Source of the DNA: Thermoanaerobaculia bacterium
Lineage (GTDB): Bacteria; Acidobacteriota; Thermoanaerobaculia; Multivoradales; JAGPDF01
NCBI GenBank assembly: GCA_963788175.1
Contig: CAWBFZ010000010.1
Span: 6,313-70,312, forward strand
Reading direction: 5' to 3'
Length of the DNA: 64,000 nucleotides
The notes under the pieces: generated by a model
The model's database searches: none
The model's input: only the letters and a program-made list of their open reading frames with translations
What the model was told of the DNA's origin: nothing
Shown here: one piece after another, positions 1-64,000 of the stretch
How positions within the stretch are numbered: position 1 is the first letter of the stretch
How the letters are laid out: the number at the start of each line of letters is the position of its first letter
Translations under genes and position numbers: made by a program

Positions 1-65
1 TGCCGCTACAGATGGCGCTTCGCTCCGGGAGCGAACGGCTCGGCGCCGGGGTGGCAGGCCACCCG

Positions 66-761
66 TCAGGGCGCCACGGGGTTGAGCTGCACCATGACCG
101 AGAACGGCAGGCGGTTGCGCAGCAGGTCGATCGCCACGCGCCGTCCGGCGAGCGAGCTCACGAGGTCCGGCACGGCGGCGACATCGTCGAGCGCCTGACC
201 GTCGATCGCCACCAGCACGTCGCCGACGGCGATGCCTGCGACGGCGGCGGGCGAGTCGCGGAGCACGCTCTCGACCACGATGCCCTGCTCTCGCTGGAGA
301 TCCGCCTGCTCGCCCGCGGTCAGTGGCCGTGCGACGATGCCCAGGATCGCCGGCCGCTTCGGGTCCCAAGGCACGGCGGCGGCGGACGGCAGCTCGGCAC
401 CGTAATCGACCGCCACGATCGCCGGGTTCCCTGGGTCGAAGCGCACCGGCACGGTGTTGCCGGGCTGGAACTGGGGAATGGCGATCCGCGAAACCGTGGT
501 CTTCTCGATCGTCGCCGTGAACGCCGGGCGGTCGCTCGGCAGCACCAGCACCTTCATGCCGATCACCGGGTTGTCGTTGACGGTCCAGCCGGTGTCCCAG
601 ATCTCCTGGATCGTGGCTCTCGCCACAACGCCGTTCTCCTGCAGCTCCTTGGACACACCGCCGCCGAAGTGGGTGATCATGCTCGAGCAGCCGGCGAACG
701 CCAGGCCGGTCAGCACGACGGACGAGCGGAATGCGGCGGACAGCGATCGAATGCGCTTCAT
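66..761 (-). CDS. PDZ-domain lipoprotein (signal peptide with lipobox LAFAG|C; C-terminal PDZ)
   Basis: The N-terminus MKRIRSLSAAFRSSVVLTGLAFAGC is a typical lipoprotein signal. The C-terminal segment GIVVESVLRDSPAAVAGIAVGDVLVAIDGQAL is a canonical PDZ GLGF-type segment. The ORF is complete in the 6-frame track. Confidence 0.65.
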   Translation of the reverse strand: MKRIRSLSAAFRSSVVLTGLAFAGCSSMITHFGGGVSKELQENGVVARATIQEIWDTGWTVNDNPVIGMKVLVLPSDRPAFTATIEKTTVSRIAIPQFQPGNTVPVRFDPGNPAIVAVDYGAELPSAAAVPWDPKRPAILGIVARPLTAGEQADLQREQGIVVESVLRDSPAAVAGIAVGDVLVAIDGQALDDVAAVPDLVSSLAGRRVAIDLLRNRLPFSVMVQLNPVAP

Positions 762-886
762 GAGTCACCTCTCCTCGGGCAGAGCTCGCTTCCAGCAGCA
801 GTTTGCAAATCCTGCGCCGCCCCGCAAGGAGAGGCGTCCGGCAGAACCGGACGGGGCCAAGAGGTCGCGACCCGGTCCGCGGCCTG

Positions 887-892
887 TATAGT
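887..892 (+). promoter_or_regulatory. candidate -10 box TATAGT about 40 nt upstream of the first kinase start
   Basis: TATAGT is the only AT-rich hexamer in the 170-nt GC-rich leader upstream of ATG 932. No convincing -35 element was seen. Confidence 0.2.
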
Positions 893-931
893 CGGCCGTT
901 CCGTGACCCTGACGCCCGCGCCCGGCCCCCG

Positions 932-3640
932 ATGATCGGCCAACGCCTCGGCCCCTACGAGATCACCGCCAAGCTGGGCGAGGGCGGCATGGGTGAGGTC
1001 TATCGCGCCACCGACTCGCGCCTGAAGCGCGAGGTGGCGATCAAGGTTCTCCCCGCCGCCTTCACCGAGGACAGGGAGCGACTCTCGCGCTTCGAACGCG
1101 AAGCGCAGCTCCTCGCCCAGCTGCATCACCCCAACATTGCCTCGATCTTCGGCCTCGAGGAGAGCGGCGGCGTCAAGGCGCTCATCATGGAGCTCGTCGA
1201 CGGCCCAACCTTGGCCGAACGCCTCGAATCGGGGCCTCTTTCCTTTACTGAGAGCTTTTCCTTCGCGCTGCAGATCGCGCAGGCGCTCGAAGAGGCCCAC
1301 GAAAAGGGCATCGTCCACCGTGACCTCAAGCCCCAGAATGTAAAAGCTTCCAGTGAAGGAAAAGCCAAAGTCCTCGATTTCGGGTTGGCCAAGGCGATGG
1401 ACGCAACGCCTGGAGCCGCATCCGCGGCCGATCTCGCGCGCTCGCCGACGATCATGAACTCCCCCACCCTGACTGCGGCGCACGGGACGCAGTTGGGCGT
1501 GATCCTCGGCACCGCCGCCTACATGGCGCCGGAGCAGGCGCGCGGCGGCACGGTCGACAAGCGCGCCGACATCTGGGCCTTCGGCGTGGTCCTGTACGAA
1601 ATGCTCACCGGCCGCTCGCTGTTCGCCGGCCCGACGGTCTCCGACACCCTCGCCGGCGTCCTCAAGACGGCGATCGACTTCGCGGAGCTGCCCGCCGACA
1701 CGCCGCCGGCGATCCGCCGGCTCTTGCGCCGCTGCCTCGAGCGCAATCCGAAGAACCGCCTGCACGACATCGCTGATGCCCGCATCGTGCTGCAGGAGTC
1801 GATCGCGGGCACGGGCGAGCCGGAGGCAGCGCAAGAACGGACGGTCGGCGTGGGCTGGCGATCTCCGGCGCGTCTGGCGGCAGGAGCGGCGACCTTGCTT
1901 GCGGTGGGTGTCGCCGGCGGCTGGATATTCGGATCGCGCTCCGCCGAGTCGGGTGGCGGGGCGGTCGGTGCCTCCCGGGATCCCGTCCGATTCTCGATCC
2001 GGCCTCCCGCAGGCGTGGTCGAGGTGATGAACCCGCAGGTCTCCTCGGCTGGCGACCTCGTTCTCTATCAGGGCTGGAGGCGGGACGACTCGGGGCGGCT
2101 CTACAGCCATCGTCTCGCCGACGGGGTGTCAAGGGCGGTCGACGGGACAGAAGGGGGAGTCGATCCCTTTCTCTCGCCGGATGGCCGCTGGGTCGGCTAT
2201 CGCAAGGACAACGGACTCTTCAAGAGCCCGCTCGCCGGCGGCGATCGGCTGACGATCTGTCCGGACTGCCGTGTTGCTTCGGGCTCGGCGTGGCTCGACG
2301 ACGGTACCATCCTGTACAACAACGCCTGGCTCGGCGGCCTTTCGATCGTCTCCGCCGACGGCGGATCGCCGCGGGTCGTGACGCAGCCGGATGCAGCCGC
2401 CGGTGAGCGCGGTCATTGGTTCCCCAACCGACTTCCCGGCGGCCGGTTCGCGCTCTTCACCATCTTTCCCTCGCAGAGCGGCATCAACGACGCCTGGATC
2501 GCCGTGCTCGATCTCGGAACCGGCGCCTACAGGCGGCTCGTGCACGGCGCGGATGCGCACTTCCTGGCGCCGCGTCACCTGATCTTCTATCGCGGCGGTG
2601 CCTACCACGCGGTGGAGTTCGATCTCAGCTCGGGGACCGTCGTCGGAGAGCCAGCCAAGGTGGTCGATGACGCCACCGAGCACGACCCCTCTGGAGACAA
2701 CCGGCGGCCGCTCTTCGCCGGCGGAGGACTGCTCGTCTACCGGCCCGGCGCCCTCCACGATCTTTCCGAGCTCGCCTGGCTGAGGCGCGGCCGAGCACCG
2801 GAGCCGCTCCGCATCCCCGCGCGCCCCTGGGTCCAGCTCGCGCTGTCGCCTGACGGCAAAGAGCTTCTCGGCTCGGTTCTCGAAGGGGGAGCGTTCGCAC
2901 TGCGCCGCGTCGCCCTCGACAGCGGCAGCGAGGAGCGGCTGTCGCTTCAGGGCATGAACTGGAAGCCTCGTTGGCGCCCGGACGGCGCCGGCATCGTCTT
3001 CCGCACGATGCGCAAAGGCGACTACGATACCTACTGGCTGGACCTGGTGGCAGGCGGAGCAGCCCAACCAGTCCTCGAGAGCCCGTCCGACGAGACGCCG
3101 ATCGCCTGGACTCCGGACGGCAAGAATCTGCTCGCCGAAATCTCGCAGGCGGATGGTTCGTACCCGCTCTTGCTGCATCCGCTCGACGGCGGGAAAGATC
3201 GGATCGTGGTCGACCAGCCGTTCGATCCGGACGAAGCTGCCGTCTCACCCGACGGCAATTGGCTGGCCTTCGCTTCCAGCCATTCGGGGACGAAGGAGAC
3301 CTATGCGCAACCTCTCGACGGCAAAGGAGCTGCGCAGCGGGTTTCGCGGCGCGGCGGCGCCTCGCCGTCGTGGTCTACCGACGGGCGCTGGATCTACTAC
3401 GTCGCGGGAAAGAAAATTCTACGGGTCGCCGTGCGCGCGACCGGGCCTCGCCTCGACGTCGGTGAAGAGGAGACGATTGCCGAGGGAAACTTCGTCGCGA
3501 TTTCCCCGGCGTTCGCCGGTACGGAACAGGAGCGCTTCCTGGTGGCGCTGGGCCCTCCGGTCGAGCCCCCCGTTGAGTTGCGCGTGATCATGGGCTTTCA
3601 GCGCGAGATCGAAGTCAAGATGGCGCAGGAACACCGGTAG
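932..3640 (+). CDS. Receptor-type Ser/Thr protein kinase: N-terminal Hanks kinase, one TM helix, C-terminal TolB/PD40-like beta-propeller (paralog 1)
   Basis: Starts MIGQRLGPYEITAKLGEGGMGEVYRATD with the Gly-rich loop, VAIK, HRDLKPQN, DFG and APE motifs. The TM segment is LAAGAATLLAVGVAGGWIF. Repeated SPDG(R/K)W(I/L) PD40 motifs follow. The ATG at 932 is in frame inside the longer ORF 803..3640. Confidence 0.9.
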   Translation: MIGQRLGPYEITAKLGEGGMGEVYRATDSRLKREVAIKVLPAAFTEDRERLSRFEREAQLLAQLHHPNIASIFGLEESGGVKALIMELVDGPTLAERLESGPLSFTESFSFALQIAQALEEAHEKGIVHRDLKPQNVKASSEGKAKVLDFGLAKAMDATPGAASAADLARSPTIMNSPTLTAAHGTQLGVILGTAAYMAPEQARGGTVDKRADIWAFGVVLYEMLTGRSLFAGPTVSDTLAGVLKTAIDFAELPADTPPAIRRLLRRCLERNPKNRLHDIADARIVLQESIAGTGEPEAAQERTVGVGWRSPARLAAGAATLLAVGVAGGWIFGSRSAESGGGAVGASRDPVRFSIRPPAGVVEVMNPQVSSAGDLVLYQGWRRDDSGRLYSHRLADGVSRAVDGTEGGVDPFLSPDGRWVGYRKDNGLFKSPLAGGDRLTICPDCRVASGSAWLDDGTILYNNAWLGGLSIVSADGGSPRVVTQPDAAAGERGHWFPNRLPGGRFALFTIFPSQSGINDAWIAVLDLGTGAYRRLVHGADAHFLAPRHLIFYRGGAYHAVEFDLSSGTVVGEPAKVVDDATEHDPSGDNRRPLFAGGGLLVYRPGALHDLSELAWLRRGRAPEPLRIPARPWVQLALSPDGKELLGSVLEGGAFALRRVALDSGSEERLSLQGMNWKPRWRPDGAGIVFRTMRKGDYDTYWLDLVAGGAAQPVLESPSDETPIAWTPDGKNLLAEISQADGSYPLLLHPLDGGKDRIVVDQPFDPDEAAVSPDGNWLAFASSHSGTKETYAQPLDGKGAAQRVSRRGGASPSWSTDGRWIYYVAGKKILRVAVRATGPRLDVGEEETIAEGNFVAISPAFAGTEQERFLVALGPPVEPPVELRVIMGFQREIEVKMAQEHR

Positions 3641-3660
3641 ATGCGGCCAGGGGAACGGCC

Positions 3661-6417
3661 TTGATCGGCAGCCGCCTCGGCCCCTACGAGATCACCGCCA
3701 AGCTGGGCGAGGGCGGGATGGGCGAGGTCTACCAGGCGACCGACACCAAGCTCGAGCGCCAGGTAGCGATCAAAGTGCTGCCGGCGGCGTTCACCGAGGA
3801 CAAAGAGCGCCTGGCGAGATTCGAGCGCGAGGCGAAGCTCCTCGCCCAGTTGAATCACCCCAACATCGCGCAGATCTACGGCCTCGAGACCGGCGGCGCT
3901 ACCTACGCCCTCGTCATGGAGCTCGTCCCCGGCCCGACGCTCGCCGAGCGCCTTGAGCTGGGACCTCTTTCCCTTACCGAGAGCTTCTCTCTCGCGCTGC
4001 AGATCGCCCAGGCGCTCGAAGAGGCGCACGAGAAGGGGATCGTCCATCGCGACCTCAAGCCCCAGAATGTAAAGGCCCCCAGGGAAGGAAAGGCCAAGGT
4101 GCTCGACTTCGGCTTGGCGAAGGCGAGGGATTCCGCCGGCGCCGCCGCCGCCGCGGCCGACCTCGCACGCTCGCCGACGCTGATGCACTCGCCGACGCTG
4201 ACCGCGGTCCGCGGCACGGAACTCGGGGTGATCCTCGGCACCGCGGCCTACATGGCGCCAGAGCAGGCGAAGGGCAGGGCGGTCGACAAGCGGGCCGACA
4301 TCTGGGCGTTCGGCGTCGTGCTCTTCGAGATGTTGACCGGGCGCCAGCTCTTCGGCGGCGAGACCGCCTCGGAGACGATCGCCGAAGTTCTCAAGCAGGA
4401 GATCGACTTCACGGCGCTCCCGGCCGCGCTCCCAGCCGGTGTCGAACGGCTGCTGCGGCGCTGCCTCGAGCGCGATCCGCAGCGCCGCCTGCGCGACATC
4501 GGCGAGGCGCGCATCATTCTCGAGCAGGCGCTCTCTCCCGGAGAGAGCGCGGGCGCGACGGCGCCACCGGCTCGACCTGAAGCCGTTGCAGCCGGGCGGC
4601 GCGCGCTGCCGTGGGCCGTGGCCGCTGTGCTCGCCGCCGCGGTCGTCGTTCTGGCGATCGCCGGCAGGTCCCCGAAGAAGGCTCCCCCGCCGGCGACGAC
4701 CGTCCTCGCGATGCGCTTCCCTGCCGGCCTCGCGCTTCCGCTCGACGATCGCGGCCTCTATGGCCAGACCGGCCGGATCGCGATTTCGCGCGACGGCCGG
4801 CGCGTGGCCTTCGTCGCCGGGGCCGGCGGCGAGGCAAAGCTCTACCTGCGAAATCTCGAGAACGCGATGGTCGTACCGATCGCCGGCACCACCGGCGCGA
4901 GCAGCCCGTTTTTCTCGCCGGACGGACGCTGGATCGGCTACTTCGCGCCCGGCAAGCTGCGCAAGGTCGCGGTCGACGGCGGCAAGCCGATCGACCTCGC
5001 CGATGCCAGCCTCGACCGCGGCGGAGTCTGGTGCCCCGACGGCTCGATCGTCTTCCCGCCCAACGTGACCTCCGGTCTCTTCCGGCTCCTGCCCGGCGGC
5101 GGGCCACCGGTGGCGCTGACGACACTCGACGCTGCCCAGGGAGAACGCACGCATCGCTGGCCGGCAGTTCTACCGGGCGGCAGGGAGGTAGCCTTCACCA
5201 TCGGGCGCATCGGCCAGCCCGGAGACTACGAATCGGCGACGATCGACGCCGTCGACCTCGTATCGGGAAAGCGCCGACCGCTCTTCCGCGGCGCCAGCAT
5301 GGTGCGCTTCACCGCCTCCGGCCACGCTCTCCTGGCGCGGGAGGGTCAGGTGCTCGCTCTGCCGCTCGCCGGAGCTTCCGGCGCGAGCACCGAGGACGCC
5401 GTGCAGGTGCTCTCCGGGGTCAGCGGAATCCCGGCGAGCGGCGTGCTCTATTTCGACGTCGCCGAAAACGGCACCCTGGTTTACGCCGAGAGCGATCCGG
5501 GAGCCAGCCAGCTCGAGCTCGCATGGCTCGATCGCTCCGGCACTCTAGAGAGCCTCGGCCTGCCGCCGCGCGAGTACCAGGGACCGAGGATTTCGCCCGA
5601 CGGCAAGCGGATCGCCGTCACCATCGGCCCGAGCGGCGGGCGCTCCGGCGACGTCTGGATTCACGACCTGACGAGCCGCGCGCTCACCAAGCTCTCCTTC
5701 GAAGGCCGCAGCTGGACGCCGGTCTGGGGCCGCGACGGGAGCGACGTCACCTACGCCACGATCACGCCGACCGGAGAGGACCAGTTCCGCTCGCGTCCGG
5801 CCACCGGCGGCGACGAGCCGAAGACGGTCCTCGCCTTCGGGCAGGGCCTGGCGCGCCAGCCGGTCGCGTGGATGCCGGACGGTTCGCTCCTCGCCTGGGA
5901 AGACGCCGGTACCCCCACTGTCGGCAACGTCGTCTACTTCCCGCCCGGGGCACGCGAGCCGCTGTCGATCGCCAGAACGCCGGCGATCGAGACCCAGGCT
6001 TCCGCCTCCCCCGACGGCCGCTTCGTCGCCTACGCTCTCGACGCCAGCGGCGCCTCGGAAATCTACGTCCAACCGTTCCCGCCCACCGGCGCCAAGTGGC
6101 AGGTGGCGACCGGCGCTGCCATGCCGCTCTGGTCCCGCGACGGCAGGCAGCTCTATTTTCTCGCGGGCAGGAGCCTCATGGCGGCGCCGGTCACGACGAT
6201 CGGCGGCTTCAGCATCGGCGCGCCGCGCAAGCTCCTCGACATGCCGCCCGCGCTCGTTCTGCTGACCGACACGACGACCAACTTCGACGTCGCCGGCGAC
6301 GGCCGCTTCCTGGTGGTGCGCCAGACCTCGCAGGAGAACATGACCGGCCACCTCGTCGTCGCCCTCGACTGGTTCACGGCGCTGCGCAAGCTCGCACCGC
6401 TTCCGGAGGCGCGATGA
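3661..6417 (+). CDS. Ser/Thr kinase-TM-beta-propeller paralog 2 (TTG start)
   Basis: Starts (TTG)IGSRLGPYEITAKLGEGGMGEVYQATD and carries the full set of kinase motifs. The TM segment is LPWAVAAVLAAAVVVLAIAG, followed by PD40 repeats. The start lies 20 nt after paralog 1, preceded by AGGGGAA. Confidence 0.85.
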   Translation: MIGSRLGPYEITAKLGEGGMGEVYQATDTKLERQVAIKVLPAAFTEDKERLARFEREAKLLAQLNHPNIAQIYGLETGGATYALVMELVPGPTLAERLELGPLSLTESFSLALQIAQALEEAHEKGIVHRDLKPQNVKAPREGKAKVLDFGLAKARDSAGAAAAAADLARSPTLMHSPTLTAVRGTELGVILGTAAYMAPEQAKGRAVDKRADIWAFGVVLFEMLTGRQLFGGETASETIAEVLKQEIDFTALPAALPAGVERLLRRCLERDPQRRLRDIGEARIILEQALSPGESAGATAPPARPEAVAAGRRALPWAVAAVLAAAVVVLAIAGRSPKKAPPPATTVLAMRFPAGLALPLDDRGLYGQTGRIAISRDGRRVAFVAGAGGEAKLYLRNLENAMVVPIAGTTGASSPFFSPDGRWIGYFAPGKLRKVAVDGGKPIDLADASLDRGGVWCPDGSIVFPPNVTSGLFRLLPGGGPPVALTTLDAAQGERTHRWPAVLPGGREVAFTIGRIGQPGDYESATIDAVDLVSGKRRPLFRGASMVRFTASGHALLAREGQVLALPLAGASGASTEDAVQVLSGVSGIPASGVLYFDVAENGTLVYAESDPGASQLELAWLDRSGTLESLGLPPREYQGPRISPDGKRIAVTIGPSGGRSGDVWIHDLTSRALTKLSFEGRSWTPVWGRDGSDVTYATITPTGEDQFRSRPATGGDEPKTVLAFGQGLARQPVAWMPDGSLLAWEDAGTPTVGNVVYFPPGAREPLSIARTPAIETQASASPDGRFVAYALDASGASEIYVQPFPPTGAKWQVATGAAMPLWSRDGRQLYFLAGRSLMAAPVTTIGGFSIGAPRKLLDMPPALVLLTDTTTNFDVAGDGRFLVVRQTSQENMTGHLVVALDWFTALRKLAPLPEAR

Positions 6418-6504
6418 GACCGTCCCCTGCGCTCCCCGGATTCCCAGGACCTTCCTCGTTTCCCGCCACGAAGCGCACACCATGAGTCTCGAGCCCGGCA
6501 CCCG

Positions 6505-9264
6505 ATGATCGGCCAACGCCTCGGCCCCTACGAGGTCACCGCCAAGCTCGGCGAGGGCGGCATGGGAGAGGTGTATCGGGCTACCGACACCAAGCTCGAG
6601 CGCCAGGTTGCAATCAAGGTGCTGCCGGCGGCGTTCACCGAAGACAAGGAGCGCCTCGCGAGATTCGAGCGCGAAGCCAGACTCCTCGCCCAGCTCCACC
6701 ATCCCAACATCGCCTCGATCTTCGGCCTCGAGGAGAGCGGCGGAGTCAAGGCGCTCGTCATGGAGCTCGTCGACGGCCCAACCTTGGCCGAACGCCTCGA
6801 ATCGGGGCCTCTTTCCCTTACTGAAAGCCTCTCTTTCGCGCTGCAGATCGCGCAGGCGCTCGAAGAGGCCCACGAAAAGGGCATCGTCCACCGCGACCTC
6901 AAGCCCCAGAATGTAAAAGCTTCCAGTGAAGGAAAAGCCACGGTCCTCGATTTCGGGCTGGCCAAGGCGATGGATGCGACCCCCGGTTCCGCTTCCGCGG
7001 CGGATCTCGCGCGCTCGCCGACGTTGATGAACTCGCCCACCCTGACGGCGGTCCACGGAACCCAGCTCGGCATGATCCTCGGGACTGCGGCCTACATGGC
7101 GCCCGAGCAGGCGCGCGGCGCCGCGGTCGACAAGCGCGCCGACATCTGGGCCTTCGGCGTCATGCTCTACGAGATGCTCACCCGCGAGCGGCTCTTCGAG
7201 GGCGACAGCGTCGTCGACACGATTTCGGCGGTGATGCGCAAGCAGATCGATCTCACGGGTCTGCCGGCTGCGGCGTCGCCGCGCGTGCGCGAGTTGGTGC
7301 GGCGCTGTCTCGAGCGCGATCCGAAGCGACGCCTGCGCGATATCGGGGAAGCGCGGCTGCTGATCGAGCGCGAGCTCGCGGGCGAGCCAGGAGTCGGAGA
7401 GGGAGGAAGCGGAAGTAACGCCGACAGCGGCACGGGTGCGGCTCCTTCAGCTGCGAACACCACCCGTCAGCTTGCCCTCGCTGGCGTCATCGTCGGAGCC
7501 GTCTCGATCGGGCTCGTGGTCGGAAAATTCATCCTGTCGCCTCCGCCGGCCGCCCAGAACGCGCGATCGATCCGCGCCACGATTGCTCTCCCGGCCGGGC
7601 TCGAGCTCGACGGTGTCGGAGCACCGGAGATCGCCCTCTCACCGGACGGCTCGACGCTCGCCTTTCTGGCCCGGGGTGAAAGTGGGCCTCAGCATCTGTA
7701 TCTACGGCGGCTCGACGGCGACGAGGTGAAGCGGGTGCCGGGCAGCGAGACCGCCGAGGGCCCGTTCTTTTCCCCCGACGGCAAGTGGGTCGCCTTCGCC
7801 GTCGGCGTCTCGGGCCTGGGTGGAGGCATTCCGCGTGAGCTGCGCAAGCAGTCGCTCGAAACCGGGCTGACGCAGACGATCGCCACGATCGAGGACTACT
7901 TCGGCGGCGTCTGGCGGAACGATGGGACGATTCTCCTCGTCGAGGCTACCGACGGAACCCTCTCGTCCGTGCCGGCGAGCGGCGGCAAGCCTTCTCCTGC
8001 GGTCGAGAGCGTCCTCGACCGCGGCGAGCGGCGCGCGGTGGCGATCTTCTGGCCCGAGCTGTTGCCGGGTGGCCGGGCCATCGCCTTCGCCACGGACGAA
8101 AGGCCGGCCGGCGAACTGGCCGTACTCGATCTCGAGTCGAACGTCCTCAGCCGGCTCGGCGTGCATGGGATGTCGCCGCGCTACCTGCCGACCGGCCATC
8201 TCGCCTTTGGCGGTGAAAGCGGAACTCTCGAGGTCGTGCCGTTCGACGCCGCAGGGAGGCGGGTCCTCGGCGCGCCGGTGGCGATGCTCGGCGACGTCGC
8301 CCGGGCGCGCAATCGCTCGGCGACCTACGCCGTCTCCGCCAACGGCACGCTCGTCTACGCGACCGGCTATCTGCGCAACAGTCGCAGCGAACCGATGCGC
8401 GTGGTGCGAGCTTCGCGCGGCGGCGCCTTCGAGACGCTGGCGATCGAGCCCGATCTCTACGGCCGCGCTCTCGCAGTCGCGCCGGACGGCGGGCGAGTGG
8501 CCCTGGCGCGCGAAGATCGCGGCAGCTGGGTGGTCGACCTCGAGCGCGGGACGCGGACCAAAGTCGCCGGCGTGGAGTTGAGCGGCGCGATGAATGTCGC
8601 GTGGTCTCCCACCGGCGACCGGTTGGCCTGGGTTGCTGCGGCTCCCGAGGGGAACGCGGTCGCCCTCTTCGTTCAGCCGAGCGACGGGCGAGGGACGCCG
8701 CAGGTACTTGCGGTGCGCGACGACGACCTCACCGTCGCCGGCTGGATGCCGGACGGCCGCGAGCTGGTCTTCACGCGCTGGGGATCCTCCGCGACGATCG
8801 AGCGCATCGCTCTCGACGGCGAGAGCACCGTCGCCTGGAAGGACCCCGGCGCGCTCAGCGCCAGCGCCCTCTCGCCCGACGGACGATTCGTCGCACTCGA
8901 GTCGGACGCGGGCGAAGGCTACGAGCTCTACCTCTTTACCTTCGCCACAGGAGAGCGGACCCAGGTCACCGGCGCTGGCGGACGCGATCCGTTCTGGGCG
9001 AAAGATGGGCGGGAGCTCTTCTTTCGCCGGGGCGCCGGGATCTATTCCGTCGCGGTCTCGTCCGCCGCGGACGGTTCGCCCCGGATTGGCCGGGAGACGC
9101 GGCTGTTCGAATGGCCCGCCGCCTACCGGGTCGTCGCTGGTCGCGACGGCGTCTTCTTCGGGATCGAACCGGTCCCCGGCGCCGCGACGCAGCGCAGCCT
9201 CGAGCTGCGCACGGAGTGGTTCGCCGATGTGAAGCGGCTCGCCGGAGCGGGAAACAAGAATTGA
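6505..9264 (+). CDS. Ser/Thr kinase-TM-beta-propeller paralog 3
   Basis: Starts MIGQRLGPYEVTAKLGEGGMGEVYRATD. Kinase motifs are intact, the TM segment is LALAGVIVGAVSIGLVVG, and PD40 repeats follow. Confidence 0.9.
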   Translation: MIGQRLGPYEVTAKLGEGGMGEVYRATDTKLERQVAIKVLPAAFTEDKERLARFEREARLLAQLHHPNIASIFGLEESGGVKALVMELVDGPTLAERLESGPLSLTESLSFALQIAQALEEAHEKGIVHRDLKPQNVKASSEGKATVLDFGLAKAMDATPGSASAADLARSPTLMNSPTLTAVHGTQLGMILGTAAYMAPEQARGAAVDKRADIWAFGVMLYEMLTRERLFEGDSVVDTISAVMRKQIDLTGLPAAASPRVRELVRRCLERDPKRRLRDIGEARLLIERELAGEPGVGEGGSGSNADSGTGAAPSAANTTRQLALAGVIVGAVSIGLVVGKFILSPPPAAQNARSIRATIALPAGLELDGVGAPEIALSPDGSTLAFLARGESGPQHLYLRRLDGDEVKRVPGSETAEGPFFSPDGKWVAFAVGVSGLGGGIPRELRKQSLETGLTQTIATIEDYFGGVWRNDGTILLVEATDGTLSSVPASGGKPSPAVESVLDRGERRAVAIFWPELLPGGRAIAFATDERPAGELAVLDLESNVLSRLGVHGMSPRYLPTGHLAFGGESGTLEVVPFDAAGRRVLGAPVAMLGDVARARNRSATYAVSANGTLVYATGYLRNSRSEPMRVVRASRGGAFETLAIEPDLYGRALAVAPDGGRVALAREDRGSWVVDLERGTRTKVAGVELSGAMNVAWSPTGDRLAWVAAAPEGNAVALFVQPSDGRGTPQVLAVRDDDLTVAGWMPDGRELVFTRWGSSATIERIALDGESTVAWKDPGALSASALSPDGRFVALESDAGEGYELYLFTFATGERTQVTGAGGRDPFWAKDGRELFFRRGAGIYSVAVSSAADGSPRIGRETRLFEWPAAYRVVAGRDGVFFGIEPVPGAATQRSLELRTEWFADVKRLAGAGNKN

Positions 9265-9265
9265 G

Positions 9266-11975
9266 TTGGCCATGTCCTTAGGCGCGGGAAGTCGCCTCGG
9301 CCCCTACGAAATTACCGCCAAGCTGGGCGAGGGCGGCATGGGCGAGGTCTACCGCGCGACCGACTCGCGTCTCAAGCGCGAGGTGGCGATCAAGGTTCTG
9401 CCCGCAGCCTTCACTGCGGACAAGGAGCGTCTCGCCCGATTCGAGCGCGAAGCGCAACTGCTCGCGCAGCTGAACCACCCGAACATCGCTCAGATCTACG
9501 GCCTCGAGACCAGCGGCGCCACGCACGCCCTGGTCATGGAGCTCGTCCCCGGTCCGACGCTCGCCGAGCGCTTCGAATCCGGAGCTTTTTCCATTACCGA
9601 AAGCCTTTCTTTCGCCTTGCAGATCGCCCAGGCGCTCGAAGAGGCCCACGACAAGGGCATCGTCCACCGCGACCTCAAGCCCCAGAACATCAAGGCTTCC
9701 AGTGAAGGAAAAGCCAAGGTCCTCGATTTCGGGTTGGCCAAGGCGATGGACGCGACCGTCGGCGCCGCCTCGGCGGCCGATCTCGCGCGCTCGCCGACGC
9801 TGATGCATTCGCCGACTCTGACCGCCGTGCATGGGACGCAGCTGGGCATGATCCTGGGCACCGCGGCCTATATGGCGCCCGAACAGGCGCGGGGCGCTGC
9901 GGTCGACAAGCGGGCCGACATCTGGGCGTTCGGCGTGCTGCTCTACGAGATGCTCACCGGCGAGCGCGCTGTTCGAGGGCGACAGCGTCGTCGACACGCT
10001 GTCCGCCGTGATGCGCCAGGAGATCGATCTCGGACGCCTGCCCGCCGGCACGCCGGGCGCGATCCGGCTGCTGCTGCGCCGCTGCCTCGAGCGCAGCCCG
10101 AAGAACCGCCTGCACGACATCGCCGACGCCCGCATCGTCCTCGAGGAGCAGATCGCGGGCAAGGGCGACGAGGCGATCCCGGGCGTCGGCGTTCCCGCGG
10201 TAGACAAGGCCGGCCGGTCGCGCCTCGTCGAGCGGCTCGCCTTCGGCATCGGAGCGCTGGCGCTCGCCGGTCTCGCCTGGACTCTCGCTGCCCGCGGCGG
10301 GAGCAACGAGCCGCCGCGGCGCGCGGCGCGCTTCCACATCCTGCCGCCCGAGGAGGCCGAGTTCAACTCCACCGACGGACCGCTCGAGCTCTCGCCGGAC
10401 GGACAATCGCTGCTCTTCCGGCTCGAGAAGCCGGACGGCGAGCACGGCCTCGCCATCCGCCGCCTCGACTCGTTCGACATCCGCGAGCTGCCCGGAACGA
10501 CTCGCGCCTACGACGCCTTCTGGTCGGCCGACGGCCGCTCGATCGGTTTCTTCCGCGCCCAACTGGAGACCATTGACGCCGCCGGCCTGCAGGCGCCGCA
10601 GCAGCTCGCCGTCGTGCGCGACGGCCGGGGAGGAAGCTGGAACCGGAACGGCATCCTCCTCTTCGCTCCGGATCCGGCCGGTGCGATCTATCAGATCCCG
10701 GCGACCGGCGGCGCGCCGGTCGCAGTGACGGCAATCGACGCCGCGCTCGGCGAGACCGCCCACATGCGGCCGAGTTTCCTGCCCGACGGCAAGCACTTCA
10801 TCTACCTGATCAAGTCAGAGCGCGCCGAGAGCTCCGGCATCTTCGTCGGCGCGCTCGACGGCAAGCTCAAGAAACGTTTGCTGCCCAGCGAGACCGCTCC
10901 GCGCTTCGCTCCGCCCTCGTTCCTCCTGCTCTTCCAGAACGACCGCCTGGTCGCACGCCAGCTCGATCTCGAGCGGCTCGAAGTCACCGGCGAAGCGACC
11001 GCGCTGGCTGGCGGCGTCGAGTACACCTCGCGATTCGAGAGCCTGCCGGCCTCGGCGTCGCTCGACGGCAGGCTCGTCTACCACCAGCCCTCGACTGGTC
11101 AACTGCGTCAGACCGTGCACGCCGACCGCCTCGGCAAGCGACTCGCAACGCTCGGCGAACCGGGAGATTCGAACCTGGATCTCTCGCCTGACGGACGCCG
11201 ACTCGCGGTCGTCCGCTTCGATGTCGAACGCCGGCGGCAGTTCGTCTGGATTCACGATCTCGAACGCGACGTCCGCTTTCCGTTGAGCCCGGACAGTCCC
11301 GCCGGCGGACCGGTCTGGTCACCTGACAACCGGACGGTAGCCTACGCCGCCGAAACATCGACCGAGCCGCGCATCGCGACGCGTCCGGCGGACGGCGGCC
11401 CCGAACGCGTCGTCTGGCGTGACCCGTTCATCATGGAGCCGGTCGACTGGTCGCCCGACGGTCGTTGGATCCTCACCGAAGTTGGCTCGGCGGCCGGCAG
11501 GACCGATCTGACGCTGGTCCCGGCCGACGGCTCGGGCAGCGTGGTGCCGTTCGCCAACCAGCGCTTCACCGAGGACAGCGGCCGATTCTCGCCCGACGGC
11601 AGATTCATCGCCTACGTCTCGGACGAGGCGGGCCGCCCGGAGATCTACGTCGAGCCGGTGCCGCGCACCGGTGCCAAGTGGCTGGTCTCGGGCCGTGGCG
11701 GCAACGCCCCGCGCTGGAGCGCCGGCGGCAGGGAACTGCTCTACGTCGAGCCCGGCGCACGCGAGACCGACTCGACTCTGACCTCGGTCCGCGTTGAGCC
11801 GCAGGGCGACGGGCTCGCCTTCAGCCAGGCCACGGCGGTCGCACCGATCCCGTCGCTCGATATCGAGCTTGCCGCCGGCGGCCGCGAGCTTCTGCTGACC
11901 GTTCCGGTCGTCCAGGGCGTCACGCGCCCGCCGATCCTGATCGAGAACTGGACGGCGCTCCTGCCGGCGAAGTGA
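9266..11975 (+). pseudogene. Ser/Thr kinase-TM-beta-propeller paralog 4, frame broken by a +1 indel near 9963-9970
   Basis: The kinase frame 9266.. reads ...EMLTGERAVRGRQRRR (nonsense). The correct continuation ERLFEGDSVVDTLSAVMRQEIDL is in the frame of ORF 10008..11975. Nucleotide alignment to paralog 3 (gagcggctcttcgag versus gagcgcgctgttcgag here) shows one extra base. Confidence 0.75.
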
Positions 11976-12039
11976 GCGGCATCCCCGCCGCGCGCTCGAG
12001 GCAACGCTGGCAGACCAGCCGATGGAATCCGCGAGCTCG

Positions 12040-12082
12040 ATGGTAGACTTTCTGCCATGAATGGTGCCATTGAAACTACCAT
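12040..12082 (+). promoter_or_regulatory. inverted repeat ATGGTAG-N29-CTACCAT with multiple CCAT/ATGG motifs overlapping the antitoxin start; candidate autoregulatory operator
   Basis: Sequence gATGGTAGactttctgCCATgaATGGtgCCATtgaaaCTACCATgg. The arms are at 12040-12046 and 12076-12082. Confidence 0.3.
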
Positions 12083-12320
12083 GGACGCTTCGGGTCGCCT
12101 GGTTCTGCCGAAAGCGGTCCGCGAAGCCGCCGGACTGGAGGCAGGGATGCCGCTCGCCATCACCGTCAACGAAGGCCGGATCGAGATCGAACCCGCTCCG
12201 CGAGCGGTAAAGACCGTGCGTCGCGGCCGGCTCACTGTCGCGTTTGCGCTCGCGGAGCAGCCTAAACTCTCGGCGCGGACGGTACGGGATACCCAGACCG
12301 CCGTGCGGCGAAAGCGTTAG
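12057..12320 (+). CDS. AbrB/MazE (SpoVT-AbrB) family antitoxin, VapB-like
   Basis: SGRLVLPKAVREAAGLEAGMPLAITVNEGRIEIEP matches the swapped-hairpin AbrB-type antitoxin motif (xVxIPKxIRExLGL). The gene is 4 nt upstream of a PIN-domain ORF. An alternative start is ATG 12081. Confidence 0.7.
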   Translation: MNGAIETTMDASGRLVLPKAVREAAGLEAGMPLAITVNEGRIEIEPAPRAVKTVRRGRLTVAFALAEQPKLSARTVRDTQTAVRRKR

Positions 12321-12324
12321 CCGC

Positions 12325-12771
12325 GTGCGAAAGACCGCTGTCGACACGAGCTTGGTCGTCGCGGCCCTGCTCGCCTGGCACGAGGCTCACCTGCCGGCAT
12401 TCGCAGCGTTGACGGCCGCGTTGGAGGAGGGCGAGCTCCTGCTGCCGATCTCCTCGCTGATCGAATGCTACTCGGTGCTCACCCGTCTGCCGGCGCCCCA
12501 CCGCCTGAGCCCGGGCGACGCCGCGGGTCTGCTCGAAAGCGCACTGCGCGGCAACGGCCGCGTGGTGGGGCTCCGCGCCGGAGCTGCCTGGGGATTCGTC
12601 GCGGCGTTGGACCGCGAAAGCGTGCGCGGCGGAGCGACCTACGACCGGAGGATTCTGGAGGAGGCGCGCGCGGCCGGCGCAGAGCGCCTCCTGACGCTCA
12701 ACGGCAGCGACTTCCGGCGCTTCCCCGCAGACCGCCTCGAAATGGTGGTCCCGGGCGAGGCGGCGCGGTGA
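12325..12771 (+). CDS. PIN-domain ribonuclease toxin (VapC-like), GTG start
   Basis: It is in frame with ORF 12244..12771. GTG 12325 lies 4 nt after the antitoxin stop. The N-terminal VDTSLVVAAL is typical of PIN toxins, the size is about 148 aa, and it pairs with the upstream AbrB antitoxin. Confidence 0.65.
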   Translation: MRKTAVDTSLVVAALLAWHEAHLPAFAALTAALEEGELLLPISSLIECYSVLTRLPAPHRLSPGDAAGLLESALRGNGRVVGLRAGAAWGFVAALDRESVRGGATYDRRILEEARAAGAERLLTLNGSDFRRFPADRLEMVVPGEAAR

Positions 12772-12847
12772 CCGAATGCCCGAGAATTGAGACCCGCCTC
12801 GGCTCCTCCGGGATCACCGCCGGAATCGAACTCCTGCCGCTCGCAGA

Positions 12848-15487
12848 TCAGCGCTCGAGCAGGCGATTCCAGTTGAGGAGCACCGTGGTCGGCGGATTGG
12901 CCGCGTCACCCTGCGGCGCGACGGTGAGGAAGTGCTGGCCGTCGGGTGCGACGCGATAGCGGTTGCGCAGGGAGAGCGGCGCGAGCGTCACGGCGAAGAG
13001 AGGCTCGGGGACGTTGGCGTCGAAGCTGGCGCCGGTCGTGACGGCGACGCGCATCATCTTGTTCTCGGGCGAAAGATAGAACAGCTCCTTGCCATCCGGA
13101 CCCCAGGCCGGATCCTCGCCGCCGCGGGTCGAGATCTGCCAGCGGCCCGATGCGCCCCCGAAGCCGACGACGTAGACCTCGGGGACTCCGGATTCGGTCG
13201 ACTCGAACAGCAGCCATCGCCCGTCGGGCGAGACGGTCCCCCGGATGTTGACGAACTCCGAGCCCACGACCACCTTCGCCTGCCCGGGCTGACCGATCGG
13301 AACGGTCCAGATCTGCCAGGGCTTGTCGGGAAACTGGCGCTGAAAGACCAGGCTCTTGCCGTCGGGAGTCAAGGACAGCGGCGCCGCGCGACCCGTCGTG
13401 GCGTCGAAGAGCAGGCGCTCTTCGCCCGTGCGATCGAGCGACCGCTCGACGATCCGCGACGGCTTGCCCTCTTCGCGGCGTTCGAACACTACGCGCCGGC
13501 TGTCGCGCGAGAAGAGTGGCACGACCTCGCCCCCCCTGTCGAAGGTGAAGCGCGACGAGACACCGCGCTTCAAGTCGCGCACCCATAGGTCGGCGTCGGC
13601 GCCGCCGCTTACCTGGTAGGCGAGCCAGCGACCGTCCGGCGAGAGGTCGGCGTTGCCGAAGTTGCCCGCCTCGGCGGCAACCTCGGTGCGGTTTCCCTTG
13701 CGATCGAGCCAGACGTACTGCGACTGGCCGGCCCGCCCGGCGCGGTAAGCAAGGACTCCGCTGCGCGACGCCGAGAAGTCGGCCAGCCCGACGCTGTCGA
13801 TGCCGAGCCCTTCGGCGACCGGCACGGGGTCGCCGCTCAACCTGGCGCTCGCGGCGTCGAATCTCTGCGCCACCAGCGTCGCGTCGCGGACGAATAGCAG
13901 GTAGCCAGGCGGCGCATACTCGACGCGCGACAGGCCGCCGATGACGTCGCGCACGTTCCGGCCGTCGAGGTCGGCGATCCGGATCGCCTCCTTGCCCTCG
14001 TTGATGTTGACGAAGAGGAAGCGTTTGCCGCCCGGGAGGAACTGCGGCCATCCCGCCGTGTTGTTCTCGTCGCCGACGAGGTCGCTGGCGACGCCGCCGG
14101 CGGCGGAGACCTTGCGGATCGGATCGCTGTTGGCACCGTCGAACAGGATCGTGCCGTCTTCGCCCCAGCTGCCGTCCGCGCCGGTCGGCGCGTCGCAGAT
14201 GGACTGCGGCGGGCCGCCGGTGACCTCCACTTTCTTGAGCTTGCCACCGGCGAAGAATCCGAGATGGCGGCTGTCGGGCGACCAGAACGGCCGCGTCGTC
14301 CCTTCGGTGCCGGGCAGCGGCTGCGCCTCGAGCGCGTTCATCGCCCGCACCCAGATCCGGGTCGTGCCCTGGTCGTCGGTGCCGTTGAAGGCGAGGTAGC
14401 GGCCGTCGGGAGAGAGCTTCGGCGAGCCGACGATCGGCAGCTTCGGCGGCTGCGGCACTTCGAACCGGATGAGGTCGGGGACGACCGGCGCGCGCCGGGA
14501 GTAGCCGACAGCAAAGAGAATCGCGGCGGCGCTCGCGCCCGCCGCGAGGCCCCATGCCAGCCGCTCGCGGTTCTTTCGGTGGTGCGCCACCGGCGCCGGG
14601 AGCCCGATCTGCGAGCCGCCCTCGGCAATCCAGGCCAGCTGCAGCCGCACGTCGTGCGCCGTATGCCAGCGGTCTTTCGGGTTCTTGGCGAGACAGGTCG
14701 AGATCACCCGGTCGAGCGCCGGCGGCGAAAGCGGGGCGATCGACGACACCGGCGCCGGCGCGGCGCTCATGATCGCCCCGATGAGGCTCGCCTGGCTCGC
14801 ACCCGAGAACGCCTTCTGGCCCGTGGCCATCTCGTAGAGCACGCAGCCGAGCGCGAAGAGGTCGCTCCGCGCGTCGGTCTCCCGGCCTTCGAGCTGCTCG
14901 GGGGCCATGTACTGGAACGTCCCCATGATCATGCCCGCCGAAGTCAGAGGCGCCGAGTTCTGCTGCGTCGGCAGCTGGCCGAGCTGGGTCACGCCCGACT
15001 GCGGCGCCGTCGCGTGCAGCTTGGCGAGCCCGAAGTCGAGGAGCTTCACGCCGCGGTCGGTGAGAAAGACGTTGCCGGGCTTCAAGTCCCGGTGGATGAT
15101 GCCCGCGCCGTGTGCCTTCTCGAGCGCATCGGCGATCTGGATGCCGAGGCGGAGCACCTCTTCGATCGGCAACGGCCCTTTGGCGATCCGGTCGGCGAGC
15201 GACTCCCCTTCGAGCAGCTCCATGACCAGATAGTCGATCTCCCCTTCCCGGCCGACATCGTGGAGCGTGCAGATGTTCGGGTGCTGCAGCGAAGAGATCG
15301 CCCGCGCCTCGCGTTCGAAACGCTGGCGCACGTCGTCGGACGCCGCGAGGTGGTCCGAGAGCACCTTCAGCGCGACCGATCGGTCGAGCCGCGTATCTTT
15401 CGCGCGGTAGACCTCGCCCATGCCGCCGGCGCCCAGGGGGCCGATCACTTCGTACGGTCCGAGGCGGGCTCCGGAGGTGAGTGTCAT
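12848..15487 (-). CDS. Divergent Ser/Thr kinase-TM-TolB/PD40 beta-propeller protein on the opposite strand
   Basis: MTLTSGARLGPYEVIGPLGAGGMGEVYRAKD with HRDLKPGNVFL and DFGLAKL motifs. The TM segment is LAWGLAAGASAAAILFAVGY. PD40-like motifs PFWSPDSRHLGF, LSPDGRWLAYQ and VSPDGRWLLFE follow. The C-terminal tail is TVLLNWNRLLER. Confidence 0.85.
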   Translation of the reverse strand: MTLTSGARLGPYEVIGPLGAGGMGEVYRAKDTRLDRSVALKVLSDHLAASDDVRQRFEREARAISSLQHPNICTLHDVGREGEIDYLVMELLEGESLADRIAKGPLPIEEVLRLGIQIADALEKAHGAGIIHRDLKPGNVFLTDRGVKLLDFGLAKLHATAPQSGVTQLGQLPTQQNSAPLTSAGMIMGTFQYMAPEQLEGRETDARSDLFALGCVLYEMATGQKAFSGASQASLIGAIMSAAPAPVSSIAPLSPPALDRVISTCLAKNPKDRWHTAHDVRLQLAWIAEGGSQIGLPAPVAHHRKNRERLAWGLAAGASAAAILFAVGYSRRAPVVPDLIRFEVPQPPKLPIVGSPKLSPDGRYLAFNGTDDQGTTRIWVRAMNALEAQPLPGTEGTTRPFWSPDSRHLGFFAGGKLKKVEVTGGPPQSICDAPTGADGSWGEDGTILFDGANSDPIRKVSAAGGVASDLVGDENNTAGWPQFLPGGKRFLFVNINEGKEAIRIADLDGRNVRDVIGGLSRVEYAPPGYLLFVRDATLVAQRFDAASARLSGDPVPVAEGLGIDSVGLADFSASRSGVLAYRAGRAGQSQYVWLDRKGNRTEVAAEAGNFGNADLSPDGRWLAYQVSGGADADLWVRDLKRGVSSRFTFDRGGEVVPLFSRDSRRVVFERREEGKPSRIVERSLDRTGEERLLFDATTGRAAPLSLTPDGKSLVFQRQFPDKPWQIWTVPIGQPGQAKVVVGSEFVNIRGTVSPDGRWLLFESTESGVPEVYVVGFGGASGRWQISTRGGEDPAWGPDGKELFYLSPENKMMRVAVTTGASFDANVPEPLFAVTLAPLSLRNRYRVAPDGQHFLTVAPQGDAANPPTTVLLNWNRLLER

Positions 15488-15558
15488 CGTGGCGGAACCC
15501 TATAGCAGTCGGGCCAGAATTCCCCCCAGTCGAGCCCAAGCCGTATAGGATTCGCTCC

Positions 15559-18288
15559 TTGATCGGCATGCGAGTCGGCCCCTACGAGGTCACCGCCAAG
15601 CTCGGCGAAGGCGGCATGGGCGAGGTCTACCGCGCCACCGACACCAAGCTCAAGCGCGAAGTCGCGATCAAGGTTCTGCCCGCCGCCTTCACCGAGGACA
15701 AGGAGCGCCTCGCGCGTTTCGAGCGCGAGGCGCAGCTCCTGGCGCAGCTCCACCACCCGAACATCGCCTCGATCTTCGGGCTCGAGGAGAGCGCCGGCAC
15801 CAAGGCTCTCGTCATGGAGCTCGTGGAAGGCCCGACGCTCGCCGAACGCCTCGAAGCGGGAGCTCTTTCTCTTACCGAGAGCTTTTCAGCCGCGCTGCAG
15901 ATCGCGCAGGCGCTCGAGGAGGCCCACGAAAAGGGGATCGTCCACCGCGATCTCAAGCCCCAGAACATCAAGGCTTCCAGTGAAGGAAAGATCAAAGTCC
16001 TCGATTTCGGGTTGGCCAAGGCGATGGACGCGACTCCCGGTTCCGCATCTGCGGCCGATCTCGCGCGCTCGCCGACGATCATGAACTCGCCGACCCTCAC
16101 CGCGGTCCACGGCACGCAACTGGGCATGATCCTCGGCACGGCGGCCTACATGGCCCCCGAACAGGCGCGCGGCGTCGCGGTCGACAGGCGCGCCGACATC
16201 TGGGCCTTCGGCGTGGTCTGCTTCGAGATGCTGACCGGCAGGCGGCTCTTCGAGGGCGAAACGGTCTCGGACACGCTGGCGGCAGTGCTCCGCCAGGAGA
16301 TCGACTGGAGCGCCTTGCCGCCGTCGACGCCGGCGTCGATCCGCACGCTCCTCCGCCGCTGTCTCGAGCGCAATCCGAAGAACCGGCTGCACGACATCGC
16401 CGACGCGCGCATCGTGATCGACGAGGTCTCGTCGGGGAGAGCGGAGGCTCCTGCTGCCGGCGCGTCGCCGGCGGCCTTAGCGGCTGCGCCGCGCCGTCGG
16501 CGAGTGTGGGCCGTCGCTGCGGCGGCGCTGGCGATCGGGGCGGCGGCCGGATGGCTCCTGCACGGCTCTCCCGCTCCACCTGCGCCGGCGTCGCGCTGGA
16601 CGCTCGCGTTGCCGGAGGGCTATGCGCTCTCGACGGTCGACTCGCCGCAGATCGCCCTATCGCGAGACGGCGGCTTGCAGGCGATTGTCGTCGTCGGCGC
16701 GAGCCGCGTCGCGCAGATCCTCGTCCGGAGGAGCGATTCTTTCGAGCCCCAGGTCCTCTCGGGGACCGAAGGAGCCTCGTCGCCGTTCTTCTCGCCCGAC
16801 GCGAGCTGGATCGGATTCTTCCGCGACGACGCCCTGATGAAGATCCCGGTCGGCGGCGGGCCGGCGATCCGCCTCGCAGCCATCAAGAACCAGGAGCGGG
16901 GCGCCACCTGGAGCCTTGACGGCTGGATCTACTTCTCGCCCGGATTCGGCGAGCCGCTGTCACGCGTCGGCCAGGGGGGCGGCGCGGTCGAGCCGGTGAC
17001 CCACCTCGACACGAAGCGGAGCGAGCGCACGCACCGCTGGCCGGAGGCGCTCCCGGGCGGCGAAGCCGTCATCTTCACCTGCGACACGGCGGCTTCGACC
17101 GAGTACTACGACGACGCGAGGATCGAAGCGGTCCGGCCCGCCACCGGCGAACGCAAAGTCCTGCTCGAGGGTGCGAGCCAGGCACGCTTCGCGCCCGGGG
17201 GCTACCTCGTCTTCGCCCGCGGTGGCTCTCTTTTCGCCGTCGCGTTCGACACCCGAAAGCTCGAGGTCAGGGGGGCGCCGGTCGAAGTCGTCCGGAGTGT
17301 CGCGACCAACGTCGGTTCGGGTGCGGCGCAGTTCGCCATCGCGCAGAGCGGCGCGGCGCTCTGGGCGCCGGGCGGACTCTCGGCGGCATATCGGGTCGTG
17401 TCGGTCGATCGCCAGGGAAATGAACGGCCGATCGAAGTCCCCCAGGCGCCCTACAACGAGCTCGCGCTGTCGCCCGACGGCTCGCGGCTCGCCCTCGTCG
17501 GCGGACCCGGCGGGATCTCCGACCTCTGGGTGGCGGACCTCTCCCGCGGCTCGCTGACGCGGCTCACTTCCGGCGATTTCGTGCACATGCCGACCTGGAC
17601 GCCGGACGGCTCCAGGCTCGCCTACGCGGTCGTCCGACAGGGATCGGCGGAGGAGCGGACGCGAGTCGACTGGCGGCCGGCCGACGGCAGCCGGCAGGCC
17701 GAGACGCTGGTGGCGGAGGGGCCCGGTCAGTATCCCAGCTCCTTCACTCCGGACGGCAGCACCCTGATCTACGACGCGTTCGATGACGCCCAGGGCAGCT
17801 CTTCCAACATCTGGGCGCTGCCGCTCGGGGGTGAACGCCATGCTCGCGCGCTCACCGCCGGCCCGTTCGCGAAGAACTCTGGCGCAGTCTCTCCAGATGG
17901 CCGATGGCTCGCGTATGTGTCGGGCGAGAGCGGCGGCAACAATGTCTATGTGCGTCCCTTCCCGGAGGGCGACGGGAGGTGGCAGATCTCCACTCCCGTA
18001 GGCGAAGAGCCGCGCTGGGGGGTCGACGGAAGGGAGCTCTTCTTCCGGGCCAACTCGGTGCTCGAGCGGGTGTCGATCGACACCCGCCCGGGCTTCCATG
18101 CCGGCCGTCAGGAACCGCTGCTCGACCGCGTCGCCTCCGGGGGCGAGACCCAGTCCTATTCGCTATCGCCGGACGGTTCCCGGATCTTCACCCTCCGCAC
18201 CGCGGCAGGCAGCGGCGCGAGGACGACCTTCGACCTCGACCTCGGCTTCGCCCGTCGGCTCGACGCGCCGCTGAGCGACCGGAGATAA
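15559..18288 (+). CDS. Ser/Thr kinase-TM-beta-propeller paralog 5 (TTG 15559 or ATG 15568 start)
   Basis: (L)IGMRVGPYEVTAKLGEGGMGEVYRATD with kinase motifs. The TM segment is VWAVAAAALAIGAAAGWLL, followed by PD40 repeats. It diverges from the minus-strand kinase across a 71-bp intergenic region. Confidence 0.85.
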   Translation: MIGMRVGPYEVTAKLGEGGMGEVYRATDTKLKREVAIKVLPAAFTEDKERLARFEREAQLLAQLHHPNIASIFGLEESAGTKALVMELVEGPTLAERLEAGALSLTESFSAALQIAQALEEAHEKGIVHRDLKPQNIKASSEGKIKVLDFGLAKAMDATPGSASAADLARSPTIMNSPTLTAVHGTQLGMILGTAAYMAPEQARGVAVDRRADIWAFGVVCFEMLTGRRLFEGETVSDTLAAVLRQEIDWSALPPSTPASIRTLLRRCLERNPKNRLHDIADARIVIDEVSSGRAEAPAAGASPAALAAAPRRRRVWAVAAAALAIGAAAGWLLHGSPAPPAPASRWTLALPEGYALSTVDSPQIALSRDGGLQAIVVVGASRVAQILVRRSDSFEPQVLSGTEGASSPFFSPDASWIGFFRDDALMKIPVGGGPAIRLAAIKNQERGATWSLDGWIYFSPGFGEPLSRVGQGGGAVEPVTHLDTKRSERTHRWPEALPGGEAVIFTCDTAASTEYYDDARIEAVRPATGERKVLLEGASQARFAPGGYLVFARGGSLFAVAFDTRKLEVRGAPVEVVRSVATNVGSGAAQFAIAQSGAALWAPGGLSAAYRVVSVDRQGNERPIEVPQAPYNELALSPDGSRLALVGGPGGISDLWVADLSRGSLTRLTSGDFVHMPTWTPDGSRLAYAVVRQGSAEERTRVDWRPADGSRQAETLVAEGPGQYPSSFTPDGSTLIYDAFDDAQGSSSNIWALPLGGERHARALTAGPFAKNSGAVSPDGRWLAYVSGESGGNNVYVRPFPEGDGRWQISTPVGEEPRWGVDGRELFFRANSVLERVSIDTRPGFHAGRQEPLLDRVASGGETQSYSLSPDGSRIFTLRTAAGSGARTTFDLDLGFARRLDAPLSDRR

Positions 18289-18294
18289 GGCGCC

Positions 18295-18639
18295 GTGCCA
18301 CTCGCTCGCGGCAGCCGCCTCGGCCACTACAAGATCTCCGCCAAGCTCGGCGAAGTCGACGCAACTGCCGCTACAATCGGCTCGATGCGCACGCAGTCCG
18401 TGGACACGCCGCCGGAGATCGAAGCGATCCAGGTGCAGGTCTTCCGCGAGATGGGTCCGCGCGGCCGCCTCGCCGCAGCGGCGGAGCTGAACGAAGCACT
18501 CGACGATCTCGCCCGGGCCGGAATCCGTTCGCGCCATGGTGAGCTGCCGGAGGCCGAGGCTCGACTGCGGCTCTTCGCGCTCCGCCTGAGCCGCGAGCAG
18601 ATGGTCCAGGCTTTCGGCTGGGACCCCAGCCGCCCGTGA
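18295..18639 (+). CDS. Hypothetical small protein whose first ~20 codons derive from a kinase 5' end (ARGSRLGHYKISAKLGE); possibly a toxin-antitoxin partner of the downstream nucleotidyltransferase
   Basis: The 5' nucleotide sequence ggcagccgcctcggccactacaagatctccgccaagctcggcgaag matches the paralog 2-type kinase start. The rest (EIEAIQVQVFREMGPRGRLAAAAELNEALDDLARAGIRSRHGELPEAEARLRLFALRL...) looks helical and unrelated to kinases. The stop overlaps the next ORF by 4 nt. Confidence 0.4.
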   Translation: MPLARGSRLGHYKISAKLGEVDATAATIGSMRTQSVDTPPEIEAIQVQVFREMGPRGRLAAAAELNEALDDLARAGIRSRHGELPEAEARLRLFALRLSREQMVQAFGWDPSRP

Positions 18640-19274
18640 CGAGCGCTCGCAAGTCGCAAGAGGTCGCCGCACGACCGGGGATCCTCGCGACGCTCCTTGC
18701 GGTCGCGCGGGCCCTCGAAGCCGCCCACGCGCCCTTCCTCGTCGGGGGCTCCCTCGCGAGCTCTTTGCAGGGGATCCCGCGCTCGACGCAGGATGCCGAC
18801 CTGGTCGCCGACCTTGCGGCGGAAGGCGTCGCGAGCTTCGTGCTGGCCCTGGGCGGATCCTTTTACGCCGACGAGGAACGCATCTGCGACGGCGTCGCCC
18901 GGCGCGCCTCGTTCAACGTGATCGACCTGCGCAACGGCTTCAAGGCCGACATCTACCTCGCGATTCGGGACGCTTTCAGCCGGGAGCAGTTCGCGCGCCG
19001 TCAGTCGATCGAGATCGCGCCGGGAACCTGGCTGCCGTTCGCTTCGCCGGAAGACGTCGTCCTGCAGAAGCTGCGCTGGTTCCGATTGGGCGGGGGCGTA
19101 TCGGAACGCCAGTGGCTCGATGCCCTCGGAGTGCTGAAAGTCCAGCGGGACAGGATCGATCTCGAGTACCTGACCCGCTGGGCAGGCAACCTGGAGCTCT
19201 CGGGGCTGTTGCACCGCGCCCTGACGGAAGCCGGCGCCCAACGCTCCGACTCAGGGGAGCCGGCAGCAGAATGA
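18636..19274 (+). CDS. Minimal nucleotidyltransferase (MNT/Pol-beta superfamily) protein
   Basis: PFLVGGSLASSLQGIPRSTQDADLV carries the G[GS]-x9-13-DxD nucleotidyltransferase signature. The protein is 212 aa and is translationally coupled to the upstream small ORF. Confidence 0.55.
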   Translation: MTSARKSQEVAARPGILATLLAVARALEAAHAPFLVGGSLASSLQGIPRSTQDADLVADLAAEGVASFVLALGGSFYADEERICDGVARRASFNVIDLRNGFKADIYLAIRDAFSREQFARRQSIEIAPGTWLPFASPEDVVLQKLRWFRLGGGVSERQWLDALGVLKVQRDRIDLEYLTRWAGNLELSGLLHRALTEAGAQRSDSGEPAAE

Positions 19275-19302
19275 CCGGGCGCAGCGTGCGGAAACCACGC
19301 CG

Positions 19303-22023
19303 ATGATCGGAACGAGGCTCGGCCCCTACGAAATCACCGCCAAGCTCGGCGAAGGCGGCATGGGCGAGGTCTATCGGGCGACCGACACCCGCCTCAAGCG
19401 CGACGTAGCGATCAAGGTCCTGCCCGCCGCCTTCACCGAGGACAAAGAGCGCCTGGCGAGATTCGAGCGCGAAGCGCAGCTCCTCGCCCAGCTCCACCAC
19501 CCGAACATCGCCTCGATCTTCGGGCTCGAGGAGAGCGACGGCGTCAAGGCTCTCGTCATGGAGCTCGTCGAGGGCCGGACGCTCGCCGAACGCCTCGAAT
19601 CGGGTCCTCTTTCCTTTACTGAGAGCTTTTCTTTCGCGCTGCAGATCGCGCAGGCGCTCGAAGAGGCCCACGAGAAAGGGATCGTCCACCGCGATCTCAA
19701 GCCCCAGAACATCAAAGCTTCCAGTGAAGGAAAGATCAAGGTCCTCGACTTCGGGCTGGCCAAAGCGATGGACGCGACCCCCGGTTCGGCTTCCGCGGCC
19801 GACCTCGCGCGCTCGCCGACGATCATGAATTCGCCGACGCTCACCGCGGTGCACGGCACCCAGCTCGGGGTGATCCTGGGAACCGCCGCTTACATGGCAC
19901 CCGAGCAGGCGCGCGGGGTCGCGGTCGACAAGCGCGCCGACATCTGGGGCTTCGGCGTCGTGCTTTTCGAGATGCTCTCCGGCCGGCGGCTGTTCGAGGG
20001 CGAGCTGGTAACCGACGTGCTCGCCAACGTGCTCAAGTCGGAGGTCGACTTCGGCGCCCTGCCAACCGACACGCCGCCGGCGATCCGCACCCTGCTCCGC
20101 CGCTGCCTGGCGCGCAACCCGAGGAACCGCGTGCGCGACATCGGCGATGCGAGGCTCGTCCTCGAGGAGCTGATTGCCGGAAAGTCAGAGGCGCCGGCGA
20201 CAGTGTCGGCATCTGCCGCGTCACTGCCGCCGCGCTCTGCCGCGCGCTTCCTGCCGTGGGCCCTCGCCGCGGGCGGCGCTCTCGCTGCCATCTACTTCGC
20301 CGTCGGCCAGCCGCGCGCGCCGCAGGCCGAACCCGCTCGCCTGATCCGCTTTCAGATCGCGCCACCCGAGTCGTCGACGCCGACGCGCCGCGGCAACAGC
20401 TTCGAGCTTTCGCCGGACGGCCGCTACCTGGCGATGACGGCGGCCGGCGAGCTCTGGGTCCGCGCGCTCGCCTCGGTCTCCTCCCAGCGCATCGCCGGCA
20501 TCAGCGACGCTACCTACCCCTTCTGGTCGCCCGACGCGGCCTGGATCGGCTTCTTCGCCGACGGCCAGTTGAAGAAAGTCCCGCGCGACGGCGGCCAGGC
20601 GCAGAAGATCTGCGATGCGATCGACGGCAGGGGCGCCACCTGGGGCCCCGATGGCGTGATCGTCTATAGCGACGCCCAGGGGAGACGCGGGCTGTGGCGC
20701 GTCGGCGCTCAGGGTGGCACGCCGAAGGCGGTGACGCAGACACCCGCGGGCGAGGTGAATCACGTTCACCGCTACCCTCAGTTCCTGCCGGACGGCCGAA
20801 GCTTCCTCTTCCTCTATCTCGCCGCCTCGCCGGAAGTCGCCGGAACCTATGTCGGCAGCGTCGACGGCAGCCCGCCCGTGCGAGTGCTCGAGAGCGGAGA
20901 CCAGGCGCGATTCGCCGCCGACAGCCCGGGCTCCGCCACCGGGTTTCTACTCTTTCGGCGCGAGAGCACACTGATGGCCCAGCCGTTCGATGCCGGCCGG
21001 AGAATGACCGTGGGCGAGCCGACGGTGGTCGCCGAGGGTGTCGGCACCGCCGTCAACACCGGATCCGGAGCCTTCTCGGTCTCGGCGAGCGGCGTCCTGG
21101 CTTGGAGCAGCACGGAGGCGAGCAGCAGCGAACTCGTCTGGTTCGACCGCTCGGGACAGCGCCTCGCCATGGTGAACTCGGAGATGCGCGAGCTCCAGGG
21201 CCTGGCGCTCGCCCACGGCGACCGCCGGCTCGCCTACGGCACCGGCGAGCCTTCCGACATCTGGGTCCAGTCGCTCCCGGCCGGCGAGCCGTCGCGCTTC
21301 ACCTTCGGTCCGGATCCCGGATGGGCCTACCCGGTCTGGTCTCCGGACGGCAACGACCTCGCCTTCACCACCTGGGATCTCGCCGGGCTCCCTGCGTACG
21401 AGATCCGCCGACGGCGCGCCGACCGCGCGGGTGCCGAAGAGACGCTGATCCGGTCGCACACGACGATCTACCCCTGGGACTGGACGCCGGACGGCCGGGC
21501 GCTGCTCTACGGCAACGGCGAAGACGAGCTCTGGCTCCTGCCGCTCGCCGGCGAACGCAAACCGATGCTCTTCCTGCCCTCCCACGGCAAGCAGGTCTAC
21601 GCGCAGTTCTCGCCCGACGGCCGCCTCCTGGCTTACGCCGGCGAAGTAGAGGGGCGGTCCGAGGTCCTCGTCACGACCGTTCCGCCGAGCGGCGCGCTCT
21701 GGCAAATTTCCACCTACGGTGGTGCCATGCCGCGCTGGCGCCGCGATGGCCGCGAGATTTTCTTCCGCGCCAGCGACGGAACCCTGATGGCCGTCGCCCT
21801 CGGCGCTGGGTCGGGAGCGAGCGCCATCGACGAACGCGCCGCGCCGCGCGCGCTCTTCGCGGGAATTCCGTCGTCCGGGAACACGCCCATCTTCACCTAC
21901 TCACCGGCGGACGACGGAGAGCGTTTTCTCGTCGCCGCGAGCCGGCCAGCGGCGCGCTCGCCGATCACCGTGGCGGTGAACTGGCAGAGCGCGCTCGAGA
22001 AGCGCGCCGGCGGCGGCTCGTGA
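19303..22023 (+). CDS. Ser/Thr kinase-TM-beta-propeller paralog 6
   Basis: MIGTRLGPYEITAKLGEGGMGEVYRATD with the full kinase motif set. The TM segment is FLPWALAAGGALAAIYFAV, followed by PD40 repeats (FWSPDAAWIGFF, FSPDGRLLAYA). Confidence 0.9.
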   Translation: MIGTRLGPYEITAKLGEGGMGEVYRATDTRLKRDVAIKVLPAAFTEDKERLARFEREAQLLAQLHHPNIASIFGLEESDGVKALVMELVEGRTLAERLESGPLSFTESFSFALQIAQALEEAHEKGIVHRDLKPQNIKASSEGKIKVLDFGLAKAMDATPGSASAADLARSPTIMNSPTLTAVHGTQLGVILGTAAYMAPEQARGVAVDKRADIWGFGVVLFEMLSGRRLFEGELVTDVLANVLKSEVDFGALPTDTPPAIRTLLRRCLARNPRNRVRDIGDARLVLEELIAGKSEAPATVSASAASLPPRSAARFLPWALAAGGALAAIYFAVGQPRAPQAEPARLIRFQIAPPESSTPTRRGNSFELSPDGRYLAMTAAGELWVRALASVSSQRIAGISDATYPFWSPDAAWIGFFADGQLKKVPRDGGQAQKICDAIDGRGATWGPDGVIVYSDAQGRRGLWRVGAQGGTPKAVTQTPAGEVNHVHRYPQFLPDGRSFLFLYLAASPEVAGTYVGSVDGSPPVRVLESGDQARFAADSPGSATGFLLFRRESTLMAQPFDAGRRMTVGEPTVVAEGVGTAVNTGSGAFSVSASGVLAWSSTEASSSELVWFDRSGQRLAMVNSEMRELQGLALAHGDRRLAYGTGEPSDIWVQSLPAGEPSRFTFGPDPGWAYPVWSPDGNDLAFTTWDLAGLPAYEIRRRRADRAGAEETLIRSHTTIYPWDWTPDGRALLYGNGEDELWLLPLAGERKPMLFLPSHGKQVYAQFSPDGRLLAYAGEVEGRSEVLVTTVPPSGALWQISTYGGAMPRWRRDGREIFFRASDGTLMAVALGAGSGASAIDERAAPRALFAGIPSSGNTPIFTYSPADDGERFLVAASRPAARSPITVAVNWQSALEKRAGGGS

Positions 22024-22054
22024 CTCACCCACATACTGCGATATTGTCAGCAAC

Positions 22055-22318
22055 ATGAAGACGACCATCGACCTTCCCGACACCCTGCTGGAAGAGGCGC
22101 GGCGCGTCGCTGCGGCGCGCGCGACGACGGTCAAAGCGCTGGTCGAGGCCGGCCTGCGTCGCGAATTGCGCGAACGGTCCCACGCCGCTCCTTTCGAGCT
22201 CCGCGACGAGAGCTTCGCGGGGCGCGGCTTGCGGCCGGAAATCGAGAGCGCCTCCTGGGACCGTTTGCGCGAGCTGGCGTACGGCGGGCGCGGCGCCGCC
22301 GCCAGCACCGAAGAGTGA
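22055..22318 (+). CDS. vapB: VapB-family antitoxin (Rv0623-like)
   Basis: MKTTIDLPDTLLEEARRVAAARATTVKALVEAGLRREL is the canonical N-terminus of this antitoxin family. Its stop overlaps the downstream PIN gene (GTGA). Confidence 0.8.
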   Translation: MKTTIDLPDTLLEEARRVAAARATTVKALVEAGLRRELRERSHAAPFELRDESFAGRGLRPEIESASWDRLRELAYGGRGAAASTEE

Positions 22319-22761
22319 TTGCGCTCGACACCAATCTGCTGGTCTACGCCCACCGCGCCGACTCGACCTGGCACCGGGCGGCGGCGGAGCGCGTCCGCGG
22401 GCTGGCCACGGGGCGCGGCGCCTGGGCGATTCCCTGGCCCTGCGTGCACGAGTTTCTCGCCATCGTGACGCACCCGCGCATCTACGATCCGCCCACTCCG
22501 CTCGCCAAGGCGATCGACCAGGTGAGCGCCTGGCTGGAATCACCGACCCTCGTGCTTCTCCATGAGGGGCACGATCACTGGCCGGTTCTGGGCACGCTCC
22601 TCACCCGGGGCAAGATCGCCGGCCCACAGGTGCACGACGCCCGCGTCGCCGCTCTCTGCCTCTCCCACGGCGTCAGCGAGCTGTGGAGCGCCGACCGCGA
22701 CTTCAATCGCTTCCGCGATCTGATGGTCCGCAACCCGCTGATCGATAGCGAGAGCGCCTGA
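22315..22761 (+). CDS. vapC: VapC PIN-domain toxin
   Basis: MIALDTNLLVYAHRADS... (IALDTNLL PIN N-terminus). The protein is 148 aa and carries the conserved acidic residues. It overlaps vapB by 4 nt. Confidence 0.8.
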   Translation: MIALDTNLLVYAHRADSTWHRAAAERVRGLATGRGAWAIPWPCVHEFLAIVTHPRIYDPPTPLAKAIDQVSAWLESPTLVLLHEGHDHWPVLGTLLTRGKIAGPQVHDARVAALCLSHGVSELWSADRDFNRFRDLMVRNPLIDSESA

Positions 22762-22848
22762 CCACCGGCCCATGACTCGGCTCCGCCCGCGACCGCAAGC
22801 AGCGGTATCCAACGGAGCCGCCCGCGGTCGAGTAGGATCCGCAGCGAA

Positions 22849-25572
<2,724 letters not shown>

Positions 25573-25576
<4 letters not shown>

Positions 25577-28311
25577 TCGGCACCCGCCTCGGCCCCTACG
25601 AGATCACCGCCAAGCTCGGCGAAGGCGGCATGGGCGAGGTCTACCGCGCCACCGACTCGCGCCTCAAGCGCGAGGTGGCGATCAAGGTCCTGCCGGCGGC
25701 GTTCACCGAGGACAGGGAGCGCCTCGCCCGTTTCGAGCGCGAGGCGCAGCTCCTCGCCCAGCTTCACCATCCCAACATCGCTTCGATCTTCGGTCTCGAA
25801 GAGAGCGCCGGCGTCAAGGCTCTGGTCATGGAGCTCGTCGAGGGCCCAACGCTCGCCGAACGCCTCGAATCCGGAGCTTTTTCAATTACTGAAAGCCTTT
25901 CAGCCGCGCTGCAGATCGCCACGGCTCTCGAAGAAGCCCACGACAAGGGCATCATTCATCGCGATCTCAAGCCCCAAAACATAAAGGCTTCCAGTGAAGG
26001 AAGGATCAAAGTCCTCGACTTTGGTTTGGCGAAGGCGATGGATGCGACCGCCAGTGCTGCTTCCGCAGCCAATCTGGCGCGGTCGCCGACACTCATGAAC
26101 TCGCCGACCCTTACCGCCGCGCACGGCACGCAGCTCGGCATGATCCTCGGGACGGCGGCTTACATGGCGCCGGAGCAGGCGCGCGGAAAGCCGGTCGATC
26201 GCCGGGCGGACATCTGGGCCTTCGGCGTCGTCCTCTACGAGATGCTCACTGGCCGGCGTCTGTTCGCCGGCGAGGAGGCGTCGGACATTCTCGCCGCCGT
26301 GATCCGGCAGGAGGTCGATCTCGCGACGCTCCCCGACGAAGTGCCGGCGCGGCTCCGCCGGCTTCTTGCGCGCTGCCTCGACCGCGATCCGAAGGCCCGC
26401 CTGCGCGACATCGGCGAGGCACGAATCGAGATCGACGCGCTGCTGCGCGGCGACAACCTCGGCATGCCGCCGGTTTCCGGCGAGATCGCCAGCGCTCCCG
26501 CCGGGAAGCCGCGGCGCGAACTCCTGGCGTGGTCGCTTGCCGCAGCTCTCGCGGCCACCGCGGCCGGGGTCTGGTTCACGCGCGGTTCCGGAGAAAGGTC
26601 ACCGGCACCCCCCCAGACGATCCGCGCCGTGCTGCCGCTGCCACCCGGCGTGTCGATCGAGCTCGACGGCGAGCGCGCCGGAATGCCGGCGCTCTCCCAC
26701 GACGGGCGGCGAGTCGCGTTCGGCGCGCGACAGGGCACCGGCCCGATGCAGATATGGGTTCAGGAGCTCGAGACCGGTGGGGCCCATCCCCTGCCCGGAA
26801 CCGAAGAGGGCTGCCGCCCCTTCTGGTCACCCGATGACCGGCGGATCGGCTTCTTCACCTGGAGTCACCTCGCGACCACACCCGCCGAGGGCGGAGCCGT
26901 CAATCGCCTTGCCAAAGCGCGTGACGCCCGTGGCGGCACCTGGAGCCGCAACGGTACGATCGTCTTTGCGCCGCATCAGGTGGGCCCACTGCTCGCCATC
27001 GCGGAGCAGGGAGGCGAGGCGCGTCCGGCCACGACTCTGGCGGGAGACCTGCGATCCGGCACTCACCGGTTCCCGCAGTTCCTGCCGGACGGCGAGCACT
27101 TCCTCTATCTGGATCGAACTGCCGCCTATGGACCGGGGAGGAAGGCCGGCGTGACGCTCGCCCGGCTCGGCTCGCCGGAACCGGTTGCACGCCTGCTCGA
27201 GACCGCGACGAACGCCGTTTACGCCGATGGGCACCTCCTCTTCGCCCGGGACGGCGCCCTGTTGGCGCAGCGGTTCGATCCGCAGAAACATCTGCTTTCG
27301 GGCGAGACGCAGACGGTGGTGGGCGACCTGCTCTTCAATCTCCGCTTCACCTACGGCGTCTTCTCGGCGAGCGACCGGGGTCTTCTCGCCTTCCTCACCG
27401 GACACCAGAGCGACCGTTCCCAGCTGATCTGGCGCGACCGCGGCGGCCGCCGCCTGGGCGAGCTCGGAGCACCGGGCATCCTGTCGGGGTTGGGCGGCCT
27501 CGCCCTGTCGCGCGACGGCCGATGGGCGGCGGTATCGCGCATTGAAGAGGGGACGAGCGAGGCCGACATCTGGATCTACGATCTCGTGCGCGGCACCGAG
27601 ACTCGCCTGGCACGCGTCGGGGTTGACGATTTCGGCCCGATCTTCACGCCGGACGGCACCGCCCTCCTCTTCGGCTCGAAGCGGGGCGACGAGCAGGACA
27701 CTGCCGTGGTACGGCGGGACCTGGCGAGCGGAGCGGAGACCGAGGTCCTGCCGAAAGACCAGCGCGAGCTCTTGCCGCAGTCGCTCTCGAGTGACGGGGC
27801 GTGGCTCGTCTACGACCGCAGCGACGGGGGGCGCATCGGCGAGTTCGACGTCCTCGCCCACCCGCTGGCGAACGGCGGCGAGGCGCGGATCCTTGCCAGC
27901 TCGGTGGCGGACGACTCCTCGGGCCAGCTCTCGCCCGACGGCCGCTGGCTCGCCTGGTCCTCCGACGAGTCGGGGCAGTACGAGGTTTACGTCGCCACTT
28001 TTCCGGGCCAGGGGGCGCGGGTCCAGGTCTCCCGCGCCGGCGGTGTGCAGCCACGCTGGAACCCCTCCGGCGGCGAGCTCTTCTTCAAGACCCCGGACAA
28101 CATGTTGACGGCCGTGCCGATCGAGAGTGCCTCCGGCACCTTCTCGGTCGGGTCGCCGGTGCCGCTCTTCCAGATCGTCGAGTTCATGGGCTGGACCTAC
28201 GACGTCACCGCCGACGGCCAGCGCTTCCTGGTGCGCGAGCCGCTCCGGGAGGGCGACGTCTCACCGATCACCCTGCTCACGGAATGGACCCACCGCCTCG
28301 AACGCCGGTGA
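25573..28311 (+). CDS. Ser/Thr kinase-TM-beta-propeller paralog 8 (start overlaps paralog 7 stop, ATGA)
   Basis: MIGTRLGPYEITAKLGEGGMGEVYRATD with kinase motifs. The TM segment is LLAWSLAAALAATAAGVWF. PD40 repeats follow (FWSPDDRRIGFF, LSPDGRWLAWSS). Confidence 0.9.
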
Positions 28312-28332
28312 CCGTCTCCCCCGGCACCCGCC

Positions 28333-28445
28333 GCGAGGACGGCGACACCACCTACGCTGCGATGGAGCTGCTCGACGGCGAGACGCTGCGCGAATGGCTC
28401 ACTTCTGGCGCGCTGCCGGCATGCAAGGCGCTCTCGACACCTCGC
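28333..28445 (+). pseudogene. About 110-nt remnant of a paralog 9-like kinase gene (corresponds to residues ~80-115, TAYAAMELLDGETLRERLTSGPLP)
   Basis: It shares about 90% nucleotide identity with 30221-30330 of the intact kinase at 29991. There is no start codon or kinase N-terminus; it is embedded in a non-coding stretch. Confidence 0.5.
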
Positions 28446-28719
28446 GCTCGCCAAGCGCTGGACCTCCAGCTGCGGGAGGGCGAGAGGGGGGCAACTGCCG
28501 CCGGGCGGGGCCGGAGAACCAGGCGCCTGCACTGAATGAGGAACGTGGACTAGAATGCCGCTCAAGTTTTCGCCAGGGAGCAACCCGACGATGCCTGAAA
28601 GGCCTCGACATGCTTTGCGCCACGATCGCCATCGGCCGATTCGGCTGCCGCAGTCCTCGGATTGCGCCCCGAATCTGGGATTCCAACGCTGCACGAGTTC
28701 AGGACGAGGAAGGGATCAG

Positions 28720-29241
28720 ATGAAACTTCAATGGCAGCGGGCTTTCTTGCTTCTCCTGGTTGCGACGATCGGCTTCGTGCCGGCGCTGCGCGCCGACGTC
28801 TATCACTACGATGGCGTCATTGCCGATGGGGCGCAGTACGACGTCTACACGATCACGCTGCCTCCCCATACGCGAGTCGTCGCCGACCTGGTCTGTGCGC
28901 CGCCCCCCGACAACACTCTGGACACGATCCTCACCATGTTCGCTCCGGGCGTCGACCCTTCGGACCTCGCCAACGCCAGCTATTACAACGACGACGGTGG
29001 CACCGCAACCTGCGGCGGATTTCTCAGCTCTCGCCTGGATGTCATCGTCGCGAGCGGCGGTGACTGGCAGTTCCGGGTCGACGGCTTCGGTTCCGCCATC
29101 GGCGCCTACACGCTCGACATCGCGACCTACAATGCCACCACCATCGCGATCCCCACCCTCGACTCCGCGGGTCTCGTCCTCCTCGTCCTGATGCTGAGCG
29201 GGGCCGCGCTGTTCGTAATGCGCCGCAAGCGCCGCGCCTGA
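28720..29241 (+). CDS. Secreted protein with a beta-sandwich (pre-peptidase-C-terminal-like) domain and an IPTL-CTERM-like C-terminal sorting signal
   Basis: ATG 28720 follows GGAAGGGA. The signal peptide is MKLQWQRAFLLLLVATIGFVPALRA. The C-terminus IPTLDSAGLVLLVLMLSGAALFVMRRKRRA has the IPTL motif, a TM helix and a basic cluster. Confidence 0.65.
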   Translation: MKLQWQRAFLLLLVATIGFVPALRADVYHYDGVIADGAQYDVYTITLPPHTRVVADLVCAPPPDNTLDTILTMFAPGVDPSDLANASYYNDDGGTATCGGFLSSRLDVIVASGGDWQFRVDGFGSAIGAYTLDIATYNATTIAIPTLDSAGLVLLVLMLSGAALFVMRRKRRA

Positions 29242-29283
29242 CCGCACCCGCCCCGGCGAAGCCCTTGCCAGCGGTACGGCTCG

Positions 29284-29305
29284 TGATGCTTATGTTAGCA
29301 TCACC
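29284..29305 (+). promoter_or_regulatory. AT-rich perfect inverted repeat GTGATGCT-N6-AGCATCAC just upstream of the RHH antitoxin start; candidate operator
   Basis: gtgatgct tatgtt agcatcac lies 4 nt before ATG 29309. RHH antitoxins typically autoregulate at such palindromes. Confidence 0.4.
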
Positions 29306-29308
29306 GAG

Positions 29309-29542
29309 ATGAAGAGGACGACGATCTACTTCGATCCCGAGCTCGAGGCGCTGCTCAAGGCCGAGACGCTGCGCCGGAATCAGCCGATGGCGGAGCTCGT
29401 CCGCGAAGCCGTTCGTGAGTACATCATCCGCCACCGGCCTGACTCGCCGCCGGGTGCGGGCGAGTTCGCCAGCGGGCGCTCCGACACGGCCGATCGATGC
29501 GAGGAGGTTCTCACCGCAACCGGCTTCGGAACGAGTCGCTGA
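29309..29542 (+). CDS. Ribbon-helix-helix (CopG-like) antitoxin
   Basis: MKRTTIYFDPELEALLKAETLRRNQPMAELVREAVREYI has the RHH-antitoxin pattern. The protein is 77 aa and sits immediately upstream of a PIN gene. Confidence 0.75.
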   Translation: MKRTTIYFDPELEALLKAETLRRNQPMAELVREAVREYIIRHRPDSPPGAGEFASGRSDTADRCEEVLTATGFGTSR

Positions 29543-29977
29543 GTGGCAGTTCTCCTCGACAGCGGGATTCTCTATGCCTACTATGACCGCAGCGACCGCT
29601 GGCACCGGGCGGCGGTCGAGCTGATCACCGCCGAGGCGGGTCGTCTCCTCCTGCCCTCACCGGTCGTGCCCGAGGTCGATCACCTGCTCGGAACCCGGCT
29701 GGGGAGAGCGGCAAGGCTGCAGTTCTACCGCGGACTCGTCGAAGCGAGCTTCCTGCTCGTCGACCTTCCGCAGGAACGCGTGGCCCGCCTTCGCGAAATC
29801 GACGAGCAGTTCTCCGCGCTCGATCTCGGCTTCGTCGACAGCGCACTGGTGGCCCTGACCGAGACTACAGGCGTGAAACGCATCGCCACCGCCGATCGCC
29901 GACACTTCGAGCCGCTCGCCCGCGCGTTCGACCTGACCCTCGTGCCCACTCCGCCCGAGGCGGAGGCGCGCCAGTGA
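29543..29977 (+). CDS. PIN-domain toxin (VapC-like), GTG start adjacent to the antitoxin stop
   Basis: (V)AVLLDSGILYAYYDRSDRWH... with later acidic residues (LGFVDSALVAL, ATADRRHF). The protein is 144 aa. Confidence 0.75.
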   Translation: MAVLLDSGILYAYYDRSDRWHRAAVELITAEAGRLLLPSPVVPEVDHLLGTRLGRAARLQFYRGLVEASFLLVDLPQERVARLREIDEQFSALDLGFVDSALVALTETTGVKRIATADRRHFEPLARAFDLTLVPTPPEAEARQ

Positions 29978-29990
29978 TTGCCGATTCCAG

Positions 29991-32660
29991 ATGATTGGCA
30001 CCCGCCTCGGTCCCTACGAGATCACCGCCAAGCTCGGCGAAGGCGGCATGGGCGAGGTCTTCCGCGCCCGCGACAGCAAGCTCGACCGCGAGGTGGCGAT
30101 CAAGGTGCTGCCCCAGCATCTCGCCGCCGACGCCGAGGCTCTGGCGCGCTTCGAACGCGAAGCCAAGGCGGTCGCGGCGCTTTCGCATCCGAACATCCTG
30201 GCCATCTTCGACTTCGGCAGGGACGGCGAGACCGCCTACGCGGCGATGGAGCTGCTCGACGGCGAGACGCTGCGCGAGCGGCTCACTTCGGGGCCGCTGC
30301 CGGTGCGCAAGGCGCTCGAGGTCGCTGCGCAGATCGCCGCCGGGCTCGCCGCCGCGCACGCCCGCGGCATCGTCCACCGCGACCTCAAACCCGACAATCT
30401 CTTCCTCACCCGCGACGGCCAGCTGAAAATCCTCGACTTCGGCCTGGCGCGCCAGAGCGAACTGCACGGATCGAAGAGCCAGCTTCTCGCTGCGCCGACG
30501 CAGGGACCCGGCACCGAGCCCGGCGCGGTGCTCGGGACGGTCGGCTATATGTCCCCGGAGCAGGTGCGCGGCGAACCGGCGGACAACCGCTCGGACCTCT
30601 TCGCGCTCGGCGTCGTGCTCTACGAAATGCTCACCGGCCGGCGTGCCTTCGCTCACGGCTCGGCGGTCGAGACGATGTCGGCGATCCTGCGCGAAGAGCC
30701 GCCGGAGATCGAAAGCCTCGGCGAGAAGTTCTCGCCGGCGCTCGCCCGCCTCCTCCAGCACTGCCTCGAGAAGCGCCCCGACGAGCGCTTCCAGTCGGCG
30801 CGCGATCTCGCTTTCGATCTCAGGTCGCTGGCGACCGGCGGCTCTTCCTCCGGACGCTCCGGCCGCGCAGCGGTCGTCGCGGAGAGTCCGGCGCGCCGGC
30901 GCGCGCTCGCGGCCGCGCTCCTCGTCGCCGTCGGAGCTCTCGCGGGCGGAGTGGCCGCGACTCTCCTGCGCCGCCCCGCGGCCCCCGCGGCGGCAGTCCT
31001 CCGGCCGACGTTCCGGCAGCTGACCAAGCTGCCCGGCGGCGAAGGGAATCCGACCATCGCCCCCGACGGCGAGAGCTTCGTCTTCGTCAAGCGTGACGGC
31101 GGCGACGCCGATCTCTTCCTGCAGCGGATCGACGGCGCGAAGCCGATCCCGCTCACCGCCGACTGCGCGCAGGACGACACCGATCCGGAGTTTTCGCCCG
31201 ACGGACGGACGATCGCCTACCGCTCGGAATGCGGCGGCGGCGGCATCTTCGTCATGGGGGCGACCGGCGAGGCGAGCCGGCGCGTCACCGATTTCGGCTA
31301 CGCGCCGGCCTGGTCGCCGGACGCGAGCGAGCTTGCCGTCGTCACCGAAGACAGTGGGCCGCCGACCTCACGCAATTCGCTCAGCGAGCTCTGGGCGGTG
31401 AAGCTCGACTCCGGCGTACGCCGGCGGGTGAGCCTCTACGACGCGATGGCACCGACCTGGTCGCCCGACGGGCGCCGCATCGCCTTCTGGGGCCTGCGCA
31501 GGGAGACCTTCCAACGCGATCTCTGGAGCGTGTCCGCCGACGGTTCCGAGAGCGCGGTAGAGGCTGCAGTCTCGATCGTCGACGATCCGGCGATCGACTG
31601 GGCGCCGGTCTACTCGCACGACGGCCACTGGCTCTATTTCGCCTCGACGCGGGGCGGGACCTTCAACATCTGGCGCCTGGCACTCGACCCGGCCACCGGC
31701 GCCGCGCAGGGTGAGCCCGAGCCGCTGACCGCGCCGTCGAGCTGGGCCGGCCCCTTCGATCTCTCTGCCGACGGTCGCCGCATCGTCTTCGTCGACCGCA
31801 ACGCGCAGACCGGGATCGTGCGCGCCGCGTTCGACCCCTCGCGCCAGGAGCTCGCCGCCGCGCCGGCGCCGGTCTTCAGCGGTTCCTTCGAGCTCCGCGA
31901 GCAACAACTGTCCTTCGATGGCCAACGGATCGTCTTCACCAACGAGGACATGCCGCAGCACCTCCACTTGGTGCAGATCGACGGCACCGGCTACCGCCAG
32001 CTCACCACCGGAGACGAAAGGAATCGACAGGGTTCATGGTCGCCGCAAGGAGACTGGATCGCCTTCCAGACCAACCAGGGGGAATCCAGCCTGGCCGCGA
32101 TCCATCCCGACGGCGGTGCGCGGCAACCGATCGCGGTCGGACGCGGCTTCACCAATCCGCGCTGGTCGCCCGACGGCAAGGCGCTGGTCACCTTCAATAC
32201 CGGAATCGGCGGCATGGTGCTCGACCTCGCTGCCGGTCTTGGCTCGCCAGTCAAGCAGGACCTGCCGCCGGTCGCACCCGGAGTGCTCTTCTGGCCGATC
32301 GCCTGGTCCCCGGACGGCTCGCAGATCGCCGGCACCGCGGTCACCGCCGGGCAGGTCGGCGACATCCATCTCTGGTCGATCGCCGAGCGCACCTATCGCA
32401 GGTTGCGCTGGGCTCGCGAAGGGCTGGTCGACTACAGCCTCGCCTTCGTCGACCGCGACCATCTCGTCTACGGTTCCGGCGGCGAGGTCTGGCTCGGCGA
32501 CCTCCGCGGTGGCGCGCCCAGGCGACTCTACGCCCCGGCGCCCGGCCACATCATCAACAACCTCTCCGCCTCGCGCGACGGCCTCGCCCTCACCTGGATC
32601 GACAACGCCGACGAGTCGGACATCTGGCTGATGACACTCGAAGAGCAGACAACCCCCTAG
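29991..32660 (+). CDS. Divergent Ser/Thr kinase-TM-TolB/PD40 beta-propeller protein (paralog 9)
   Basis: MIGTRLGPYEITAKLGEGGMGEVFRARDSKLDREVAIKVLP with HRDLKPDNLFL and DFGLARQ motifs. The TM segment is LAAALLVAVGALAGGVAATLL. PD40-like motifs EFSPDGRTIAY, WSPDGRRIAFW and WSPDGSQIAG follow. Confidence 0.9.
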   Translation: MIGTRLGPYEITAKLGEGGMGEVFRARDSKLDREVAIKVLPQHLAADAEALARFEREAKAVAALSHPNILAIFDFGRDGETAYAAMELLDGETLRERLTSGPLPVRKALEVAAQIAAGLAAAHARGIVHRDLKPDNLFLTRDGQLKILDFGLARQSELHGSKSQLLAAPTQGPGTEPGAVLGTVGYMSPEQVRGEPADNRSDLFALGVVLYEMLTGRRAFAHGSAVETMSAILREEPPEIESLGEKFSPALARLLQHCLEKRPDERFQSARDLAFDLRSLATGGSSSGRSGRAAVVAESPARRRALAAALLVAVGALAGGVAATLLRRPAAPAAAVLRPTFRQLTKLPGGEGNPTIAPDGESFVFVKRDGGDADLFLQRIDGAKPIPLTADCAQDDTDPEFSPDGRTIAYRSECGGGGIFVMGATGEASRRVTDFGYAPAWSPDASELAVVTEDSGPPTSRNSLSELWAVKLDSGVRRRVSLYDAMAPTWSPDGRRIAFWGLRRETFQRDLWSVSADGSESAVEAAVSIVDDPAIDWAPVYSHDGHWLYFASTRGGTFNIWRLALDPATGAAQGEPEPLTAPSSWAGPFDLSADGRRIVFVDRNAQTGIVRAAFDPSRQELAAAPAPVFSGSFELREQQLSFDGQRIVFTNEDMPQHLHLVQIDGTGYRQLTTGDERNRQGSWSPQGDWIAFQTNQGESSLAAIHPDGGARQPIAVGRGFTNPRWSPDGKALVTFNTGIGGMVLDLAAGLGSPVKQDLPPVAPGVLFWPIAWSPDGSQIAGTAVTAGQVGDIHLWSIAERTYRRLRWAREGLVDYSLAFVDRDHLVYGSGGEVWLGDLRGGAPRRLYAPAPGHIINNLSASRDGLALTWIDNADESDIWLMTLEEQTTP

Positions 32661-32749
32661 ACTTCCGCTCAGAGCGGGGCGTCGACCGGTGGGCGCCCAC
32701 CCGGGAGGACGGTGCACCCGGCTGCCGCCCCGGGTAACCTCGCAAGGCG

Positions 32750-34279
32750 ATGGGGCAGCTTCCGCGACTCGTGCTGACCGGCGCGGCCGGATTCCTCGGC
32801 AAGCAGGTGATCGAACGGCTCGCCGGCAAGTGGCGCATCGAGGCGGTCGATCGTGACCCGCCGATTGCGGGGCCGCTGGCGCACCGGCCCGATGTTGCCT
32901 GGCACGCGGTCGACCTCACTGACGCCGCGGCGGTGACGTGGCTGTTCACCCGCCTGCGCGAGGACGGCGGCGCCACCGCTCTCGTCCACCTCGCCGCACA
33001 CTACGACTTCACCGGTGAACGCCATCCCGACTATCAGCGCACCAACGTCGACGGCACGCGGCGGCTGCTCGACGCCTGCGATGGACTAGGACTCGAGCGC
33101 TTCGTCTTCGCGAGCTCGCTCGCCGCCTGCGAATTTCCGCGCGCCGGGAAGATCCTCGTCGAGTCGAGCCCGCCCGACGGCGCGCACATCTACGCCGAGA
33201 GCAAGCGCGCCGGCGAAGCGATCGTGCGCGGGGAGCGGCGCTTTCCGACCACCATCGTGCGCTTCGCCGCCCTGTATTCGGACTGGTGTGAGTATGCCCC
33301 GCTCTTCTCGCTCCTGCGAACCTGGCTGTCGAAGGGCTGGAACTCGCGCATTCTCGGCGGACGCGGGCGCTCAGCCGTGCCCTATCTCCACGTCCGCGAT
33401 GCGGGCGCCTTCCTCGAGCGGCTGCTCGATCTGCGCCAGGAGCTCGAACCGGCGGAGGTCCTCATCGCGAGCCCGAACCGGGTGACCTCGCACGCCGACC
33501 TCTTCCGCGCCGTGACCGCCTACGTCCGCGGGAGGCCGCTGCGCCCGATCTTCACGCCGCAGCCGATCGCAGCGCTGGGCTTGCGCTTTCTCGATCTGGT
33601 CGGCAAAGCCTCCGGTGACCGGCCGTTCGAGCGCCCCTGGATGGCAAAGATGATCGATCGCCGCCTCGAGGTCGATCCGAGCCACACCTACGAGCGGCTC
33701 GGGTGGACGCCGCGCGCGCGCCTCGAGGTCACGCGGCGGATTCCGTTCCTGATCGAGAATCAATACAGCGAGCAGGGTACCTGGGCCGCCCGCAACGAAG
33801 CGGCCCTGCACATCGCCGAACTGCCGGCGCAGGTGCAGATCCTGCGCCTTTTCGAAGCGCACGAAGAGGAGCTCTTCGAAGCGGCAACGCGCGCCCTGGT
33901 CGCCGATCCGGTGCACTTCCCGCACTACGCGACCGTCGGCTCGAGCGAGCACGACTGGAATCACCGCCAGTTCCTCCGCAACCTGGCGCAGTCGGTGCGC
34001 ACACGGCATCGCGGCTTCTTCCGCACCTATTGCCACGATCTCGCGCTGCGGCGCGCCCGGCAGGGGATCCCCCATCACGAGCTCGACGCGGCGCTGCTCT
34101 CCTTTCAGAGGGTCTTCTACGAGGTGCTGGCCGCCGATCCGCGCGCCGCGGCCCTGCAGCCCCACCTGCACGAGCTCGTCACCCGCACCATCGAGTTCGG
34201 GCTCGACGGAGTCGAGGCCGGCTACGAAGAGGCCGGCCCGCCGCAAGCGACGGCGGAACATCAGCCTCCGGACTCGTAG
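32750..34279 (+). CDS. NAD-dependent epimerase/dehydratase-family (extended SDR) protein with a ~180-aa C-terminal extension
   Basis: The N-terminus is VLTGAAGFLGKQVIERL (Rossmann GxxGxxG). YAESK provides the catalytic YxxxK, and LVHLAAHYDF is also present. Confidence 0.7.
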   Translation: MGQLPRLVLTGAAGFLGKQVIERLAGKWRIEAVDRDPPIAGPLAHRPDVAWHAVDLTDAAAVTWLFTRLREDGGATALVHLAAHYDFTGERHPDYQRTNVDGTRRLLDACDGLGLERFVFASSLAACEFPRAGKILVESSPPDGAHIYAESKRAGEAIVRGERRFPTTIVRFAALYSDWCEYAPLFSLLRTWLSKGWNSRILGGRGRSAVPYLHVRDAGAFLERLLDLRQELEPAEVLIASPNRVTSHADLFRAVTAYVRGRPLRPIFTPQPIAALGLRFLDLVGKASGDRPFERPWMAKMIDRRLEVDPSHTYERLGWTPRARLEVTRRIPFLIENQYSEQGTWAARNEAALHIAELPAQVQILRLFEAHEEELFEAATRALVADPVHFPHYATVGSSEHDWNHRQFLRNLAQSVRTRHRGFFRTYCHDLALRRARQGIPHHELDAALLSFQRVFYEVLAADPRAAALQPHLHELVTRTIEFGLDGVEAGYEEAGPPQATAEHQPPDS

Positions 34280-34359
34280 CCGGCACGGACCCAAGAAAGG
34301 TAGTGGCGCATCGACGTCTTCGCGCCGCCAGCCCTGGCTGCCGGTAGACTCCGGTTCCG

Positions 34360-37300
34360 ATGGTCTCAAACCCTCGCCTGCCCCTCTTTGCCTTCGCCGT
34401 CGCGCTCGTCCTGCCGGCCGTCGCGGCGGCAGCGCTCGACGAAGCGGCCCTGAGCCTGCGCCAGAAAGGCCTCGCCGAGCTCGAGAACGAGCAGCCGTCG
34501 GCCGCCGCTGCGACCTTCGCCGAGCTCGCGCGGCGGGTTCCGGACGACCCGCTGCCACACGCCAACCTGGCGATCGCGGCGCTCCGCCAGGCTCGTCTGG
34601 AAGAGGCGCGGGCCGCGCTCGCCCGGGCGCTTGCGCTCGCGCCCGCGCGGCCCGACCTCGTCGCCATCGATGCCGAGATCGCCGCCGCGAGCGGTGATCT
34701 CGAAACCGGGCTGGAGCTCTTCCGCGCCGCGGCGGCGGGTGCGCCCGGCCGGGCCGATCTGCAGTTCGCCCTCCTGCGCAACGGCGAAGCGCTCGGCGGC
34801 GAGGCCGGCGACGCCGCCGTCGACGCGGCGCTCCTCCGGCTCACGCGCCTGCGCCCGGACAATCTCGTCGTGCTGCTCGGCGCCGGCCGGCGCGCGGTCG
34901 CGCCGCCGATCGACCGCAGCGCCGCCACGGCCGCGGCGCTGCGTATCCGGGAGCTCCTCTGGGAGGCCCCGGATGCGGCGCTCGAGGCGCTCGACCGGCT
35001 GACCGCGGCGCTCGAGGCCAGCGACCTGCCGCGGGCGCGTGTACCGATGCTGCAACTGGCGAACCTGCTGCGCCCGGGGCCGCTCTTCCAGCAAGGAGTC
35101 CGGGAGCTCTCGAGCGGCATCCTGGGGATTCCGGTCGAGCGTTTCGTCCTCGAACCACCGGCGCACGAGTTCGGTACCGCCGCTCGCCGTTGCGTTCGCC
35201 GGCACGGTGGTCGAAGCGAGCGCCGGCGGCGGCGCGCCCGCAGGCCCCCGTACCCTCCTCGCCACCGACCTCGACGGCGACCAGCGGCCGGATCTCGCTG
35301 CGGCTTGTGGCTGGCCCTCCGCGACGAACCCGGTCGCGCTGGAAATCCGCCTCGCCGCCGCCGGCTTCCGTCCGCAGATTCTCGGCCGGGCGTCCGGGCT
35401 CGTCGCGCTGCAGGCGGCCGATCTCGATCAGGACGGAAGGATGCGACCTCGTCGCCGTCGGCGCCTGCCGGCGCGCTCCGATTCCGCGCCGGGACGCCGG
35501 GGTTCACCCCCTGGCCGGCGGCCGGCGCGGAGCCGGCGATCCGCGGCAGCGCGCTCGCGGCGCTCGACTTCGACCTCGAAGGGGATCTCGATCTGGCGCT
35601 CGCCGGCGCGCGGGCACCGGGCGGCGAGCTGCTGCGCGTCCGCGGCCCCCGACCCCTCGTCGCCGCTCGGCGGCAGGTGTTGCCGGCGCCTGGCGCTCGG
35701 CGGCGTGCGCCGCCTGCTCGCGAGCGACCTCGACCGCGACGGCGATCCCGATCTCGTCGCGGCGGGCGACGATGGCCTCCTTCTGCTCGACAACCTCCGC
35801 CAGGGGCGCTTCGCCGATCGCACCGGCGCCGCGGAGCTGGCCGGCGACCGGGCCGCTCTTCGACGTGGCGAGCCGCCGATCTCGACCGACGGACGGCCCG
35901 ATCTGGAGCTCGTCGGGCGGGGGCGCGGCTGGTCCACGTCGTCTCCGCAACCGTGGCACGGCTTCGAGCCTTGGCGCTGCTCGCCGGGGTGCCGCCGCGC
36001 GTTTCGACGCCGTGATGCCTTCGACGCCGACAACGACGGCCGACTCGATCTGGCGCTCGCCGGTCCGGCGGGTGTCGTCGTGCTGGGCTGCGCGGAGCCG
36101 CTCGCCGGCGCCGCGCCTCGAGCGGCTCGCGACGTCCGGGGCTCCGACCGCGCGCATCGCGTCGCTGGCCGCGCCGACCTCGACGGCGACGGCGATCTCG
36201 AGCTCGTCGCCGCGGGTCGGGCCGGCCGGCGGCTCGGCGGCGCTTCGAGAACCGCGGAGGCAACGGCAATCACTGGCTGGCCGTCCGCCTGCGCGGACTC
36301 GAGCAGGGCAACGGCAAGAACGATCGCCTCGGCTTCGGTGCGACGCTCGAGCTGCGCCGCGGCGCCGCCTACCAGTTTCGCGAGGTCGACGACGAGGTCA
36401 CCGCACTTCGGTCTCGGCTCGCGGTCCGCGGACCGACGCTGCTGCGCGTCGTCTGGTCGAACGGCGTGCCGCAGAACCGCCTCGCGCCGCGCGGCGACCA
36501 ACGGATCGTCGAGGAGCAGGTGCTCAAGGGCAGCTGCCCGTTCCTCTACGCCTGGACCGGCGAGCGCTTCGCGTTCGTCACCGACCTGCTCTGGAACTCG
36601 CCGATCGGCCTGCCGGTCGCGCCCGGCGTCTGGGCAGCCCGGATCCCGGCGAGCTCGTGCGCGTCGACGGACTGGTGGCGGAGGCCGGGTTCGTACCGCC
36701 TGCGGCTGACCGAGGAGCTCTGGGAGGCGGCGCTCTTCGACCAGGTGCGGCTCTGGGTCGTCGACGCTCCGAGGCGACGTCGAGGTGGCGAGCAACCTGC
36801 GCGTCGTGCCCGGCGCCCCGCCGCAGCCGGAGCGACGTCCTGGCCAGCCGCGGGCTGCGCGCCGCCCGCCGCCGCCTGGGACGGCACCGGGGCCGAGGTC
36901 ACCGCGCAGCATCGCGGCGCGCGACGAGATCTACGCCTCCGGCTATCCGCACGAGCCCGCTCCAGGGTCGCCTCGCGCGTGGACCTTCACCTTCGAGCTC
37001 GACGAGGCGCCGGCGGCGCCGATCCGTCTGCATCTCGACGGCTGGGTCTTTCCGTCCGACGCCAGCCTCAACCTGGCGGTGGCGCAGCGCGCCGACCTGC
37101 CCGTATCTCGCACCGCGTCTCGAGGTCGAGACCGCGGCGGGCTGGGAGGCTGCTGGTCGCCGATTTCGGCCTGCCGCCCGGCAAGACCAAGACCATGGTC
37201 GTCGACACGCCGCCGCTGCCGCCCGGAGCGCGCCGCCTGCGCATCGTCTCCTCACTCTGGCTCGCCTGGGACCGGATCGCCTGGACGACGCAGCAGCGCC

Positions 37301-37770
37301 GACGCCGAGGCCACGACGGTCGCGATGCTCGCGCCGGCACTCGCCGAGCTCCGCTACCGCGGCTTCTCGGCCGCTCTACCGGCGCGCCCCCAACGCGCCG
37401 CACGCCTACGACTACGACGACGTCGCCGCGACCTCGCCCTGGCTGCCGTTTCCGGGCCGCTACACGCCGTTACGGCGACGTCGGCGAGCTGCTGGCGGCG
37501 GCCGACGATCGCAGCGCGCATCCTCGCGCCCGGCGACGAGTTGGCGCTCGAGTTCGACGGCAGCGCGCCTGCCGCCGCTGGCGCCCGGCTTCCGGCGCAC
37601 GCTCTTGCTCGAGAGCCACGGCTGGGACAAGGACTGTCGACCGCAACACCTTCGCCGGCGAACGCCTCGAGCCGCTCCCGTTCCGCGCCATGAGCGGCTA
37701 TCCCTGGCGCGACGACGAGCACTATCCGGAGACTCCGGAGCTCGGCGCTACCGCGAGGAGTGGCTGACGC
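34360..37770 (+). pseudogene. CRTAC1/ASPIC-UnbV family protein with an N-terminal TPR-like region; the frame is broken several times
   Basis: ORF 34360.. gives a signal peptide (MVSNPRLPLFAFAVALVLPAVAAAA) and a TPR-like region. FG-GAP/VCBS motifs (LLATDLDGDQRPDLAAA, LASDLDRDGDPDLVAAGDDGLLLLDN) and the UnbV_ASPIC-like stretch (NHWLAVRLRGLEQGNGKNDRLGFGATLEL...) appear only by hopping among three frames (ORFs 35039.., 35190.., 36466..). Confidence 0.5.
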
Positions 37771-40400
37771 GCGAGGTGACGGGGCCGTCGCGCACGCCGC
37801 CACGGGCGGACTCCCGACGCACGCTTGCCGGCGCCGGGTGGATACGGCTGGGAGAAGTCGTCAGCGCGCGCGTTCGACGACGAGCGTGCGGTCGACGGCG
37901 GGGAGCGCGGCCGCTCCGACCTCCTGCACCGTGCCGTCGGGCCAGCGCACGACGAGACCGTCGACGGCGGTCGACATCGCCCAGACCGAAGGTCGCGACG
38001 GTCTCGCTCTGCGAGAGGTAGCCGCGCGTCGCCGTGATCGTCCGGCGCTGGCGTCGTGCCGTCGGCGCGGAGCTCGATCTCGGCGCCGTAGGCGAGGCGA
38101 TTGCCCTGCCTCGTCGGCGAGCCGGACCTTGAGCCAGTGATGGCCGCTGTCGCTGGTCGTTGCGCAGCAGCAGCGGCGGGCCGCCGACCTGGGTCAGGAC
38201 GAGGTCGGGATCGCCGTCGCCGTCGAAGTCGGCCGTCGCCAGGCCGCGGCCGGCGATCGGCCGGGCGAGGTCGCCGACGGCGTCGCTGCGGCGAGGAGCG
38301 CGAAGGTCTGGCGCGCCTCCGGGCCGGCGTTCCAGAAGAGCTGCGCCGCCTGCAGGTAGCTCTGGCTCGGATCGACGCTGGGCGATCGCGCTCTCGAGGT
38401 GGCCGTTCGCGGCGACGAGGTCGAGACGGCCGTCGAGGTCGAGGTCGGCGAACAGCAATCCGAAGGTGAGCGCCCGGCGCGACGCCGCGCCGATGCCGGC
38501 GGCGATCGCCTCGTCGGCCCAGAGCAGGCCGTCGCCCTGGCTGACGTAGAACGAGGTCATCTCGTTGGCGAAGTTGCCGATCGCGATCGCCAGCTCGCCG
38601 GCATCGCGAAAGGCGCCGACGTCGATCCCCATGGCGCCGGTCGCCGCACCCATGCGGTCGAAGGCGACGCCGGCGGCGGTGCCGATCTCCTCGAAGGTGC
38701 GGTCGCCGCGGTTGCGGAAGAGGAAGTTCGCGGTGGTGTCGTTGGCGACCAGGAGGTCGACGTCCAGCCGTCGCCGTCGAGGTCGTGCGCCACGACGCCG
38801 AGCGCCTTCCCGACCGGGCGGCCGGTGGCCGGGTTGGCGACCGCGGATGCCCGCCGCCGCCGAGATGTCGACGAAGCGCCCCGTCCCGTCGTTTCGTAGA
38901 GCGCCGAGTCGGCGCCCTCGTAGTGCGTCGGCGGACCGTAGGCACGGCCCGACTCCGGTGAGCCGGAAGTCGACGTCGAGGTCGATCTGCCGCGACCAGC
39001 GCACGTAGCGGCAGACGAAGAGGTCGAGGTCGCCGTCGCGCTCGGCAGATCGAAGAAGGTCGCGCAGGTGTGCCAGTCGGCGGCGTCGCCCTCGACGCCG
39101 GCGCGCGGCATCTCGACGAAGCGCGCGTCCCCGCCGCCTCCCGCCGACATTGCGCAGCAGGCGGTTCTCGCCCACCGCCGTCACCAGGAGGTCCGGCCGG
39201 GCGTCGCCGTCGACGTCGCCCACCGCGACCCCCATGCCGTAGAGCGCCACCCGCCCCAGGCCGGACTCGGCGGTGACGTCGGTGAACCGCCAGCGTCGCG
39301 GCTCCGGCTGTCGTTGCGGTAGAGGCGGAGCGCGGGCCGCGGTCCGCCGCTCCACGGCCAGCTGCCGGAGTCGACGAACAGCAGGTCGCTGTCGCCGTCG
39401 CCGTCGGCGTCGAAGGCGGCGACACCGCCGCCCATCGACTCGGGCAGGAGCTTCTCGCCGGTCGCTCCGGTCGCGTGCACGAACTCGATCCCCGCCGCAG
39501 CGGTCTGGTTCGAGAAGCGGAGGGCTGCGGCGTGGCAGCGGACGCCTCGCGGCCCGCGGCGCGCGGCGCCGCGCCGGCGACCGCGCGACCGCGGTCGGCG
39601 CCTCGCGGCGCGGCACTCGCCGACGAGCAAGACCGCGCCGCCGCCGACGGCGGCGAGGAGCGAGCAGCGATCAGCGAACGCCGAACCGCGCGCCCGATGA
39701 CCGCGTCGTCGACCGGCGCGAGCTCGTCGTCGGGCTGGCGGCGCGCGCGGATCGCGTTCCGCCCGGCTGCGCTCATCGTCCGCCCCGCCGTCGCGCCGGC
39801 GCAGCTCGTAGGCCCCGCCCGGTCGAGGTCGTAGAGCACGATCGCCTCGGCGGCGTGGTCGGCGGCCGGGTCGGCGGCGCGCGCGATCGCCACCGCGCGG
39901 TCGCGCGCGTTGTCGTCGACGCGGTAGCGCGCGAAGGCCTCCGAGTGCCGCCGGGCGCCTTCGGCGTCGCCGAGCTCGCTGCAAGACCCGGGCGCAGGTT
40001 GTAGTGCGCCGCGGCGTTCTCCGGGTCGATCTCGAGCGCCGCCTCGAGTTGCGCTCGACGGCGCGCCGCAGGAACGCCTCACGCGCCGCGGCCGTGCGAC
40101 CGGGCCGCGCTCCTGCCGCGCCCGCTCGGCGAGCGTCTCGCCGAGCTCGATGCGCACCCGGTAGTCGCGCGAGAAGTCGAAGCCCCGCTCGGCCAGCTCG
40201 CCGCCGGTCGCGGCAGGATCCCCTCGAGAGCCGGCGATCGCCTCGTCGAGGTAGCCGTTCTGCTTGTCGACCTGCGCCGACGAGCCAGGCGAGCGTCCAG
40301 GGGCGTGCCGGAGGATCGAACTTCGCCGCGCGCGCGAGCGCCGCGACCGCGCGATCGGCGACCGCGCCCTGCGCGAGGTAGACCCGCGCCAGATTGAGCG
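37748..40400 (-). pseudogene. Second degraded CRTAC1/ASPIC-UnbV + TPR gene on the minus strand (boundaries approximate)
   Basis: FG-GAP motifs (FDADGDGDSDLLFVDSG, GDVDGDARPDLLVTAVGENRLLRN, ADFDGDGDPDLVLTQVGGPPLLLRN) and the ASPIC-like end (TRGYLSQSETVATFGLGDVD) are split between minus-strand ORFs 39181..40656 and 37748..39616. TPR-like sequence lies upstream. Confidence 0.45.
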
Positions 40401-42689
40401 GGCCGTCGGGCCTGCCCGAGCCGCTCGACCTCGGCGAACGCCGCCTCGGCGCCGGCGAGCTCGCCGCGCGTCTTGCCGCCCTTCTGCAGCAGGCCGATGC
40501 CGTAGTCGTTCCAGCGCTGCCACTCGGGGATCGCGGCGACTCCGGGTTCGCCTGCGCCGCTGCACTTCCCGATCGCGCTGCACGCGGGAAAGTGATGCGG
40601 TCGGTCGCCAGGGTCATGACCGGCAGGTCGTTCACGAACCCGGCGCCATAGACCATGGCGCATGTACTTCGTGTCGAACTTGCGGTAGCGCAGCGCCACC
40701 TCCACGGTGAGCGCTCCGCGCAGGTCGGGCGGCACGTTCAGCCGATAGTGGATGACATCGGCCGCGCCGGGCCCGATCTGGTGATCGTAGAGCGGCACGA
40801 AGATGTCCTGCGCGTTGCGGCGGTCGATTCGCCGGCCTTCGCGGTCGAGCACCCAGGCGTTCAGGAAGTGCGACCAGGGATCGACCTCGCCGCTCGGGGC
40901 CCGGCCGCCGCTCTTGCCGATCCGGCGGTCGCCGGCGGTCGCGGTGACCTCGAGCCAGACCTCGTTCGAGTCCGCCGTGCCCTGCGTGAAGTGGTGTCCG
41001 AGCTTCACCGTCCGCACCACCGTCTCGAGCAGGTAGCTCCGTCCCGGGGACGAGCGTCGGCACGCTGCGGCCGCAGGGGCGCCGTCGAGCGGGCCGTCGA
41101 TCGTGCCGCCCTCCTTGACGCCGAAGAGATCGACGCGCACCACGCCCTCGTTGAACGTCTCGTGCTCCTTCGACGATCTCCGCGCCAGTCCGGCTCTGCC
41201 GGCGAGCTTGGCGATCGCCGTGTTGGCCGAAGGGAAGAGGTGGTCGCGGATCGCGAGCGTCTTGCCGTCGTGGTACTTGGCGCCGAAGTCGTTCGAGGGC
41301 ACCGGCTTCATGTGACAGCCGTTGCAGTTGGCCTCGGCCTTCTCGGGGTAGTAGAAGGCGGCGACGCCGTGGCCCGAGACGCCCGAGAGCAGGAAAGAGT
41401 CGTAGTGGTTCTGGCCGCGCAGCCACTTGTACTTGTTGAGCTGCTGCGGCAGGTGCACCTTGTGGCAGGCGCCGCAGAACTCGGGCGTGCGGTGCAGCGG
41501 CTTGAGGAAGGTCTTCTTGTGGAACTCGGGCTTCGCCTTGATCAGCTGGCGGTTGACCCAGGCGAGCGTCCTGTTCTCGCTGAAGGCGAACGGGTAGTGC
41601 TGCGGCTCCTCGATGGTGTAGTCGGAGTTGCCGCGCGGCGAGTTGACGTGGGTGATCGCGTGGCAGGCCGGTGCAGGTGAGCCCGGCCTTGGCGGTCGGG
41701 TCGTTCACGTCGTCGAACTTCGGGTCGTCGAAGCGCCCGGAGAAGAAGACCACCGGATCGTGGCAGCCGGCGCAGAAGCGCGCCGCCTGCAGGTCGCCGT
41801 CGCGCTCGAGCGCGACCTTGCGCGTCTCGCGCACCGAGAACAGGTACGGCGGGTTGTTGAACGAGCTGAACCGGTGGGCGCTCTTCTGCCAGCGCGTGTG
41901 GGTGTCCTCGTGGCACTCGGCGCAGTAGGCGTTGTTGTCGAGGACGCGGGCGGGGATGAACCCGCCCGGTCGACGGTCCGGGCCAGCGACGGCGGAGAAG
42001 TAGCGCTCGCCGCTCGCCGGGCCGGACTCATGTTCCAGCGCCGCGGATCCTGCGCCTGGACGACGAGGAGCGCACCGGCGAAGAGCGCCGCCACCACCGC
42101 CCACCGCCGGCCGACCGCCCAGCGGATCTGCTTGCCCGCCAGCCGGTGCAGGACGAAGAGCCAGACGACCGCCGACCGGCACGAGAACGTGCACCCACCA
42201 GGCGACCGCGCGCACGGTCGGATCCTTGACCACGATCACCCCTTCGAGCCGCGTGAGCACGACGCCGCTCGCGAGCAGCAGCAGGACCGGCGGTGAACAG
42301 CGCGTAGCCCACCGCCACGGCGCGCCGATTCGGACGCGTCCGCGCCCGCCACCAGTGGACGCAGCCGAAGCCGACCGCCGGCAGCAGCAGCAGCGCGCCG
42401 AGCACGAGGTGCAGCAGGAAGAGGATGAGGTAGAACCAGTTCTGGTAGGTCTGCCCGGTCGCCGCCTCGAGGCCGCGCACCCCGAGCAGGTAGACCGAGT
42501 CGACGACCAGCAGGGCGAAGAGGCCGAAGACCGACGAACAGCAGCTTCGCGAGCCGCGGCCCGACGGCCGGCACGTAGCGCCGCTTCGCCGGCGGACCGG
42601 CCGGTGGCATCGCGGGACCGCCGGCGGGCGGGAGAAGGCCTTCGGGCATCGGCCGCCGAGCCTAGCAGGCCCGGACAGCAGCGGGGCAT
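40400..42689 (-). pseudogene. Membrane-anchored multiheme c-type cytochrome (at least 5 CxxCH) with a TPR-like C-terminus; multiple frameshifts
   Basis: Minus-strand frames contain CAECHEDTH, CAGCHDP, CTG(C), CGACHK (reconstructed across a shift) and CNGCHMKP, plus N-terminal hydrophobic segments (ORF 42028..42480). Continuity requires at least 3 frame changes, and the 3' boundary with the next gene is unclear. Confidence 0.5.
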
Positions 42690-42777
42690 TGACAGGCCGG
42701 GGAGGGCCTGTTACGGTCCGCGCTCAAGAATTCGAATCGACCGCCTGAAACCAGTTTCAGGCGAAAGGGAGAAATCG

Positions 42778-43371
42778 ATGAAGATCCGTTTGGTTTTGTT
42801 CGCAGTGCTTGGCATCGCCCTCATGGCGAGCCCGGTTGCCCAGGCGGCGGTGACCCACAGCTCCGCGCCGAACGCCCCGGTGTCTCCCGACAACGGTTGC
42901 CTCGATGACACCGCCGGCACCGGCCTGGGCGGCATCACCGATGTGATCGCCTTCGTCGAAGCCGGCACGATCTCCGACGTCAACGTCCGCGTCGAGTTCA
43001 CGCAGACCTGGCGCGGCGACATCCAGACGGCGCTCACTTACACCGGCGGCGGCGGCGCCGTCGTTCTGGCCAACAACCACGGCGGCTCGGCCGACAACTA
43101 CTACGCGACCTTCGACAGTGACGCCGCCTTCCTGTGCTCCGATGCCACCTCGGGGTGCGGCGCCGCTGCCAACTGTGCCGCCGCGCCCGGACCGACCTGC
43201 CAGCCGAACCAGACGCTGAATGCCTACGACGGCCTCACCAGCCCGGGCACCTGGACCCTGACGACCTGCGACCGCGCGACCGGCGACACTGGGAACCTGG
43301 TTGCCTGGGAGGTCACCGTCGACGGTGACGGCGGCCTGCCGGTCGATCTGCAGGGCTTCTCGGTCAACTGA
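42778..43371 (+). CDS. Secreted standalone proprotein-convertase P-domain-like protein
   Basis: ATG 42778 follows AAAGGGAGA. The signal peptide is MKIRLVLFAVLGIALMASPVAQA. VNVRVEFTQTWRGDIQTALTYTGGG...GTWTLTTCDRATGDTGNLVAWEVTV matches the P-domain pattern (xVxVxIxHxxxGDLxIxLxSPxG...GxWxLxVxDxxxxDxGxLxxWxLxI). Confidence 0.6.
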   Translation: MKIRLVLFAVLGIALMASPVAQAAVTHSSAPNAPVSPDNGCLDDTAGTGLGGITDVIAFVEAGTISDVNVRVEFTQTWRGDIQTALTYTGGGGAVVLANNHGGSADNYYATFDSDAAFLCSDATSGCGAAANCAAAPGPTCQPNQTLNAYDGLTSPGTWTLTTCDRATGDTGNLVAWEVTVDGDGGLPVDLQGFSVN

Positions 43372-43373
43372 GC

Positions 43374-44912
43374 TTGGCCCGAACTCCGCTGCGATCCTGC
43401 AAGCGGTGCGCAAAAGGGCGGCCTCTGGCCGCCCTTTTCGTTGTCGGAGCGACGCTCGCCTCCGCCGCTCCCGCCACCCTCGCCACCCTCGCTACCGACG
43501 CGCCGCTGGTCGCGCGCTGGCGCGGCGGCGAGCTCACGCTCGCCCGCTTCCACGACCACTACGATCCCCAGGGCACGGCGCTCCTCGCCGGGGGCGATCG
43601 GCTCCGCACCGAGGTTGCCAAGGCGGTCTTCCGCGAGATCGAAGGTCCCCGGGCGCTCGCCCTCGGGCTCGACCGCGACCCGGCCGTTCTCGCCGACCTC
43701 GCCGCCTGGCGGACGCGCCAGTTGGCGGGGCTCGCGCGCCGCGCGCTCGCTCCCGCGAGCGCTCCGACGCCGGAAGAGATTGCCGCCGCCTGGTCCGCGC
43801 GCGCGCAGGAGATCCTGCCGCCGGTCGCCGAGGTCGACATCGACGTCCTCTTCGTGCGCTGCCCGTTGCGGGCGAGCGCGCGCCCGGCTTGCGCCGAGCA
43901 ACTCCGCGGCCTGCTCGCCCGGCTCGCCCGGGGCGAGCCGTTCGCCACCGTCGCAGCGGAAGAGCAGGAGCGCTCCGGGCCGGCCAACGGCAGCTTCAAC
44001 AAGGTGGCGCTCGGCAGTCTGATGAGCGATCTCGCGGCGGCGGCCGCGACGCTCCCGGTCGGCGAGCTCTCCGGCCCCCTGCCCTCGCCGAATGCTCTCT
44101 TCGCGCTGCGCGTCCTGCGGCGCGGCGAGCGCCCGCTGCCGGCGCTCGCCGCGGTCGAACCCCTGGTGCGCAAGTTTCTGCTCGGCGAGCGCGAGCGCAC
44201 CGCGGTCGCCGCCCTGCCGCTACCCAACGGGCAGGAGGACACACCGGAGAGTCGGCTCGCCGCCTACGCTGCGGCCGCCGGCCTCGATCACAGCGCGAGC
44301 TTTCTGGCCGACGAGGAGCGCCAGCGCGGCTGGCTGCTCGCCGACGCCGCCTTCCTGCGCGATCCCGAGCAGGCCCCGCCACCCGAAGCGATCCGCGCCG
44401 CGATCGCTGCCGAGCCCGCCCGCTGGCGGCGAGCTCACTTCGACCTGGCCGTGGTGGACGCGCGCGGCGACCACGCGACCGGCCTCGCGACCGCCGCCCG
44501 GGCGGCGGATCGACTCGCCGGGTCCGCGGACGCCGCGCAGACTTTCGCCGCCCTCCCTGCCCTCGAGCCGGCAGTCGCCCTGCGTACTTTCGCCGCGGTC
44601 GATCTCGCGACCCTCGACCCGCTGCTCGCCGCCACGGTCGGCAAGCTTCAGCCGGGCGAATGGGGCGGGCCGGTGCCCCTGGCGCATCTCGACGGCGGCC
44701 AGGTCGAGCGCCACCGTGCCTCGTCCGGCGGTGCGACGGGTGCCGACTACGCCGGCCTGGCGCTCGTGCTGCTGCGCTCCTGGGCGCCGGCAGACGAGGC
44801 CGCAGTGGCGACAGCGCAGCGGCGCGAGGCCCGGGCGCAGATGGGCTCGAGCAGCGCTGCCTTCATGACGCAGTTCGGCGAGGCGCGCGGCGTCGAGATC
44901 CTCGTGCCGTGA
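43374..44912 (+). CDS. Periplasmic parvulin-type peptidyl-prolyl isomerase / SurA-like chaperone (TTG start directly after the upstream stop)
   Basis: The signal-like N-terminus is MARTPLRSCKRCAKGRPLAALFVVGATLASAAPATLA. The parvulin-like segment is DVLFVRC...LARGEPFATVAAEEQERSGPANGSFNKVALGSLMSDLAAAAATLPVGELSGP. The domain assignment is moderate only. Confidence 0.5.
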   Translation: MARTPLRSCKRCAKGRPLAALFVVGATLASAAPATLATLATDAPLVARWRGGELTLARFHDHYDPQGTALLAGGDRLRTEVAKAVFREIEGPRALALGLDRDPAVLADLAAWRTRQLAGLARRALAPASAPTPEEIAAAWSARAQEILPPVAEVDIDVLFVRCPLRASARPACAEQLRGLLARLARGEPFATVAAEEQERSGPANGSFNKVALGSLMSDLAAAAATLPVGELSGPLPSPNALFALRVLRRGERPLPALAAVEPLVRKFLLGERERTAVAALPLPNGQEDTPESRLAAYAAAAGLDHSASFLADEERQRGWLLADAAFLRDPEQAPPPEAIRAAIAAEPARWRRAHFDLAVVDARGDHATGLATAARAADRLAGSADAAQTFAALPALEPAVALRTFAAVDLATLDPLLAATVGKLQPGEWGGPVPLAHLDGGQVERHRASSGGATGADYAGLALVLLRSWAPADEAAVATAQRREARAQMGSSSAAFMTQFGEARGVEILVP

Positions 44913-47900
44913 ACGCCGGCCAGCGCGGGCCTCTCGCCGCGACGCTGGTGGGCGCCGCCCTGTGGGCGGCATCGCCGACCTTCGCCACCGACCCTCCCCT
45001 CGTCGAGGTCGCGGCCGCGGCCGGGCTCGACTTCCGCCACTGGAACGGACGGACCGGTCGCCTCTACGACGCCGAAGTGTTGGCGCCGGGGCTCGCGCTC
45101 TTCGATTACGACGGCGACCAGGACCTCGATCTGCTGGTGCTGCAGGGGAATCGCCTCGATCTCCAGGGCAAGCCTCTCGATCCGCCTCCGCGCCTCTCCG
45201 ACGGCGCGCCGCGCGGCGCCGTGCTCTACGCCAATCGCGGCAACGAGAACGGCATCCCGCGCTTCGTCGACGTCACCGCGCAGAGCGGCCTCGACGAGCG
45301 CGGCTATGGCATGGGCCTGGCGACCGGTGACATCGACAACGACGGGCACGTCGATCTTCTGGCGACCCGGCTCGACGGCGCCACCCTGTGGCGCAACCGC
45401 GGCGACGGCACCTTCGCCGACGAGAGTGCGGCGCGCGGTCTCGCCGTCACCGGCTGGGCGACCAGCGCGACCTTTTTCGATGCCGACCGCGACGGCTGGC
45501 TCGACCTCTACGTCGCGCGCTACGTCGACTGGAGCCCGGCGCTCGATCGCGTCTGCTTCGACTCGAGCTCGCGGCCGGACTACTGCGGCCCGCTCTCCTA
45601 CCGCCCGCTGCCTGACCTCTATTTCCACAACCGCGGCGACGGTACCTTCGAGGACGCGAGCGCGGCGAGCGGCATCGGCGGGAGAGCGGCGGCCGGGCTC
45701 GGCGTCGCCGCCGCCGATCTCGATCGTGACGGCTGGCAGGACCTCTACGTCGCCAACGACGCGACAGCCAATTTCTTCTGGCGCAATCGCGGCGACGGCA
45801 CCTTCGAGGAGGTCGCGGTCGAGCGCGGTTGCGCCTACGACCTTTCCGGGGTGGCCGAGGCCGGGATGGGGCTGGCGATCGCCGACCTCGACGGCGACCG
45901 CGACGAGGATCTGCTCGTCACCAACCTCGTGGGGGAGAGCATCACCCTGTACACCAACAGCAGCGACGGCTGGTTCGAGGACCGCACCCTGCGCGCCGGC
46001 CTCGGCGCGTCGAGCCTCCCATTCACCAGCTTCGGGACGGCGGTCTTCGATCTGGGCAACGACGGCCTGCCGGACATCGTGGTGGCCAACGGAGACATTC
46101 GCCTGCTGCCGGCGCGCCTCGCCGCCGGCGATCCGTTTCCGCTCGGGCAGCAGAACCTGCTCTACCGCGGGCTGGGCGGCGGACGCTTCCGGGCGCTGCC
46201 GCCCGCCGCGGTGCCGGGACTCGCCGCCGTCGAGGTCAGCCGCGGCGTCGGGTTGGGCGATCTCGACGGCGACGGCGCGCAGGACGTCGTGATCGCCAAC
46301 AACAACGGTCCGCTGCGCGCCCTCCTCGACCGCAGCCCGAACCGCGGGCACTGGCTCGGCCTGCGGCTGCGGACGAACCGGCGCGATGCCCTCGGCGCGC
46401 GGGTCTTCGTCCATACCGGCGACGGCCAGGGACACCTCGGGCGCGCGCACAGCGACGGCAGCTACCTCTCGGCGAGCGATCCGCGGGTCTGGATCGGGCT
46501 CGGCGCCACCACGACCCTGGGCGAGCTCTGGGTGCGCTGGCCGTCCGGTGAAGCCGAGCGCTTTCCACCGCCGCGGGTCGATCGCGTCGTCGGGCTCGAA
46601 CGTGGGCGCGGCCGAGCCCTCGCGGTGGCCGAGTTCGAAGCGACGCTTTCCGCGCAGCCAACGGCGGCGGGAGGCGCGCCATCGCCCGGCCGGTCCGCGG
46701 CACTGGCAGCGCCCGCGACGCCGCTACCGCCCACCGCAACGCCGGACCACGCCCTGGAGGGTGTCGAGCTCCCCGACCTCTCCGACCTCGAGCCGGTCGT
46801 CCGGCGGACGCTCGAGGCCGCCCTCCTTGCCGCGCAGTCGAGCTCGCCGGCCGAGGCCACCCCGGCCTGGGGCGACCTCGGTCGCGAGCTCCACGGCCAT
46901 GGCTTCCTGCCCCAGGCCGCAATCGCCTACCGCAACGCCGAGCGCTTCGATCCGCGCTCGGCGCGCTGGCCTTACCTGCAGGGCCTGGCGGCCCAGACCG
47001 CCGGCGACCTCGCCGCCGCGCGCCCGGCGTTCGCACGCGCCTGCGAGCTCGCGCCGGCCGCGCCCTGGCCGCGGATCCAACTGGCTTCTCTCCGGCGCCA
47101 GGAGGGCGACTTCACCGGCCTCGACGACCTCCTCCTGCCGGTGGTCGACGACACCACGCTGCCGCGCGGCCTGCGCGCCCTGGCGGCGGCGATGCGGGCG
47201 GAGGCGGCGCGCCTCGAGGAGCGGCTGCCGGCGGCGATCGCCGCCTATCGCCAGGCACTCGATCTCGAACCCGAAGCGAGCGCGCTGCGCGCCCCGCTCG
47301 CGCAGCTGCTGCGGCAATCGGGTGACCTCGAAGGAGCCGCACGCGAGCGCGCGCTCGCCGGGAATCGCCGGCCACAGGCGGTCGATCCCGAGGCGGAGGC
47401 GCTGGAGAGCCTCGACCGCAGCGGCGCCGGGTTCGCGCGCCGCGGCCAGGAGGCCCTGCGGCGCGGCGACGACCCGGCGGCGCTCACGGCGCTCCGCGAG
47501 GCGCACCGGATGTTGCCCGGGAATGCCGGCGTGGCGGTGAACCTGGCCGTCGCCCTGCAGCATCTCGATCAGCCCGACGCCGCGCGCGCCGTGCTCACCG
47601 AGGCGCTCGCCGCCGATCCGCAGCAGCCGATGGCGAACTTCAATCTCGGCGTACTCGAGGCCGCCGCCGGCCGCGATCGCGCCGCCATCGCCGCCTACGA
47701 AACCGCCCTGCGTTCCGACCCGCGGCTTCTCGACGCGCGCTTCAACCTCGCCAACGCCCACTGGCGGCTGGGCGAAGACGCAGCGGCGATCGCCGCCTGG
47801 CGCGCAGTGCTCGCCGGCGATCCCCTGAGAAGTGACGCTCGCAGCGCCCTCGTGCGCGTTCTCGCGGCAGCGCAGGACCGCGCCGGGGCGCTGGCGCTCG

Positions 47901-48295
47901 CCGCAGAGGGGCTCCACCTTGCCCCCTCCGACCCCGACCGGATGGAGGAGGTCGCGCGGCTGCTCGCCACCGCCACCGCCGACGCCGGCGGCGATTCCGC
48001 CCGCGCCCTGAAGCTCGCCGAAGCCTGTCTCGCTGCCTCGCGGACCCTCGACCACGTCGAGACGGCGGCGATGGCGTACGCCGCCGCCGGGAGATTTCTC
48101 GACGCGGCGCGCTGGCAGCAAGCCGCCGTGCGCGTGGCCGAGGAGGCCGGCGCCACCGACCGCCGGGACGAGCTCGCCGGGGTTCTGGCGCGCTATCTCG
48201 CCGGGCAGACCGCAGCCGCTCCCTGGCCCGGGCGGCCCAAGGTCAGGAACGCCGGGCGGCTCCCGGGCGCCCACGACGCACCCACCGAGCCCTGA
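44909..48295 (+). CDS. CRTAC1/ASPIC-UnbV family protein (FG-GAP/VCBS repeats) with C-terminal TPR repeats; GTG start overlapping the upstream stop (GTGA)
   Basis: Repeated motifs FDYDGDQDLDLLV, GDIDNDGHVDLLATRLDGATLWRNRGDGTF, ADLDRDGWQDLYVANDATANFFWRNRGDGTFEE, DLDGDRDEDLLVTN and GDLDGDGAQDVVIANNNGP. The ASPIC-like segment is NRGHWLGLRLRTNRRDALGARVFVHTGDGQGHLGRAHSDGSYLSASDPRVWIGLG...LWVRWPSGEAERF. The C-terminal about 480 aa are TPR-like. The frame is uninterrupted, 1128 aa. Confidence 0.8.
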   Translation: MNAGQRGPLAATLVGAALWAASPTFATDPPLVEVAAAAGLDFRHWNGRTGRLYDAEVLAPGLALFDYDGDQDLDLLVLQGNRLDLQGKPLDPPPRLSDGAPRGAVLYANRGNENGIPRFVDVTAQSGLDERGYGMGLATGDIDNDGHVDLLATRLDGATLWRNRGDGTFADESAARGLAVTGWATSATFFDADRDGWLDLYVARYVDWSPALDRVCFDSSSRPDYCGPLSYRPLPDLYFHNRGDGTFEDASAASGIGGRAAAGLGVAAADLDRDGWQDLYVANDATANFFWRNRGDGTFEEVAVERGCAYDLSGVAEAGMGLAIADLDGDRDEDLLVTNLVGESITLYTNSSDGWFEDRTLRAGLGASSLPFTSFGTAVFDLGNDGLPDIVVANGDIRLLPARLAAGDPFPLGQQNLLYRGLGGGRFRALPPAAVPGLAAVEVSRGVGLGDLDGDGAQDVVIANNNGPLRALLDRSPNRGHWLGLRLRTNRRDALGARVFVHTGDGQGHLGRAHSDGSYLSASDPRVWIGLGATTTLGELWVRWPSGEAERFPPPRVDRVVGLERGRGRALAVAEFEATLSAQPTAAGGAPSPGRSAALAAPATPLPPTATPDHALEGVELPDLSDLEPVVRRTLEAALLAAQSSSPAEATPAWGDLGRELHGHGFLPQAAIAYRNAERFDPRSARWPYLQGLAAQTAGDLAAARPAFARACELAPAAPWPRIQLASLRRQEGDFTGLDDLLLPVVDDTTLPRGLRALAAAMRAEAARLEERLPAAIAAYRQALDLEPEASALRAPLAQLLRQSGDLEGAARERALAGNRRPQAVDPEAEALESLDRSGAGFARRGQEALRRGDDPAALTALREAHRMLPGNAGVAVNLAVALQHLDQPDAARAVLTEALAADPQQPMANFNLGVLEAAAGRDRAAIAAYETALRSDPRLLDARFNLANAHWRLGEDAAAIAAWRAVLAGDPLRSDARSALVRVLAAAQDRAGALALAAEGLHLAPSDPDRMEEVARLLATATADAGGDSARALKLAEACLAASRTLDHVETAAMAYAAAGRFLDAARWQQAAVRVAEEAGATDRRDELAGVLARYLAGQTAAAPWPGRPKVRNAGRLPGAHDAPTEP

Positions 48296-48535
48296 TCGGC
48301 CGGCGCACGAGGGCGGTGCGAAGAGCCGCCCGAAGAGCCGGTGCCGCGGCTGGGGCGAGGGTCCGCGATTGCCCCTTCGGGTAACCGTCCGAGGAGGTGG
48401 GCCAACGAACTGCGTTCCTGTCTATACTCGCAGCCAAAGCACCGGTCGGAGTTGGCGCAGCGCGAACGCGAGGTACGAGCCGGCGCCCACGAGCGGCAGC
48501 GGACGGGCTTCGTCACGGAACGGTGAGGAGCGTCG

Positions 48536-49225
48536 ATGAGCGCGCAGTCGGGTCCGGAGTCCAACTCGCTGGTCCGTCGGATGCGGCGGCTCGAGTGGTT
48601 CCTCTTCGGCATCGGCGCCGTCCTGGTTCTCCTCTTCGCCGGCGCGCGACTCCACAGCGCCGTCTCACAACAGCTGCAGCTCGCCGCCTTCGACCTGGCG
48701 CGCGACGCCCAGGGCGGCGCAGCCCCGACACAACCGCTGGACCAGACTCTCTGGGCCGAGGGCCGGATCTCGAAGTACCGGGAGAGCCTGAGCCGCGCCT
48801 TCGCGCCCCCCCTCGCCGTGCTGCGGATTCCGAAGATCGGCCTCGAGGTGCCGGTGCTCCCCGGAACCGACGAGCTCACCCTCAACCGCGCCGTCGGCAC
48901 CATCCCCGGCACCGCCATCCCGGGCGAACCGGGCAACGTCGGCATCGCCGGCCACCGCGACGGCTTCTTCCGCGGCCTCAAGGACATCGCGACCGGTGAC
49001 CGACTCGCGCTCGAGACCCTTGCCGGCAAGCTGGAGTACCAGGTGACCTCGATCCAGATCGTCGATCCCACCGCAGTCGAGGTGCTGGCGCCAACCGCCG
49101 GGCCGGCGCTCACCCTCGTGACCTGCTACCCGTTCTATTTCGTCGGCAACGCCCCGCAGCGTTTTATCGTCCGGGCAGAGGCCCTGTCTTCTCTCGGAAC
49201 CACCGAAGTGAGGCAAGACCGATAG
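48536..49225 (+). CDS. Sortase-family transpeptidase with an N-terminal membrane anchor
   Basis: The TM segment is WFLFGIGAVLVLLFAGA. The catalytic His is in NVGIAGHRDG, TLVTCYPF matches the TLxTC active-site Cys motif, and the Arg is in RFIVRAE. Confidence 0.8.
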   Translation: MSAQSGPESNSLVRRMRRLEWFLFGIGAVLVLLFAGARLHSAVSQQLQLAAFDLARDAQGGAAPTQPLDQTLWAEGRISKYRESLSRAFAPPLAVLRIPKIGLEVPVLPGTDELTLNRAVGTIPGTAIPGEPGNVGIAGHRDGFFRGLKDIATGDRLALETLAGKLEYQVTSIQIVDPTAVEVLAPTAGPALTLVTCYPFYFVGNAPQRFIVRAEALSSLGTTEVRQDR

Positions 49226-49272
49226 TCGGTGCCTGGCTTCGATCCACCCGCAGTTCAATGGAGGAATCAGCG

Positions 49273-49830
49273 ATGATCAGAAATACGAAGCTCATGATCG
49301 TGGCAGTGGCCGTCCTGGCGCTCCTGGCGCCGGTCGCGACTGCGATCGCGCAGACGACCCAGGTGACCGAAACGGCGACGCTCGAGGTCATCAAGGTGAT
49401 CGGCAAGCTGGCTGGAAGTTCCGGCCACACGATCATCATCCAGAACCTCAAGACCAGGGAGTTCCACAAGTACAGCGAGGTTCCGCCAAATGTCGTCCTG
49501 ATGCTGAACGGCAAGCCGGCCCAGTTGACGGACCTCAAGAAGGGCATGAAGTTCCAGGCGATTCGAATGGAGGGCGTCCAGGAGACGACGGTCTCGCAGG
49601 CGGAAGTGGCCGCCATGGTCGAGGAAGCCCCGGCTCCGGCTCCGGCTCCCGCGCCGGCCCCGGCTCCCGCACCCGCTCCGGCCCCCGCCCCGGCCCCGGC
49701 TCCCGCCCCGGCCCCGGCTCCCGCCGAGTTGCCGCACACGGCTTCGAATCTGCCGCTCGTCGGCCTCACCGGGTTGGCGTTCCTGCTCGCCGGCGCGGTC
49801 GTTGCCGGTCTGCGCCGCCGCAGCAACTGA
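49273..49830 (+). CDS. Secreted sortase substrate: unknown N-terminal domain, (AP)12 linker, LPHTAS sorting signal + TM + RRRSN
   Basis: GGAGGA lies 7 nt before ATG 49273. The signal peptide is MIRNTKLMIVAVAVLALLAPVATAIAQ. The C-terminus ...APAELPHTASNLPLVGLTGLAFLLAGAVVAGLRRRSN is an LPXTG-like (LPxTA/S) sorting signal. The gene is immediately downstream of the sortase. Confidence 0.7.
   Translation: MIRNTKLMIVAVAVLALLAPVATAIAQTTQVTETATLEVIKVIGKLAGSSGHTIIIQNLKTREFHKYSEVPPNVVLMLNGKPAQLTDLKKGMKFQAIRMEGVQETTVSQAEVAAMVEEAPAPAPAPAPAPAPAPAPAPAPAPAPAPAPAPAELPHTASNLPLVGLTGLAFLLAGAVVAGLRRRSN
49627..49725 (+). repeat. Coding dinucleotide-codon tandem repeat (GCN CCG)n encoding (Ala-Pro)x~16
   Basis: gccccggctccggctccggctcccgcgccggccccggctcccgcacccgctccggcccccgccccggccccggctcccgccccggccccggctcccgcc is an imperfect GC-rich hexanucleotide repeat. 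Confidence 0.8.
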
Positions 49831-49900
49831 CGCAGTCAGGACCCGGATCCCGTCGCCCAGGTCCTCTGGGCGGCGGGCCTTCGGGCTCGCAGCGAACCCC

Positions 49901-52168
49901 TCACCCCTCCTTGCGGATCAGCTTCCCGAGCTCGACGCGGTCGGCGGCGAGCAGCGCTTCGACGCGCGCCCGGTCGACGTCGGCGACGATGATCTGGCCG
50001 ACCTCGGTGTTGACCGCGGCGTAGATGCCGTGCGACTTCATCTTCGCCGCCTGGTACTGGTTGTCCTCGGTCGGCGAGACGTAGTGCACCGAATCGGCCT
50101 TGTAGCGGTGCACCAGGTAGAGGTGGATGAGGGTCATCAGGCGCTTCTGGCGCAGCTTCTCGTCGAAGGTGTTCTGGTCGCGCACCGAGAGGATGATCCG
50201 GCCGTGACGGTCCTGGATCGGCGCGAAGACGACGTTCGCCTCCTTCTCGTGACCTTTGCCGACGATCGCGAGCTCGAGGAGCTCCGACCCCGCGCGGTGC
50301 GGCTTGAGCTCGACGCCGAGCGCGAGGTCCAGCTTGTAGTGCGTGCTCCACAGCGCCAGCCACTCCTCGAGGAGCTTCTTCGGCACCTCGGTCTGGATGA
50401 GGTGCTGGTGCTGCGTCGAGCCCTTGCCCATCGCCTTGGTGGTCGCGGTGCGTCCCGACGAAGCGAGCAGCGCGGCATCCGCGCGTGGACCGCCGACCAG
50501 CGTCTGCGGCGTCTTGTAGGGTGATTCGACGAGCCGGATCTTGCGCTGCAGCCGGGCCAGCGCGAGCATCCCGTCCTGCTTCAGGGCGGTGGCGAACTCC
50601 TCCCCCGCCACGCCGTCGACCTGATGACCGCCGTAGGTGATGAAGTTGAAAACGAAGCCCATCTTGCCGAGCTCCTCCGGGAAGCGCCGCATCTCGTCGT
50701 CGCCCATGCCGGTCGAGTCCCAGTTGAACGACGGCGAGAGGTTGTAGGCCATCATCATCTCCGGGAACTCGGCGTGGATCGCCTCGGCGAACTCACGCGC
50801 GTCCTTGAGGTCGGCCGTCTTGGTCTCCATCCAGAGGATGTCGGCGAACGGCGCCGCGGCGAGCGACTTGGCGATCGCGTAATCGACTCCGCCGCGCACC
50901 TGGTAGTAGCCCTCCGGCGTCTTGGCGTGCTCGCAGTCCCAGATGATGTTGATGCCGAGCGCCTTCGCCTTCTCGCGTGCGGAGTAGAACGAGGCCCGCC
51001 TGGCGAATTTCCGCCATTGCTCGACGGTCATCTCGAGGGTCTCGCCCTCGCCGGCGCGAAACTCGAGGATCTCGGCGACCGCCTCGCCGTAGGTCTCGAG
51101 CCCCGCCTCGGCCTCCCAGCGCTCGACCAGACGCGACTCGACCTCGTCGAAGATGGCGTCGACCTTGGCGGCGCCGCCCTTGGCGTAGGTCGCGGCGCCG
51201 TCGTCGGCGATCCTGCCGAGGCCGGCGCGGTCGAGCCAGGCGTTGGCCGCGGCGTACTCCTCGTTCGAGACCTTGTAGAGCAGGTGGCCGTTGAGCTCCT
51301 TCACTCCGCGGTCGTGGAAGCGCTTCATCAGCGCCAGGAAGCAGAGCTTGTAGGCCGGCACCTGGAGGTTCGTCGCGCCGAGGATGAACGGCTGGTCGCG
51401 CTCGTCGCTGCGGCCGTCGAGGAGCGTCGCCGCCTCGGCGTCGGTGCGCGCCACGATGATGCCGGGGACACCCATCACGTCGAGCTGGAAGCGCGCCGCG
51501 TTCAGGCGCTTGATCTGCTCGTCGGAGGGCACCAGCACCTTGCCTCCCTGGTGGCCGCACTTCTTGGTGCCCGGACGCTGGTCCTCGATGTGGTAGCCCG
51601 GAACGCCGGCCTCGACGAAGCGGCGGACGAGGTTGCGCACGTGCGGATCGCCGCCGTGGCCGGTGTCGGCGTCGGCGATGATGAACGGCCGGAAGTCGGC
51701 GAGCGGCGTCGCCGCGCGCTGCGCCTCGCTCATCCGCGAGCGCAGGAAGTGCTGGTTGCGGTCGGCGGTGAGCAGCGCGCGCACCAGCGTCGCAGCCTCG
51801 TCCGGCACCTGGCTCAGGGGATAGCTGGCGAGATCGGAACCCGGATCCTCGGTCACCGAGCCCTTGGCCGAGGTCGCCCAGCCTCCCAGATAGATCCCTT
51901 CGATCCCGAGCCGCCGCATCGTCACCGCCTGGCCTGGCGAATAGGGTCCGAAGGTGGTGATGCTCTTCCTCCCGGCGAAGAGCTCGCGCAAGCGCTCGTG
52001 GAATGCGGCCGCGGTCTCGCGCGCCACCGTGTAGTCGACGGCGATCCCGCCGCGCTGGTCGACCACCTGCCGCGCCGAGTAGAGACGCAGGACGCGCGCG
52101 AAGCGCGGGCTGTCGAACCACTTCTGCAGAGCTTCAACCTGCTGATCGAACGTCGACATGATGGTCAT
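49901..52168 (-). CDS. aceA: Isocitrate lyase, long (ICL2/eukaryote-like) form
   Basis: The protein is 755 aa. The ICL signature [12 protein letters not shown] (K-[KR]-C-G-H) and DADTGHGG are present. The N-terminus is [18 protein letters not shown]. Confidence 0.9.
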
Positions 52169-52186
52169 GGGAGGTCCTGTTCTCGG

Positions 52187-54106
52187 TCAGACTGCCGGGT
52201 GACGGGTGAAATCGAGATTGCCGGTGATGCGCGTGCCGTCCTTCTCGAAGAGCTCGAGGAACTGCGCGATGCGCTGCCGCGCAACGCCGAGGTCGTACTC
52301 GTCGAGATTCAGATTCAGGAGATCGATGTACCAGGGGACCTTGGTCTGCGACGCGACGTAGGCCTTGACGATGGCGCGCGCGATCGGCAGCGTCGTCGTC
52401 TTGGAATCGTCGTGCACGTCGCGATCGCGGGCGGCAAGGAGCTTGTCGTACTCCTCGTCGAGCAGGCGCTCGAAGAGTCCCGGCGAAAAAGCGTCGCCGG
52501 CACGCACTCCCGTCGCCTCGTCATCGTCGGTGAAGCGCCCGCCCTTGTGCAGCCATTCCCAGAGAATGCTGAGGCGGATCTCGCCGGTCGCCATGTCCTC
52601 CATCAGATAGAGCACATCGTCGTTGCCGAAGAAATCCGCGGCTTTCAGCGCCGCCGCCTGGAAGCCCTGCCCGAAGGCGTTGCCGTACTGCAGGCCGACG
52701 GAGAGCAGATCGCGCGCTCCGCGCACGGTGCGCGGCGCCGGCTCGAGCTCGATGAGCCTCGCGGCATCCGCGGCATCGTAGGTCAGCCGGGGAAAAGCGC
52801 GCCCGAGCTGATTCTCCGCGCCGGCGCGCTCCCAGACCGGACGCACGATGTGCACCATCTTCCAGTGCGCCACCCATTTGCCGGAGGCACCCTCGCGCTG
52901 CTCGCGCTCGGCCCCGGCGACCGCGCGCCGCATGCCGGCCGCGACGCCGGCCTCCGAACCGACCGGGATGTTCGGCTCCATGCCGCCCTGCCAGAGAGCC
53001 GAGCGGCCTTCGAGGTCGGGAGTGTTCACCGCCCGCCGCACGCGGTCCTCGTAGTGGCGCATGTAGCCGTAGGTCATCGTGATCGCGTCGATGTTCGGAT
53101 TCACGAACTCCGGGTCCCACGCCAGCGCGTCGGAGACGCTGTTGATGTAGTCCCATCGTCCGGTGTTGAAGCCGACGAAATGCACGCCGAGGGCGGCGCG
53201 GATCTCCATCAGCTGGAAGGCCGCCTCGATCTGCTCGACGAGGACGTAGACCAGGATCGTCCCGGCGGGGAGTCCCAGGTGCTGCTCGAGCGCGGCCAGG
53301 ATCCGGTTCCACAGCGCCGCCTCGTCTGCCGTCTGGATCTTCGGCAGGTAGAGCACCACCGACGAGCCGGCGGCGCGCAGCCGGCGGTGGTTGTTGACGA
53401 CGTAGAGCACGAGGTCGACGATCGAGGCCGAGAAGCCCGCAACGCCGGCAGCGCCCGCCTCGCGCACGTGGCGGTCGTCGAGGTGCAGGCCGCGGGCGCG
53501 GAAGATCTTCGTCGTGAAGCCCAGCTGGGTGCGCCAGTCGGCGACGATCTCGCGGCCGAAGAAGCCGCGCGCCCAGGCGTTCATCTCACCGGCGACCTGC
53601 CCGGCGACGTCGAGGAAGAGCGGGTCGGCGGCGATTGCCAGCTTCAGGTTGCGCTGGTTGTCGAGCGCCATCGTCGCGACCTGCCCGAGGGCGTCCTCGC
53701 CGTCGAACATCCAGCCGTCGGCGCCGGAGAGCAGCGCGTAGGCGACGTTGCGCAAGCTGCCCGCCAACCCCTCGCCGAAGCCTCCCGGCCGGGTGGCCGG
53801 ACCGGTCCCCTGGATCCACTGCCGCCGGAGGTCGGCAGGGATCGCCGGTCCGACGAACCTGCCTTCCCGCGCCTCCCCGACCCGGATCTCGGTCCCCGGG
53901 ATGGTTCCGTCGGGGTCGAGAAAGTCGATCCTGCGCCCTTCTCTGGCGCGCTCCCGGCGCCGGTCGATGCGCTCCGCCATCAGCCGGAGGCGATCCCGGT
54001 TGAGCGGCGCCAGGGCCTCACAGGCCGCGGCCGCTTCGGCCGTCCAGATGTCGGCATAGTCGCGCCGGACCGCATCTCTCCATTCGAGACTCGACGTCGG
54101 AGCCAT
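52187..54106 (-). CDS. aceB: Malate synthase (MSA-type catalytic core with an extended N-terminus)
   Basis: VLYLPKIQTADEAALWNRILAALEQHLGLPAGTILVYVLVEQIEAAFQLMEIRAALGVHFVGFNTGRWDYINS matches the malate synthase A core (YLPKxE...GTIxxxVLIE...GRWDYIFS). It ends 18 nt upstream of aceA, forming a glyoxylate-shunt operon. Confidence 0.8.
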   Translation of the reverse strand: MAPTSSLEWRDAVRRDYADIWTAEAAAACEALAPLNRDRLRLMAERIDRRRERAREGRRIDFLDPDGTIPGTEIRVGEAREGRFVGPAIPADLRRQWIQGTGPATRPGGFGEGLAGSLRNVAYALLSGADGWMFDGEDALGQVATMALDNQRNLKLAIAADPLFLDVAGQVAGEMNAWARGFFGREIVADWRTQLGFTTKIFRARGLHLDDRHVREAGAAGVAGFSASIVDLVLYVVNNHRRLRAAGSSVVLYLPKIQTADEAALWNRILAALEQHLGLPAGTILVYVLVEQIEAAFQLMEIRAALGVHFVGFNTGRWDYINSVSDALAWDPEFVNPNIDAITMTYGYMRHYEDRVRRAVNTPDLEGRSALWQGGMEPNIPVGSEAGVAAGMRRAVAGAEREQREGASGKWVAHWKMVHIVRPVWERAGAENQLGRAFPRLTYDAADAARLIELEPAPRTVRGARDLLSVGLQYGNAFGQGFQAAALKAADFFGNDDVLYLMEDMATGEIRLSILWEWLHKGGRFTDDDEATGVRAGDAFSPGLFERLLDEEYDKLLAARDRDVHDDSKTTTLPIARAIVKAYVASQTKVPWYIDLLNLNLDEYDLGVARQRIAQFLELFEKDGTRITGNLDFTRHPAV

Positions 54107-54278
54107 CCACTCTCCCTTCGCAGGAATTCTCCCACTTTTTTGCCGCAGTGCGGCACTCCCTCATCGGGTGGGAGCGATCGGTCGCACCAGAAGCGTGCCG
54201 CCCGTCCCGCCTGGGCGTCCTGGCCGCGCCGAACGGCCAGCCAACAAGCGGGAGGAGGAAAGAGGCTCGCCGGACGGA

Positions 54279-54977
54279 TCAGGAGAGCGCAACGAGCTCG
54301 AGCGCTGCCGGATCCAGAATCAGGAAGCCGTCGCGATCGGTACGCACGAGACCCTCCTTGCCCCAGCGGCTCATCACCCGGATCGCCGTCTCGATGGTCG
54401 TCGCGCAGAGGTCGGCCAACTCCTGGCGCGTCAGCTTGACCGGAACGAACAGACCGTCGGCCCGCCGCACGCCCTGTTCGTCGCCCAGCTTGCAGAGCAG
54501 GCGGGCCATGCGCGCCTCGACGCGCCCGCCGGAGAGCTCGGCCATCCGCTTGGTCAGCTCGACGAGGCGGAGCGTCAAGCCGGAGAGCAGCCCGCGCACC
54601 AGAGAGGGATGTGCCTCGAGCAGGGAGAAGAAGGCGTCGCGGCGGGTCACCAGGCAGACCGTGTCGACCGTCGCCGTCGCCGACGCCGGATAGGCGAAAC
54701 CCTCGAACGCCGCAACGGCGCCGATCGGGTCGCCCGGACCGGGCATGTCGAGAATGACCTCGCGCCCGGCGGGGGTCAGCTTCGCCACCTTCACCCGGCC
54801 GTCGACGACCAGGTGCACCGACCGCGCCAGGTCACCCTCCCGGAAGATCAGGCTGGCGCGCGGGAAGCTCTCGAGCGTCGAAACCGCCGCGAGCTTGGCG
54901 CGGTCGTCCGGCTGGAGCCGCCGGTAGAGCGCCAGCGAGGCGATCGCCTGTTCGACCTGGGAATGCATGGGGCGCAT
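54279..54977 (-). CDS. Crp/Fnr-family transcriptional regulator (cNMP-binding domain + C-terminal HTH)
   Basis: The cNMP-binding-like region is LIFREGDLARSVHLVVDGRVKVAKLTPAGREVIL. The C-terminal HTH is LTRQELADLCATTIETAIRVMSRWGKEGLV. The start was chosen at MRPMHSQ; the ORF extends to 55031. Confidence 0.7.
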   Translation of the reverse strand: MRPMHSQVEQAIASLALYRRLQPDDRAKLAAVSTLESFPRASLIFREGDLARSVHLVVDGRVKVAKLTPAGREVILDMPGPGDPIGAVAAFEGFAYPASATATVDTVCLVTRRDAFFSLLEAHPSLVRGLLSGLTLRLVELTKRMAELSGGRVEARMARLLCKLGDEQGVRRADGLFVPVKLTRQELADLCATTIETAIRVMSRWGKEGLVRTDRDGFLILDPAALELVALS

Positions 54978-55114
54978 CGTAACCGATACCCGGCCCGCGG
55001 CGCTCCCCGGGCCAGGGATGACGCCCGTCATGTCCTGCGCTCTCCCGGATTGCTACCTTGGCAGCTGAGCAGTGCGCAGGGCTCCCCGAGCCGGGAGCGG
55101 AAAGGACTCTTCCC

Positions 55115-55873
55115 TTGACTAGATTCGATCTGTCCACACCTGTCGGCGAGATCGTCGCCCGGCATCCGAGCACCAGCCGCATCTTCGACCGCGCCGGCGT
55201 CGACTTCTGCTGCGGCGGCAAGCGGTCGCTGGGCGAAGCCTGCCGGGTGAAGGGCTTGCCGGCCGACCATCTTCTGGCGGAGCTCGAGGCAGAGCTCGCG
55301 GCAATCGCAGCCAGCGCAGCCAGCGCAGCCAGCGGCGACGAACCGGACAGCTCACTGGCCGACGCTCCGCTGCCGGCGCTCGCCCGCTACATCGTCGAGC
55401 GCTTCCACGTTCCCTTGCGCGAGGAGCTGCCGCGGCTCGGCCGCATGGCCGAGCGGGTGCTCGAGGCCCACGGCCGCGCCCACCCGGAGCTCGTCCCTGA
55501 GCTCGTCCGCATCTTCCGGGCCTTCCGCCCCGAGCTCGAGGAGCACATGGCGAAGGAGGAGGCGGCCCTCTTCCCCGCGATCGAGGCCCTGGAGAGCCCC
55601 TCGGCTGGCGGGCGGATCCCGCCCATCGCCGAGCAGATCGCCGGCCTCGAAGGGGAGCACGACGGCGCCGGAGCGGCGCTCACCCGCCTGCGCGAGCTGA
55701 CCGGCGGCTTCACCCCTCCCGCCGGGGCATGCAACACCTTCCGTGCGCTCTACGACGGTCTCGCCCATCTCGAGAGCGAGATGCACCTGCACGTCCACCT
55801 CGAGAACAGCGTCCTCTTCCCCCGCGCTGCGGCGCGTGAACGCGAGCTCGGAGCCGACTGCACAAGGACTTGA
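55115..55873 (+). CDS. Iron-sulfur cluster repair di-iron protein (RIC/YtfE/ScdA family)
   Basis: The ScdA_N motif is IFDRAGVDFCCGGKRSLGEAC, followed by hemerythrin-like His/Glu-rich repeats (HMAKEEAALFP, HLHVHLENSVLFP). TTG 55115 is preceded by GGAAAGGA; ORF frame 55058..55873. Confidence 0.7.
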   Translation: MTRFDLSTPVGEIVARHPSTSRIFDRAGVDFCCGGKRSLGEACRVKGLPADHLLAELEAELAAIAASAASAASGDEPDSSLADAPLPALARYIVERFHVPLREELPRLGRMAERVLEAHGRAHPELVPELVRIFRAFRPELEEHMAKEEAALFPAIEALESPSAGGRIPPIAEQIAGLEGEHDGAGAALTRLRELTGGFTPPAGACNTFRALYDGLAHLESEMHLHVHLENSVLFPRAAARERELGADCTRT

Positions 55874-56040
55874 GCAGTTTGCAGCCCTCCCGGCGAAAGG
55901 CAGGAACGAGGTGACGCGGACGGCCCGTCGCGCTATCGTTGCGCGCAAGCCGCACCCGTTTCATCGCCACCTGGCAAGATCCGTTCTTCCATGTTTCCTG
56001 TCCGCCTGACGGACCGTCCGCCGGTCCCTGGAGCCTCGAG

Positions 56041-59000
56041 ATGAGACTCTCCGCCCGCGCCGCCCTGCTCCTCTGCATCTGCGCTCTTGCCGTCTCGGGC
56101 GCCGAAGCACAGATCTCGCTGACCACGCTCGGAAGTCCGTACACCCAAGACTTCGACACGCTCGCGACATCGGGCACAGGAAATGCTGGACGGACAACTC
56201 GACGCTCCTCGGCTGGTATTCCCAGTTCAGCCTCGTCGCGGCGGAGTCCGACGACCTTCCGTGCTGACGCGGGGGCATCCGCCACGGGTGCGATCTACAG
56301 TTGCGGCACCGGCACCGCTAGCGAGCGCGCCTTCGGATCGGTCGCTTCGGGCACTCCCGGGACCATCCTCAACGCCGTCCGCTTCGTCAACAACACCGGC
56401 TCGACGATCGGCTCGCTCCTTCTCGCCTACACCGGCGAGCAATGGCGCAACGGCGGCAACGCCACCGCTCACCAGCTCGACTTCCAGTATCAGGTCGGTG
56501 CAGCCGGGCGCCATCACCGACGCCAACACACCGGCGACCGGTTGGCTCGATTTCGAACTCCCTCGACTTCGTCGGCCCGATTGTCGGCGCGACCGCCGCG
56601 GCTCTCGACGGCAACTCCGCAGCCAACCGCACCGCGCTCTCGACGACCCTCACCGTGACGGTCGCCCAGGCCAGGAGATCTGGCTGCGCTGGCTCGACCC
56701 CAACGACGCAGGGAACGATCACGGCCTCGCCGTGGACGACCTCTCGCTCACTCCCCAGGGTGCCGTTCCGGCAACGAATCTCTCGATCGACGACGTCTCG
56801 CTCAATGAGGGCGACGCCGGCACGACGACCTTCACCTTCACTGTGAGCCTCTCTTCGCCGGCCCCGGTCGGCGACGTCTCCTTCGACCATCGCCACTGCC
56901 GACGGCACGGCCACGCAGCCGGGCGACTACGCCCAGAAGACGCTCAGCGCGCAGATCATCCCCGCCGCCAGCTCGACCTACACCTTCGATGTGCTCGTCA
57001 ACGGCGACTTGACGATGGAGGGCAACGACACCTTCTTCGTCAACGTCAGCAGCGTCGTCGGGACGGGCGTCACCGTCACCGACGGCCAGGGGCAGGGAAC
57101 TATCCTCAACGACGACGTCGCGCTCTCCTTCATTCACGACGTCCAGGGCAGCGGCGCAGCGACGCCGGTTCCCGGGGCGACGGTGATGGTCGAGGGCGTC
57201 GTCATCGGCCGACTTCCAGGCGACGACGCAGCTCTCCGGCTTCTTCCTCGAGGAGGAGGACGGCGACGCCGACGCCGATCCGCTGACCTCCGAGGGCATC
57301 TTCGTCTTCTGCAACAGCTGCCCGACAGCGGTCGCCGAGGGCCAGCGGGTGCGGGTCACCGGCATGGTGGCGGAGTTCTTCTTCAACACCGAGATCACCG
57401 CCAGCACGGCCGGCGCGGTCGTCGTCACCGACGCCGGCAACCACCTCGCCCAGGTGACGCCGGCGGCGATCGACCTGCCGGTCGTCGGCGTGGTCAACGA
57501 CTTCTACGAGGCGCGCGAAGGGATGCGGGTCACCTTCGTCGACACCCTGACGGTCGCCGAGTACTTCGAGCTCGCGCGCTACGGCCAGGTCGAGCTCTTC
57601 GAAGGCGGCCGGCCGCGCCAGTTCACCGCCGACTCGGCGCCCAGCGTCGCGGGCTACACCGCCCACCTCGAAAGCCTCAGTCGGCGCCGCGTCATCCTCG
57701 ACGACGACGACAACAGCCAGAACGTCTCGCTCAACGACCCCAACGGCAGCCAGTTCATCTTCCATCCGCGCGCCAACGGCGGCTTCTCGGTCGGCACGCA
57801 AGGCATCGACTTCTTCCGCGGTGGCGACCTGGTGAACGGCCTGACCGGCGTCCTCGACTGGTCGTTCGCCGGCGTGACCGGTACCGACGCCTGGCGGATC
57901 CGCCCGACGGCGGCGAACCCGGCCGGCTTTCACGCGTCGCGAATCCGCGTCCAGTCGACTCCGCCCGCGGTCGGCGGCGCCATCCGCGCCGTCGGCATGA
58001 ACCTGCTCAACTACTTCACCACCATCGACACGACGTCGAGCACGAGCAGCGGGCCCTGCGGACCAGGGGGAACCCTCGACTGCCGCGGCGCCGACAGCGT
58101 CGCCGAGCTCAACCGCCAGCGCGAGCGGGCCTCGATTGTGATCTGCACGCTCGAACGCCGACGTCTACGGCTTCGGCGAGCTCGAGAACACCACGCCCTC
58201 GGCCGCGATCACCGACCTGCTCGGCGCGGTCAACGCCCGCTGCGGCGGGGCGCATCCCTACGCCTTCGCCAGCACCGGCGGCACCCTCGGCACCGACGCC
58301 ATTCGCGTGCAGATCATCTACCGCACCGGCATTCTGGCGCCGTTCGGCGGCCCGCTCTCCGACCTCGACCCGATCCACAACCGGCCGCCGACCGCGCAGA
58401 CCTTCGACGTCGTCGACGCCACGAACCCGGCCTTCGGCGAGCGCTTCACCGTCGTCGCCAATCACTTCAAGTCGAAGGGCTCGAGCGCCGGCCTGCCCGG
58501 CGACGCCGACGCCGGAGACGGCGCCGGATTCTCCAACGCCACGCGCACCGCGCAGGCGGCGCGTCTGCTCACCTGGATCGCGGAGCACCGTGCTGCCCGC
58601 GGCAGGCGATCCCGACGTCCTGCTGCTCGGCGACTTCAACTCCTACGCCCAGGAGACCCCGGTGACGACCCTCACCGGCGGCGGCTATACCGACCTCGAG
58701 AGCGCTCTCCTCGGCCCTGCGGCTTACTCCTACCTCTTCGACGGCCAGCTCGGCCACCTCGACTACGCCTTCTCGAGCGCCAGCCTGACGCCGCAGGTCA
58801 CCGGTGTCGGCGCCTGGCACATCAACGCCGACGAGGCCGATCTGCTCGACTACAACGACGAGATCAAGGATGTCGGCGAAGCGGCCTTCGAGGAGAAGCC
58901 GGACGGCTCGGCGCTGCTGCCGCCGCGTGTCCTCTTCCAGCCGGCGACGCCCTACCGCGCCTCGGACCACGACCCGGTGATCGTCGGGATGTTCCAGGTC

Positions 59001-60719
59001 GCCGACCTGGCGGTCAGCAAGGTCGGTACGCCCGACCCGGTCAACGCGGGCACCCAGCTCACCTACACGATCACCGTCACCAACCTGGGGCCGGATGCGG
59101 CGGCCGGCGTCGATCTCTCCGACACCCTGCCGGCAGGGACGACCTTCGTTTCGCTGCTCTCGCCTGCCGCCTGGAGCTGCACCACACCGGGGCTCGGTGC
59201 AGGCGGCACCGTCGACTGCTCCAACCCGTCGTTCGCCGTCGGGAGCGACATCTTCACGCTCGTCGTGCTCATCGACCCATCGACCCCTGCAGCGACGGTC
59301 ATCTCGAACACCGCCGCGGTCGCTTCGACGACCGGGGATCCGAATCCGGCCGACAACAGCTCGACCTCGACCACGACCGTCGCGCTGGGCAGTGCCAGCG
59401 TTTACCTCCTCAAGGACGACGATGTCGACCCGGTCCTGCCGGGCGGACTCCTCACCTACACGATCTCGGTCAGCAACGAAGGCCCAAGCAACGCAACGGC
59501 CGCGACCATGTCCGATCCGCTGCCCGTTGGCACAACCTTCCAGTCCCTTTCCGCCCCGGCGGGCTGGTCGTGCACGACGCCGGCTGTCGGCGCCAACGGC
59601 ACGGTGAACTGCGTGATCGGTTCCTTCGCCGTCGGGACGGCCGTTTTCGTCGTCGGCGTCCAGGTCGACGGGTCGTTGCCCGGCGGCACCGTGCTTGCCA
59701 ACACCGCGGTTGCGACGGCCAGCACCCCGGATCCTTCGCCCGGCGACGAGAGCGACACCGAGATCACGACCGTCGGCGCCGGGAGTGCGGATGTCGGAGT
59801 GACGATCGCCGACTTCCCCGACCCGGTCGCCGGCGGCAGCAACGTGACCTACACCGTCGTCGCGAGCCTCTCCGCCGCGCTGAGCGACGCCACGGCGGTC
59901 GCCCTGACTCTGCCACTCGATCCCGATGCGGGCTTTCAGTCCGTCGCCGCACCCGCTGGCTGGAGCTGCTCGACGCCGCCGATCGGTAGCGCCGGGACGG
60001 TGCTGTGCTCGATCGCCAGCCTTCCGGCTTCCGCCAGCGAGAGCTTCGATCTCGTCGTCGCAGCGCCGAACAACCTGCCACCCGGCGCAACCATTACCCA
60101 GAGCGCCTCCTTCAAGGTCTTCACGAACGGCCGTGACGTGGTCGCAGTGGACAGCGAGGCAACGACCGTCCTGGCGCCGGCGAGCCTCACGGCGACGAAG
60201 ACGGTCGCGACGACCGGAATTCCCGGTGCGGCGGTGACCTACACCCTCGTGATCGAGAACCTCGGACCGGCTACCCAGGCCGACAACCCCGGGGACGAGC
60301 TCACCGACACGCTGCCGGTCGAGCTCGATCTCATCGGCGCCACGGCGACCTCGGGAACGGCCGCGGTCGACATCGGCAACGGCATCGTGACCTGGAACGG
60401 CTCGATTCCGGCCGGCGGCTCGGTGACGATCGTCATCGACGCGACCCTGGCGGCGGAAACGGCCATCGGAACGACGATCGCGAACCAGGGCACCCTCGCC
60501 TTTGACGGCGACGGCGACGGCACCAACGAGTCGAGCGCGGTGACCGACGACCCCGCGCCCACCGGCGCGGACGATCCGACGGCCTTCGTCGTCGTCGCGC
60601 CGCTCTCGGTGATCGAGATCCCGGCGCTCGACAGCGTCGGCCTTGCCGCCCTCGCCCTGCTGCTCGGTGGGCTGGCCATCGCCCGCCTTGCGCATTCGCG
60701 GCGCCGCCCGGCCGGCTGA
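56041..60719 (+). pseudogene. Large cell-surface ExeM/NucH-type extracellular nuclease (EEP fold) with Calx-beta, DUF11-like repeats and an IPTL-CTERM-like anchor; at least 6-8 frameshifts
   Basis: Signal peptide MRLSARAALLLCICALAVSGAEA. Calx-beta-like segment: DVSLNEGDAGTTTFTFTVSLSS...TADGTATQPGDYAQKTLSA...EGNDTFFVNVSSV. EEP nuclease motifs: LLLGDFNSYAQETPV, GHLDYAFSSASL, YRASDHDPVIVGMF. Five DUF11-like repeats follow (LTYTITVTNLGPDAAAGVDLSDTLPAGTTFVSL...WSCTT). The C-terminus is IPALDSVGLAALALLLGGLAIARLAHSRRRPAG. The protein can be read only by switching among ORFs 55939.., 56183.., 56442.. and 56991... Confidence 0.6.
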
Positions 60720-60888
60720 CCGAAGGTCGGGCACACCCATTGCAGCTCTTCCCGGAATCGGCGGAGCTGCCATGGGCGAACCGCGCCCCCGACGGCCGAT
60801 GTTCGCGATGCTGCAGCCGGGAGCCGGCCCAGCGAGGCTTGGTGCTCCCTGCCGGAGGGTCTATGCTGATTGCGAAGGAGAACCGATC

Positions 60889-62299
60889 ATGACCGCGCTC
60901 CGCAGGGCATCGCTTCCGCTGGCTCTCACTCTGGCGCTCCTCGGCATCGGCGCGCCTGCAGCGGCTGCGAACGAGGCGCCGGTCGTCTTCGCGCTCGACG
61001 CGAGCCGTTCGCTCTCCGCCGCCGAGAGCCGGGCCGCGGCCGACCTCGCGAAGGAGCTCCTCGCCGGGACTGCCCGCGACGGCATCGCCCGGACTCCTGG
61101 TCTTCGACGACGAGGTCCGCTGGCTCACCCGTCCGGGCGCGCCCGGAGCCGCAGAGGCGCTCGACGCCATGACCCCGGCAGGCCGCTTCACCGTGCTGAA
61201 TGACGGCCTGATCGAAGGCGTCCGGGCGCTCGCCGACGGCGGTGTCCTGGTGCTGCTCTCCGACGGAAAGGACGAGAACTCGGCGACGACGCTCGAAGAC
61301 GCGGCCCGATTGGCGAGCGAGCGCGGCGTGCGGCTGGTGACCGTCGGTGCAGGACGGGCCGACGAGCGGACACTCCGCCGCCTGGCCCTGCTCACCGGCG
61401 GCTCGTACGCCGGAGCGCTCGGGGCGATCGCCCCTCCGGCGCTGGGACAGGCGATCGAGGCCCTGCGGCGAGAGGTCGCGGCGCAACGCGCGGCGAAGGC
61501 GCCGAAGTTCCAGCAACCGGAGCCCCCGTCGCCCGCGGCCACAGAATCCGCTGCTGCCGCGGCTGCGGCGGCGCGTCCCGCGCCGGACTCGGGCTGGCCG
61601 TCCGCCAGCTGGCTGCTGGCGGTGGGCGCAGCGCTCGCCGCCCTCGGGATCGTGCTCGGCTTCGGCCTGGCCCGGCGCCGCGGTTCGAAACCGGACGGAG
61701 AGCCGTCAGAGCTCGACCGCGGCACCCAGCCGGGAGTTCAGTGGCCGGCCGCGCCGGTCGCCGACGTGCCGCTCACCGGGACGGCGGCCCCGACCGGCCA
61801 CCCCGCCGCCCCCTTCAAGGCGCCGCAGCCGATCGACGAGGTCCAGATCGCGCGCGTCCGGCTGCGCCCCGCGGTTCGCCCGCAGGGCCTGATGGAGATC
61901 TCGCTCGACGAAACCGCCGCCTTTCAGCGCCTGCCGTTTTCGGAGTCGATCGAACGGACGCTCGTCCTGACGGCGGAGGTCGTGCTGACCGTGCGCGAGC
62001 CCGGAAAGGACGCGCGCTCCTACCGTCTGCCTCCCGAGCGCGCCGTCGACATCGGGCGCGACGCGACGCTCAACACGCTCTCGTTCCAGGATCCGACGAT
62101 GTCCACGCAGCACCTGCGCGTGGCCCTCGACGACGACGAGGTCTATCTCGTCGACCTCGGCTCGACCAACGGCGTCCTGGTCGGCGAGCGCCGGGTCGAT
62201 GCGGTCCACCTTCACCCCGGCGACCGCTTCCGCGCCGGGATGATCGAGTTCGAGGTCGGCCTGCACCACGCCAGCATGGGGCGCGTCGAAGGGGCCTGA
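60889..62299 (+). pseudogene. vWA - TM - FHA domain protein (one frameshift near 61085-61095)
   Basis: RBS GAAGGAG precedes ATG 60889. The signal peptide is MTALRRASLPLALTLALLGIGAPAAAA. The vWA MIDAS-like start is VVFALDASRSLS...VLVLLSDGKDEN. The TM segment is WLLAVGAALAALGIVLGFGLA. The C-terminal FHA-like segment is YRLPPERAVDIGRDATLNTLSFQDPTMSTQHLRVALDDDEVYLVDLGSTNGVLVGERRV. The frame changes between ORF 60643..61203 and 61169..62299. Confidence 0.6.
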
Positions 62300-64000
62300 T
62301 TCCGCCGTCAGGCGGTCGAGATCCGGCTTCGCGCCTCGCTACGCCGCGCTGCGCCGGGCGTTGTCGAGCGGGATCTTCACCAGCACCCAGACGATCGCCG
62401 CCGAGCGCCACGAGCGACGCCCAGGCGCCCGGCGGGGCCGGAGACCCAGGCGAACTGCTCGACGCCGAAGAGGCGTGTAGGTGAATCGACTTGAAGCTGC
62501 TCGAGAGCAGCACGATCCCGGCCATCATCACGCCGGTCAGCGACTCGCCGGCGATCAGACCCGGAAGCCACCAACGAGCCGAAGCTGTCGAAGCTCTCGC
62601 CCGGCGATGCCGCGGCGGGCCGCCAGCTTGTCGGCCAGCCACTTGATGCAGCCGCCGACGAAGATCGCGCCGGTGGTCTCGAACGGCAGGTACATGCCGA
62701 CCGCGATGAGCGTCGGCGACGGCGCCTTCATCAGGATCAGCGCCAGCGAGAAGCACATGCCGAAGAGGATCAGGCCCCAGGGCATCTCGCCGCCGACGAT
62801 CCCCTGCGCGAGCTGCGCCATGAGGCCGGCCTGCGGCGCCGAGAGCTCCCGGTCGCCGATGCCGATGCCGCCCTGCTTGATGTTCGCCTGGTGCAGCCAG
62901 AGCATCGGGAAGACGAGGACGAAGGCGGTGGTGACGGTGGCGATGATCTCGGCGATCTCCATCTTCTTCGGCGTGCCGCCGAGCAGGTGCCCGACCTTCA
63001 GGTCCTGAATGAGGCTGCCGGAGACGCAGATCGCGCAGCAGACGACCGCCGAGACCCCGAGCACCGCGCCGACGCCCTGCGAGGCCGGTGACGCCGAAGG
63101 CGACCATCAGCAGCGCGGCGAGAATGAGCGCCGAGAGGGTCAGGCCGGAGACCGGCTGGTTCGAGCCGCCCACCAGGCCGACGAGGTAGCCGCCGACCGC
63201 CGAGAGCAGGAAGCCCAACACCAGCATGACCACCGCGGCGACCACGGCGCCGACCAGATTGTGGGTGAAGTTCCAGTAGATCCAGGTCATCGGGATCGTC
63301 AGGCCGACGATGCCGAGCAGGACGCCGCGCGAGTCGAGATCGCGCTCGAGCCGCGACTTCTCGGTCGTCCGGCGTGGCTGCGCTTGAAGGCGCCGGCGAA
63401 CGCCTGCGCGATCGAGGCGCGCATGCCCCACATGGTGTTCGCCGCGCCGACCAGCATCGCGCCGACCGCCACCGGCCGCACGATGTTGTACCAGACCGAG
63501 AAGATCAGCTCGCCCTCGGCCGGCGCGACGCCACCCACCGAGAGCTTGGCGGCGAGTCCGGGATCGAGGAAGAAGGCCAGCGGGATGAAGACCAGCCAGG
63601 CGAGCACGCCGCCCGAGAAGTTGATCGCCGAGAGCTCGAAGCCGATGATGTAGCCGACGCCGATGAGCGCCGGCGAGATCGACGGCGTGGCGAAGGCGAT
63701 CGCGCCCCTGTGCTGCACGTCGCCCAGCGGCACGCGCGACGAGTCGAAGTGGTGGATGACCGAGGCCGGCAGCTGCTTGAAGACCTCGACCGACTCGCGG
63801 AAGAGGCGCAGGCCGGCGCCGTCCTTGAAGATCTGGATGAGCATGCCGAGGCCCATCGCGCCGAAGACGTACTTGGCGCCGGTGGCCCCCGCCTGGCCGG
63901 CGCGGACGATCGCCGCGCAGGCCTTGCTCTCCGGGAACGGCAGCGCCGCCTCGACCGCCAGCGTCCGCCGCAGGAGGGTGATGAACAGGACGCCGAGGAT
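62300..64000 (-). pseudogene. OPT-family oligopeptide transporter, 5' end beyond the window, frameshifted
   Basis: Polytopic membrane protein pieces on the minus strand in three frames (ORFs 62070..63431, 62555..63064, 63299..63856). LKVGHLLGGTPKKMEIAEIIATVT, GMYLPFETTGAIFVGG and LGMLIQIFKDGAGL are typical OPT-family segments. Confidence 0.45.

Follow-up and report, generated by a model that had tools for sequence, protein, structure and literature searches.

Decoupled histories of kinase heads and propeller tails in an array of ten receptor-type serine/threonine kinase genes of a Thermoanaerobaculia bacterium

The window, that is, the whole stretch of 64,000 nucleotides that was analysed, comes from a soil-type member of the Thermoanaerobaculia (Acidobacteriota). 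At positions 932-32660 it contains an array of ten neighbouring genes for receptor Ser/Thr kinases, here called G1 to G10, and the genes flanking the array are ordinary chromosomal ones (isocitrate lyase, malate synthase and Crp). The 5' part of each gene, which encodes the kinase, is referred to as the head and the remainder as the tail, and the eight genes with closely similar heads are referred to as family-type. The kinase genes, the small genes in the gaps between them and a kinase-head relic are listed below.

932..3640, plus strand: G1, 902 aa, family-type head, transmembrane segment at residues 315-333, Pkinase E 3e-48, PD40 E 2e-13 in the ectodomain
3661..6417, plus strand: G2, 918 aa, TTG start, family-type head; tail orthologue of 59% identity in JBDTNL (locus L016)
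6505..9264, plus strand: G3, 919 aa, family-type head; tail 91% identical to that in CAZQTL (locus L009)
9266..11975, plus strand: G4, family-type head, 1-nt insertion at about 9968; 902 aa when repaired, with motifs intact after repair; PD40 E 2e-21
12057..12320 and 12244..12771 (longest ORF), plus strand: AbrB/MazE-type antitoxin (TIGR01439 AbrB, 4e-9) and PIN-domain protein (PF01850, 6e-7)
12848..15487, minus strand: G5, 879 aa, divergent head class, 41-44% identical to the family
15559..18288, plus strand: G6, TTG start (909 aa) or, as annotated in public protein P0001, ATG start (906 aa); ectodomain modelled
18289..18639 and 18636..19274, plus strand: two overlapping small genes, family unassigned; same position kept in loci L040/L003 and L033
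19303..22023, plus strand: G7, 906 aa, family-type head
22055..22318 and 22315..22761, plus strand: VapBC pair, VapB (PF09957, 3e-6) and VapC/PIN (TIGR00028, 6e-29)
22849..25576, plus strand: G8, family-type head, 1-nt insertion at 22945; 908 aa when repaired; tail orthologues of 73-74% identity
25573..28311, plus strand: G9, 912 aa, start overlapping the G8 stop by 4 nt; tail orthologues of 64-79% identity
28338..28439, plus strand: G10-type kinase-head relic of 34 residues, corresponding to G10 residues 78-111 (76% identity) and also recognisable among the translated ORFs
29309..29542 and 29543..29977, plus strand: toxin-antitoxin-like pair, small upstream protein and PIN protein (2.5e-10)
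29991..32660, plus strand: G10, 889 aa, chimeric head, strongest PD40 signal among the ten

The eight gene starts given by an earlier sequence-only reading of this DNA (932, 3661, 6505, 9266, 15559, 19303, 22849 and 25573) proved correct. Its description of the genes as head-to-tail, with gaps of 1-87 nt or ATGA overlaps, needs correction: G5 sits on the minus strand, and of the nine junctions only four are close, three with gaps of 20, 87 and 1 nt and one with a 4-nt overlap. The remaining five junctions measure 71-1679 nt, and four of these house pairs of small genes, for the most part VapBC-like. Transcription as one unit is plausible within G1-G4 and within G8-G9 only. When the heads were searched against the window by tblastn, the relic at 28338-28439 was the sole match outside the ten genes.

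Both the kinase and the propeller profiles matched all ten genes, as did a single hydrophobic segment, which bears out the previously proposed common architecture. Pkinase (PF00069) scored 146-179 bits (cut-off 31.7; E 1e-42 to 1e-52) and PD40 (PF07676) scored 32-115 bits (cut-off 20.9; E 1e-7 to 1e-33); the head of G4, which lies in the other reading frame, was scored with a custom head profile. None of the ten proteins lacks any of the five catalytic motifs (G-loop, VAIK, HRDLKPxN, DFG and APE) once the frameshifts of G4 and G8 are repaired. All ten are Hanks-type kinases, catalytically intact as judged by these motifs and predicted to be capable of phosphotransfer. Each protein has one 19-residue segment with a Kyte-Doolittle value of 1.7-2.6, located within residues 305-344 right behind the kinase, and the next-best hydrophobic segment in any of the ten does not exceed 1.55, in agreement with the single transmembrane helix claimed earlier. 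The predicted topology is that of single-pass receptor kinases with the helix between kinase and sensor, and the kinase is assigned to the cytoplasmic side because it needs ATP.

The structure of the sensor was predicted for G6. Its ectodomain gave an all-beta AlphaFold2 model (pLDDT 92.2, pTM 0.90) with the PD40/TolB-type beta-propeller fold, like that of the C-terminal domain of TolB. Foldseek ranked proteins with two propellers highest, LRP6 and tricorn among them (TM about 0.3), and single propellers matched the 550-residue ectodomain across only about half its length. The ectodomain, about 550 residues long, is therefore modelled most likely as two TolB/PD40-type six-bladed propellers rather than as another all-beta arrangement.

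TolB, the periplasmic component of the Tol-Pal system, carries an N-terminal domain ahead of its propeller. It matches one propeller only, and in the array proteins a kinase and a membrane anchor take the place of its N-terminal domain. At 73 bits the TolB model itself (TIGR02800) stayed below its cut-off of 343, and it covered only part of the propeller; the array proteins are not TolB orthologues, and nothing points to Pal-binding. PknD of Mycobacterium tuberculosis is encoded by a single gene that is not known to belong to a tandem array. It is likewise a receptor Ser/Thr kinase with an extracellular beta-propeller (PDB 1rwi), but that propeller is a single one of NHL repeats instead of PD40/TolB repeats, and sequence identity is 10%.

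Among the gap genes, the pair at 22055-22761 has the VapBC arrangement, a PIN toxin gene right after a small antitoxin gene, with VapC above the TIGR00028 cut-off; the VapB score was taken on a longer ORF, 21980-22318. The PIN proteins of the pairs at 12057-12771 and 29309-29977 are above the Pfam cut-off but below or outside the NCBIfam VapC model. Pairs homologous to the former adjoin kinases in two other loci (L002 and L035), and pairs homologous to the latter lie upstream of kinases in L040/L003, L028 and L036. The protein of 29309-29542, which occupies the antitoxin position, had no family match and resembles the RHH type by eye only. The two genes at 18289-19274 had no Pfam, NCBIfam or PADLOC match; the second, 18636-19274, showed a faint likeness to a nucleotidyltransferase toxin (phmmer E 0.48 to the AbiEii/AbiGii toxin 8an4).

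The insertions in G4 and G8, one nucleotide each, both fall in the head and produce a visible switch of frame, possibly as the result of assembly error. Two frameshifts were also found in an OPT transporter gene of the window, which indicates assembly indel problems.

Among the eight family-type genes, the heads are 72-86% identical in protein and the tails only 26-37%, so that the propellers are indeed distantly related, as had been stated before. Identity drops steeply between codons of about 225 and 295. Nucleotide identity of the heads had been put at 85-90%; the measured values were lower: codons 1-225 gave 79-89%, with a mean of 84%, and codons 1-294 gave 76-84%. Despite its divergent head, G5 has a tail as near to the family tails as these are to one another. 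The G10 head is family-like in its first 95 nt or so, and its remainder belongs to another head class, 48-50% identical to the family.

At four-fold degenerate sites, identity among the window paralogues was 0.66 in heads and 0.47 in tails, where codon usage alone predicts about 0.43-0.46; heads of distant orthologues gave about 0.56. Head dS among the window paralogues was about 0.57 and head dN/dS was low, about 0.15. Homogenisation of the heads among the copies in the window is thus only moderate to weak, and exchange appears to be infrequent, because these heads differ by 11-24% in nucleotides at this dS.

Related genomes, all of them metagenome-assembled and sampled as fragments, were used to follow heads and tails separately. 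Seven of the ten tails had a best match of 59-94% protein identity in other Thermoanaerobaculia genomes. Of 68 genes, 64 had their nearest tail in a different genome, whereas 39 had their nearest head in their own genome, with a chance expectation of 5.1. A paralogue head closer than that of the orthologue was present in 57 of 62 reciprocal-best tail orthologue pairs. Head identity between genomes was independent of tail orthology (Spearman -0.01), being 72% for heads with unrelated tails and 74-76% for heads whose tails were 50-80% identical, and paralogue heads of the same genome were 78-81% identical. Counting against exchange, head identity between the four closest genomes was 80-82%, equal to that within genomes.

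In the two closest orthologue pairs, head dS was 3-4 times tail dS: 0.76 against 0.185, a fourfold difference, for G6 and its CAWDWZ orthologue, and 0.50 against 0.146 for G3 and its counterpart in CAZQTL. In the latter pair the first 280 nt or so of the head were just 75-82% identical, despite the 91% identity of the tail. The histories of heads and tails are decoupled. Paralogues were closer than orthologues in the heads and not in the tails, the pattern of concerted evolution confined to a converted segment, and the signal was present at synonymous sites, which points to exchange of DNA beyond constraint at the protein level.

The dN/dS values of orthologous tails (0.15-0.31) indicate purifying selection, and these values and the orthologue-level matches of seven tails do not agree with diversifying selection on the propellers, for which a check had been proposed. 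The propellers are an ancient repertoire of many types and are not diversifying fast. The earlier picture of diversified sensors joined to a homogenised head therefore holds in one part, that the shared head is kept alike by exchange, as the comparison across genomes, the synonymous sites and the mosaic structure suggest, and fails in the other, that the sensors diversify rapidly.

Recombination breakpoints were sought among the heads. By max-chi-square, two of 168 triplets had values that none of 10,000 permutations reached; in one result of this kind, codons 71-165 of G1 resembled G3 at 40 of 43 sites, compared with 34 of 115 outside this tract (0 of 10,000 permutations). The neighbour similarity score was 0.557 versus 0.361 (p < 2e-4) when all sites were used. 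With third codon positions alone, neighbour similarity was not significant (p = 0.18) and the two best triplets reached only p of about 0.004-0.006. Head identity within arrays did not fall with distance, as simple neighbour-biased conversion predicts it would.

Breaks in homology were also found at head boundaries in comparisons between loci. Positions 16485-19900 of the window are 90-98% identical to L040; the G6 head is just 58-86% identical, and the region upstream of it has no homology there. Homology to CAWDWZ stops inside the G7 head, at about 19935-20185, and CAWDWZ has a different tail beyond. The upstream region and first 95 nt or so of G10 match the upstream region of another gene and then break off, and elsewhere G10-type tails are paired with either head class, depending on the genome.

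Arrays of this kind, on one strand, occur clade-wide. At least 567 related heads were found in species-representative genomes, nearly all in Thermoanaerobaculia or other Acidobacteriota. In the related arrays, successive kinase genes share a strand in 105 of 111 pairs, and 58 of these 105 are separated by at most 100 nt. The order of tail types is partly kept with differences of single cassettes, for example '2 5' in the window, '2 5 17' in CAVOXC and '2 17' in CAVQJN.

The reading that we prefer, with a probability of roughly 0.7, is that of a paralogous receptor-kinase array in which old, orthologous sensors are joined to heads exchanged by recombination, so that many inputs would be connected to one output. 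The contrast between heads and tails would then arise because old and stable sensors are joined to recombining heads, and not because conserved heads are joined to fast sensors. Each ectodomain type would be a separate lineage under purifying selection with orthologues in other species, and, since the types are conserved across species, each presumably binds its own stable ligand. The head module, approximately codons 1-295, would be swapped among paralogues by homologous recombination, probably through gene conversion and unequal crossovers. Recombination among paralogues would produce mosaic heads that are nearer to heads of the same genome or clade than to those of their true orthologues, and a head of a different class would occasionally be fitted to a tail. 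The same process may add, delete and re-pair whole sensor cassettes, leaving relics and synteny broken at head boundaries. With regard to function, many periplasmic inputs may converge on one shared phosphorylation output: a ligand bound to the propellers would affect dimerisation or activation of the kinase and autophosphorylation of its long, Ser/Thr-rich activation loop, and the activated kinases would phosphorylate shared substrates.

Two explanations that dispense with exchange of heads were weighed against this reading. One, quite improbable, is that the genes are old whole-gene duplicates with a constrained, slowly evolving kinase and a fast ectodomain. Kinase domains are well conserved in general, the low head dN/dS fits, and a head dS of about 0.57 means that protein identity alone needs no recent homogenisation; protein constraint cannot explain, however, why four-fold sites are unsaturated in heads and saturated in tails, and the heads of G6 and G3 with 3-4 times the dS of their own tails, the closer paralogue heads in nearly all orthologue pairs, the mosaic blocks and the two head classes on one tail lineage are likewise unaccounted for. 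The other, for which the chances are slimmer still, is recent lineage-specific tandem duplication followed by rapid diversification or hypermutation of the propeller, as in an arms race of plant receptors. The tandem same-strand layout and heads far closer than tails would be expected from it, and kinase clades restricted to single species, known from other phyla, have been attributed to lineage-specific duplication and/or recombination (PMC11032199). It is contradicted by tails that mostly have orthologues elsewhere and lie nearest to tails of other genomes, by their low dN/dS and by the G5 tail, which is family-like in distance although its head class differs; in addition, no reverse transcriptase, diversity-generating element or recombinase was found among the subset of window ORFs scanned.

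An artefact, in which the array or the head swaps result from collapsed or chimeric assembly of repeated kinases in metagenome-assembled genomes, has a similarly small likelihood. The indel errors in G4, G8 and the transporter gene, the metagenomic origin of all comparison genomes and the exact coincidence of synteny breaks with repeated heads could be taken as signs of it. A check for collapsed repeats nevertheless indicated a genuine array: collapse or mis-joining is unlikely with heads differing by 11-24% and a longest exact run between any two of 59 nt, comparable arrays occur in many independent assemblies, among them contigs of 0.4-2.2 Mb, and mis-joins cannot create clustering of heads by genome that is independent of the joined tail. 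Somewhat less remote, and still improbable, is a defence or non-self-recognition island whose kinases sense invaders or competitors and whose toxin-antitoxin modules serve as effectors or parts of the system. Between the kinases there are indeed three pairs of PIN/VapC type and a fourth two-gene pair of unassigned family, homologous pairs lie between kinases in six other loci, PIN, HEPN and AbiEii genes occur in gaps of related arrays, and PADLOC defence kinase models match the heads. Those matches, however, are limited to the generic kinase domain, the gap genes of related arrays are mostly unrelated (only 4 of 35 toxin-antitoxin-like), the flanks are ordinary chromosomal genes, and sensors with a predicted periplasmic location, conserved between species by purifying selection, are unlike typical fast-turnover defence genes.

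Literature searches gave only general accounts of kinase expansion, in keeping with the previous statement that such dense arrays have not been functionally characterised in bacteria, and the array adds to the known expansions of bacterial receptor kinases. Large families of membrane-bound Ser/Thr kinases have been described from Planctomycetota ('Ca. Uabimicrobium amorphum') and Myxobacteria (PMC11032199, citing Perez et al. 2008); these are likewise single-pass proteins with a cytoplasmic Pkinase domain, but their periplasmic repeats are of the WD40 or TPR type and not PD40. Their kinase-domain trees show species-specific clades, ascribed to duplication and/or recombination, and some duplicates are adjacent; orthologous sensors with exchanged heads and dense same-strand arrays of at least ten genes do not appear in the available part of that article. 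In 'Candidatus Solibacter usitatus' Ellin6076, of the same phylum, Ser/Thr kinases rank with the most strongly expanded groups of paralogues; positive selection was not detected in them, and substitutions were little saturated (PMC3174227). Those paralogues share under 50% full-length identity and were treated as whole genes, and in the part of that article available TolB and WD40 are unmentioned and heads and tails are not analysed apart.

Expansions of bacterial Ser/Thr kinases are usually read as lineage-specific duplication because kinase trees show species-specific clades. The sensors of this array show that such a reading can be wrong, since the genes are old and orthologous and, on the preferred reading, only the kinase module has been exchanged; trees of kinase domains would be unsafe for dating or counting duplications in such families. 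The family may also be regarded as a natural experiment with many inputs onto one output, which predicts interchangeable heads and common substrates.

Toxin-antitoxin cassettes have been proposed to guard large integron arrays against deletion. It is possible, although we consider it doubtful, that the heads of about 900 nt are both signalling modules and recombination handles of a slowly shuffling cassette array, in which sensors may be gained, lost and re-paired while one output is kept; the toxin-antitoxin pairs in the gaps would then, by analogy with the integron cassettes, protect the array from deletions favoured by its repeats. If so, the array would be a bacterial counterpart of the receptor-kinase and NLR clusters of plants and fungi, with the difference that in the bacterial array it is the constant module, not the recognition module, that is homogenised. 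In polymorphic toxins with C-terminal cassettes, the conserved N-terminal part provides recombination homology for re-pairing with C-terminal modules (PMC3482391). The likeness is one of mechanism only, as the array consists of complete, apparently functional genes that encode sensors, not toxins, and exchange is slow in evolutionary terms.

The sensors appear to represent a large, uncharacterised class of periplasmic tandem-propeller proteins that is abundant in soil Acidobacteriota and a target for ligand discovery. At least 90 tail types were present among 136 sampled genes, and ectodomain matches at E <= 1e-30 comprised 17,082 representatives at 50% identity.

Ten large open reading frames (G1–G10) were found between 932 and 32660 of the window, which has a G+C content of ~70%. 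Each encodes a Hanks-type Ser/Thr kinase half (head, ~codons 1–295), one transmembrane helix and a C-terminal PD40/TolB ectodomain (tail), putatively a periplasmic sensor.

932–3640, G1
3661–6417, G2
6505–9264, G3
9266–11975, G4, with a 1-nt insertion at 9968
12848–15487, minus strand, G5
15559–18288, G6
19303–22023, G7
22849–25576, G8, with a 1-nt insertion at 22945
25573–28311, G9
29991–32660, G10

A Pfam scan, a check that the sequence-only reading had asked for, gave matches in all ten genes, with E-values of 1e-42 to 1e-52 for Pkinase and of 1e-7 to 1e-33 for PD40. Each protein has one strongly hydrophobic 19-residue segment within residues 305–344, right behind the kinase, and the glycine loop, the VAIK lysine, HRDLKPxN, DFG and APE are all retained in 10/10 proteins. 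The core observation of that reading, a ten-gene array, was thereby upheld, whereas its identity range for the heads, its uniform head-to-tail order with tight gaps and the intactness that it implied were overstated. G5 is on the minus strand, and although the G1–G4 junctions have gaps of 20, 87 and 1 nt and G8 and G9 overlap by 4 nt, all other junctions measure 71–1679 nt. G4 and G8 are each frame-broken by one extra base in the head, the remaining ~2.6 kb being intact. Since the gene for an OPT oligopeptide transporter at the far window end (62555–64000, minus strand) is likewise frame-broken, needing two frame changes at ~63100–63300, an indel error of the assembly is no less likely than a genuine inactivation of G4 and G8, which suggests that these are perhaps not true pseudogenes and that the window assembly contains indel errors. 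Promoter and terminator scans gave counts at chance level, with none in the intergenic gaps, and an Rfam scan of the entire window found no RNA family.

Eight genes, all but G5 and G10, have heads of one family, which are 72–86% identical in protein and, in nucleotides, 79–89% (mean 84%) over codons 1–225 and 76–84% over codons 1–294. The 85–90% nucleotide identity initially read from the sequence was therefore too high, but the tails are indeed distantly related (26–37% protein identity), and a step-like drop in identity lies at codons ~225 to ~295. The tail of G5 is 27–36% identical to the family tails, as close as these are to one another, and its head only 41–44% identical to the family. 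Identity at four-fold synonymous sites is 66% in the family heads, where codon usage alone would give 46%, and is at the saturated level in the tails (46–47% versus 43% expected).

Comparison with related genomes indicated that heads and tails have had different histories. For seven of the tails, clear counterparts exist in other genomes (G6, 94%; G3, 91%; G9, up to 79%; G8, 73–74%; G10, 66%; G7, 65%; G2, 59%). Between genomes, head identity showed a Spearman correlation of -0.01 with tail orthology: mean head identity was 72% with unrelated tails and 74–76% with tails 50–80% identical, compared with 78–81% among same-genome paralogues. For 39 of the 68 genes, against 5.1 expected, the closest head belonged to a gene of the same genome, and for 64 of the 68 the closest tail came from a different genome. 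Of 62 reciprocal-best pairs of tail orthologues, 57 had a same-genome paralogue whose head was closer than that of the orthologue. Synonymous divergence was accordingly uneven within genes, with dS of 0.76 in the head and 0.185 in the tail for G6 and its orthologue on the CAWDWZ contig of a related assembly, and 0.50 and 0.146, respectively, for G3 and its CAZQTL counterpart. The proposal that the propellers had diversified under diversifying selection was not borne out, as orthologous tails are conserved and their dN/dS of 0.15–0.31 indicates purifying selection.

These results fit old, conserved sensors combined with a recombining kinase module. The sensors, tandem propellers of many distinct kinds, would form a large and ancient repertoire kept across species, attached to a kinase module that recombines among paralogues. 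Exchange is slow, given a dS of ~0.57 among paralogue heads within the window and the one head pool common to the four closest genomes, and still ongoing, given that heads have been replaced since the split from the closest relatives.

Breakpoints were located at several places in the heads. Window positions 16485–19900, which take in the G6 tail, the two small genes behind it and the larger part of the G7 head, are 90–98% identical to the CAWDWZ contig; the G6 head is only 58–86% identical to it, and no homology was found upstream of that head. The homology stops within the G7 head (~19935–20185), after which CAWDWZ carries a different tail. In the comparison of G3 with CAZQTL, the initial ~280 nt of the head are 75–82% and the remainder 88–97% identical. 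A family-type gene of CAWDWZ is preceded by sequence that matches the G10 upstream region, PIN pair included, and the first ~95 nt of G10, with divergence beyond; a 49-nt exact run in this first part of G10 is common to G9, and G10-type tails in other genomes carry a G10-type head in some and a family-type head in others. Mosaicism and exchange were assessed by triplet max-chi-square, four-fold site identity and dS, and not by neighbour similarity at third codon positions, which alone was not significant (p = 0.18). Max-chi-square, run on 168 triplets, showed the window heads to be mosaics: in codons 71–165, 40 of 43 informative sites of G1 were G3-like, compared with 34 of 115 elsewhere, and G3 switched from G1-like to G4-like at codons 220–250, statistics that were each matched by 0 of 10,000 permutations. 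Head identity was unrelated to distance within arrays (Spearman 0.005), and neighbour-biased conversion is thus unsupported.

The gaps of the array contain the following features.

12057–12771, AbrB-type antitoxin and PIN protein
18289–19274, pair of small overlapping genes, neither matching a known family
22055–22761, clear VapBC pair (VapC model 6e-29)
28338–28439, plus strand, kinase-head relic of G10 type, 34 residues long (76% to G10 residues 78–111), 27 nt past the G9 stop
28555–29241, plus strand, IPTL-CTERM small secreted protein between G9 and G10 (PF18203 1e-4, TIGR04174)
29309–29977, PIN protein with a small gene upstream

All array gaps of more than 800 nt contain a small two-gene module, three being PIN/VapC-type with an upstream gene in the antitoxin position and one the unmatched pair, whose second gene has a faint likeness to an AbiEii-type nucleotidyltransferase toxin (E 0.48). 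The gene in the antitoxin position at 29309–29542 has no family match. Homologues of the small gap pairs were found between kinases at six loci of other genomes; gap contents of related arrays are heterogeneous, 4 of 35 gap ORFs being toxin-antitoxin-like. A stabilising effect of the toxin-antitoxin pairs on the array is speculative. The head relic looks like the leftover of a past deletion or rearrangement. Six of the 35 gap ORFs in related arrays are PD40 propeller ORFs without a kinase head (loci L001, L015, L027, L037, L059 and others), and CAWDWZ has a 674-codon ORF (4688–6709 in its locus L040) with a G7-like head and a short, different tail; these may be truncated or decaying cassettes. 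Tail order is partly kept among arrays, with single-cassette differences ('2 5' in the window, '2 5 17' in CAVOXC and '2 17' in CAVQJN). Single unequal crossovers in the heads would account for the synteny broken at head boundaries, the chimeric head of G10 and the head relic, and for cassettes being added or lost one at a time.

Protein constraint alone, under which the heads would be alike because the kinase domain evolves slowly, leaves the findings at synonymous sites and across genomes unexplained. A recent duplication followed by fast propeller divergence would likewise yield similar heads on dissimilar tails, but the conservation of tail orthologues and their low dN/dS contradict it. 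An assembly artefact, either of the array or of the head swaps, is unlikely, since the longest exact run between heads is 59 nt and the by-genome clustering of heads does not depend on head-tail joins. A defence island has circumstantial support only, from the toxin-antitoxin pairs lying within the array and from PADLOC matches to the kinases; those matches (PD-T4-6, mad6, PglW) covered only the generic kinase domain and were rejected as defence evidence, and PADLOC found no match among the small gap genes.

The fold of the ectodomain was modeled with AlphaFold2 from G6 residues 346–909 and 69 homologues. The model (pLDDT 92.2, pTM 0.90) is all-beta with ~44 strands, and its best Foldseek matches were the two-propeller proteins LRP6 and tricorn, with a low overall TM because of a different inter-domain angle. 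TolB was also the top sequence match among solved structures (E 3e-12). The predicted ectodomain was read as a probable tandem pair of TolB-like propellers. From this architecture and from what is known of PknD, PknB and other receptor Ser/Thr kinases, we infer that many periplasmic inputs might be converted into one common phosphorylation output, with activation via the long Ser/Thr-rich activation loop.

A head-profile search covering one genome per species yielded at least 567 related stretches (best 91% identical), nearly all in metagenome-assembled genomes of Thermoanaerobaculia or other Acidobacteriota, including many 13–20 kb loci with four to six consecutive kinases of this type and a 2.2-Mb contig with matches scattered across ~94 kb. 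At related loci, 105 of 111 consecutive kinase pairs were on the same strand, and 58 of these 105 had gaps of ≤ 100 nt. Clustering of the tails of 136 genes at 50% identity gave 18 clusters and 72 singletons. The G6 ectodomain matched 17,082 cluster representatives (50% identity level, E ≤ 1e-30), the best 150 of which were mostly ~900-residue proteins matched from ~residue 350, that is, of the same architecture. Homologues are publicly named only 'serine/threonine-protein kinase' or 'Tol biopolymer transport system component', and in one of them, P0001, the tail region is 100% identical to that of G6. PF26549 and PF26550 are in the precomputed annotation of nearly all 120 homologues (P0001–P0120) and absent from the Pfam scan of the window proteins.

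Literature searches found only general accounts, none of them describing arrays of kinases with PD40 tandem propellers in Thermoanaerobaculia or an exchange of kinase heads among genes whose sensors are orthologous. For Planctomycetota and Myxobacteria, membrane-bound Ser/Thr kinases have been described whose periplasmic repeats are of the WD40 or TPR kind, with species-specific kinase-domain clades ascribed to duplication and/or recombination (PMC11032199), and kinase paralogues are reported to be expanded in Acidobacteria (PMC3174227).

Elsewhere in the window, 49901–55873 carries the two genes of the glyoxylate shunt, for isocitrate lyase and malate synthase, together with genes for a ScdA/hemerythrin protein and a regulator of the Crp family, ordinary genes which indicate that the array is chromosomal and on no obvious mobile element. 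Two large FG-GAP/ASPIC (UnbV) repeat proteins are encoded at 37748–39616 (minus strand) and 43301–48295 (plus strand; 1664 aa, with TPR repeats at the C-terminus), where local G+C is unusually high (74–76%), followed by a sortase gene (48536–49225). FHA domains are phospho-threonine readers, and a VWA-domain protein with a C-terminal FHA domain (2e-13), encoded ~28 kb from the array at 60893–62299 on the plus strand, is possibly such a reader and a conceivable partner of the kinases.

Follow-up and report, generated by a model that had tools for sequence, protein, structure and literature searches.

Why do eight paralogous kinase genes in a GC-rich stretch of bacterial DNA each carry two short AT-rich islands, and which property of these islands is kept? 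The window, which is the whole stretch of 64,000 nucleotides that was analysed, has a GC content of about 0.69, and its first core paralog, K1, is the reference for codon numbering throughout. K1 has Pfam matches to Pkinase (3.2e-48, residues 9-278) and PD40 (2e-13), and with HRDLKPQN and DFG seen in its translation it is a Hanks-type kinase with a C-terminal PD40 part. Its nearest solved structures are Stk1, PknA and PknB. The gene and its islands lie as follows:

932..3640, + strand: K1, Hanks-type Ser/Thr kinase fused to a PD40/TolB-like beta-propeller (Pfam)
1232..1264, + strand: island 1 of K1, GPLSFTESFSF, codons 101-111, pyrimidine-rich (exact string; GC 0.48)
1334..1390, + strand: island 2 of K1, codons 135-153, QNVKASSEGKAKVLDFGLA (exact string; GC 0.47)

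From the alignment to Stk1 and the general kinase fold, we take island 1 to encode the alphaD-alphaE loop and the start of alphaE. The AT-rich and purine-rich core of island 2, codons 135-146, encodes beta7, a turn and beta8, with DFG directly after. An earlier sequence-only reading had located island 2 exactly and the islands of the other paralogs to within about 10 nt, while its island 1 (1233-1265) has to be moved one base earlier. A string search of the window, allowing up to 8 mismatches, finds island 1 again at 3961, 6805, 9581, 15859, 19603 and 23150 and island 2 at 6907, 9683, 15961 and 23252; more diverged copies (island 1 of K8; island 2 of K2, K6 and K8) are visible in the alignment.

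The two islands, with 47-48% GC, are indeed present at the matching position in 8/8 core paralogs (codons ~101-111 and ~135-146), against a GC content of 0.67 for the K1 kinase domain. In K1, K3, K5, K6 and K8, a scan of the whole ~900-codon gene in 11-codon windows places the lowest GC3 at codons ~93-102 or ~133-139, with minima of 0.18-0.36 compared with gene means of 0.82-0.87. Across the eight paralogs the fraction of A/T third positions is 0.88-1.00 at codons 99, 102, 103, 105, 110, 139, 141, 142 and 143, where the domain mean is 0.14. Island 2 of K2 is partly lost (GCC CCC AGG), and K5 and K8 deviate at the 3' end of island 1. In agreement with the earlier description, ordinary G/C-ending codons stand at the same positions in the divergent kinases at 29991(+) and 12848-15487(-). 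The proposal that the same nucleotides recur holds in part: AAA/AAG, GTA/ATC, GAT/GAC and TTT/CTT vary among the paralogs, and what is conserved is the disfavoured AT-rich state together with a specific set of codons.

To place the islands in a wider family, we used a codon alignment of 244 related kinase domains. The islands are kept in 68 clade members, on about 45 contigs of other MAGs and metagenomes from uncultured Acidobacteriota, and are absent from 109 related kinases without the SLSxxESLS and KASxEGK peptide motifs. In this alignment of paralogs and relatives the islands clearly depart from their surroundings, as GC3 of the island-bearing genes is 0.41 inside the islands and 0.84 elsewhere. 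This conservation across genomes refutes two origins that had been considered, inheritance by recent duplication only and recent spread of a segment from a lower-GC donor. Third-position identity among island-bearing homologs shows a slight excess in the islands (0.66, compared with 0.60 in the rest of the domain).

A per-column check of the first 42 clade members, in which synonymous codon identity is near chance at most other columns, reveals strong preferences within the islands that persist in the enlarged set. CTT is used in 65% at L103 and 67% at L109 (background 2%), GCT in 86% at A139 (background 7%), TCC in 89-92% at S104 and S140 (background 18-20%) and AGC in 81% at S108 (background 22%). 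GAA accounts for 100% at E142 in the 38 members that bear Glu (background 25%), and GGA for 50% at G143 (background 9%), where GGG accounts for most of the other cases. Further rare codons have background usages of 2% (GTA) and 13% (AAA). Two kinds of site can be told apart: rarity rather than identity is kept at L103, L105, V137 and I141, and identity is kept at A139 (GCT only), S104/S140 (TCC, which is not rare), G143 (GGR only) and E142.

The islands are also reverse complements of each other, codon by codon, with codon i facing codon 247-i and a pairing phase of position 1 with 3, 2 with 2 and 3 with 1. This complementarity had not been noticed in the sequence-only reading and is a new result. 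Among 31 ungapped registers scanned, a single one stands out, with 66% pairing over 30 positions (38 ± 9% for the scan) and 66% of third-position pairs formed (36 ± 9%). The same register gives only background pairing, 39%, in the 109 island-free homologs. In 68 sequences and 22 pairs, 79.8% of the cells are paired, compared with 38.7-58.3% when the arms are slid. The two segments are therefore complementary in one conserved register that is absent from island-free homologs. The arms, which are separated by about 82 nt encoding alphaE and the HRDLKPQN catalytic loop, are:

1237..1259, + strand: K1 5' arm, codon 102 position 3 to codon 110 position 1 (MFE and centroid of 1199-1405, register scan, pair counts)
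1342..1364, + strand: K1 3' arm, codon 137 position 3 to codon 145 position 1, antiparallel to 1237-1259
3966..3988, + strand: K2 5' arm (alignment)
4071..4093, + strand: K2 3' arm, partly eroded at GCC CCC AGG (alignment)
6810..6832, + strand: K3 5' arm (alignment)
6915..6937, + strand: K3 3' arm (alignment; 15.5 inter-island pairs in the ensemble)
9586..9608, + strand: K4 5' arm, gene frameshifted near 10000 (alignment)
9691..9713, + strand: K4 3' arm (alignment; 17.8 inter-island pairs, null 3.1)
15864..15886, + strand: K5 5' arm, a predicted local hairpin replacing the inter-island helix (alignment, folding)
15969..15991, + strand: K5 3' arm (alignment)
19608..19630, + strand: K6 5' arm (alignment)
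19713..19735, + strand: K6 3' arm (duplex -29.5 compared with -10.9 ± 2.9 kcal/mol)
23155..23177, + strand: K7 5' arm, gene frameshifted near 22945 (alignment)
23260..23282, + strand: K7 3' arm (alignment; 17.5 inter-island pairs, null 4.5)
25878..25900, + strand: K8 5' arm (alignment)
25983..26005, + strand: K8 3' arm (alignment; 18.1 inter-island pairs, null 4.1)

The unusual third bases (GCT and not GCA, TCC and not TCG, GGR and not GGY, CTT) complement first and second positions of the opposite arm. At A139, GCT exceeds GCA about 40 to 1, and its U pairs with A108.1. S104 and S140 use TCC or TCT and never TCG, the partner being G; G143 uses GGR and almost never GGY, the partner being U or C at 104.1; codon 102 is CCT, GCT or AGT instead of the common CCG, its partner being G145.1. 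At Ser110, where the third base is unpaired, all four TCN codons (TCC, TCT, TCA, TCG) are used. Pairing, and not rarity, agrees with this specific base choice: the free third positions of each arm can adapt to the amino-acid-constrained first positions of the other, which would explain the retention of particular non-optimal codons. AT-rich codons are also favoured where they weaken the pairing, namely AAA at K138 (opposite C109.1), ATA at I141, CAA at Q135 and TTA at L103, and AT-richness therefore seems to be favoured in its own right. An outer extension of the K1 hairpin (CCUUGGCC / GGCCAAGG and neighbours) was rejected as a conserved part: its paired cells sit at amino-acid-constrained positions and its synonymous pair 94.3-153.3 is random (GC 11, CG 10, other 21), so that it is specific to K1 and K3 and lies outside the conserved element.

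The explanation that best accounts for these data, with a probability of about 0.42, is that the islands pair with each other as the arms of a single conserved A/U-rich long-range stem in the mRNA. The possibility of an embedded nucleic-acid element, one of several offered by the sequence-only reading, is thereby supported and sharpened by the rare codons in 68 homologs, the specific bases kept and the one complementary register. The proposed element would be an imperfect A/U-rich stem of about 23-25 nt, in which island 1 (consensus ..Y CUU UCC nnn nnn GAA AGC CUU U..) would pair antiparallel with the purine-rich island 2 (consensus ..A AAR GCU UCC nnn GAA GGR AAR G..). The complementarity is limited to island-bearing genes, persists across many genomes and depends on the actual synonymous codons. 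We infer that the sense mRNA is the active form and the stem the target of selection.

The local RNA folding that had been suggested gives, for K1, an inter-island stem in both MFE and centroid structures of 1199-1405 (codons 90-158; -85.3 kcal/mol, z = -3.5). The K1 arm duplex is predicted at -30.6 kcal/mol, compared with -13.2 ± 3.6 kcal/mol for synonymous recodes with the same AT3, and recoding that preserves AT content destroys the predicted stem. In 73 sequences the ensemble contains a mean of 8.2 inter-island pairs, compared with 3.8 for AT-class-preserving recodes, and the pairing of island bases exceeds the null in 60/73. The MFE lies below that of such recodes in 85% of sequences (mean z = -1.3), and in 96% the natural region has about 10 kcal/mol less folding stability than recodes with G/C-ending codons. 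The prediction is not uniform across the family. The K2 duplex is no better than the recoding null (p = 0.11-0.19), and in the GSLSIDESLS / KASIEGK subclade, which keeps the same rare codons, each island is predicted to form a local hairpin and no inter-island stem; the stability of one of its members, L018, is no better than that of shuffles (z = -0.08). RNAalifold does not predict the stem from 42 sequences, and Rfam gives no match in 1-33000 except a sub-threshold CcsR1 match elsewhere. Pairing is slightly stronger for the antisense arms than for the sense arms (-25.0 compared with -20.3 kcal/mol; K1 antisense fold z = -3.1).

Double-change cells in 68 sequences and 22 pairs number 76, compared with 10-34 in slid registers and 52.5 ± 4.5 after shuffling (0/500), counts that overstate the independent events because the sequences are related and the paralogs exchange segments. 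The covariation score is 0.191 (0.067-0.125 slid). The middle bases of codons 106 and 141 covary, being A-U in 30 sequences, C-G in 30 and other in 7, and rough parsimony on an NJ tree suggests that on several occasions a C.U intermediate gave way to C-G or reverted to A-U. This strongest pair coincides with the main division into subclades, it shares about as much mutual information as is found with unrelated subclade-marker columns, and the two residues may lie close together in the folded protein. Compensatory double changes are not in excess among 36 sister pairs (8, compared with 3-7 in codon-phase-matched shifted registers), and pair-breaking single changes (141) outnumber pair-preserving ones (61). 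Region-wide scans of column pairs by covariation and mutual information are dominated by wobble variation and subclade-marker columns.

We suggest, as a putative function, that the stem couples ribosome traffic to the fate of the mRNA or to the rate of elongation. On a ribosome-free message the arms would fold into a weak double-stranded segment, which could be recognised by a double-strand-specific nuclease such as RNase III or could slow the next ribosome, whereas active translation would hold the arms apart. AT-richness would keep this single helix meltable within a GC-rich, tightly folded message.

Functional RNA secondary structures in coding sequences are detected as synonymous-constraint elements, and the islands resemble them in that synonymous sites are constrained by pairing of two coding segments in the phase 1-3 / 2-2 / 3-1. 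In contrast to these, the present element has no Rfam family, forms an A/U-rich, mismatch-laden helix in a 70% GC genome, displays weak compensatory evolution and is common to a large tandem paralog family instead of one gene. Long-range stems processed by RNase III include those of rRNA precursors and autoregulatory mRNA stems; they too have two arms of about 20-25 nt, a long loop and an imperfect double strand, but here the arms lie inside an ORF and the likeness would be one of functional analogy only. FourU-type RNA thermometers contain a weak, meltable helix between a U-tract and an SD-like purine tract, and the islands offer a similar combination (CUUUUCC/CUUUCC with GAAGGA/GGAAAG), although no start codon follows the purine tract at usable spacing and there is nothing to occlude.

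A genuine stem would be a cis-acting RNA element within the catalytic core of a kinase gene, kept across a class of uncultured Acidobacteriota and present as a copy in each member of large tandem sensor-kinase arrays. It would then provide a post-transcriptional handle common to the whole paralog family, and it would clearly illustrate how the SLSxxESLS and KASxEGK motifs of the protein and the structure of the mRNA have been shaped jointly. Low-GC islands in high-GC genes can be taken for paired arms as well as for isolated clusters of rare codons, which opens a simple search route to more such elements.

The main rival to the stem, unlikely in our estimate but still live, is the translational pause that had also been proposed: conserved rare-codon clusters, as runs of slowly decoded codons, would pause the ribosome twice, first after beta1-beta3 and alphaC have left the tunnel and again after the whole N-lobe, guiding co-translational folding of this kinase subfamily, with the complementarity being incidental. 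Rare codons do cluster locally here, in the lowest-GC3 windows of the genes, and are rare at the same positions in homologs from many genomes. Island 2 lies about 35-45 codons past the end of the N-lobe, which we take to correspond to the tunnel length. Several sites accept different rare codons (CTT/TTA/CTA at L103, ATA/ATT at I141, GTA/ATA at V/I137, AAA at K138 and K144), the pattern expected if rarity and not identity is conserved (PMC5438181), and AT-rich choices that weaken the pairing are common. Conserved rare-codon clusters were reported to lie mostly within domains and to conserve rarity, not codon identity (Chaney et al. 2017, PMC5438181). The islands share with them clusters of non-optimal codons at homologous intradomain positions, conserved across species, and differ in that codon identity is kept at many sites, one kept codon (TCC) is not rare and the clusters are mutually reverse-complementary. 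Pausing leaves unexplained why TCC, with a background of 18-20%, is about 90% fixed at S104/S140 while S110 is free, why GCT is preferred about 40-fold over the equally rare GCA, and why GGA and GGG are used and the rarer GGT almost never. It also does not account for the single-register complementarity found only in island-bearing genes, nor for the loss of predicted pairing in AT-class-preserving recodes, and the 109 related kinases of the same fold do without such clusters. If it is nevertheless true, the family provides a well-defined test case, replicated many times, for pausing at specific positions in a kinase fold.

A second translational idea, an internal SD-like GAAGGA, is not supported. 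AAGGA or AAGGG is present in island 2, but GAA at codon 142 is invariant in Glu-bearing members, and for anti-SD pairing GAG would be at least as SD-like as GAA. Internal initiation after this tract was rejected, since most members have no ATG, GTG or TTG at usable spacing.

An improbable alternative is that both islands contain a sequence-specific recognition site (core AAGC(C)TT(T)CC followed by GAARG) for a protein or trans-acting RNA, or act as a DNA inverted repeat, the complementarity arising from a near-palindromic motif. The core does occur in two reading frames (GAA AGC CTT TCC in island 1, AAA GCT TCC in island 2), specific bases are kept with little compensatory change, and both strands fold equally well. 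However, the complementarity runs past the core through the subclade-specific codons 105-106 and 141-142, and the DNA duplex form is disfavoured by the many U.G cells seen where third positions are free (31 at 102.3 and 31 at 105.3). A general DNA or RNA binding motif was rejected: RAAGCYTTYC and AAAGCTTCC occur in the window only in the kinases, and 1.1 Mb of related loci contain them at these kinase positions alone, so that no candidate partner or regulon is visible.

We consider it quite improbable that the islands serve to keep a GC-rich message locally weak and accessible through an A/U-rich patch, for example for endonuclease entry or for loading of Rho or a protein, with the stem playing no part. 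The 10 kcal/mol deficit relative to G/C-ending recodes, the AT-richness favoured even at the cost of pairs and the pyrimidine-rich, G-poor composition of island 1 are consistent with it, but island bases are more, not less, paired than in AT-class-preserving recodes (60/73 sequences), and the specific base preference and single-register complementarity stay unexplained.

Absence of function, with the islands as an ancestral low-GC insertion not yet ameliorated or a by-product of gene conversion, is very improbable. The island-bearing genes do form one clade with its own peptide motifs, and the paralogs swap short segments all along the domain, the nearest paralog switching every ~30-50 codons. 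This mosaicism spans the entire kinase domain, and the islands are no more homogenised than their flanks (mean pairwise paralog identity 82-85% in island 1, 85-88% in island 2 and 85-90% in the intervening segment), which speaks against the gene-conversion or recombination hotspot suggested earlier. Against a relic stand the near-chance codon identity between genomes at most other columns in the first 42 clade members and the GC3 of 0.84 outside the islands of the very same genes. Nor are the island-bearing genes recent horizontal copies, dS outside the islands not being near 0.

Barely credible is a frame-preserving intragenic inverton, in which the ~96-nt segment of codons 108-139 would flip between the arms by site-specific inversion and reversibly switch individual members of the sensor-kinase array between active kinase and pseudokinase or truncated forms. 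Inversion would replace alphaE and the HRDLKPQN loop by an open antisense-frame peptide (e.g. SFYILGLEVTVDDALFVGLFERLRDLQREGKA in K1) or, in K5 and K8, introduce a stop. In passages of Chanin et al. (PMC10028968), the thiC repeat had 6/11 positions mutated and short repeats seem to be enough. As in the invertons of those passages, intragenic inverted repeats flank a short segment, and the register here would keep the frame. The arms of about 23 nt are, in contrast, imperfect (11-nt perfect core in K1, GCTTTTCCTTC / GAAGGAAAAGC), and two of the six paralogs tested would gain a stop codon. The inverton was rejected, as all 248 scorable assembled copies are forward and none inverted, and no recombinase family has a Pfam match among the 12 large window ORFs scanned, 4 of which are without any Pfam match.

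A promoter scan of 800-4200 gave no sigma-70-like internal promoter. Weak terminator-like features were also seen: a hairpin with a T-tract, not conserved as a hairpin in other subclades, lies at island 1 of K1, and mirror-image ones lie on the minus strand at island 2 of K2.

The window has a GC content of about 69–70%, and its first 33 kb contain ten Hanks-type Ser/Thr kinase genes fused to PD40/TolB-like propeller regions, as assigned with Pfam. Eight of them (K1 to K8), all on the + strand, are core paralogs:

932–3640, + strand, K1, core kinase
3661–6417, + strand, K2, core kinase
6505–9264, + strand, K3, core kinase
9281–11975, + strand, K4, core kinase
15562–18288, + strand, K5, core kinase
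19303–22023, + strand, K6, core kinase
22849–25576, + strand, K7, core kinase
25573–28311, + strand, K8, core kinase
29991–32660, + strand, K9, divergent kinase
12848–15487, − strand, K10, divergent kinase

Over the kinase domain, the core paralogs share 77–86% protein identity with K1, and their C-terminal regions are strongly diverged; the nearest solved structures to the kinases are Stk1, PknA and PknB. Among public genomes, the nearest relatives come from MAGs of Acidobacteriota, including Thermoanaerobaculia, and several of these MAGs have the same tandem layout.

Two AT-rich stretches lie inside the kinase domain, island 1 at codons ~101–111 and island 2 at codons ~135–146 (K1 numbering), with GC contents in K1 of 0.48 and 0.47, respectively, against 0.67 for the domain. 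The sequence-only reading had placed the start of island 1 of K1 off by one base (it spans 1232–1264), while its position for island 2 (1334–1390) is exact. As it claimed, the islands are present in all eight core paralogs, as related copies at the same alignment columns, and are lacking in K9 and K10, where the codons at these positions are ordinary. The per-codon frequency of A or T at the third position reaches 0.88–1.00 at nine island codons, compared with a domain mean of 0.14, and the lowest GC3 windows of the whole gene coincide with one of the two islands in K1, K3, K5, K6 and K8. Island 2 is partly lost in K2, and AAA/AAG, GTA/ATC and TTT/CTT vary among the paralogs, so the islands are not invariant. 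The original observation is real, and stronger than it first appeared.

Homologs were searched with protein patterns, which leave codon choice unconstrained, and 79 loci from species-representative genomes and at least 79 from metagenomes were returned. When 111 kinase domains were aligned by codon, both peaks of A/T third positions recurred (0.46–0.78) in homologs of at least 69% identity from other genomes, whereas those with 55–69% identity are at baseline. The island-bearing genes form one clade, recognisable by its peptides (G/x)xLSxxESLS and KASxEGK, and particular codons are retained in it.

Codon use at island positions in the first 42 clade members (background is the frequency for that amino acid)
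L103: CTT 65%, background 2%
S104: TCC 89%, background 18%
E107: GAA 85%, background 25%
S108: AGC 81%, background 22%
L109: CTT 67%, background 2%
V137: GTA 64%, background 2%
A139: GCT 86%, background 7%
S140: TCC 92%, background 18%
E142: GAA 100%, background 25%
G143: GGA 50%, background 9% (the rest mostly GGG)

Column by column in this 42-member set, codon identity between genomes is near chance at most non-island positions, and therefore enough time has elapsed to randomise synonymous sites. Addition of the metagenome loci brought the alignment to 244 domains, with 96 clade members, 68 of which keep the AT-rich islands. In the codon alignment GC3 falls from 0.84 in the remaining domain to 0.41 within the islands, as determined for 73 sequences (49 loci) that include five AT-rich genes outside the clade and also underlie the ensemble figures below. 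Third-position identity is only modestly raised (0.66 in the islands, 0.60 elsewhere), and it is a disfavoured composition together with particular codons that has been kept, not full invariance.

The islands are thus a conserved feature of the clade, and they are also two complementary arms. Folded as RNA, K1 codons 90–158 form a long hairpin (−85.3 kcal/mol, z = −3.5 against dinucleotide shuffles) with island 1 paired to island 2, a stem that the MFE and centroid structures share. The pairing is antiparallel and codon by codon, codon i facing codon 247−i: L103 CTT with K144 AAR, S104 TCC with G143 GGA, F105 TTT with E142 GAA, T106 ACT with S141 AGT, E107 GAA with S140 TCC (with a fixed A·C mismatch at the middle), S108 AGC with A139 GCT, and L/F109 with K138. 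Among the 68 island-bearing clade members, 66% of 30 positions are paired in this register, compared with 38 ± 9% across 31 ungapped registers (66% and 36 ± 9% for third-position pairs), and in 109 homologs without islands the value is 39%, which is background. Over a 22-pair helix in the 68 sequences, 79.8% of the cells are paired and the covariation score is 0.191, against 38.7–58.3% and 0.067–0.125 when the partner is slid by 1–3 columns. Cells with double changes number 76 in the 68 sequences, against 10–34 in slid registers and 52.5 ± 4.5 on shuffling, where none of 500 trials reached 76. The best covarying pair is 106.2/141.2 (codon number and codon position), with 30 A-U and 30 C-G; a rough parsimony reconstruction on an NJ tree suggests that several lineages passed through a C·U intermediate and then either gained C-G or returned to A-U.

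An A/U-rich long-range mRNA stem is the best-supported mechanism, to which we assign a probability of about 0.4; we propose that such a stem would make the fate of the mRNA, or elongation, depend on ribosome traffic. The main rival, a conserved rare-codon pause (cf. PMC5438181), is judged less likely, and the two are compatible with each other. The choice of bases bears directly on it, as the odd conserved third positions complement constrained first or second positions of the opposite arm. The T at 139.3 pairs with A108.1, and GCT is about 40 times as frequent as the equally rare GCA. Positions 104.3 and 140.3, facing G143.1 and G107.1, are C, sometimes T and never G, and TCC, used at both serines, is not a rare codon. 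U or C at 104.1 has a purine as its partner at 143.3, and the rarest Gly codon, GGT, is almost absent; the pyrimidine at 102.3 pairs with G145.1, and CCG, the commonest Pro codon, is nearly missing at codon 102. Ser110, with its third base unpaired in the register, serves as an internal control and uses TCC, TCT, TCA and TCG. The pattern reads as selection on bases, not on codon rarity alone.

Synonymous recodes with an unchanged protein and the same number or class of A/T third positions lose the predicted pairing: the arm duplexes of K1, K6 and the related locus L003 have −30.6, −29.5 and −30.1 kcal/mol, against −13.2 ± 3.6, −10.9 ± 2.9 and −12.8 ± 3.3 kcal/mol for their recodes. In the 73-sequence set the ensemble mean of inter-island pairs is 8.2, compared with 3.8 in recodes, and island bases are paired more than in the null in 60 of 73 sequences. 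For 85% of sequences the region also has a lower MFE than its AT-class-preserving recodes, with a mean z of −1.3. Pairing is slightly stronger between the antisense arms than between the sense arms; the many U·G cells where third positions are free (31 at 102.3 and 31 at 105.3) would fit a sense RNA better than an antisense RNA or DNA.

Several results speak against the stem. The proposal of an embedded nucleic-acid element is favoured by the conserved codons, the single-register complementarity and the K1 fold, but the RNAalifold prediction does not contain the helix. Among 36 nearest-neighbour sequence pairs, compensatory double changes are not in excess (8, against 3–7 in codon-phase-matched shifted registers), and the majority of single changes create or break a pair. 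The 106.2/141.2 pair largely tracks the main clade split, and mutual information with unrelated columns that merely mark subclades is as high (0.50) as within the pair (0.45). The αD–αE region and the β7–β8 turn adjoin in the kinase fold (cf. the MAPK docking groove), so contacts within the protein could equally be a source of the amino-acid covariation between codons 106 and 141. For the GSLSIDESLS/KASIEGK subclade the inter-island helix is not predicted, and the prediction gives a small separate hairpin for each island (GGAAGY-CUUUC...GAAAG-CCUUUC and CUUCC...GGAAG); the region is not more stable than shuffles (L018, z = −0.08). Overall, the inter-island helix is predicted in 35 of 73 sequences, local hairpins in 23 and neither in 15. 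Pairs are lost to several of the preferred AT-rich codons (AAA at K138, ATA at I141, CAA at Q135, TTA at L103), and the region is ~10 kcal/mol less stable than with G/C-ending codons; therefore AT-richness seems to be selected besides complementarity. The synonymous constraint is of known kinds in a variant form, not a new category.

The kinase domains of K1–K8 (932–26442) are fine-scale mosaics, in which the nearest paralog changes every ~30–50 codons (for K1: K3, K7, K5/K8, K3, K6, K3, K7) and segments are often 96–100% identical to it. This indicates pervasive short-tract gene conversion, by which the kinase domains stay similar despite the divergence of the C-terminal propeller regions. 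Since this switching is domain-wide and the islands are homogenised no more than their flanks, a special conversion or recombination hotspot, one of the options first raised, finds no support. Paralog identity drops to 58–68% at codons ~225–265 and recovers at 266–285. An inverton (cf. PMC10028968) was considered because the register of the arms preserves the frame. Inversion would keep the frame open in four of six paralogs tested and create a stop in two, the inverted orientation occurs in 0 of 248 scorable assembled copies, and 12 large window ORFs gave no Pfam match to a recombinase family. The island motifs are found only at the kinase islands in the window and 1.1 Mb of related loci, so no trans partner or regulon is visible, and Rfam, run on 1–33000, gave no family match for the islands. 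An internal SD-like GAAGGA leaves the invariant GAA at codon 142 unexplained and in most members is followed by no suitably spaced start codon. Inheritance by recent duplication only and recent import from a low-GC donor are ruled out by the codon conservation across genomes.

A sub-threshold Rfam match to CcsR1 within the K5 coding region (16735–16807, + strand; bit score 24.2, gathering threshold 65.3, E = 0.063) is probably due to chance. No sigma-70-like promoter was found in 800–4200. A consensus scan detected terminator-like hairpins followed by T-rich runs at 1221–1245 (+) and 4074–4107 (−), the runs ending in island 1 of K1 and island 2 of K2, respectively; conservation of the hairpin parts in other subclades is not obvious. 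Nearly all −1-frame stop codons of the kinase domain come from the islands, at codons 106/107 (K1 1249–1251; TGA from NNT GAA, 78% of sequences) and 141/142 (K1 1354–1356; TGA or TAG, 48%), compared with 0.68 scattered stops per 150 codons in homologs without islands; they are probably a by-product of NNT GAA.

Common codons are also nearly fixed across the clade at V128 (GTC 96%; K1 1313–1315, +), L148 (CTC 95%; 1373–1375, +) and A155 (GCG 98%; 1394–1396, +), with backgrounds of 49–57%, so that synonymous sites near the DFG motif are under constraint of a second kind; L148 CTC is also kept in homologs without islands. Strand β7 reads N-V/I-K-A/V/L (K1 codons 137–139, 1340–1348, and homologs), its Lys occupying the position where kinases usually have a hydrophobic residue of the catalytic spine (in PKA, Leu173). 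The Lys is found family-wide, including homologs without islands (NVKVT, NVKLT).

Single-base frameshifts within the kinase domain were observed in K4 (9990–10010, an additional C in GAGCGCGCTGTTC) and K7 (22940–22950, an additional A in CTGAAGACGCGAG), with the frames 3′ of them otherwise intact; either the two genes became pseudogenes recently or the assembly contains indel errors. Many other MAGs of Acidobacteriota also carry kinase-propeller tandem arrays, with genes spaced at ~2.7 kb (loci L002, L008, L012, L014, L016–L018, L022–L025, L027, L030, L034, L035, L038, L044–L046, L048 and others), and therefore the array architecture is a lineage trait, not peculiar to this genome. Farther 3′ of the kinase array lie isocitrate lyase and malate synthase genes, next to each other (49901–54106, − strand), which constitute the glyoxylate shunt, with a 1664-aa FG-GAP/TPR protein (43301–48295) and a DUF11 repeat protein (56991–60719) nearby.

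Follow-up and report, generated by a model that had tools for sequence, protein, structure and literature searches.

The occurrence of two secreted proteins with similar C-terminal tails in a single stretch of bacterial DNA has led us to ask which sorting system these tails belong to and which enzyme would process them. The stretch analysed here (hereafter the window) is 64 kb long, has a G+C content of about 70%, and comes from an uncultured Thermoanaerobaculia-type bacterium (Acidobacteriota). In a six-frame scan of this window, all ORF C-termini were examined for a short proline-containing motif, a hydrophobic stretch, and basic residues, in this order; only three were found with this tripartite organization, namely those of a small exported protein, of an extracellular nuclease, and of a sortase substrate with an LPHTAS motif (49258–49830). 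The first two tails are those pointed out in a first-pass annotation of this DNA and both are borne out by translation: positions 29149–29241 (+ strand) encode IPTLDSAGLVLLVLMLSGAALFVMRRKRRA followed by a stop codon, and positions 60618–60719 (+ strand) encode IPALDSVGLAALALLLGGLAIARLAHSRRRPAG followed by a stop codon, so that each tail ends its ORF. Both carriers had been described as secreted, and our reading of their sequences agrees in placing an N-terminal signal peptide on each. The explanation that we favor, and that we regard as probable when taken as a whole (i.e., including the processing by exosortase H or a close paralogue), is that both tails serve their proteins as IPTL-CTERM sorting signals and represent an ordinary example of that class instead of an orphan system.

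The small protein (173 aa; 28720–29241, + strand) was delineated by means of its ORF and translation, its orthologues, and AlphaFold and Foldseek analyses. It comprises a signal peptide spanning about residues 1–25, which we read as MKLQWQRAFLLLLVATIGFVPALRA/D (…FVPALRA/DVYHY), a beta-sandwich resembling PPC/collagen-binding domains (residues 26–138), a linker, and the IPTL-CTERM tail. The AlphaFold model (mean pLDDT of 84.7) displays eight strands arranged in a beta-sandwich and a C-terminal helix at residues 149–172, the linker ahead of the tail being a low-confidence region, while the structures matched by Foldseek are pre-peptidase C-terminal domains and the CBD (collagen-binding) domains of collagenases. 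An identical copy of this protein is called in several public assemblies, and its named homologues are from Thermoanaerobaculia. The tail (29149–29241, + strand) is made of IPTL DSAG, a hydrophobic helix, and RRKRRA before the stop codon, and it belongs to the IPTL-CTERM class, with scores above the curated cut-offs of both TIGR04174 (22.3 bits; cut-off 20.5) and PF18203 (23.2 bits; cut-off 20.8). Twelve orthologues, with 55–78% identity, were recovered from Thermoanaerobaculia-type metagenome contigs, and all 12 have kept the [IV]P[TA]L[DG]..G motif, the transmembrane helix, and the RRxRRA cluster; it follows that the tail is not fortuitous. Two distant paralogues possess another C-terminal domain in place of the tail. 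Kept in 12 orthologues and swapped in two paralogues, the tail behaves as an exchangeable sorting module.

The preservation of the motif also bears on whether the tails might be plain C-terminal membrane anchors, never cleaved, by which the proteins would stay tethered to the inner membrane and face the periplasm. A mere anchor needs no motif, whereas [IV]P[TA]L[DG]..G is kept beside the helix in the orthologues and is common to unrelated proteins. We consider plain anchors quite improbable, even if such an explanation would account for a C-terminus that appears simply as a helix in the AlphaFold model, for a window that encodes no processing enzyme, and for the lack of experimental data on IPTL-CTERM processing in the literature searched. 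It would, in addition, leave an extracellular-type nuclease decorated with DUF11 surface repeats attached to the inner membrane of a diderm bacterium, which makes little sense, and it does not sit well with a signal class that is tightly tied to a dedicated exosortase gene, as detailed below.

It is worth describing the surroundings of the small protein. A ribbon-helix-helix (RHH) antitoxin and a PIN toxin (VapBC-like) are encoded directly downstream, at 29309–29977, and the same gene order, i.e., the small IPTL protein followed by the VapBC-like pair, is found on one independent metagenome contig. Both the small protein and the VapBC pair sit inside an array (803–32660) of about ten paralogous proteins of roughly 900 aa, mostly on the + strand, in which an N-terminal Ser/Thr kinase is fused to a TolB/PD40-type beta-propeller.

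The second carrier is an ExeM/NucH-family extracellular nuclease encoded at 56041–60719 (+ strand), for which NF033681, DUF11, tblastn, and GC3 analyses point to a gene interrupted by about nine frame changes. The first-pass annotation had treated the ORF at 56991–60719 as a single product, a "giant nuclease"; this does not hold, as only 58581–60719 shares the frame of the tail. Read as a single 1242-aa ORF, the nuclease would begin with some 530 residues of out-of-frame translation, and this gene model was rejected. With four homologues as queries (P0017, P0022, P0024, and P0026), tblastn yielded collinear matches in three frames, at 57319–58149, 58154–58585, and 58581–60638, and this collinear alignment locates frame shifts at about 58150 and 58582. 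The GC3 frame plot, combined with the reading of the three frames, indicates that the frame changes about nine times beyond the start codon (56041), which is followed by a signal peptide read as MRLSARAALLLCICALAVSGAEA/Q. The reconstructed nuclease then comprises N-terminal and Calx-beta-like domains, the nuclease domain, four to five DUF11/CLIPPER repeats, and the IPAL tail. NF033681 matches a 250-aa in-frame piece (57349–58100) with 116.6 bits over profile positions 54–266; the threshold of this model, 300 bits, applies to a full-length score, and since the gene is split over at least three frames only the piece could be scored. The C-terminal repeat region obtains 166 bits with DUF11.

Similar frame changes are scattered over the window. 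Two Ser/Thr kinase genes contain one frameshift each (near positions 9965 and 22944), as confirmed by collinear tblastn with their paralogues, and GC3 suggests further frame changes at 34000–48300 and 62000–64000, in the FG-GAP/ASPIC, multihaem cytochrome, VWA-FHA, and OPT transporter genes. These changes occur without any stop or start boundary, and genes are similarly split in related long-read-style contigs. Most frameshifts of the window are probably assembly indels of the long-read type and not the outcome of a targeted pseudogenization. No identical nuclease protein was found in a collection of 5.8 billion proteins, which would fit with a pseudogene call in the source record, and if the frameshifts are real the nuclease gene may be non-functional.

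The tail of the nuclease (60618–60719, + strand) consists of IPAL DSVG, a hydrophobic helix, and RLAHSRRRPAG before the stop codon. It obtains 15.3 bits with TIGR04174 and 14.8 bits with PF18203, both below the cut-offs, so that the TIGR04174 search proposed earlier as a check of the class assignment was positive for the small protein and negative for the nuclease. Among sorting signals, the 572-aa C-terminal piece of the nuclease matches IPTL-CTERM best, and when the tail is scanned alone PVV-CTERM is about equal to IPTL-CTERM (15.9 versus 16.2 bits). The proposal that both tails are of the IPTL-CTERM class stands for the nuclease by way of its homologues. The closest of them (P0015) ends with EIPALDAAGLAALALVLAGLAILRLRSRR and, like the small-protein orthologues, argues against a fortuitous tail; about 85 of the best 120 homologues of the repeat region end in tails of the [IV]P[TA][LM] type, with IPAL or VPAL in 17 of these best 120, and several bear the NCBI name "IPTL-CTERM sorting domain-containing protein". 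On the strength of these homologues, the nuclease tail would best be called IPTL-CTERM-like and nothing more precise. The tail itself is modular and conserved among these proteins. It should be added that the same catalytic family carries other tags elsewhere: a GlyGly-CTERM tag has been described on an extracellular nuclease of Shewanella (PMC3237569), and the NF033680 model corresponds to the GlyGly-CTERM form of this extracellular nuclease family. That one catalytic family bears different tags suggests that the tail serves as an address label and does not belong to the enzyme proper.

Which enzyme, then, would read this label? The first-pass annotation noted no obvious cognate enzyme in the window, and indeed neither an exosortase, nor a rhombosortase, nor a CPBP-like polytopic protein was found among the window ORFs. 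The sole polytopic membrane proteins are an oligopeptide-type transporter (62.7–63.6 kb) and the N-terminus, with four transmembrane segments, of a multihaem cytochrome (42.06–42.53 kb). The further statement that no processing enzyme is established for IPTL-CTERM is, in terms of curated predictions, out of date: NCBIfam contains exosortase H (XrtH), TIGR04177, and its pairing with the signal is also visible by gene adjacency. TIGR04177-type enzymes are named "exosortase H" by NCBI and "exosortase H (IPTLxxWG-CTERM-specific)" by JGI, and the NCBIfam model NF033207, "midcut-by-XrtH", describes a family with an internal IPTL-like region. Among 93 IPTL-type tails, 73 match TIGR04174 (E ≤ 0.01) and 75 match NF033207, the latter matches being a pointer to exosortase H.

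Genome context tells the same story. A degenerate DNA pattern for IPTLSEWG, run over the GTDB species-representative genomes, returned at least 120 loci from many phyla, and among the matches listed IPTLSEWG lies at most 45 aa from the stop codon in 100 of the 113 in-frame ORFs. At one Chloroflexota locus (L072), a gene whose product ends with PIPTLTEWGYIV…RRRS is followed, 4 bp further on, by the gene of a 216-aa TIGR04177 protein (100.4 bits; cut-off 86). A local XrtH HMM was built from L072-type sequences and searched against 172 loci and the window, with XrtH ORFs found in 17 of the 172 loci; a regular expression for the exosortase active site recovered one of these 17 ORFs and the local HMM the rest. 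At no fewer than 11 of the 17 loci, a gene with IPT[LV][ST]EWG, a helix, and a basic tail at the end of its product precedes XrtH by 4–385 bp on the same strand, and these paired loci (at least 11) span Chloroflexota, Bacteroidota, Zixibacteria, Betaproteobacteria, and Desulfobacterota. NCBIfam scores of the XrtH proteins reach 248.9 bits for L068, 244.5 for L123, 117.2 for L026, 96.3 for L177, and 88.8 for L065. The same layout is seen at loci reached from the XrtH side, where the substrates contain …AVSEWGL, …IPTVSEWGL, or …LPTVTEWGV. The Cys, Arg, and His residues do not vary among the aligned XrtH sequences, and the XrtH profile gives 203 matches (E ≤ 1e-30) among 1.84 billion representative proteins. 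The pairing of IPTL-type signals with XrtH is thus already curated and can be reproduced from genome context, as a computational prediction; the literature searched contained a single incidental mention of IPTL-CTERM/XrtH and no experimental work on the pairing or on the cleavage of any IPTL-CTERM protein.

Several observations were made along these loci. The polytopic ORFs lying near IPTLSEWG matches were considered as candidate enzymes, and the 20 that were scanned are all transporters or unrelated proteins. Likewise, the idea that the "midcut-by-XrtH" gene adjoins XrtH was rejected for the Acidovorax-type contigs (L021 and L127–L130). The non-C-terminal IPTLSEWG case of Acidovorax facilis is itself a midcut-by-XrtH protein (131 bits), the internal region of which passes TIGR04174; in the Acidovorax proteins (L021:137-667; L127-L130:6001-6522), the passing segment covers residues 40–66 of 176. 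Immediately downstream of XrtH, or overlapping it, a membrane protein of about 215 aa with a …P.PWRRR… motif is encoded at five loci (L174:10654-11301, L175:10167-10826, L177:6603-7256, L178:1832-2527, and L179:4440-5165). These proteins match each other with E values of 1e-8 to 1e-21 in the 10 pairs, out of 15, for which a match was obtained, and no NCBIfam model matched them; it may be that they represent an undescribed partner of exosortase H. At L174, two small secreted proteins encoded at 8440–9853, upstream of an XrtH-like gene identified by its matches to Pfam Exosortase_EpsH and to the XrtH profile only, end with …SPALSPWSL… and …APAVSEWGL…. These variants suggest that the "IPTL" part can vary widely while (E/P)W is kept.

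The tails of the window depart from the IPTLxxWG consensus in one respect. The IPTL or IPAL part and the Gly are present, and Trp is replaced by Ala in the small protein (DSAG) and by Val in the nuclease (DSVG). This is a difficulty for a processing by XrtH, since every substrate seen beside XrtH carries EW(G) and none carries DxxG, and the nuclease tail scores below the cut-offs. We have accordingly considered whether the Trp-less IP[TA]LDxxG tails form a separate sub-class, recognized by another enzyme such as a Thermoanaerobaculia-specific exosortase paralogue in place of the canonical XrtH. Among 91 homologue tails, 45 contain Trp and 20 are of the DxxG type without Trp, the latter speaking for a sub-class, as do the HMM scores of the window tails, one marginal (22.3 bits) and the other below the threshold (15.3 bits). 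Moreover, at the four DxxG-flavor loci (the window, L005, L172, and L173), the surroundings of the tailed gene contain no XrtH over a distance of about 10 kb. On the other hand, the bias toward EWG stems in part from ascertainment, as the pattern used for the genome scan was IPTLSEWG; most tails still match TIGR04174 and the XrtH-linked NF033207; and homologous DUF11 proteins display, at the same position, a continuous gradation of tails (SEWG, SEWA, GGWM, DWRG, SVFG, GGMG, and DxxG), which is what would be expected of one diverging signal family. All things considered, a separate DxxG sub-class of this kind appears to us rather unlikely.

Within the class Thermoanaerobaculia, contigs also carry canonical IPTLSEWGL tails, and no XrtH was detected at eight loci of 2–24 kb each. 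Neither exosortase, rhomboid, CPBP, nor sortase genes occur within 10 kb on either side of the Thermoanaerobaculia IPTL proteins P0001, P0092, P0006, P0105, and P0112. It is tempting to speculate that the Trp-less IP[TA]LDxxG tails, common in Thermoanaerobaculia, are a distinct signal whose enzyme would be an exosortase paralogue or even an unrelated protease, and not the canonical XrtH; we deem this unlikely. Were it true, the window proteins would be substrates of a truly orphan system. The Trp-less flavor would offer a natural probe of specificity, and it is the one modestly interesting point of the case.

The window does encode one sorting-type enzyme, a class D-like sortase (48536–49225, + strand). 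Its best match is NF058671, "class D sortase, LPxTATN-specific", with 134.2 bits, just below the cut-off of 140, and it obtains 89.5 bits with TIGR01076 (cut-off 39.35). The gene of its substrate (49258–49830, + strand; identified as an ORF and by the tripartite scan) begins 33 bp past the sortase gene and encodes a signal peptide, a small domain, a (PA)n linker, and the LPHTASN motif followed by a transmembrane segment and RRRSN; about 22 Pro-Ala repeats form the linker, directly before the LPHTASN signal. The NF058670 model of the LPxTATN signal gives this substrate 19.5 bits, below the cut-off of 32. With both enzyme and signal just under the new NCBIfam cut-offs for LPxTATN, the pair may represent a divergent branch of the LPxTATN system in Acidobacteriota. 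Dedicated sortase–substrate pairs have been described in Gram-negative bacteria (PMC3237569), and judging from sequence and gene order the window sortase would serve only the neighboring LPHTASN substrate, in a system separate from IPTL. The suggestion that the organism uses at least two C-terminal sorting systems is thereby upheld, as the sortase and its adjacent substrate come in addition to the IPTL tails.

The alternative suggestion, in which a single sortase of broad specificity also handles the IPTL and IPAL tails, fares poorly and seems to us highly improbable. To its credit, no other sorting-type enzyme is encoded in the window, and the helix and basic part of the small-protein tail weakly resemble an LPXTG anchor model (17.8 bits); this match covers profile positions 11–33 only and leaves the motif positions uncovered. 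Over the full small protein, TIGR01167 (LPXTG) yields 12.7 bits, below its cut-off of 15.9, and the sortase-signal models recognize no LPXTG-like motif in the IPTL and IPAL tails. The sortase best fits an LPxTATN-specific class D model and has its own LPHTASN substrate immediately next to it, the usual layout of a dedicated, single-target enzyme, and IPTL-type signals elsewhere adjoin exosortase H genes and not sortases. Beyond the sortase substrate gene, on the − strand (49901–54106), a long-form isocitrate lyase (755 aa) lies beside a malate synthase (639 aa), both identified by eye from the translations, and a Crp/Fnr regulator and a ScdA/RIC-like di-iron protein adjoin this pair.

Returning to the IPTL-CTERM assignment, the following pathway can be proposed. 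The N-terminal signal peptide would direct each protein to Sec for export, after which the C-terminal helix would hold it in the inner membrane, the basic residues remaining on the cytoplasmic side and [IV]P[TA]L on the periplasmic one. A membrane enzyme of the exosortase family, with a Cys/Arg/His active site, would then recognize the motif and cleave at or near it; this enzyme is presumed to be exosortase H, or a paralogue close to it, with a gene outside the window and with the ability to accept DxxG in the place of the Trp-containing motif. The mature PPC-like protein, or the DUF11-decorated nuclease, would finally be released or re-attached for display at the surface.

In practical terms, both window proteins can be labeled as IPTL-CTERM (exosortase H-type) cargo, which has little import beyond annotation, while the window sortase is best kept apart, as a dedicated system of its own. 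More generally, the IPTL-CTERM/XrtH pairing exists as database curation only, and the substrate–XrtH gene pairs (e.g., L068, L123, L072, and L026) would constitute a convenient start for a first biochemical test.

The comparison with known systems helps to situate these two proteins. With the IPTL-CTERM/XrtH system they share a C-terminal [IV]P[TA]L motif, a hydrophobic helix, a basic cluster, an N-terminal signal peptide, and a distribution over many unrelated carriers; they differ from it in that the window tails lack the Trp of the xxWG part, the nuclease tail is below the cut-off, and no XrtH is encoded in the 64-kb window, as searched with the local XrtH HMM. In the literature searched, the one published protein annotated with an IPTL-CTERM domain is the S-layer protein mela_00855 of Methylomirabilis lanthanidiphila (PMC8671808), which is likewise a surface protein with a signal peptide and a C-terminal tag but possesses an unrelated mature domain. 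The LPxTATN/class D sortase system (NF058670, NF058671), represented in the window itself, also marks a secreted protein with a three-part signal at its C-terminus; it differs by its LPHTASN motif, by another enzyme fold, and by an arrangement of one enzyme with one adjacent substrate. Another system is PEP-CTERM/exosortase A (XrtA/EpsH), with which the window tails share the tripartite layout and the predicted enzyme superfamily, and in which many substrates correspond to one enzyme in Gram-negative environmental bacteria (PMC1569441); the window tails, however, lack the Pro-Glu-Pro motif, obtain 12.8 bits with TIGR02595 (cut-off 16), and are not found in the context of an EPS locus. Finally, the GlyGly-CTERM/rhombosortase system (PMC3237569; NF033680) has another motif, and its enzyme, a rhomboid protease, is unrelated, and yet it also places a C-terminal sorting tag on secreted nucleases of the ExeM type, from which it can be understood that the tag is an exchangeable module.
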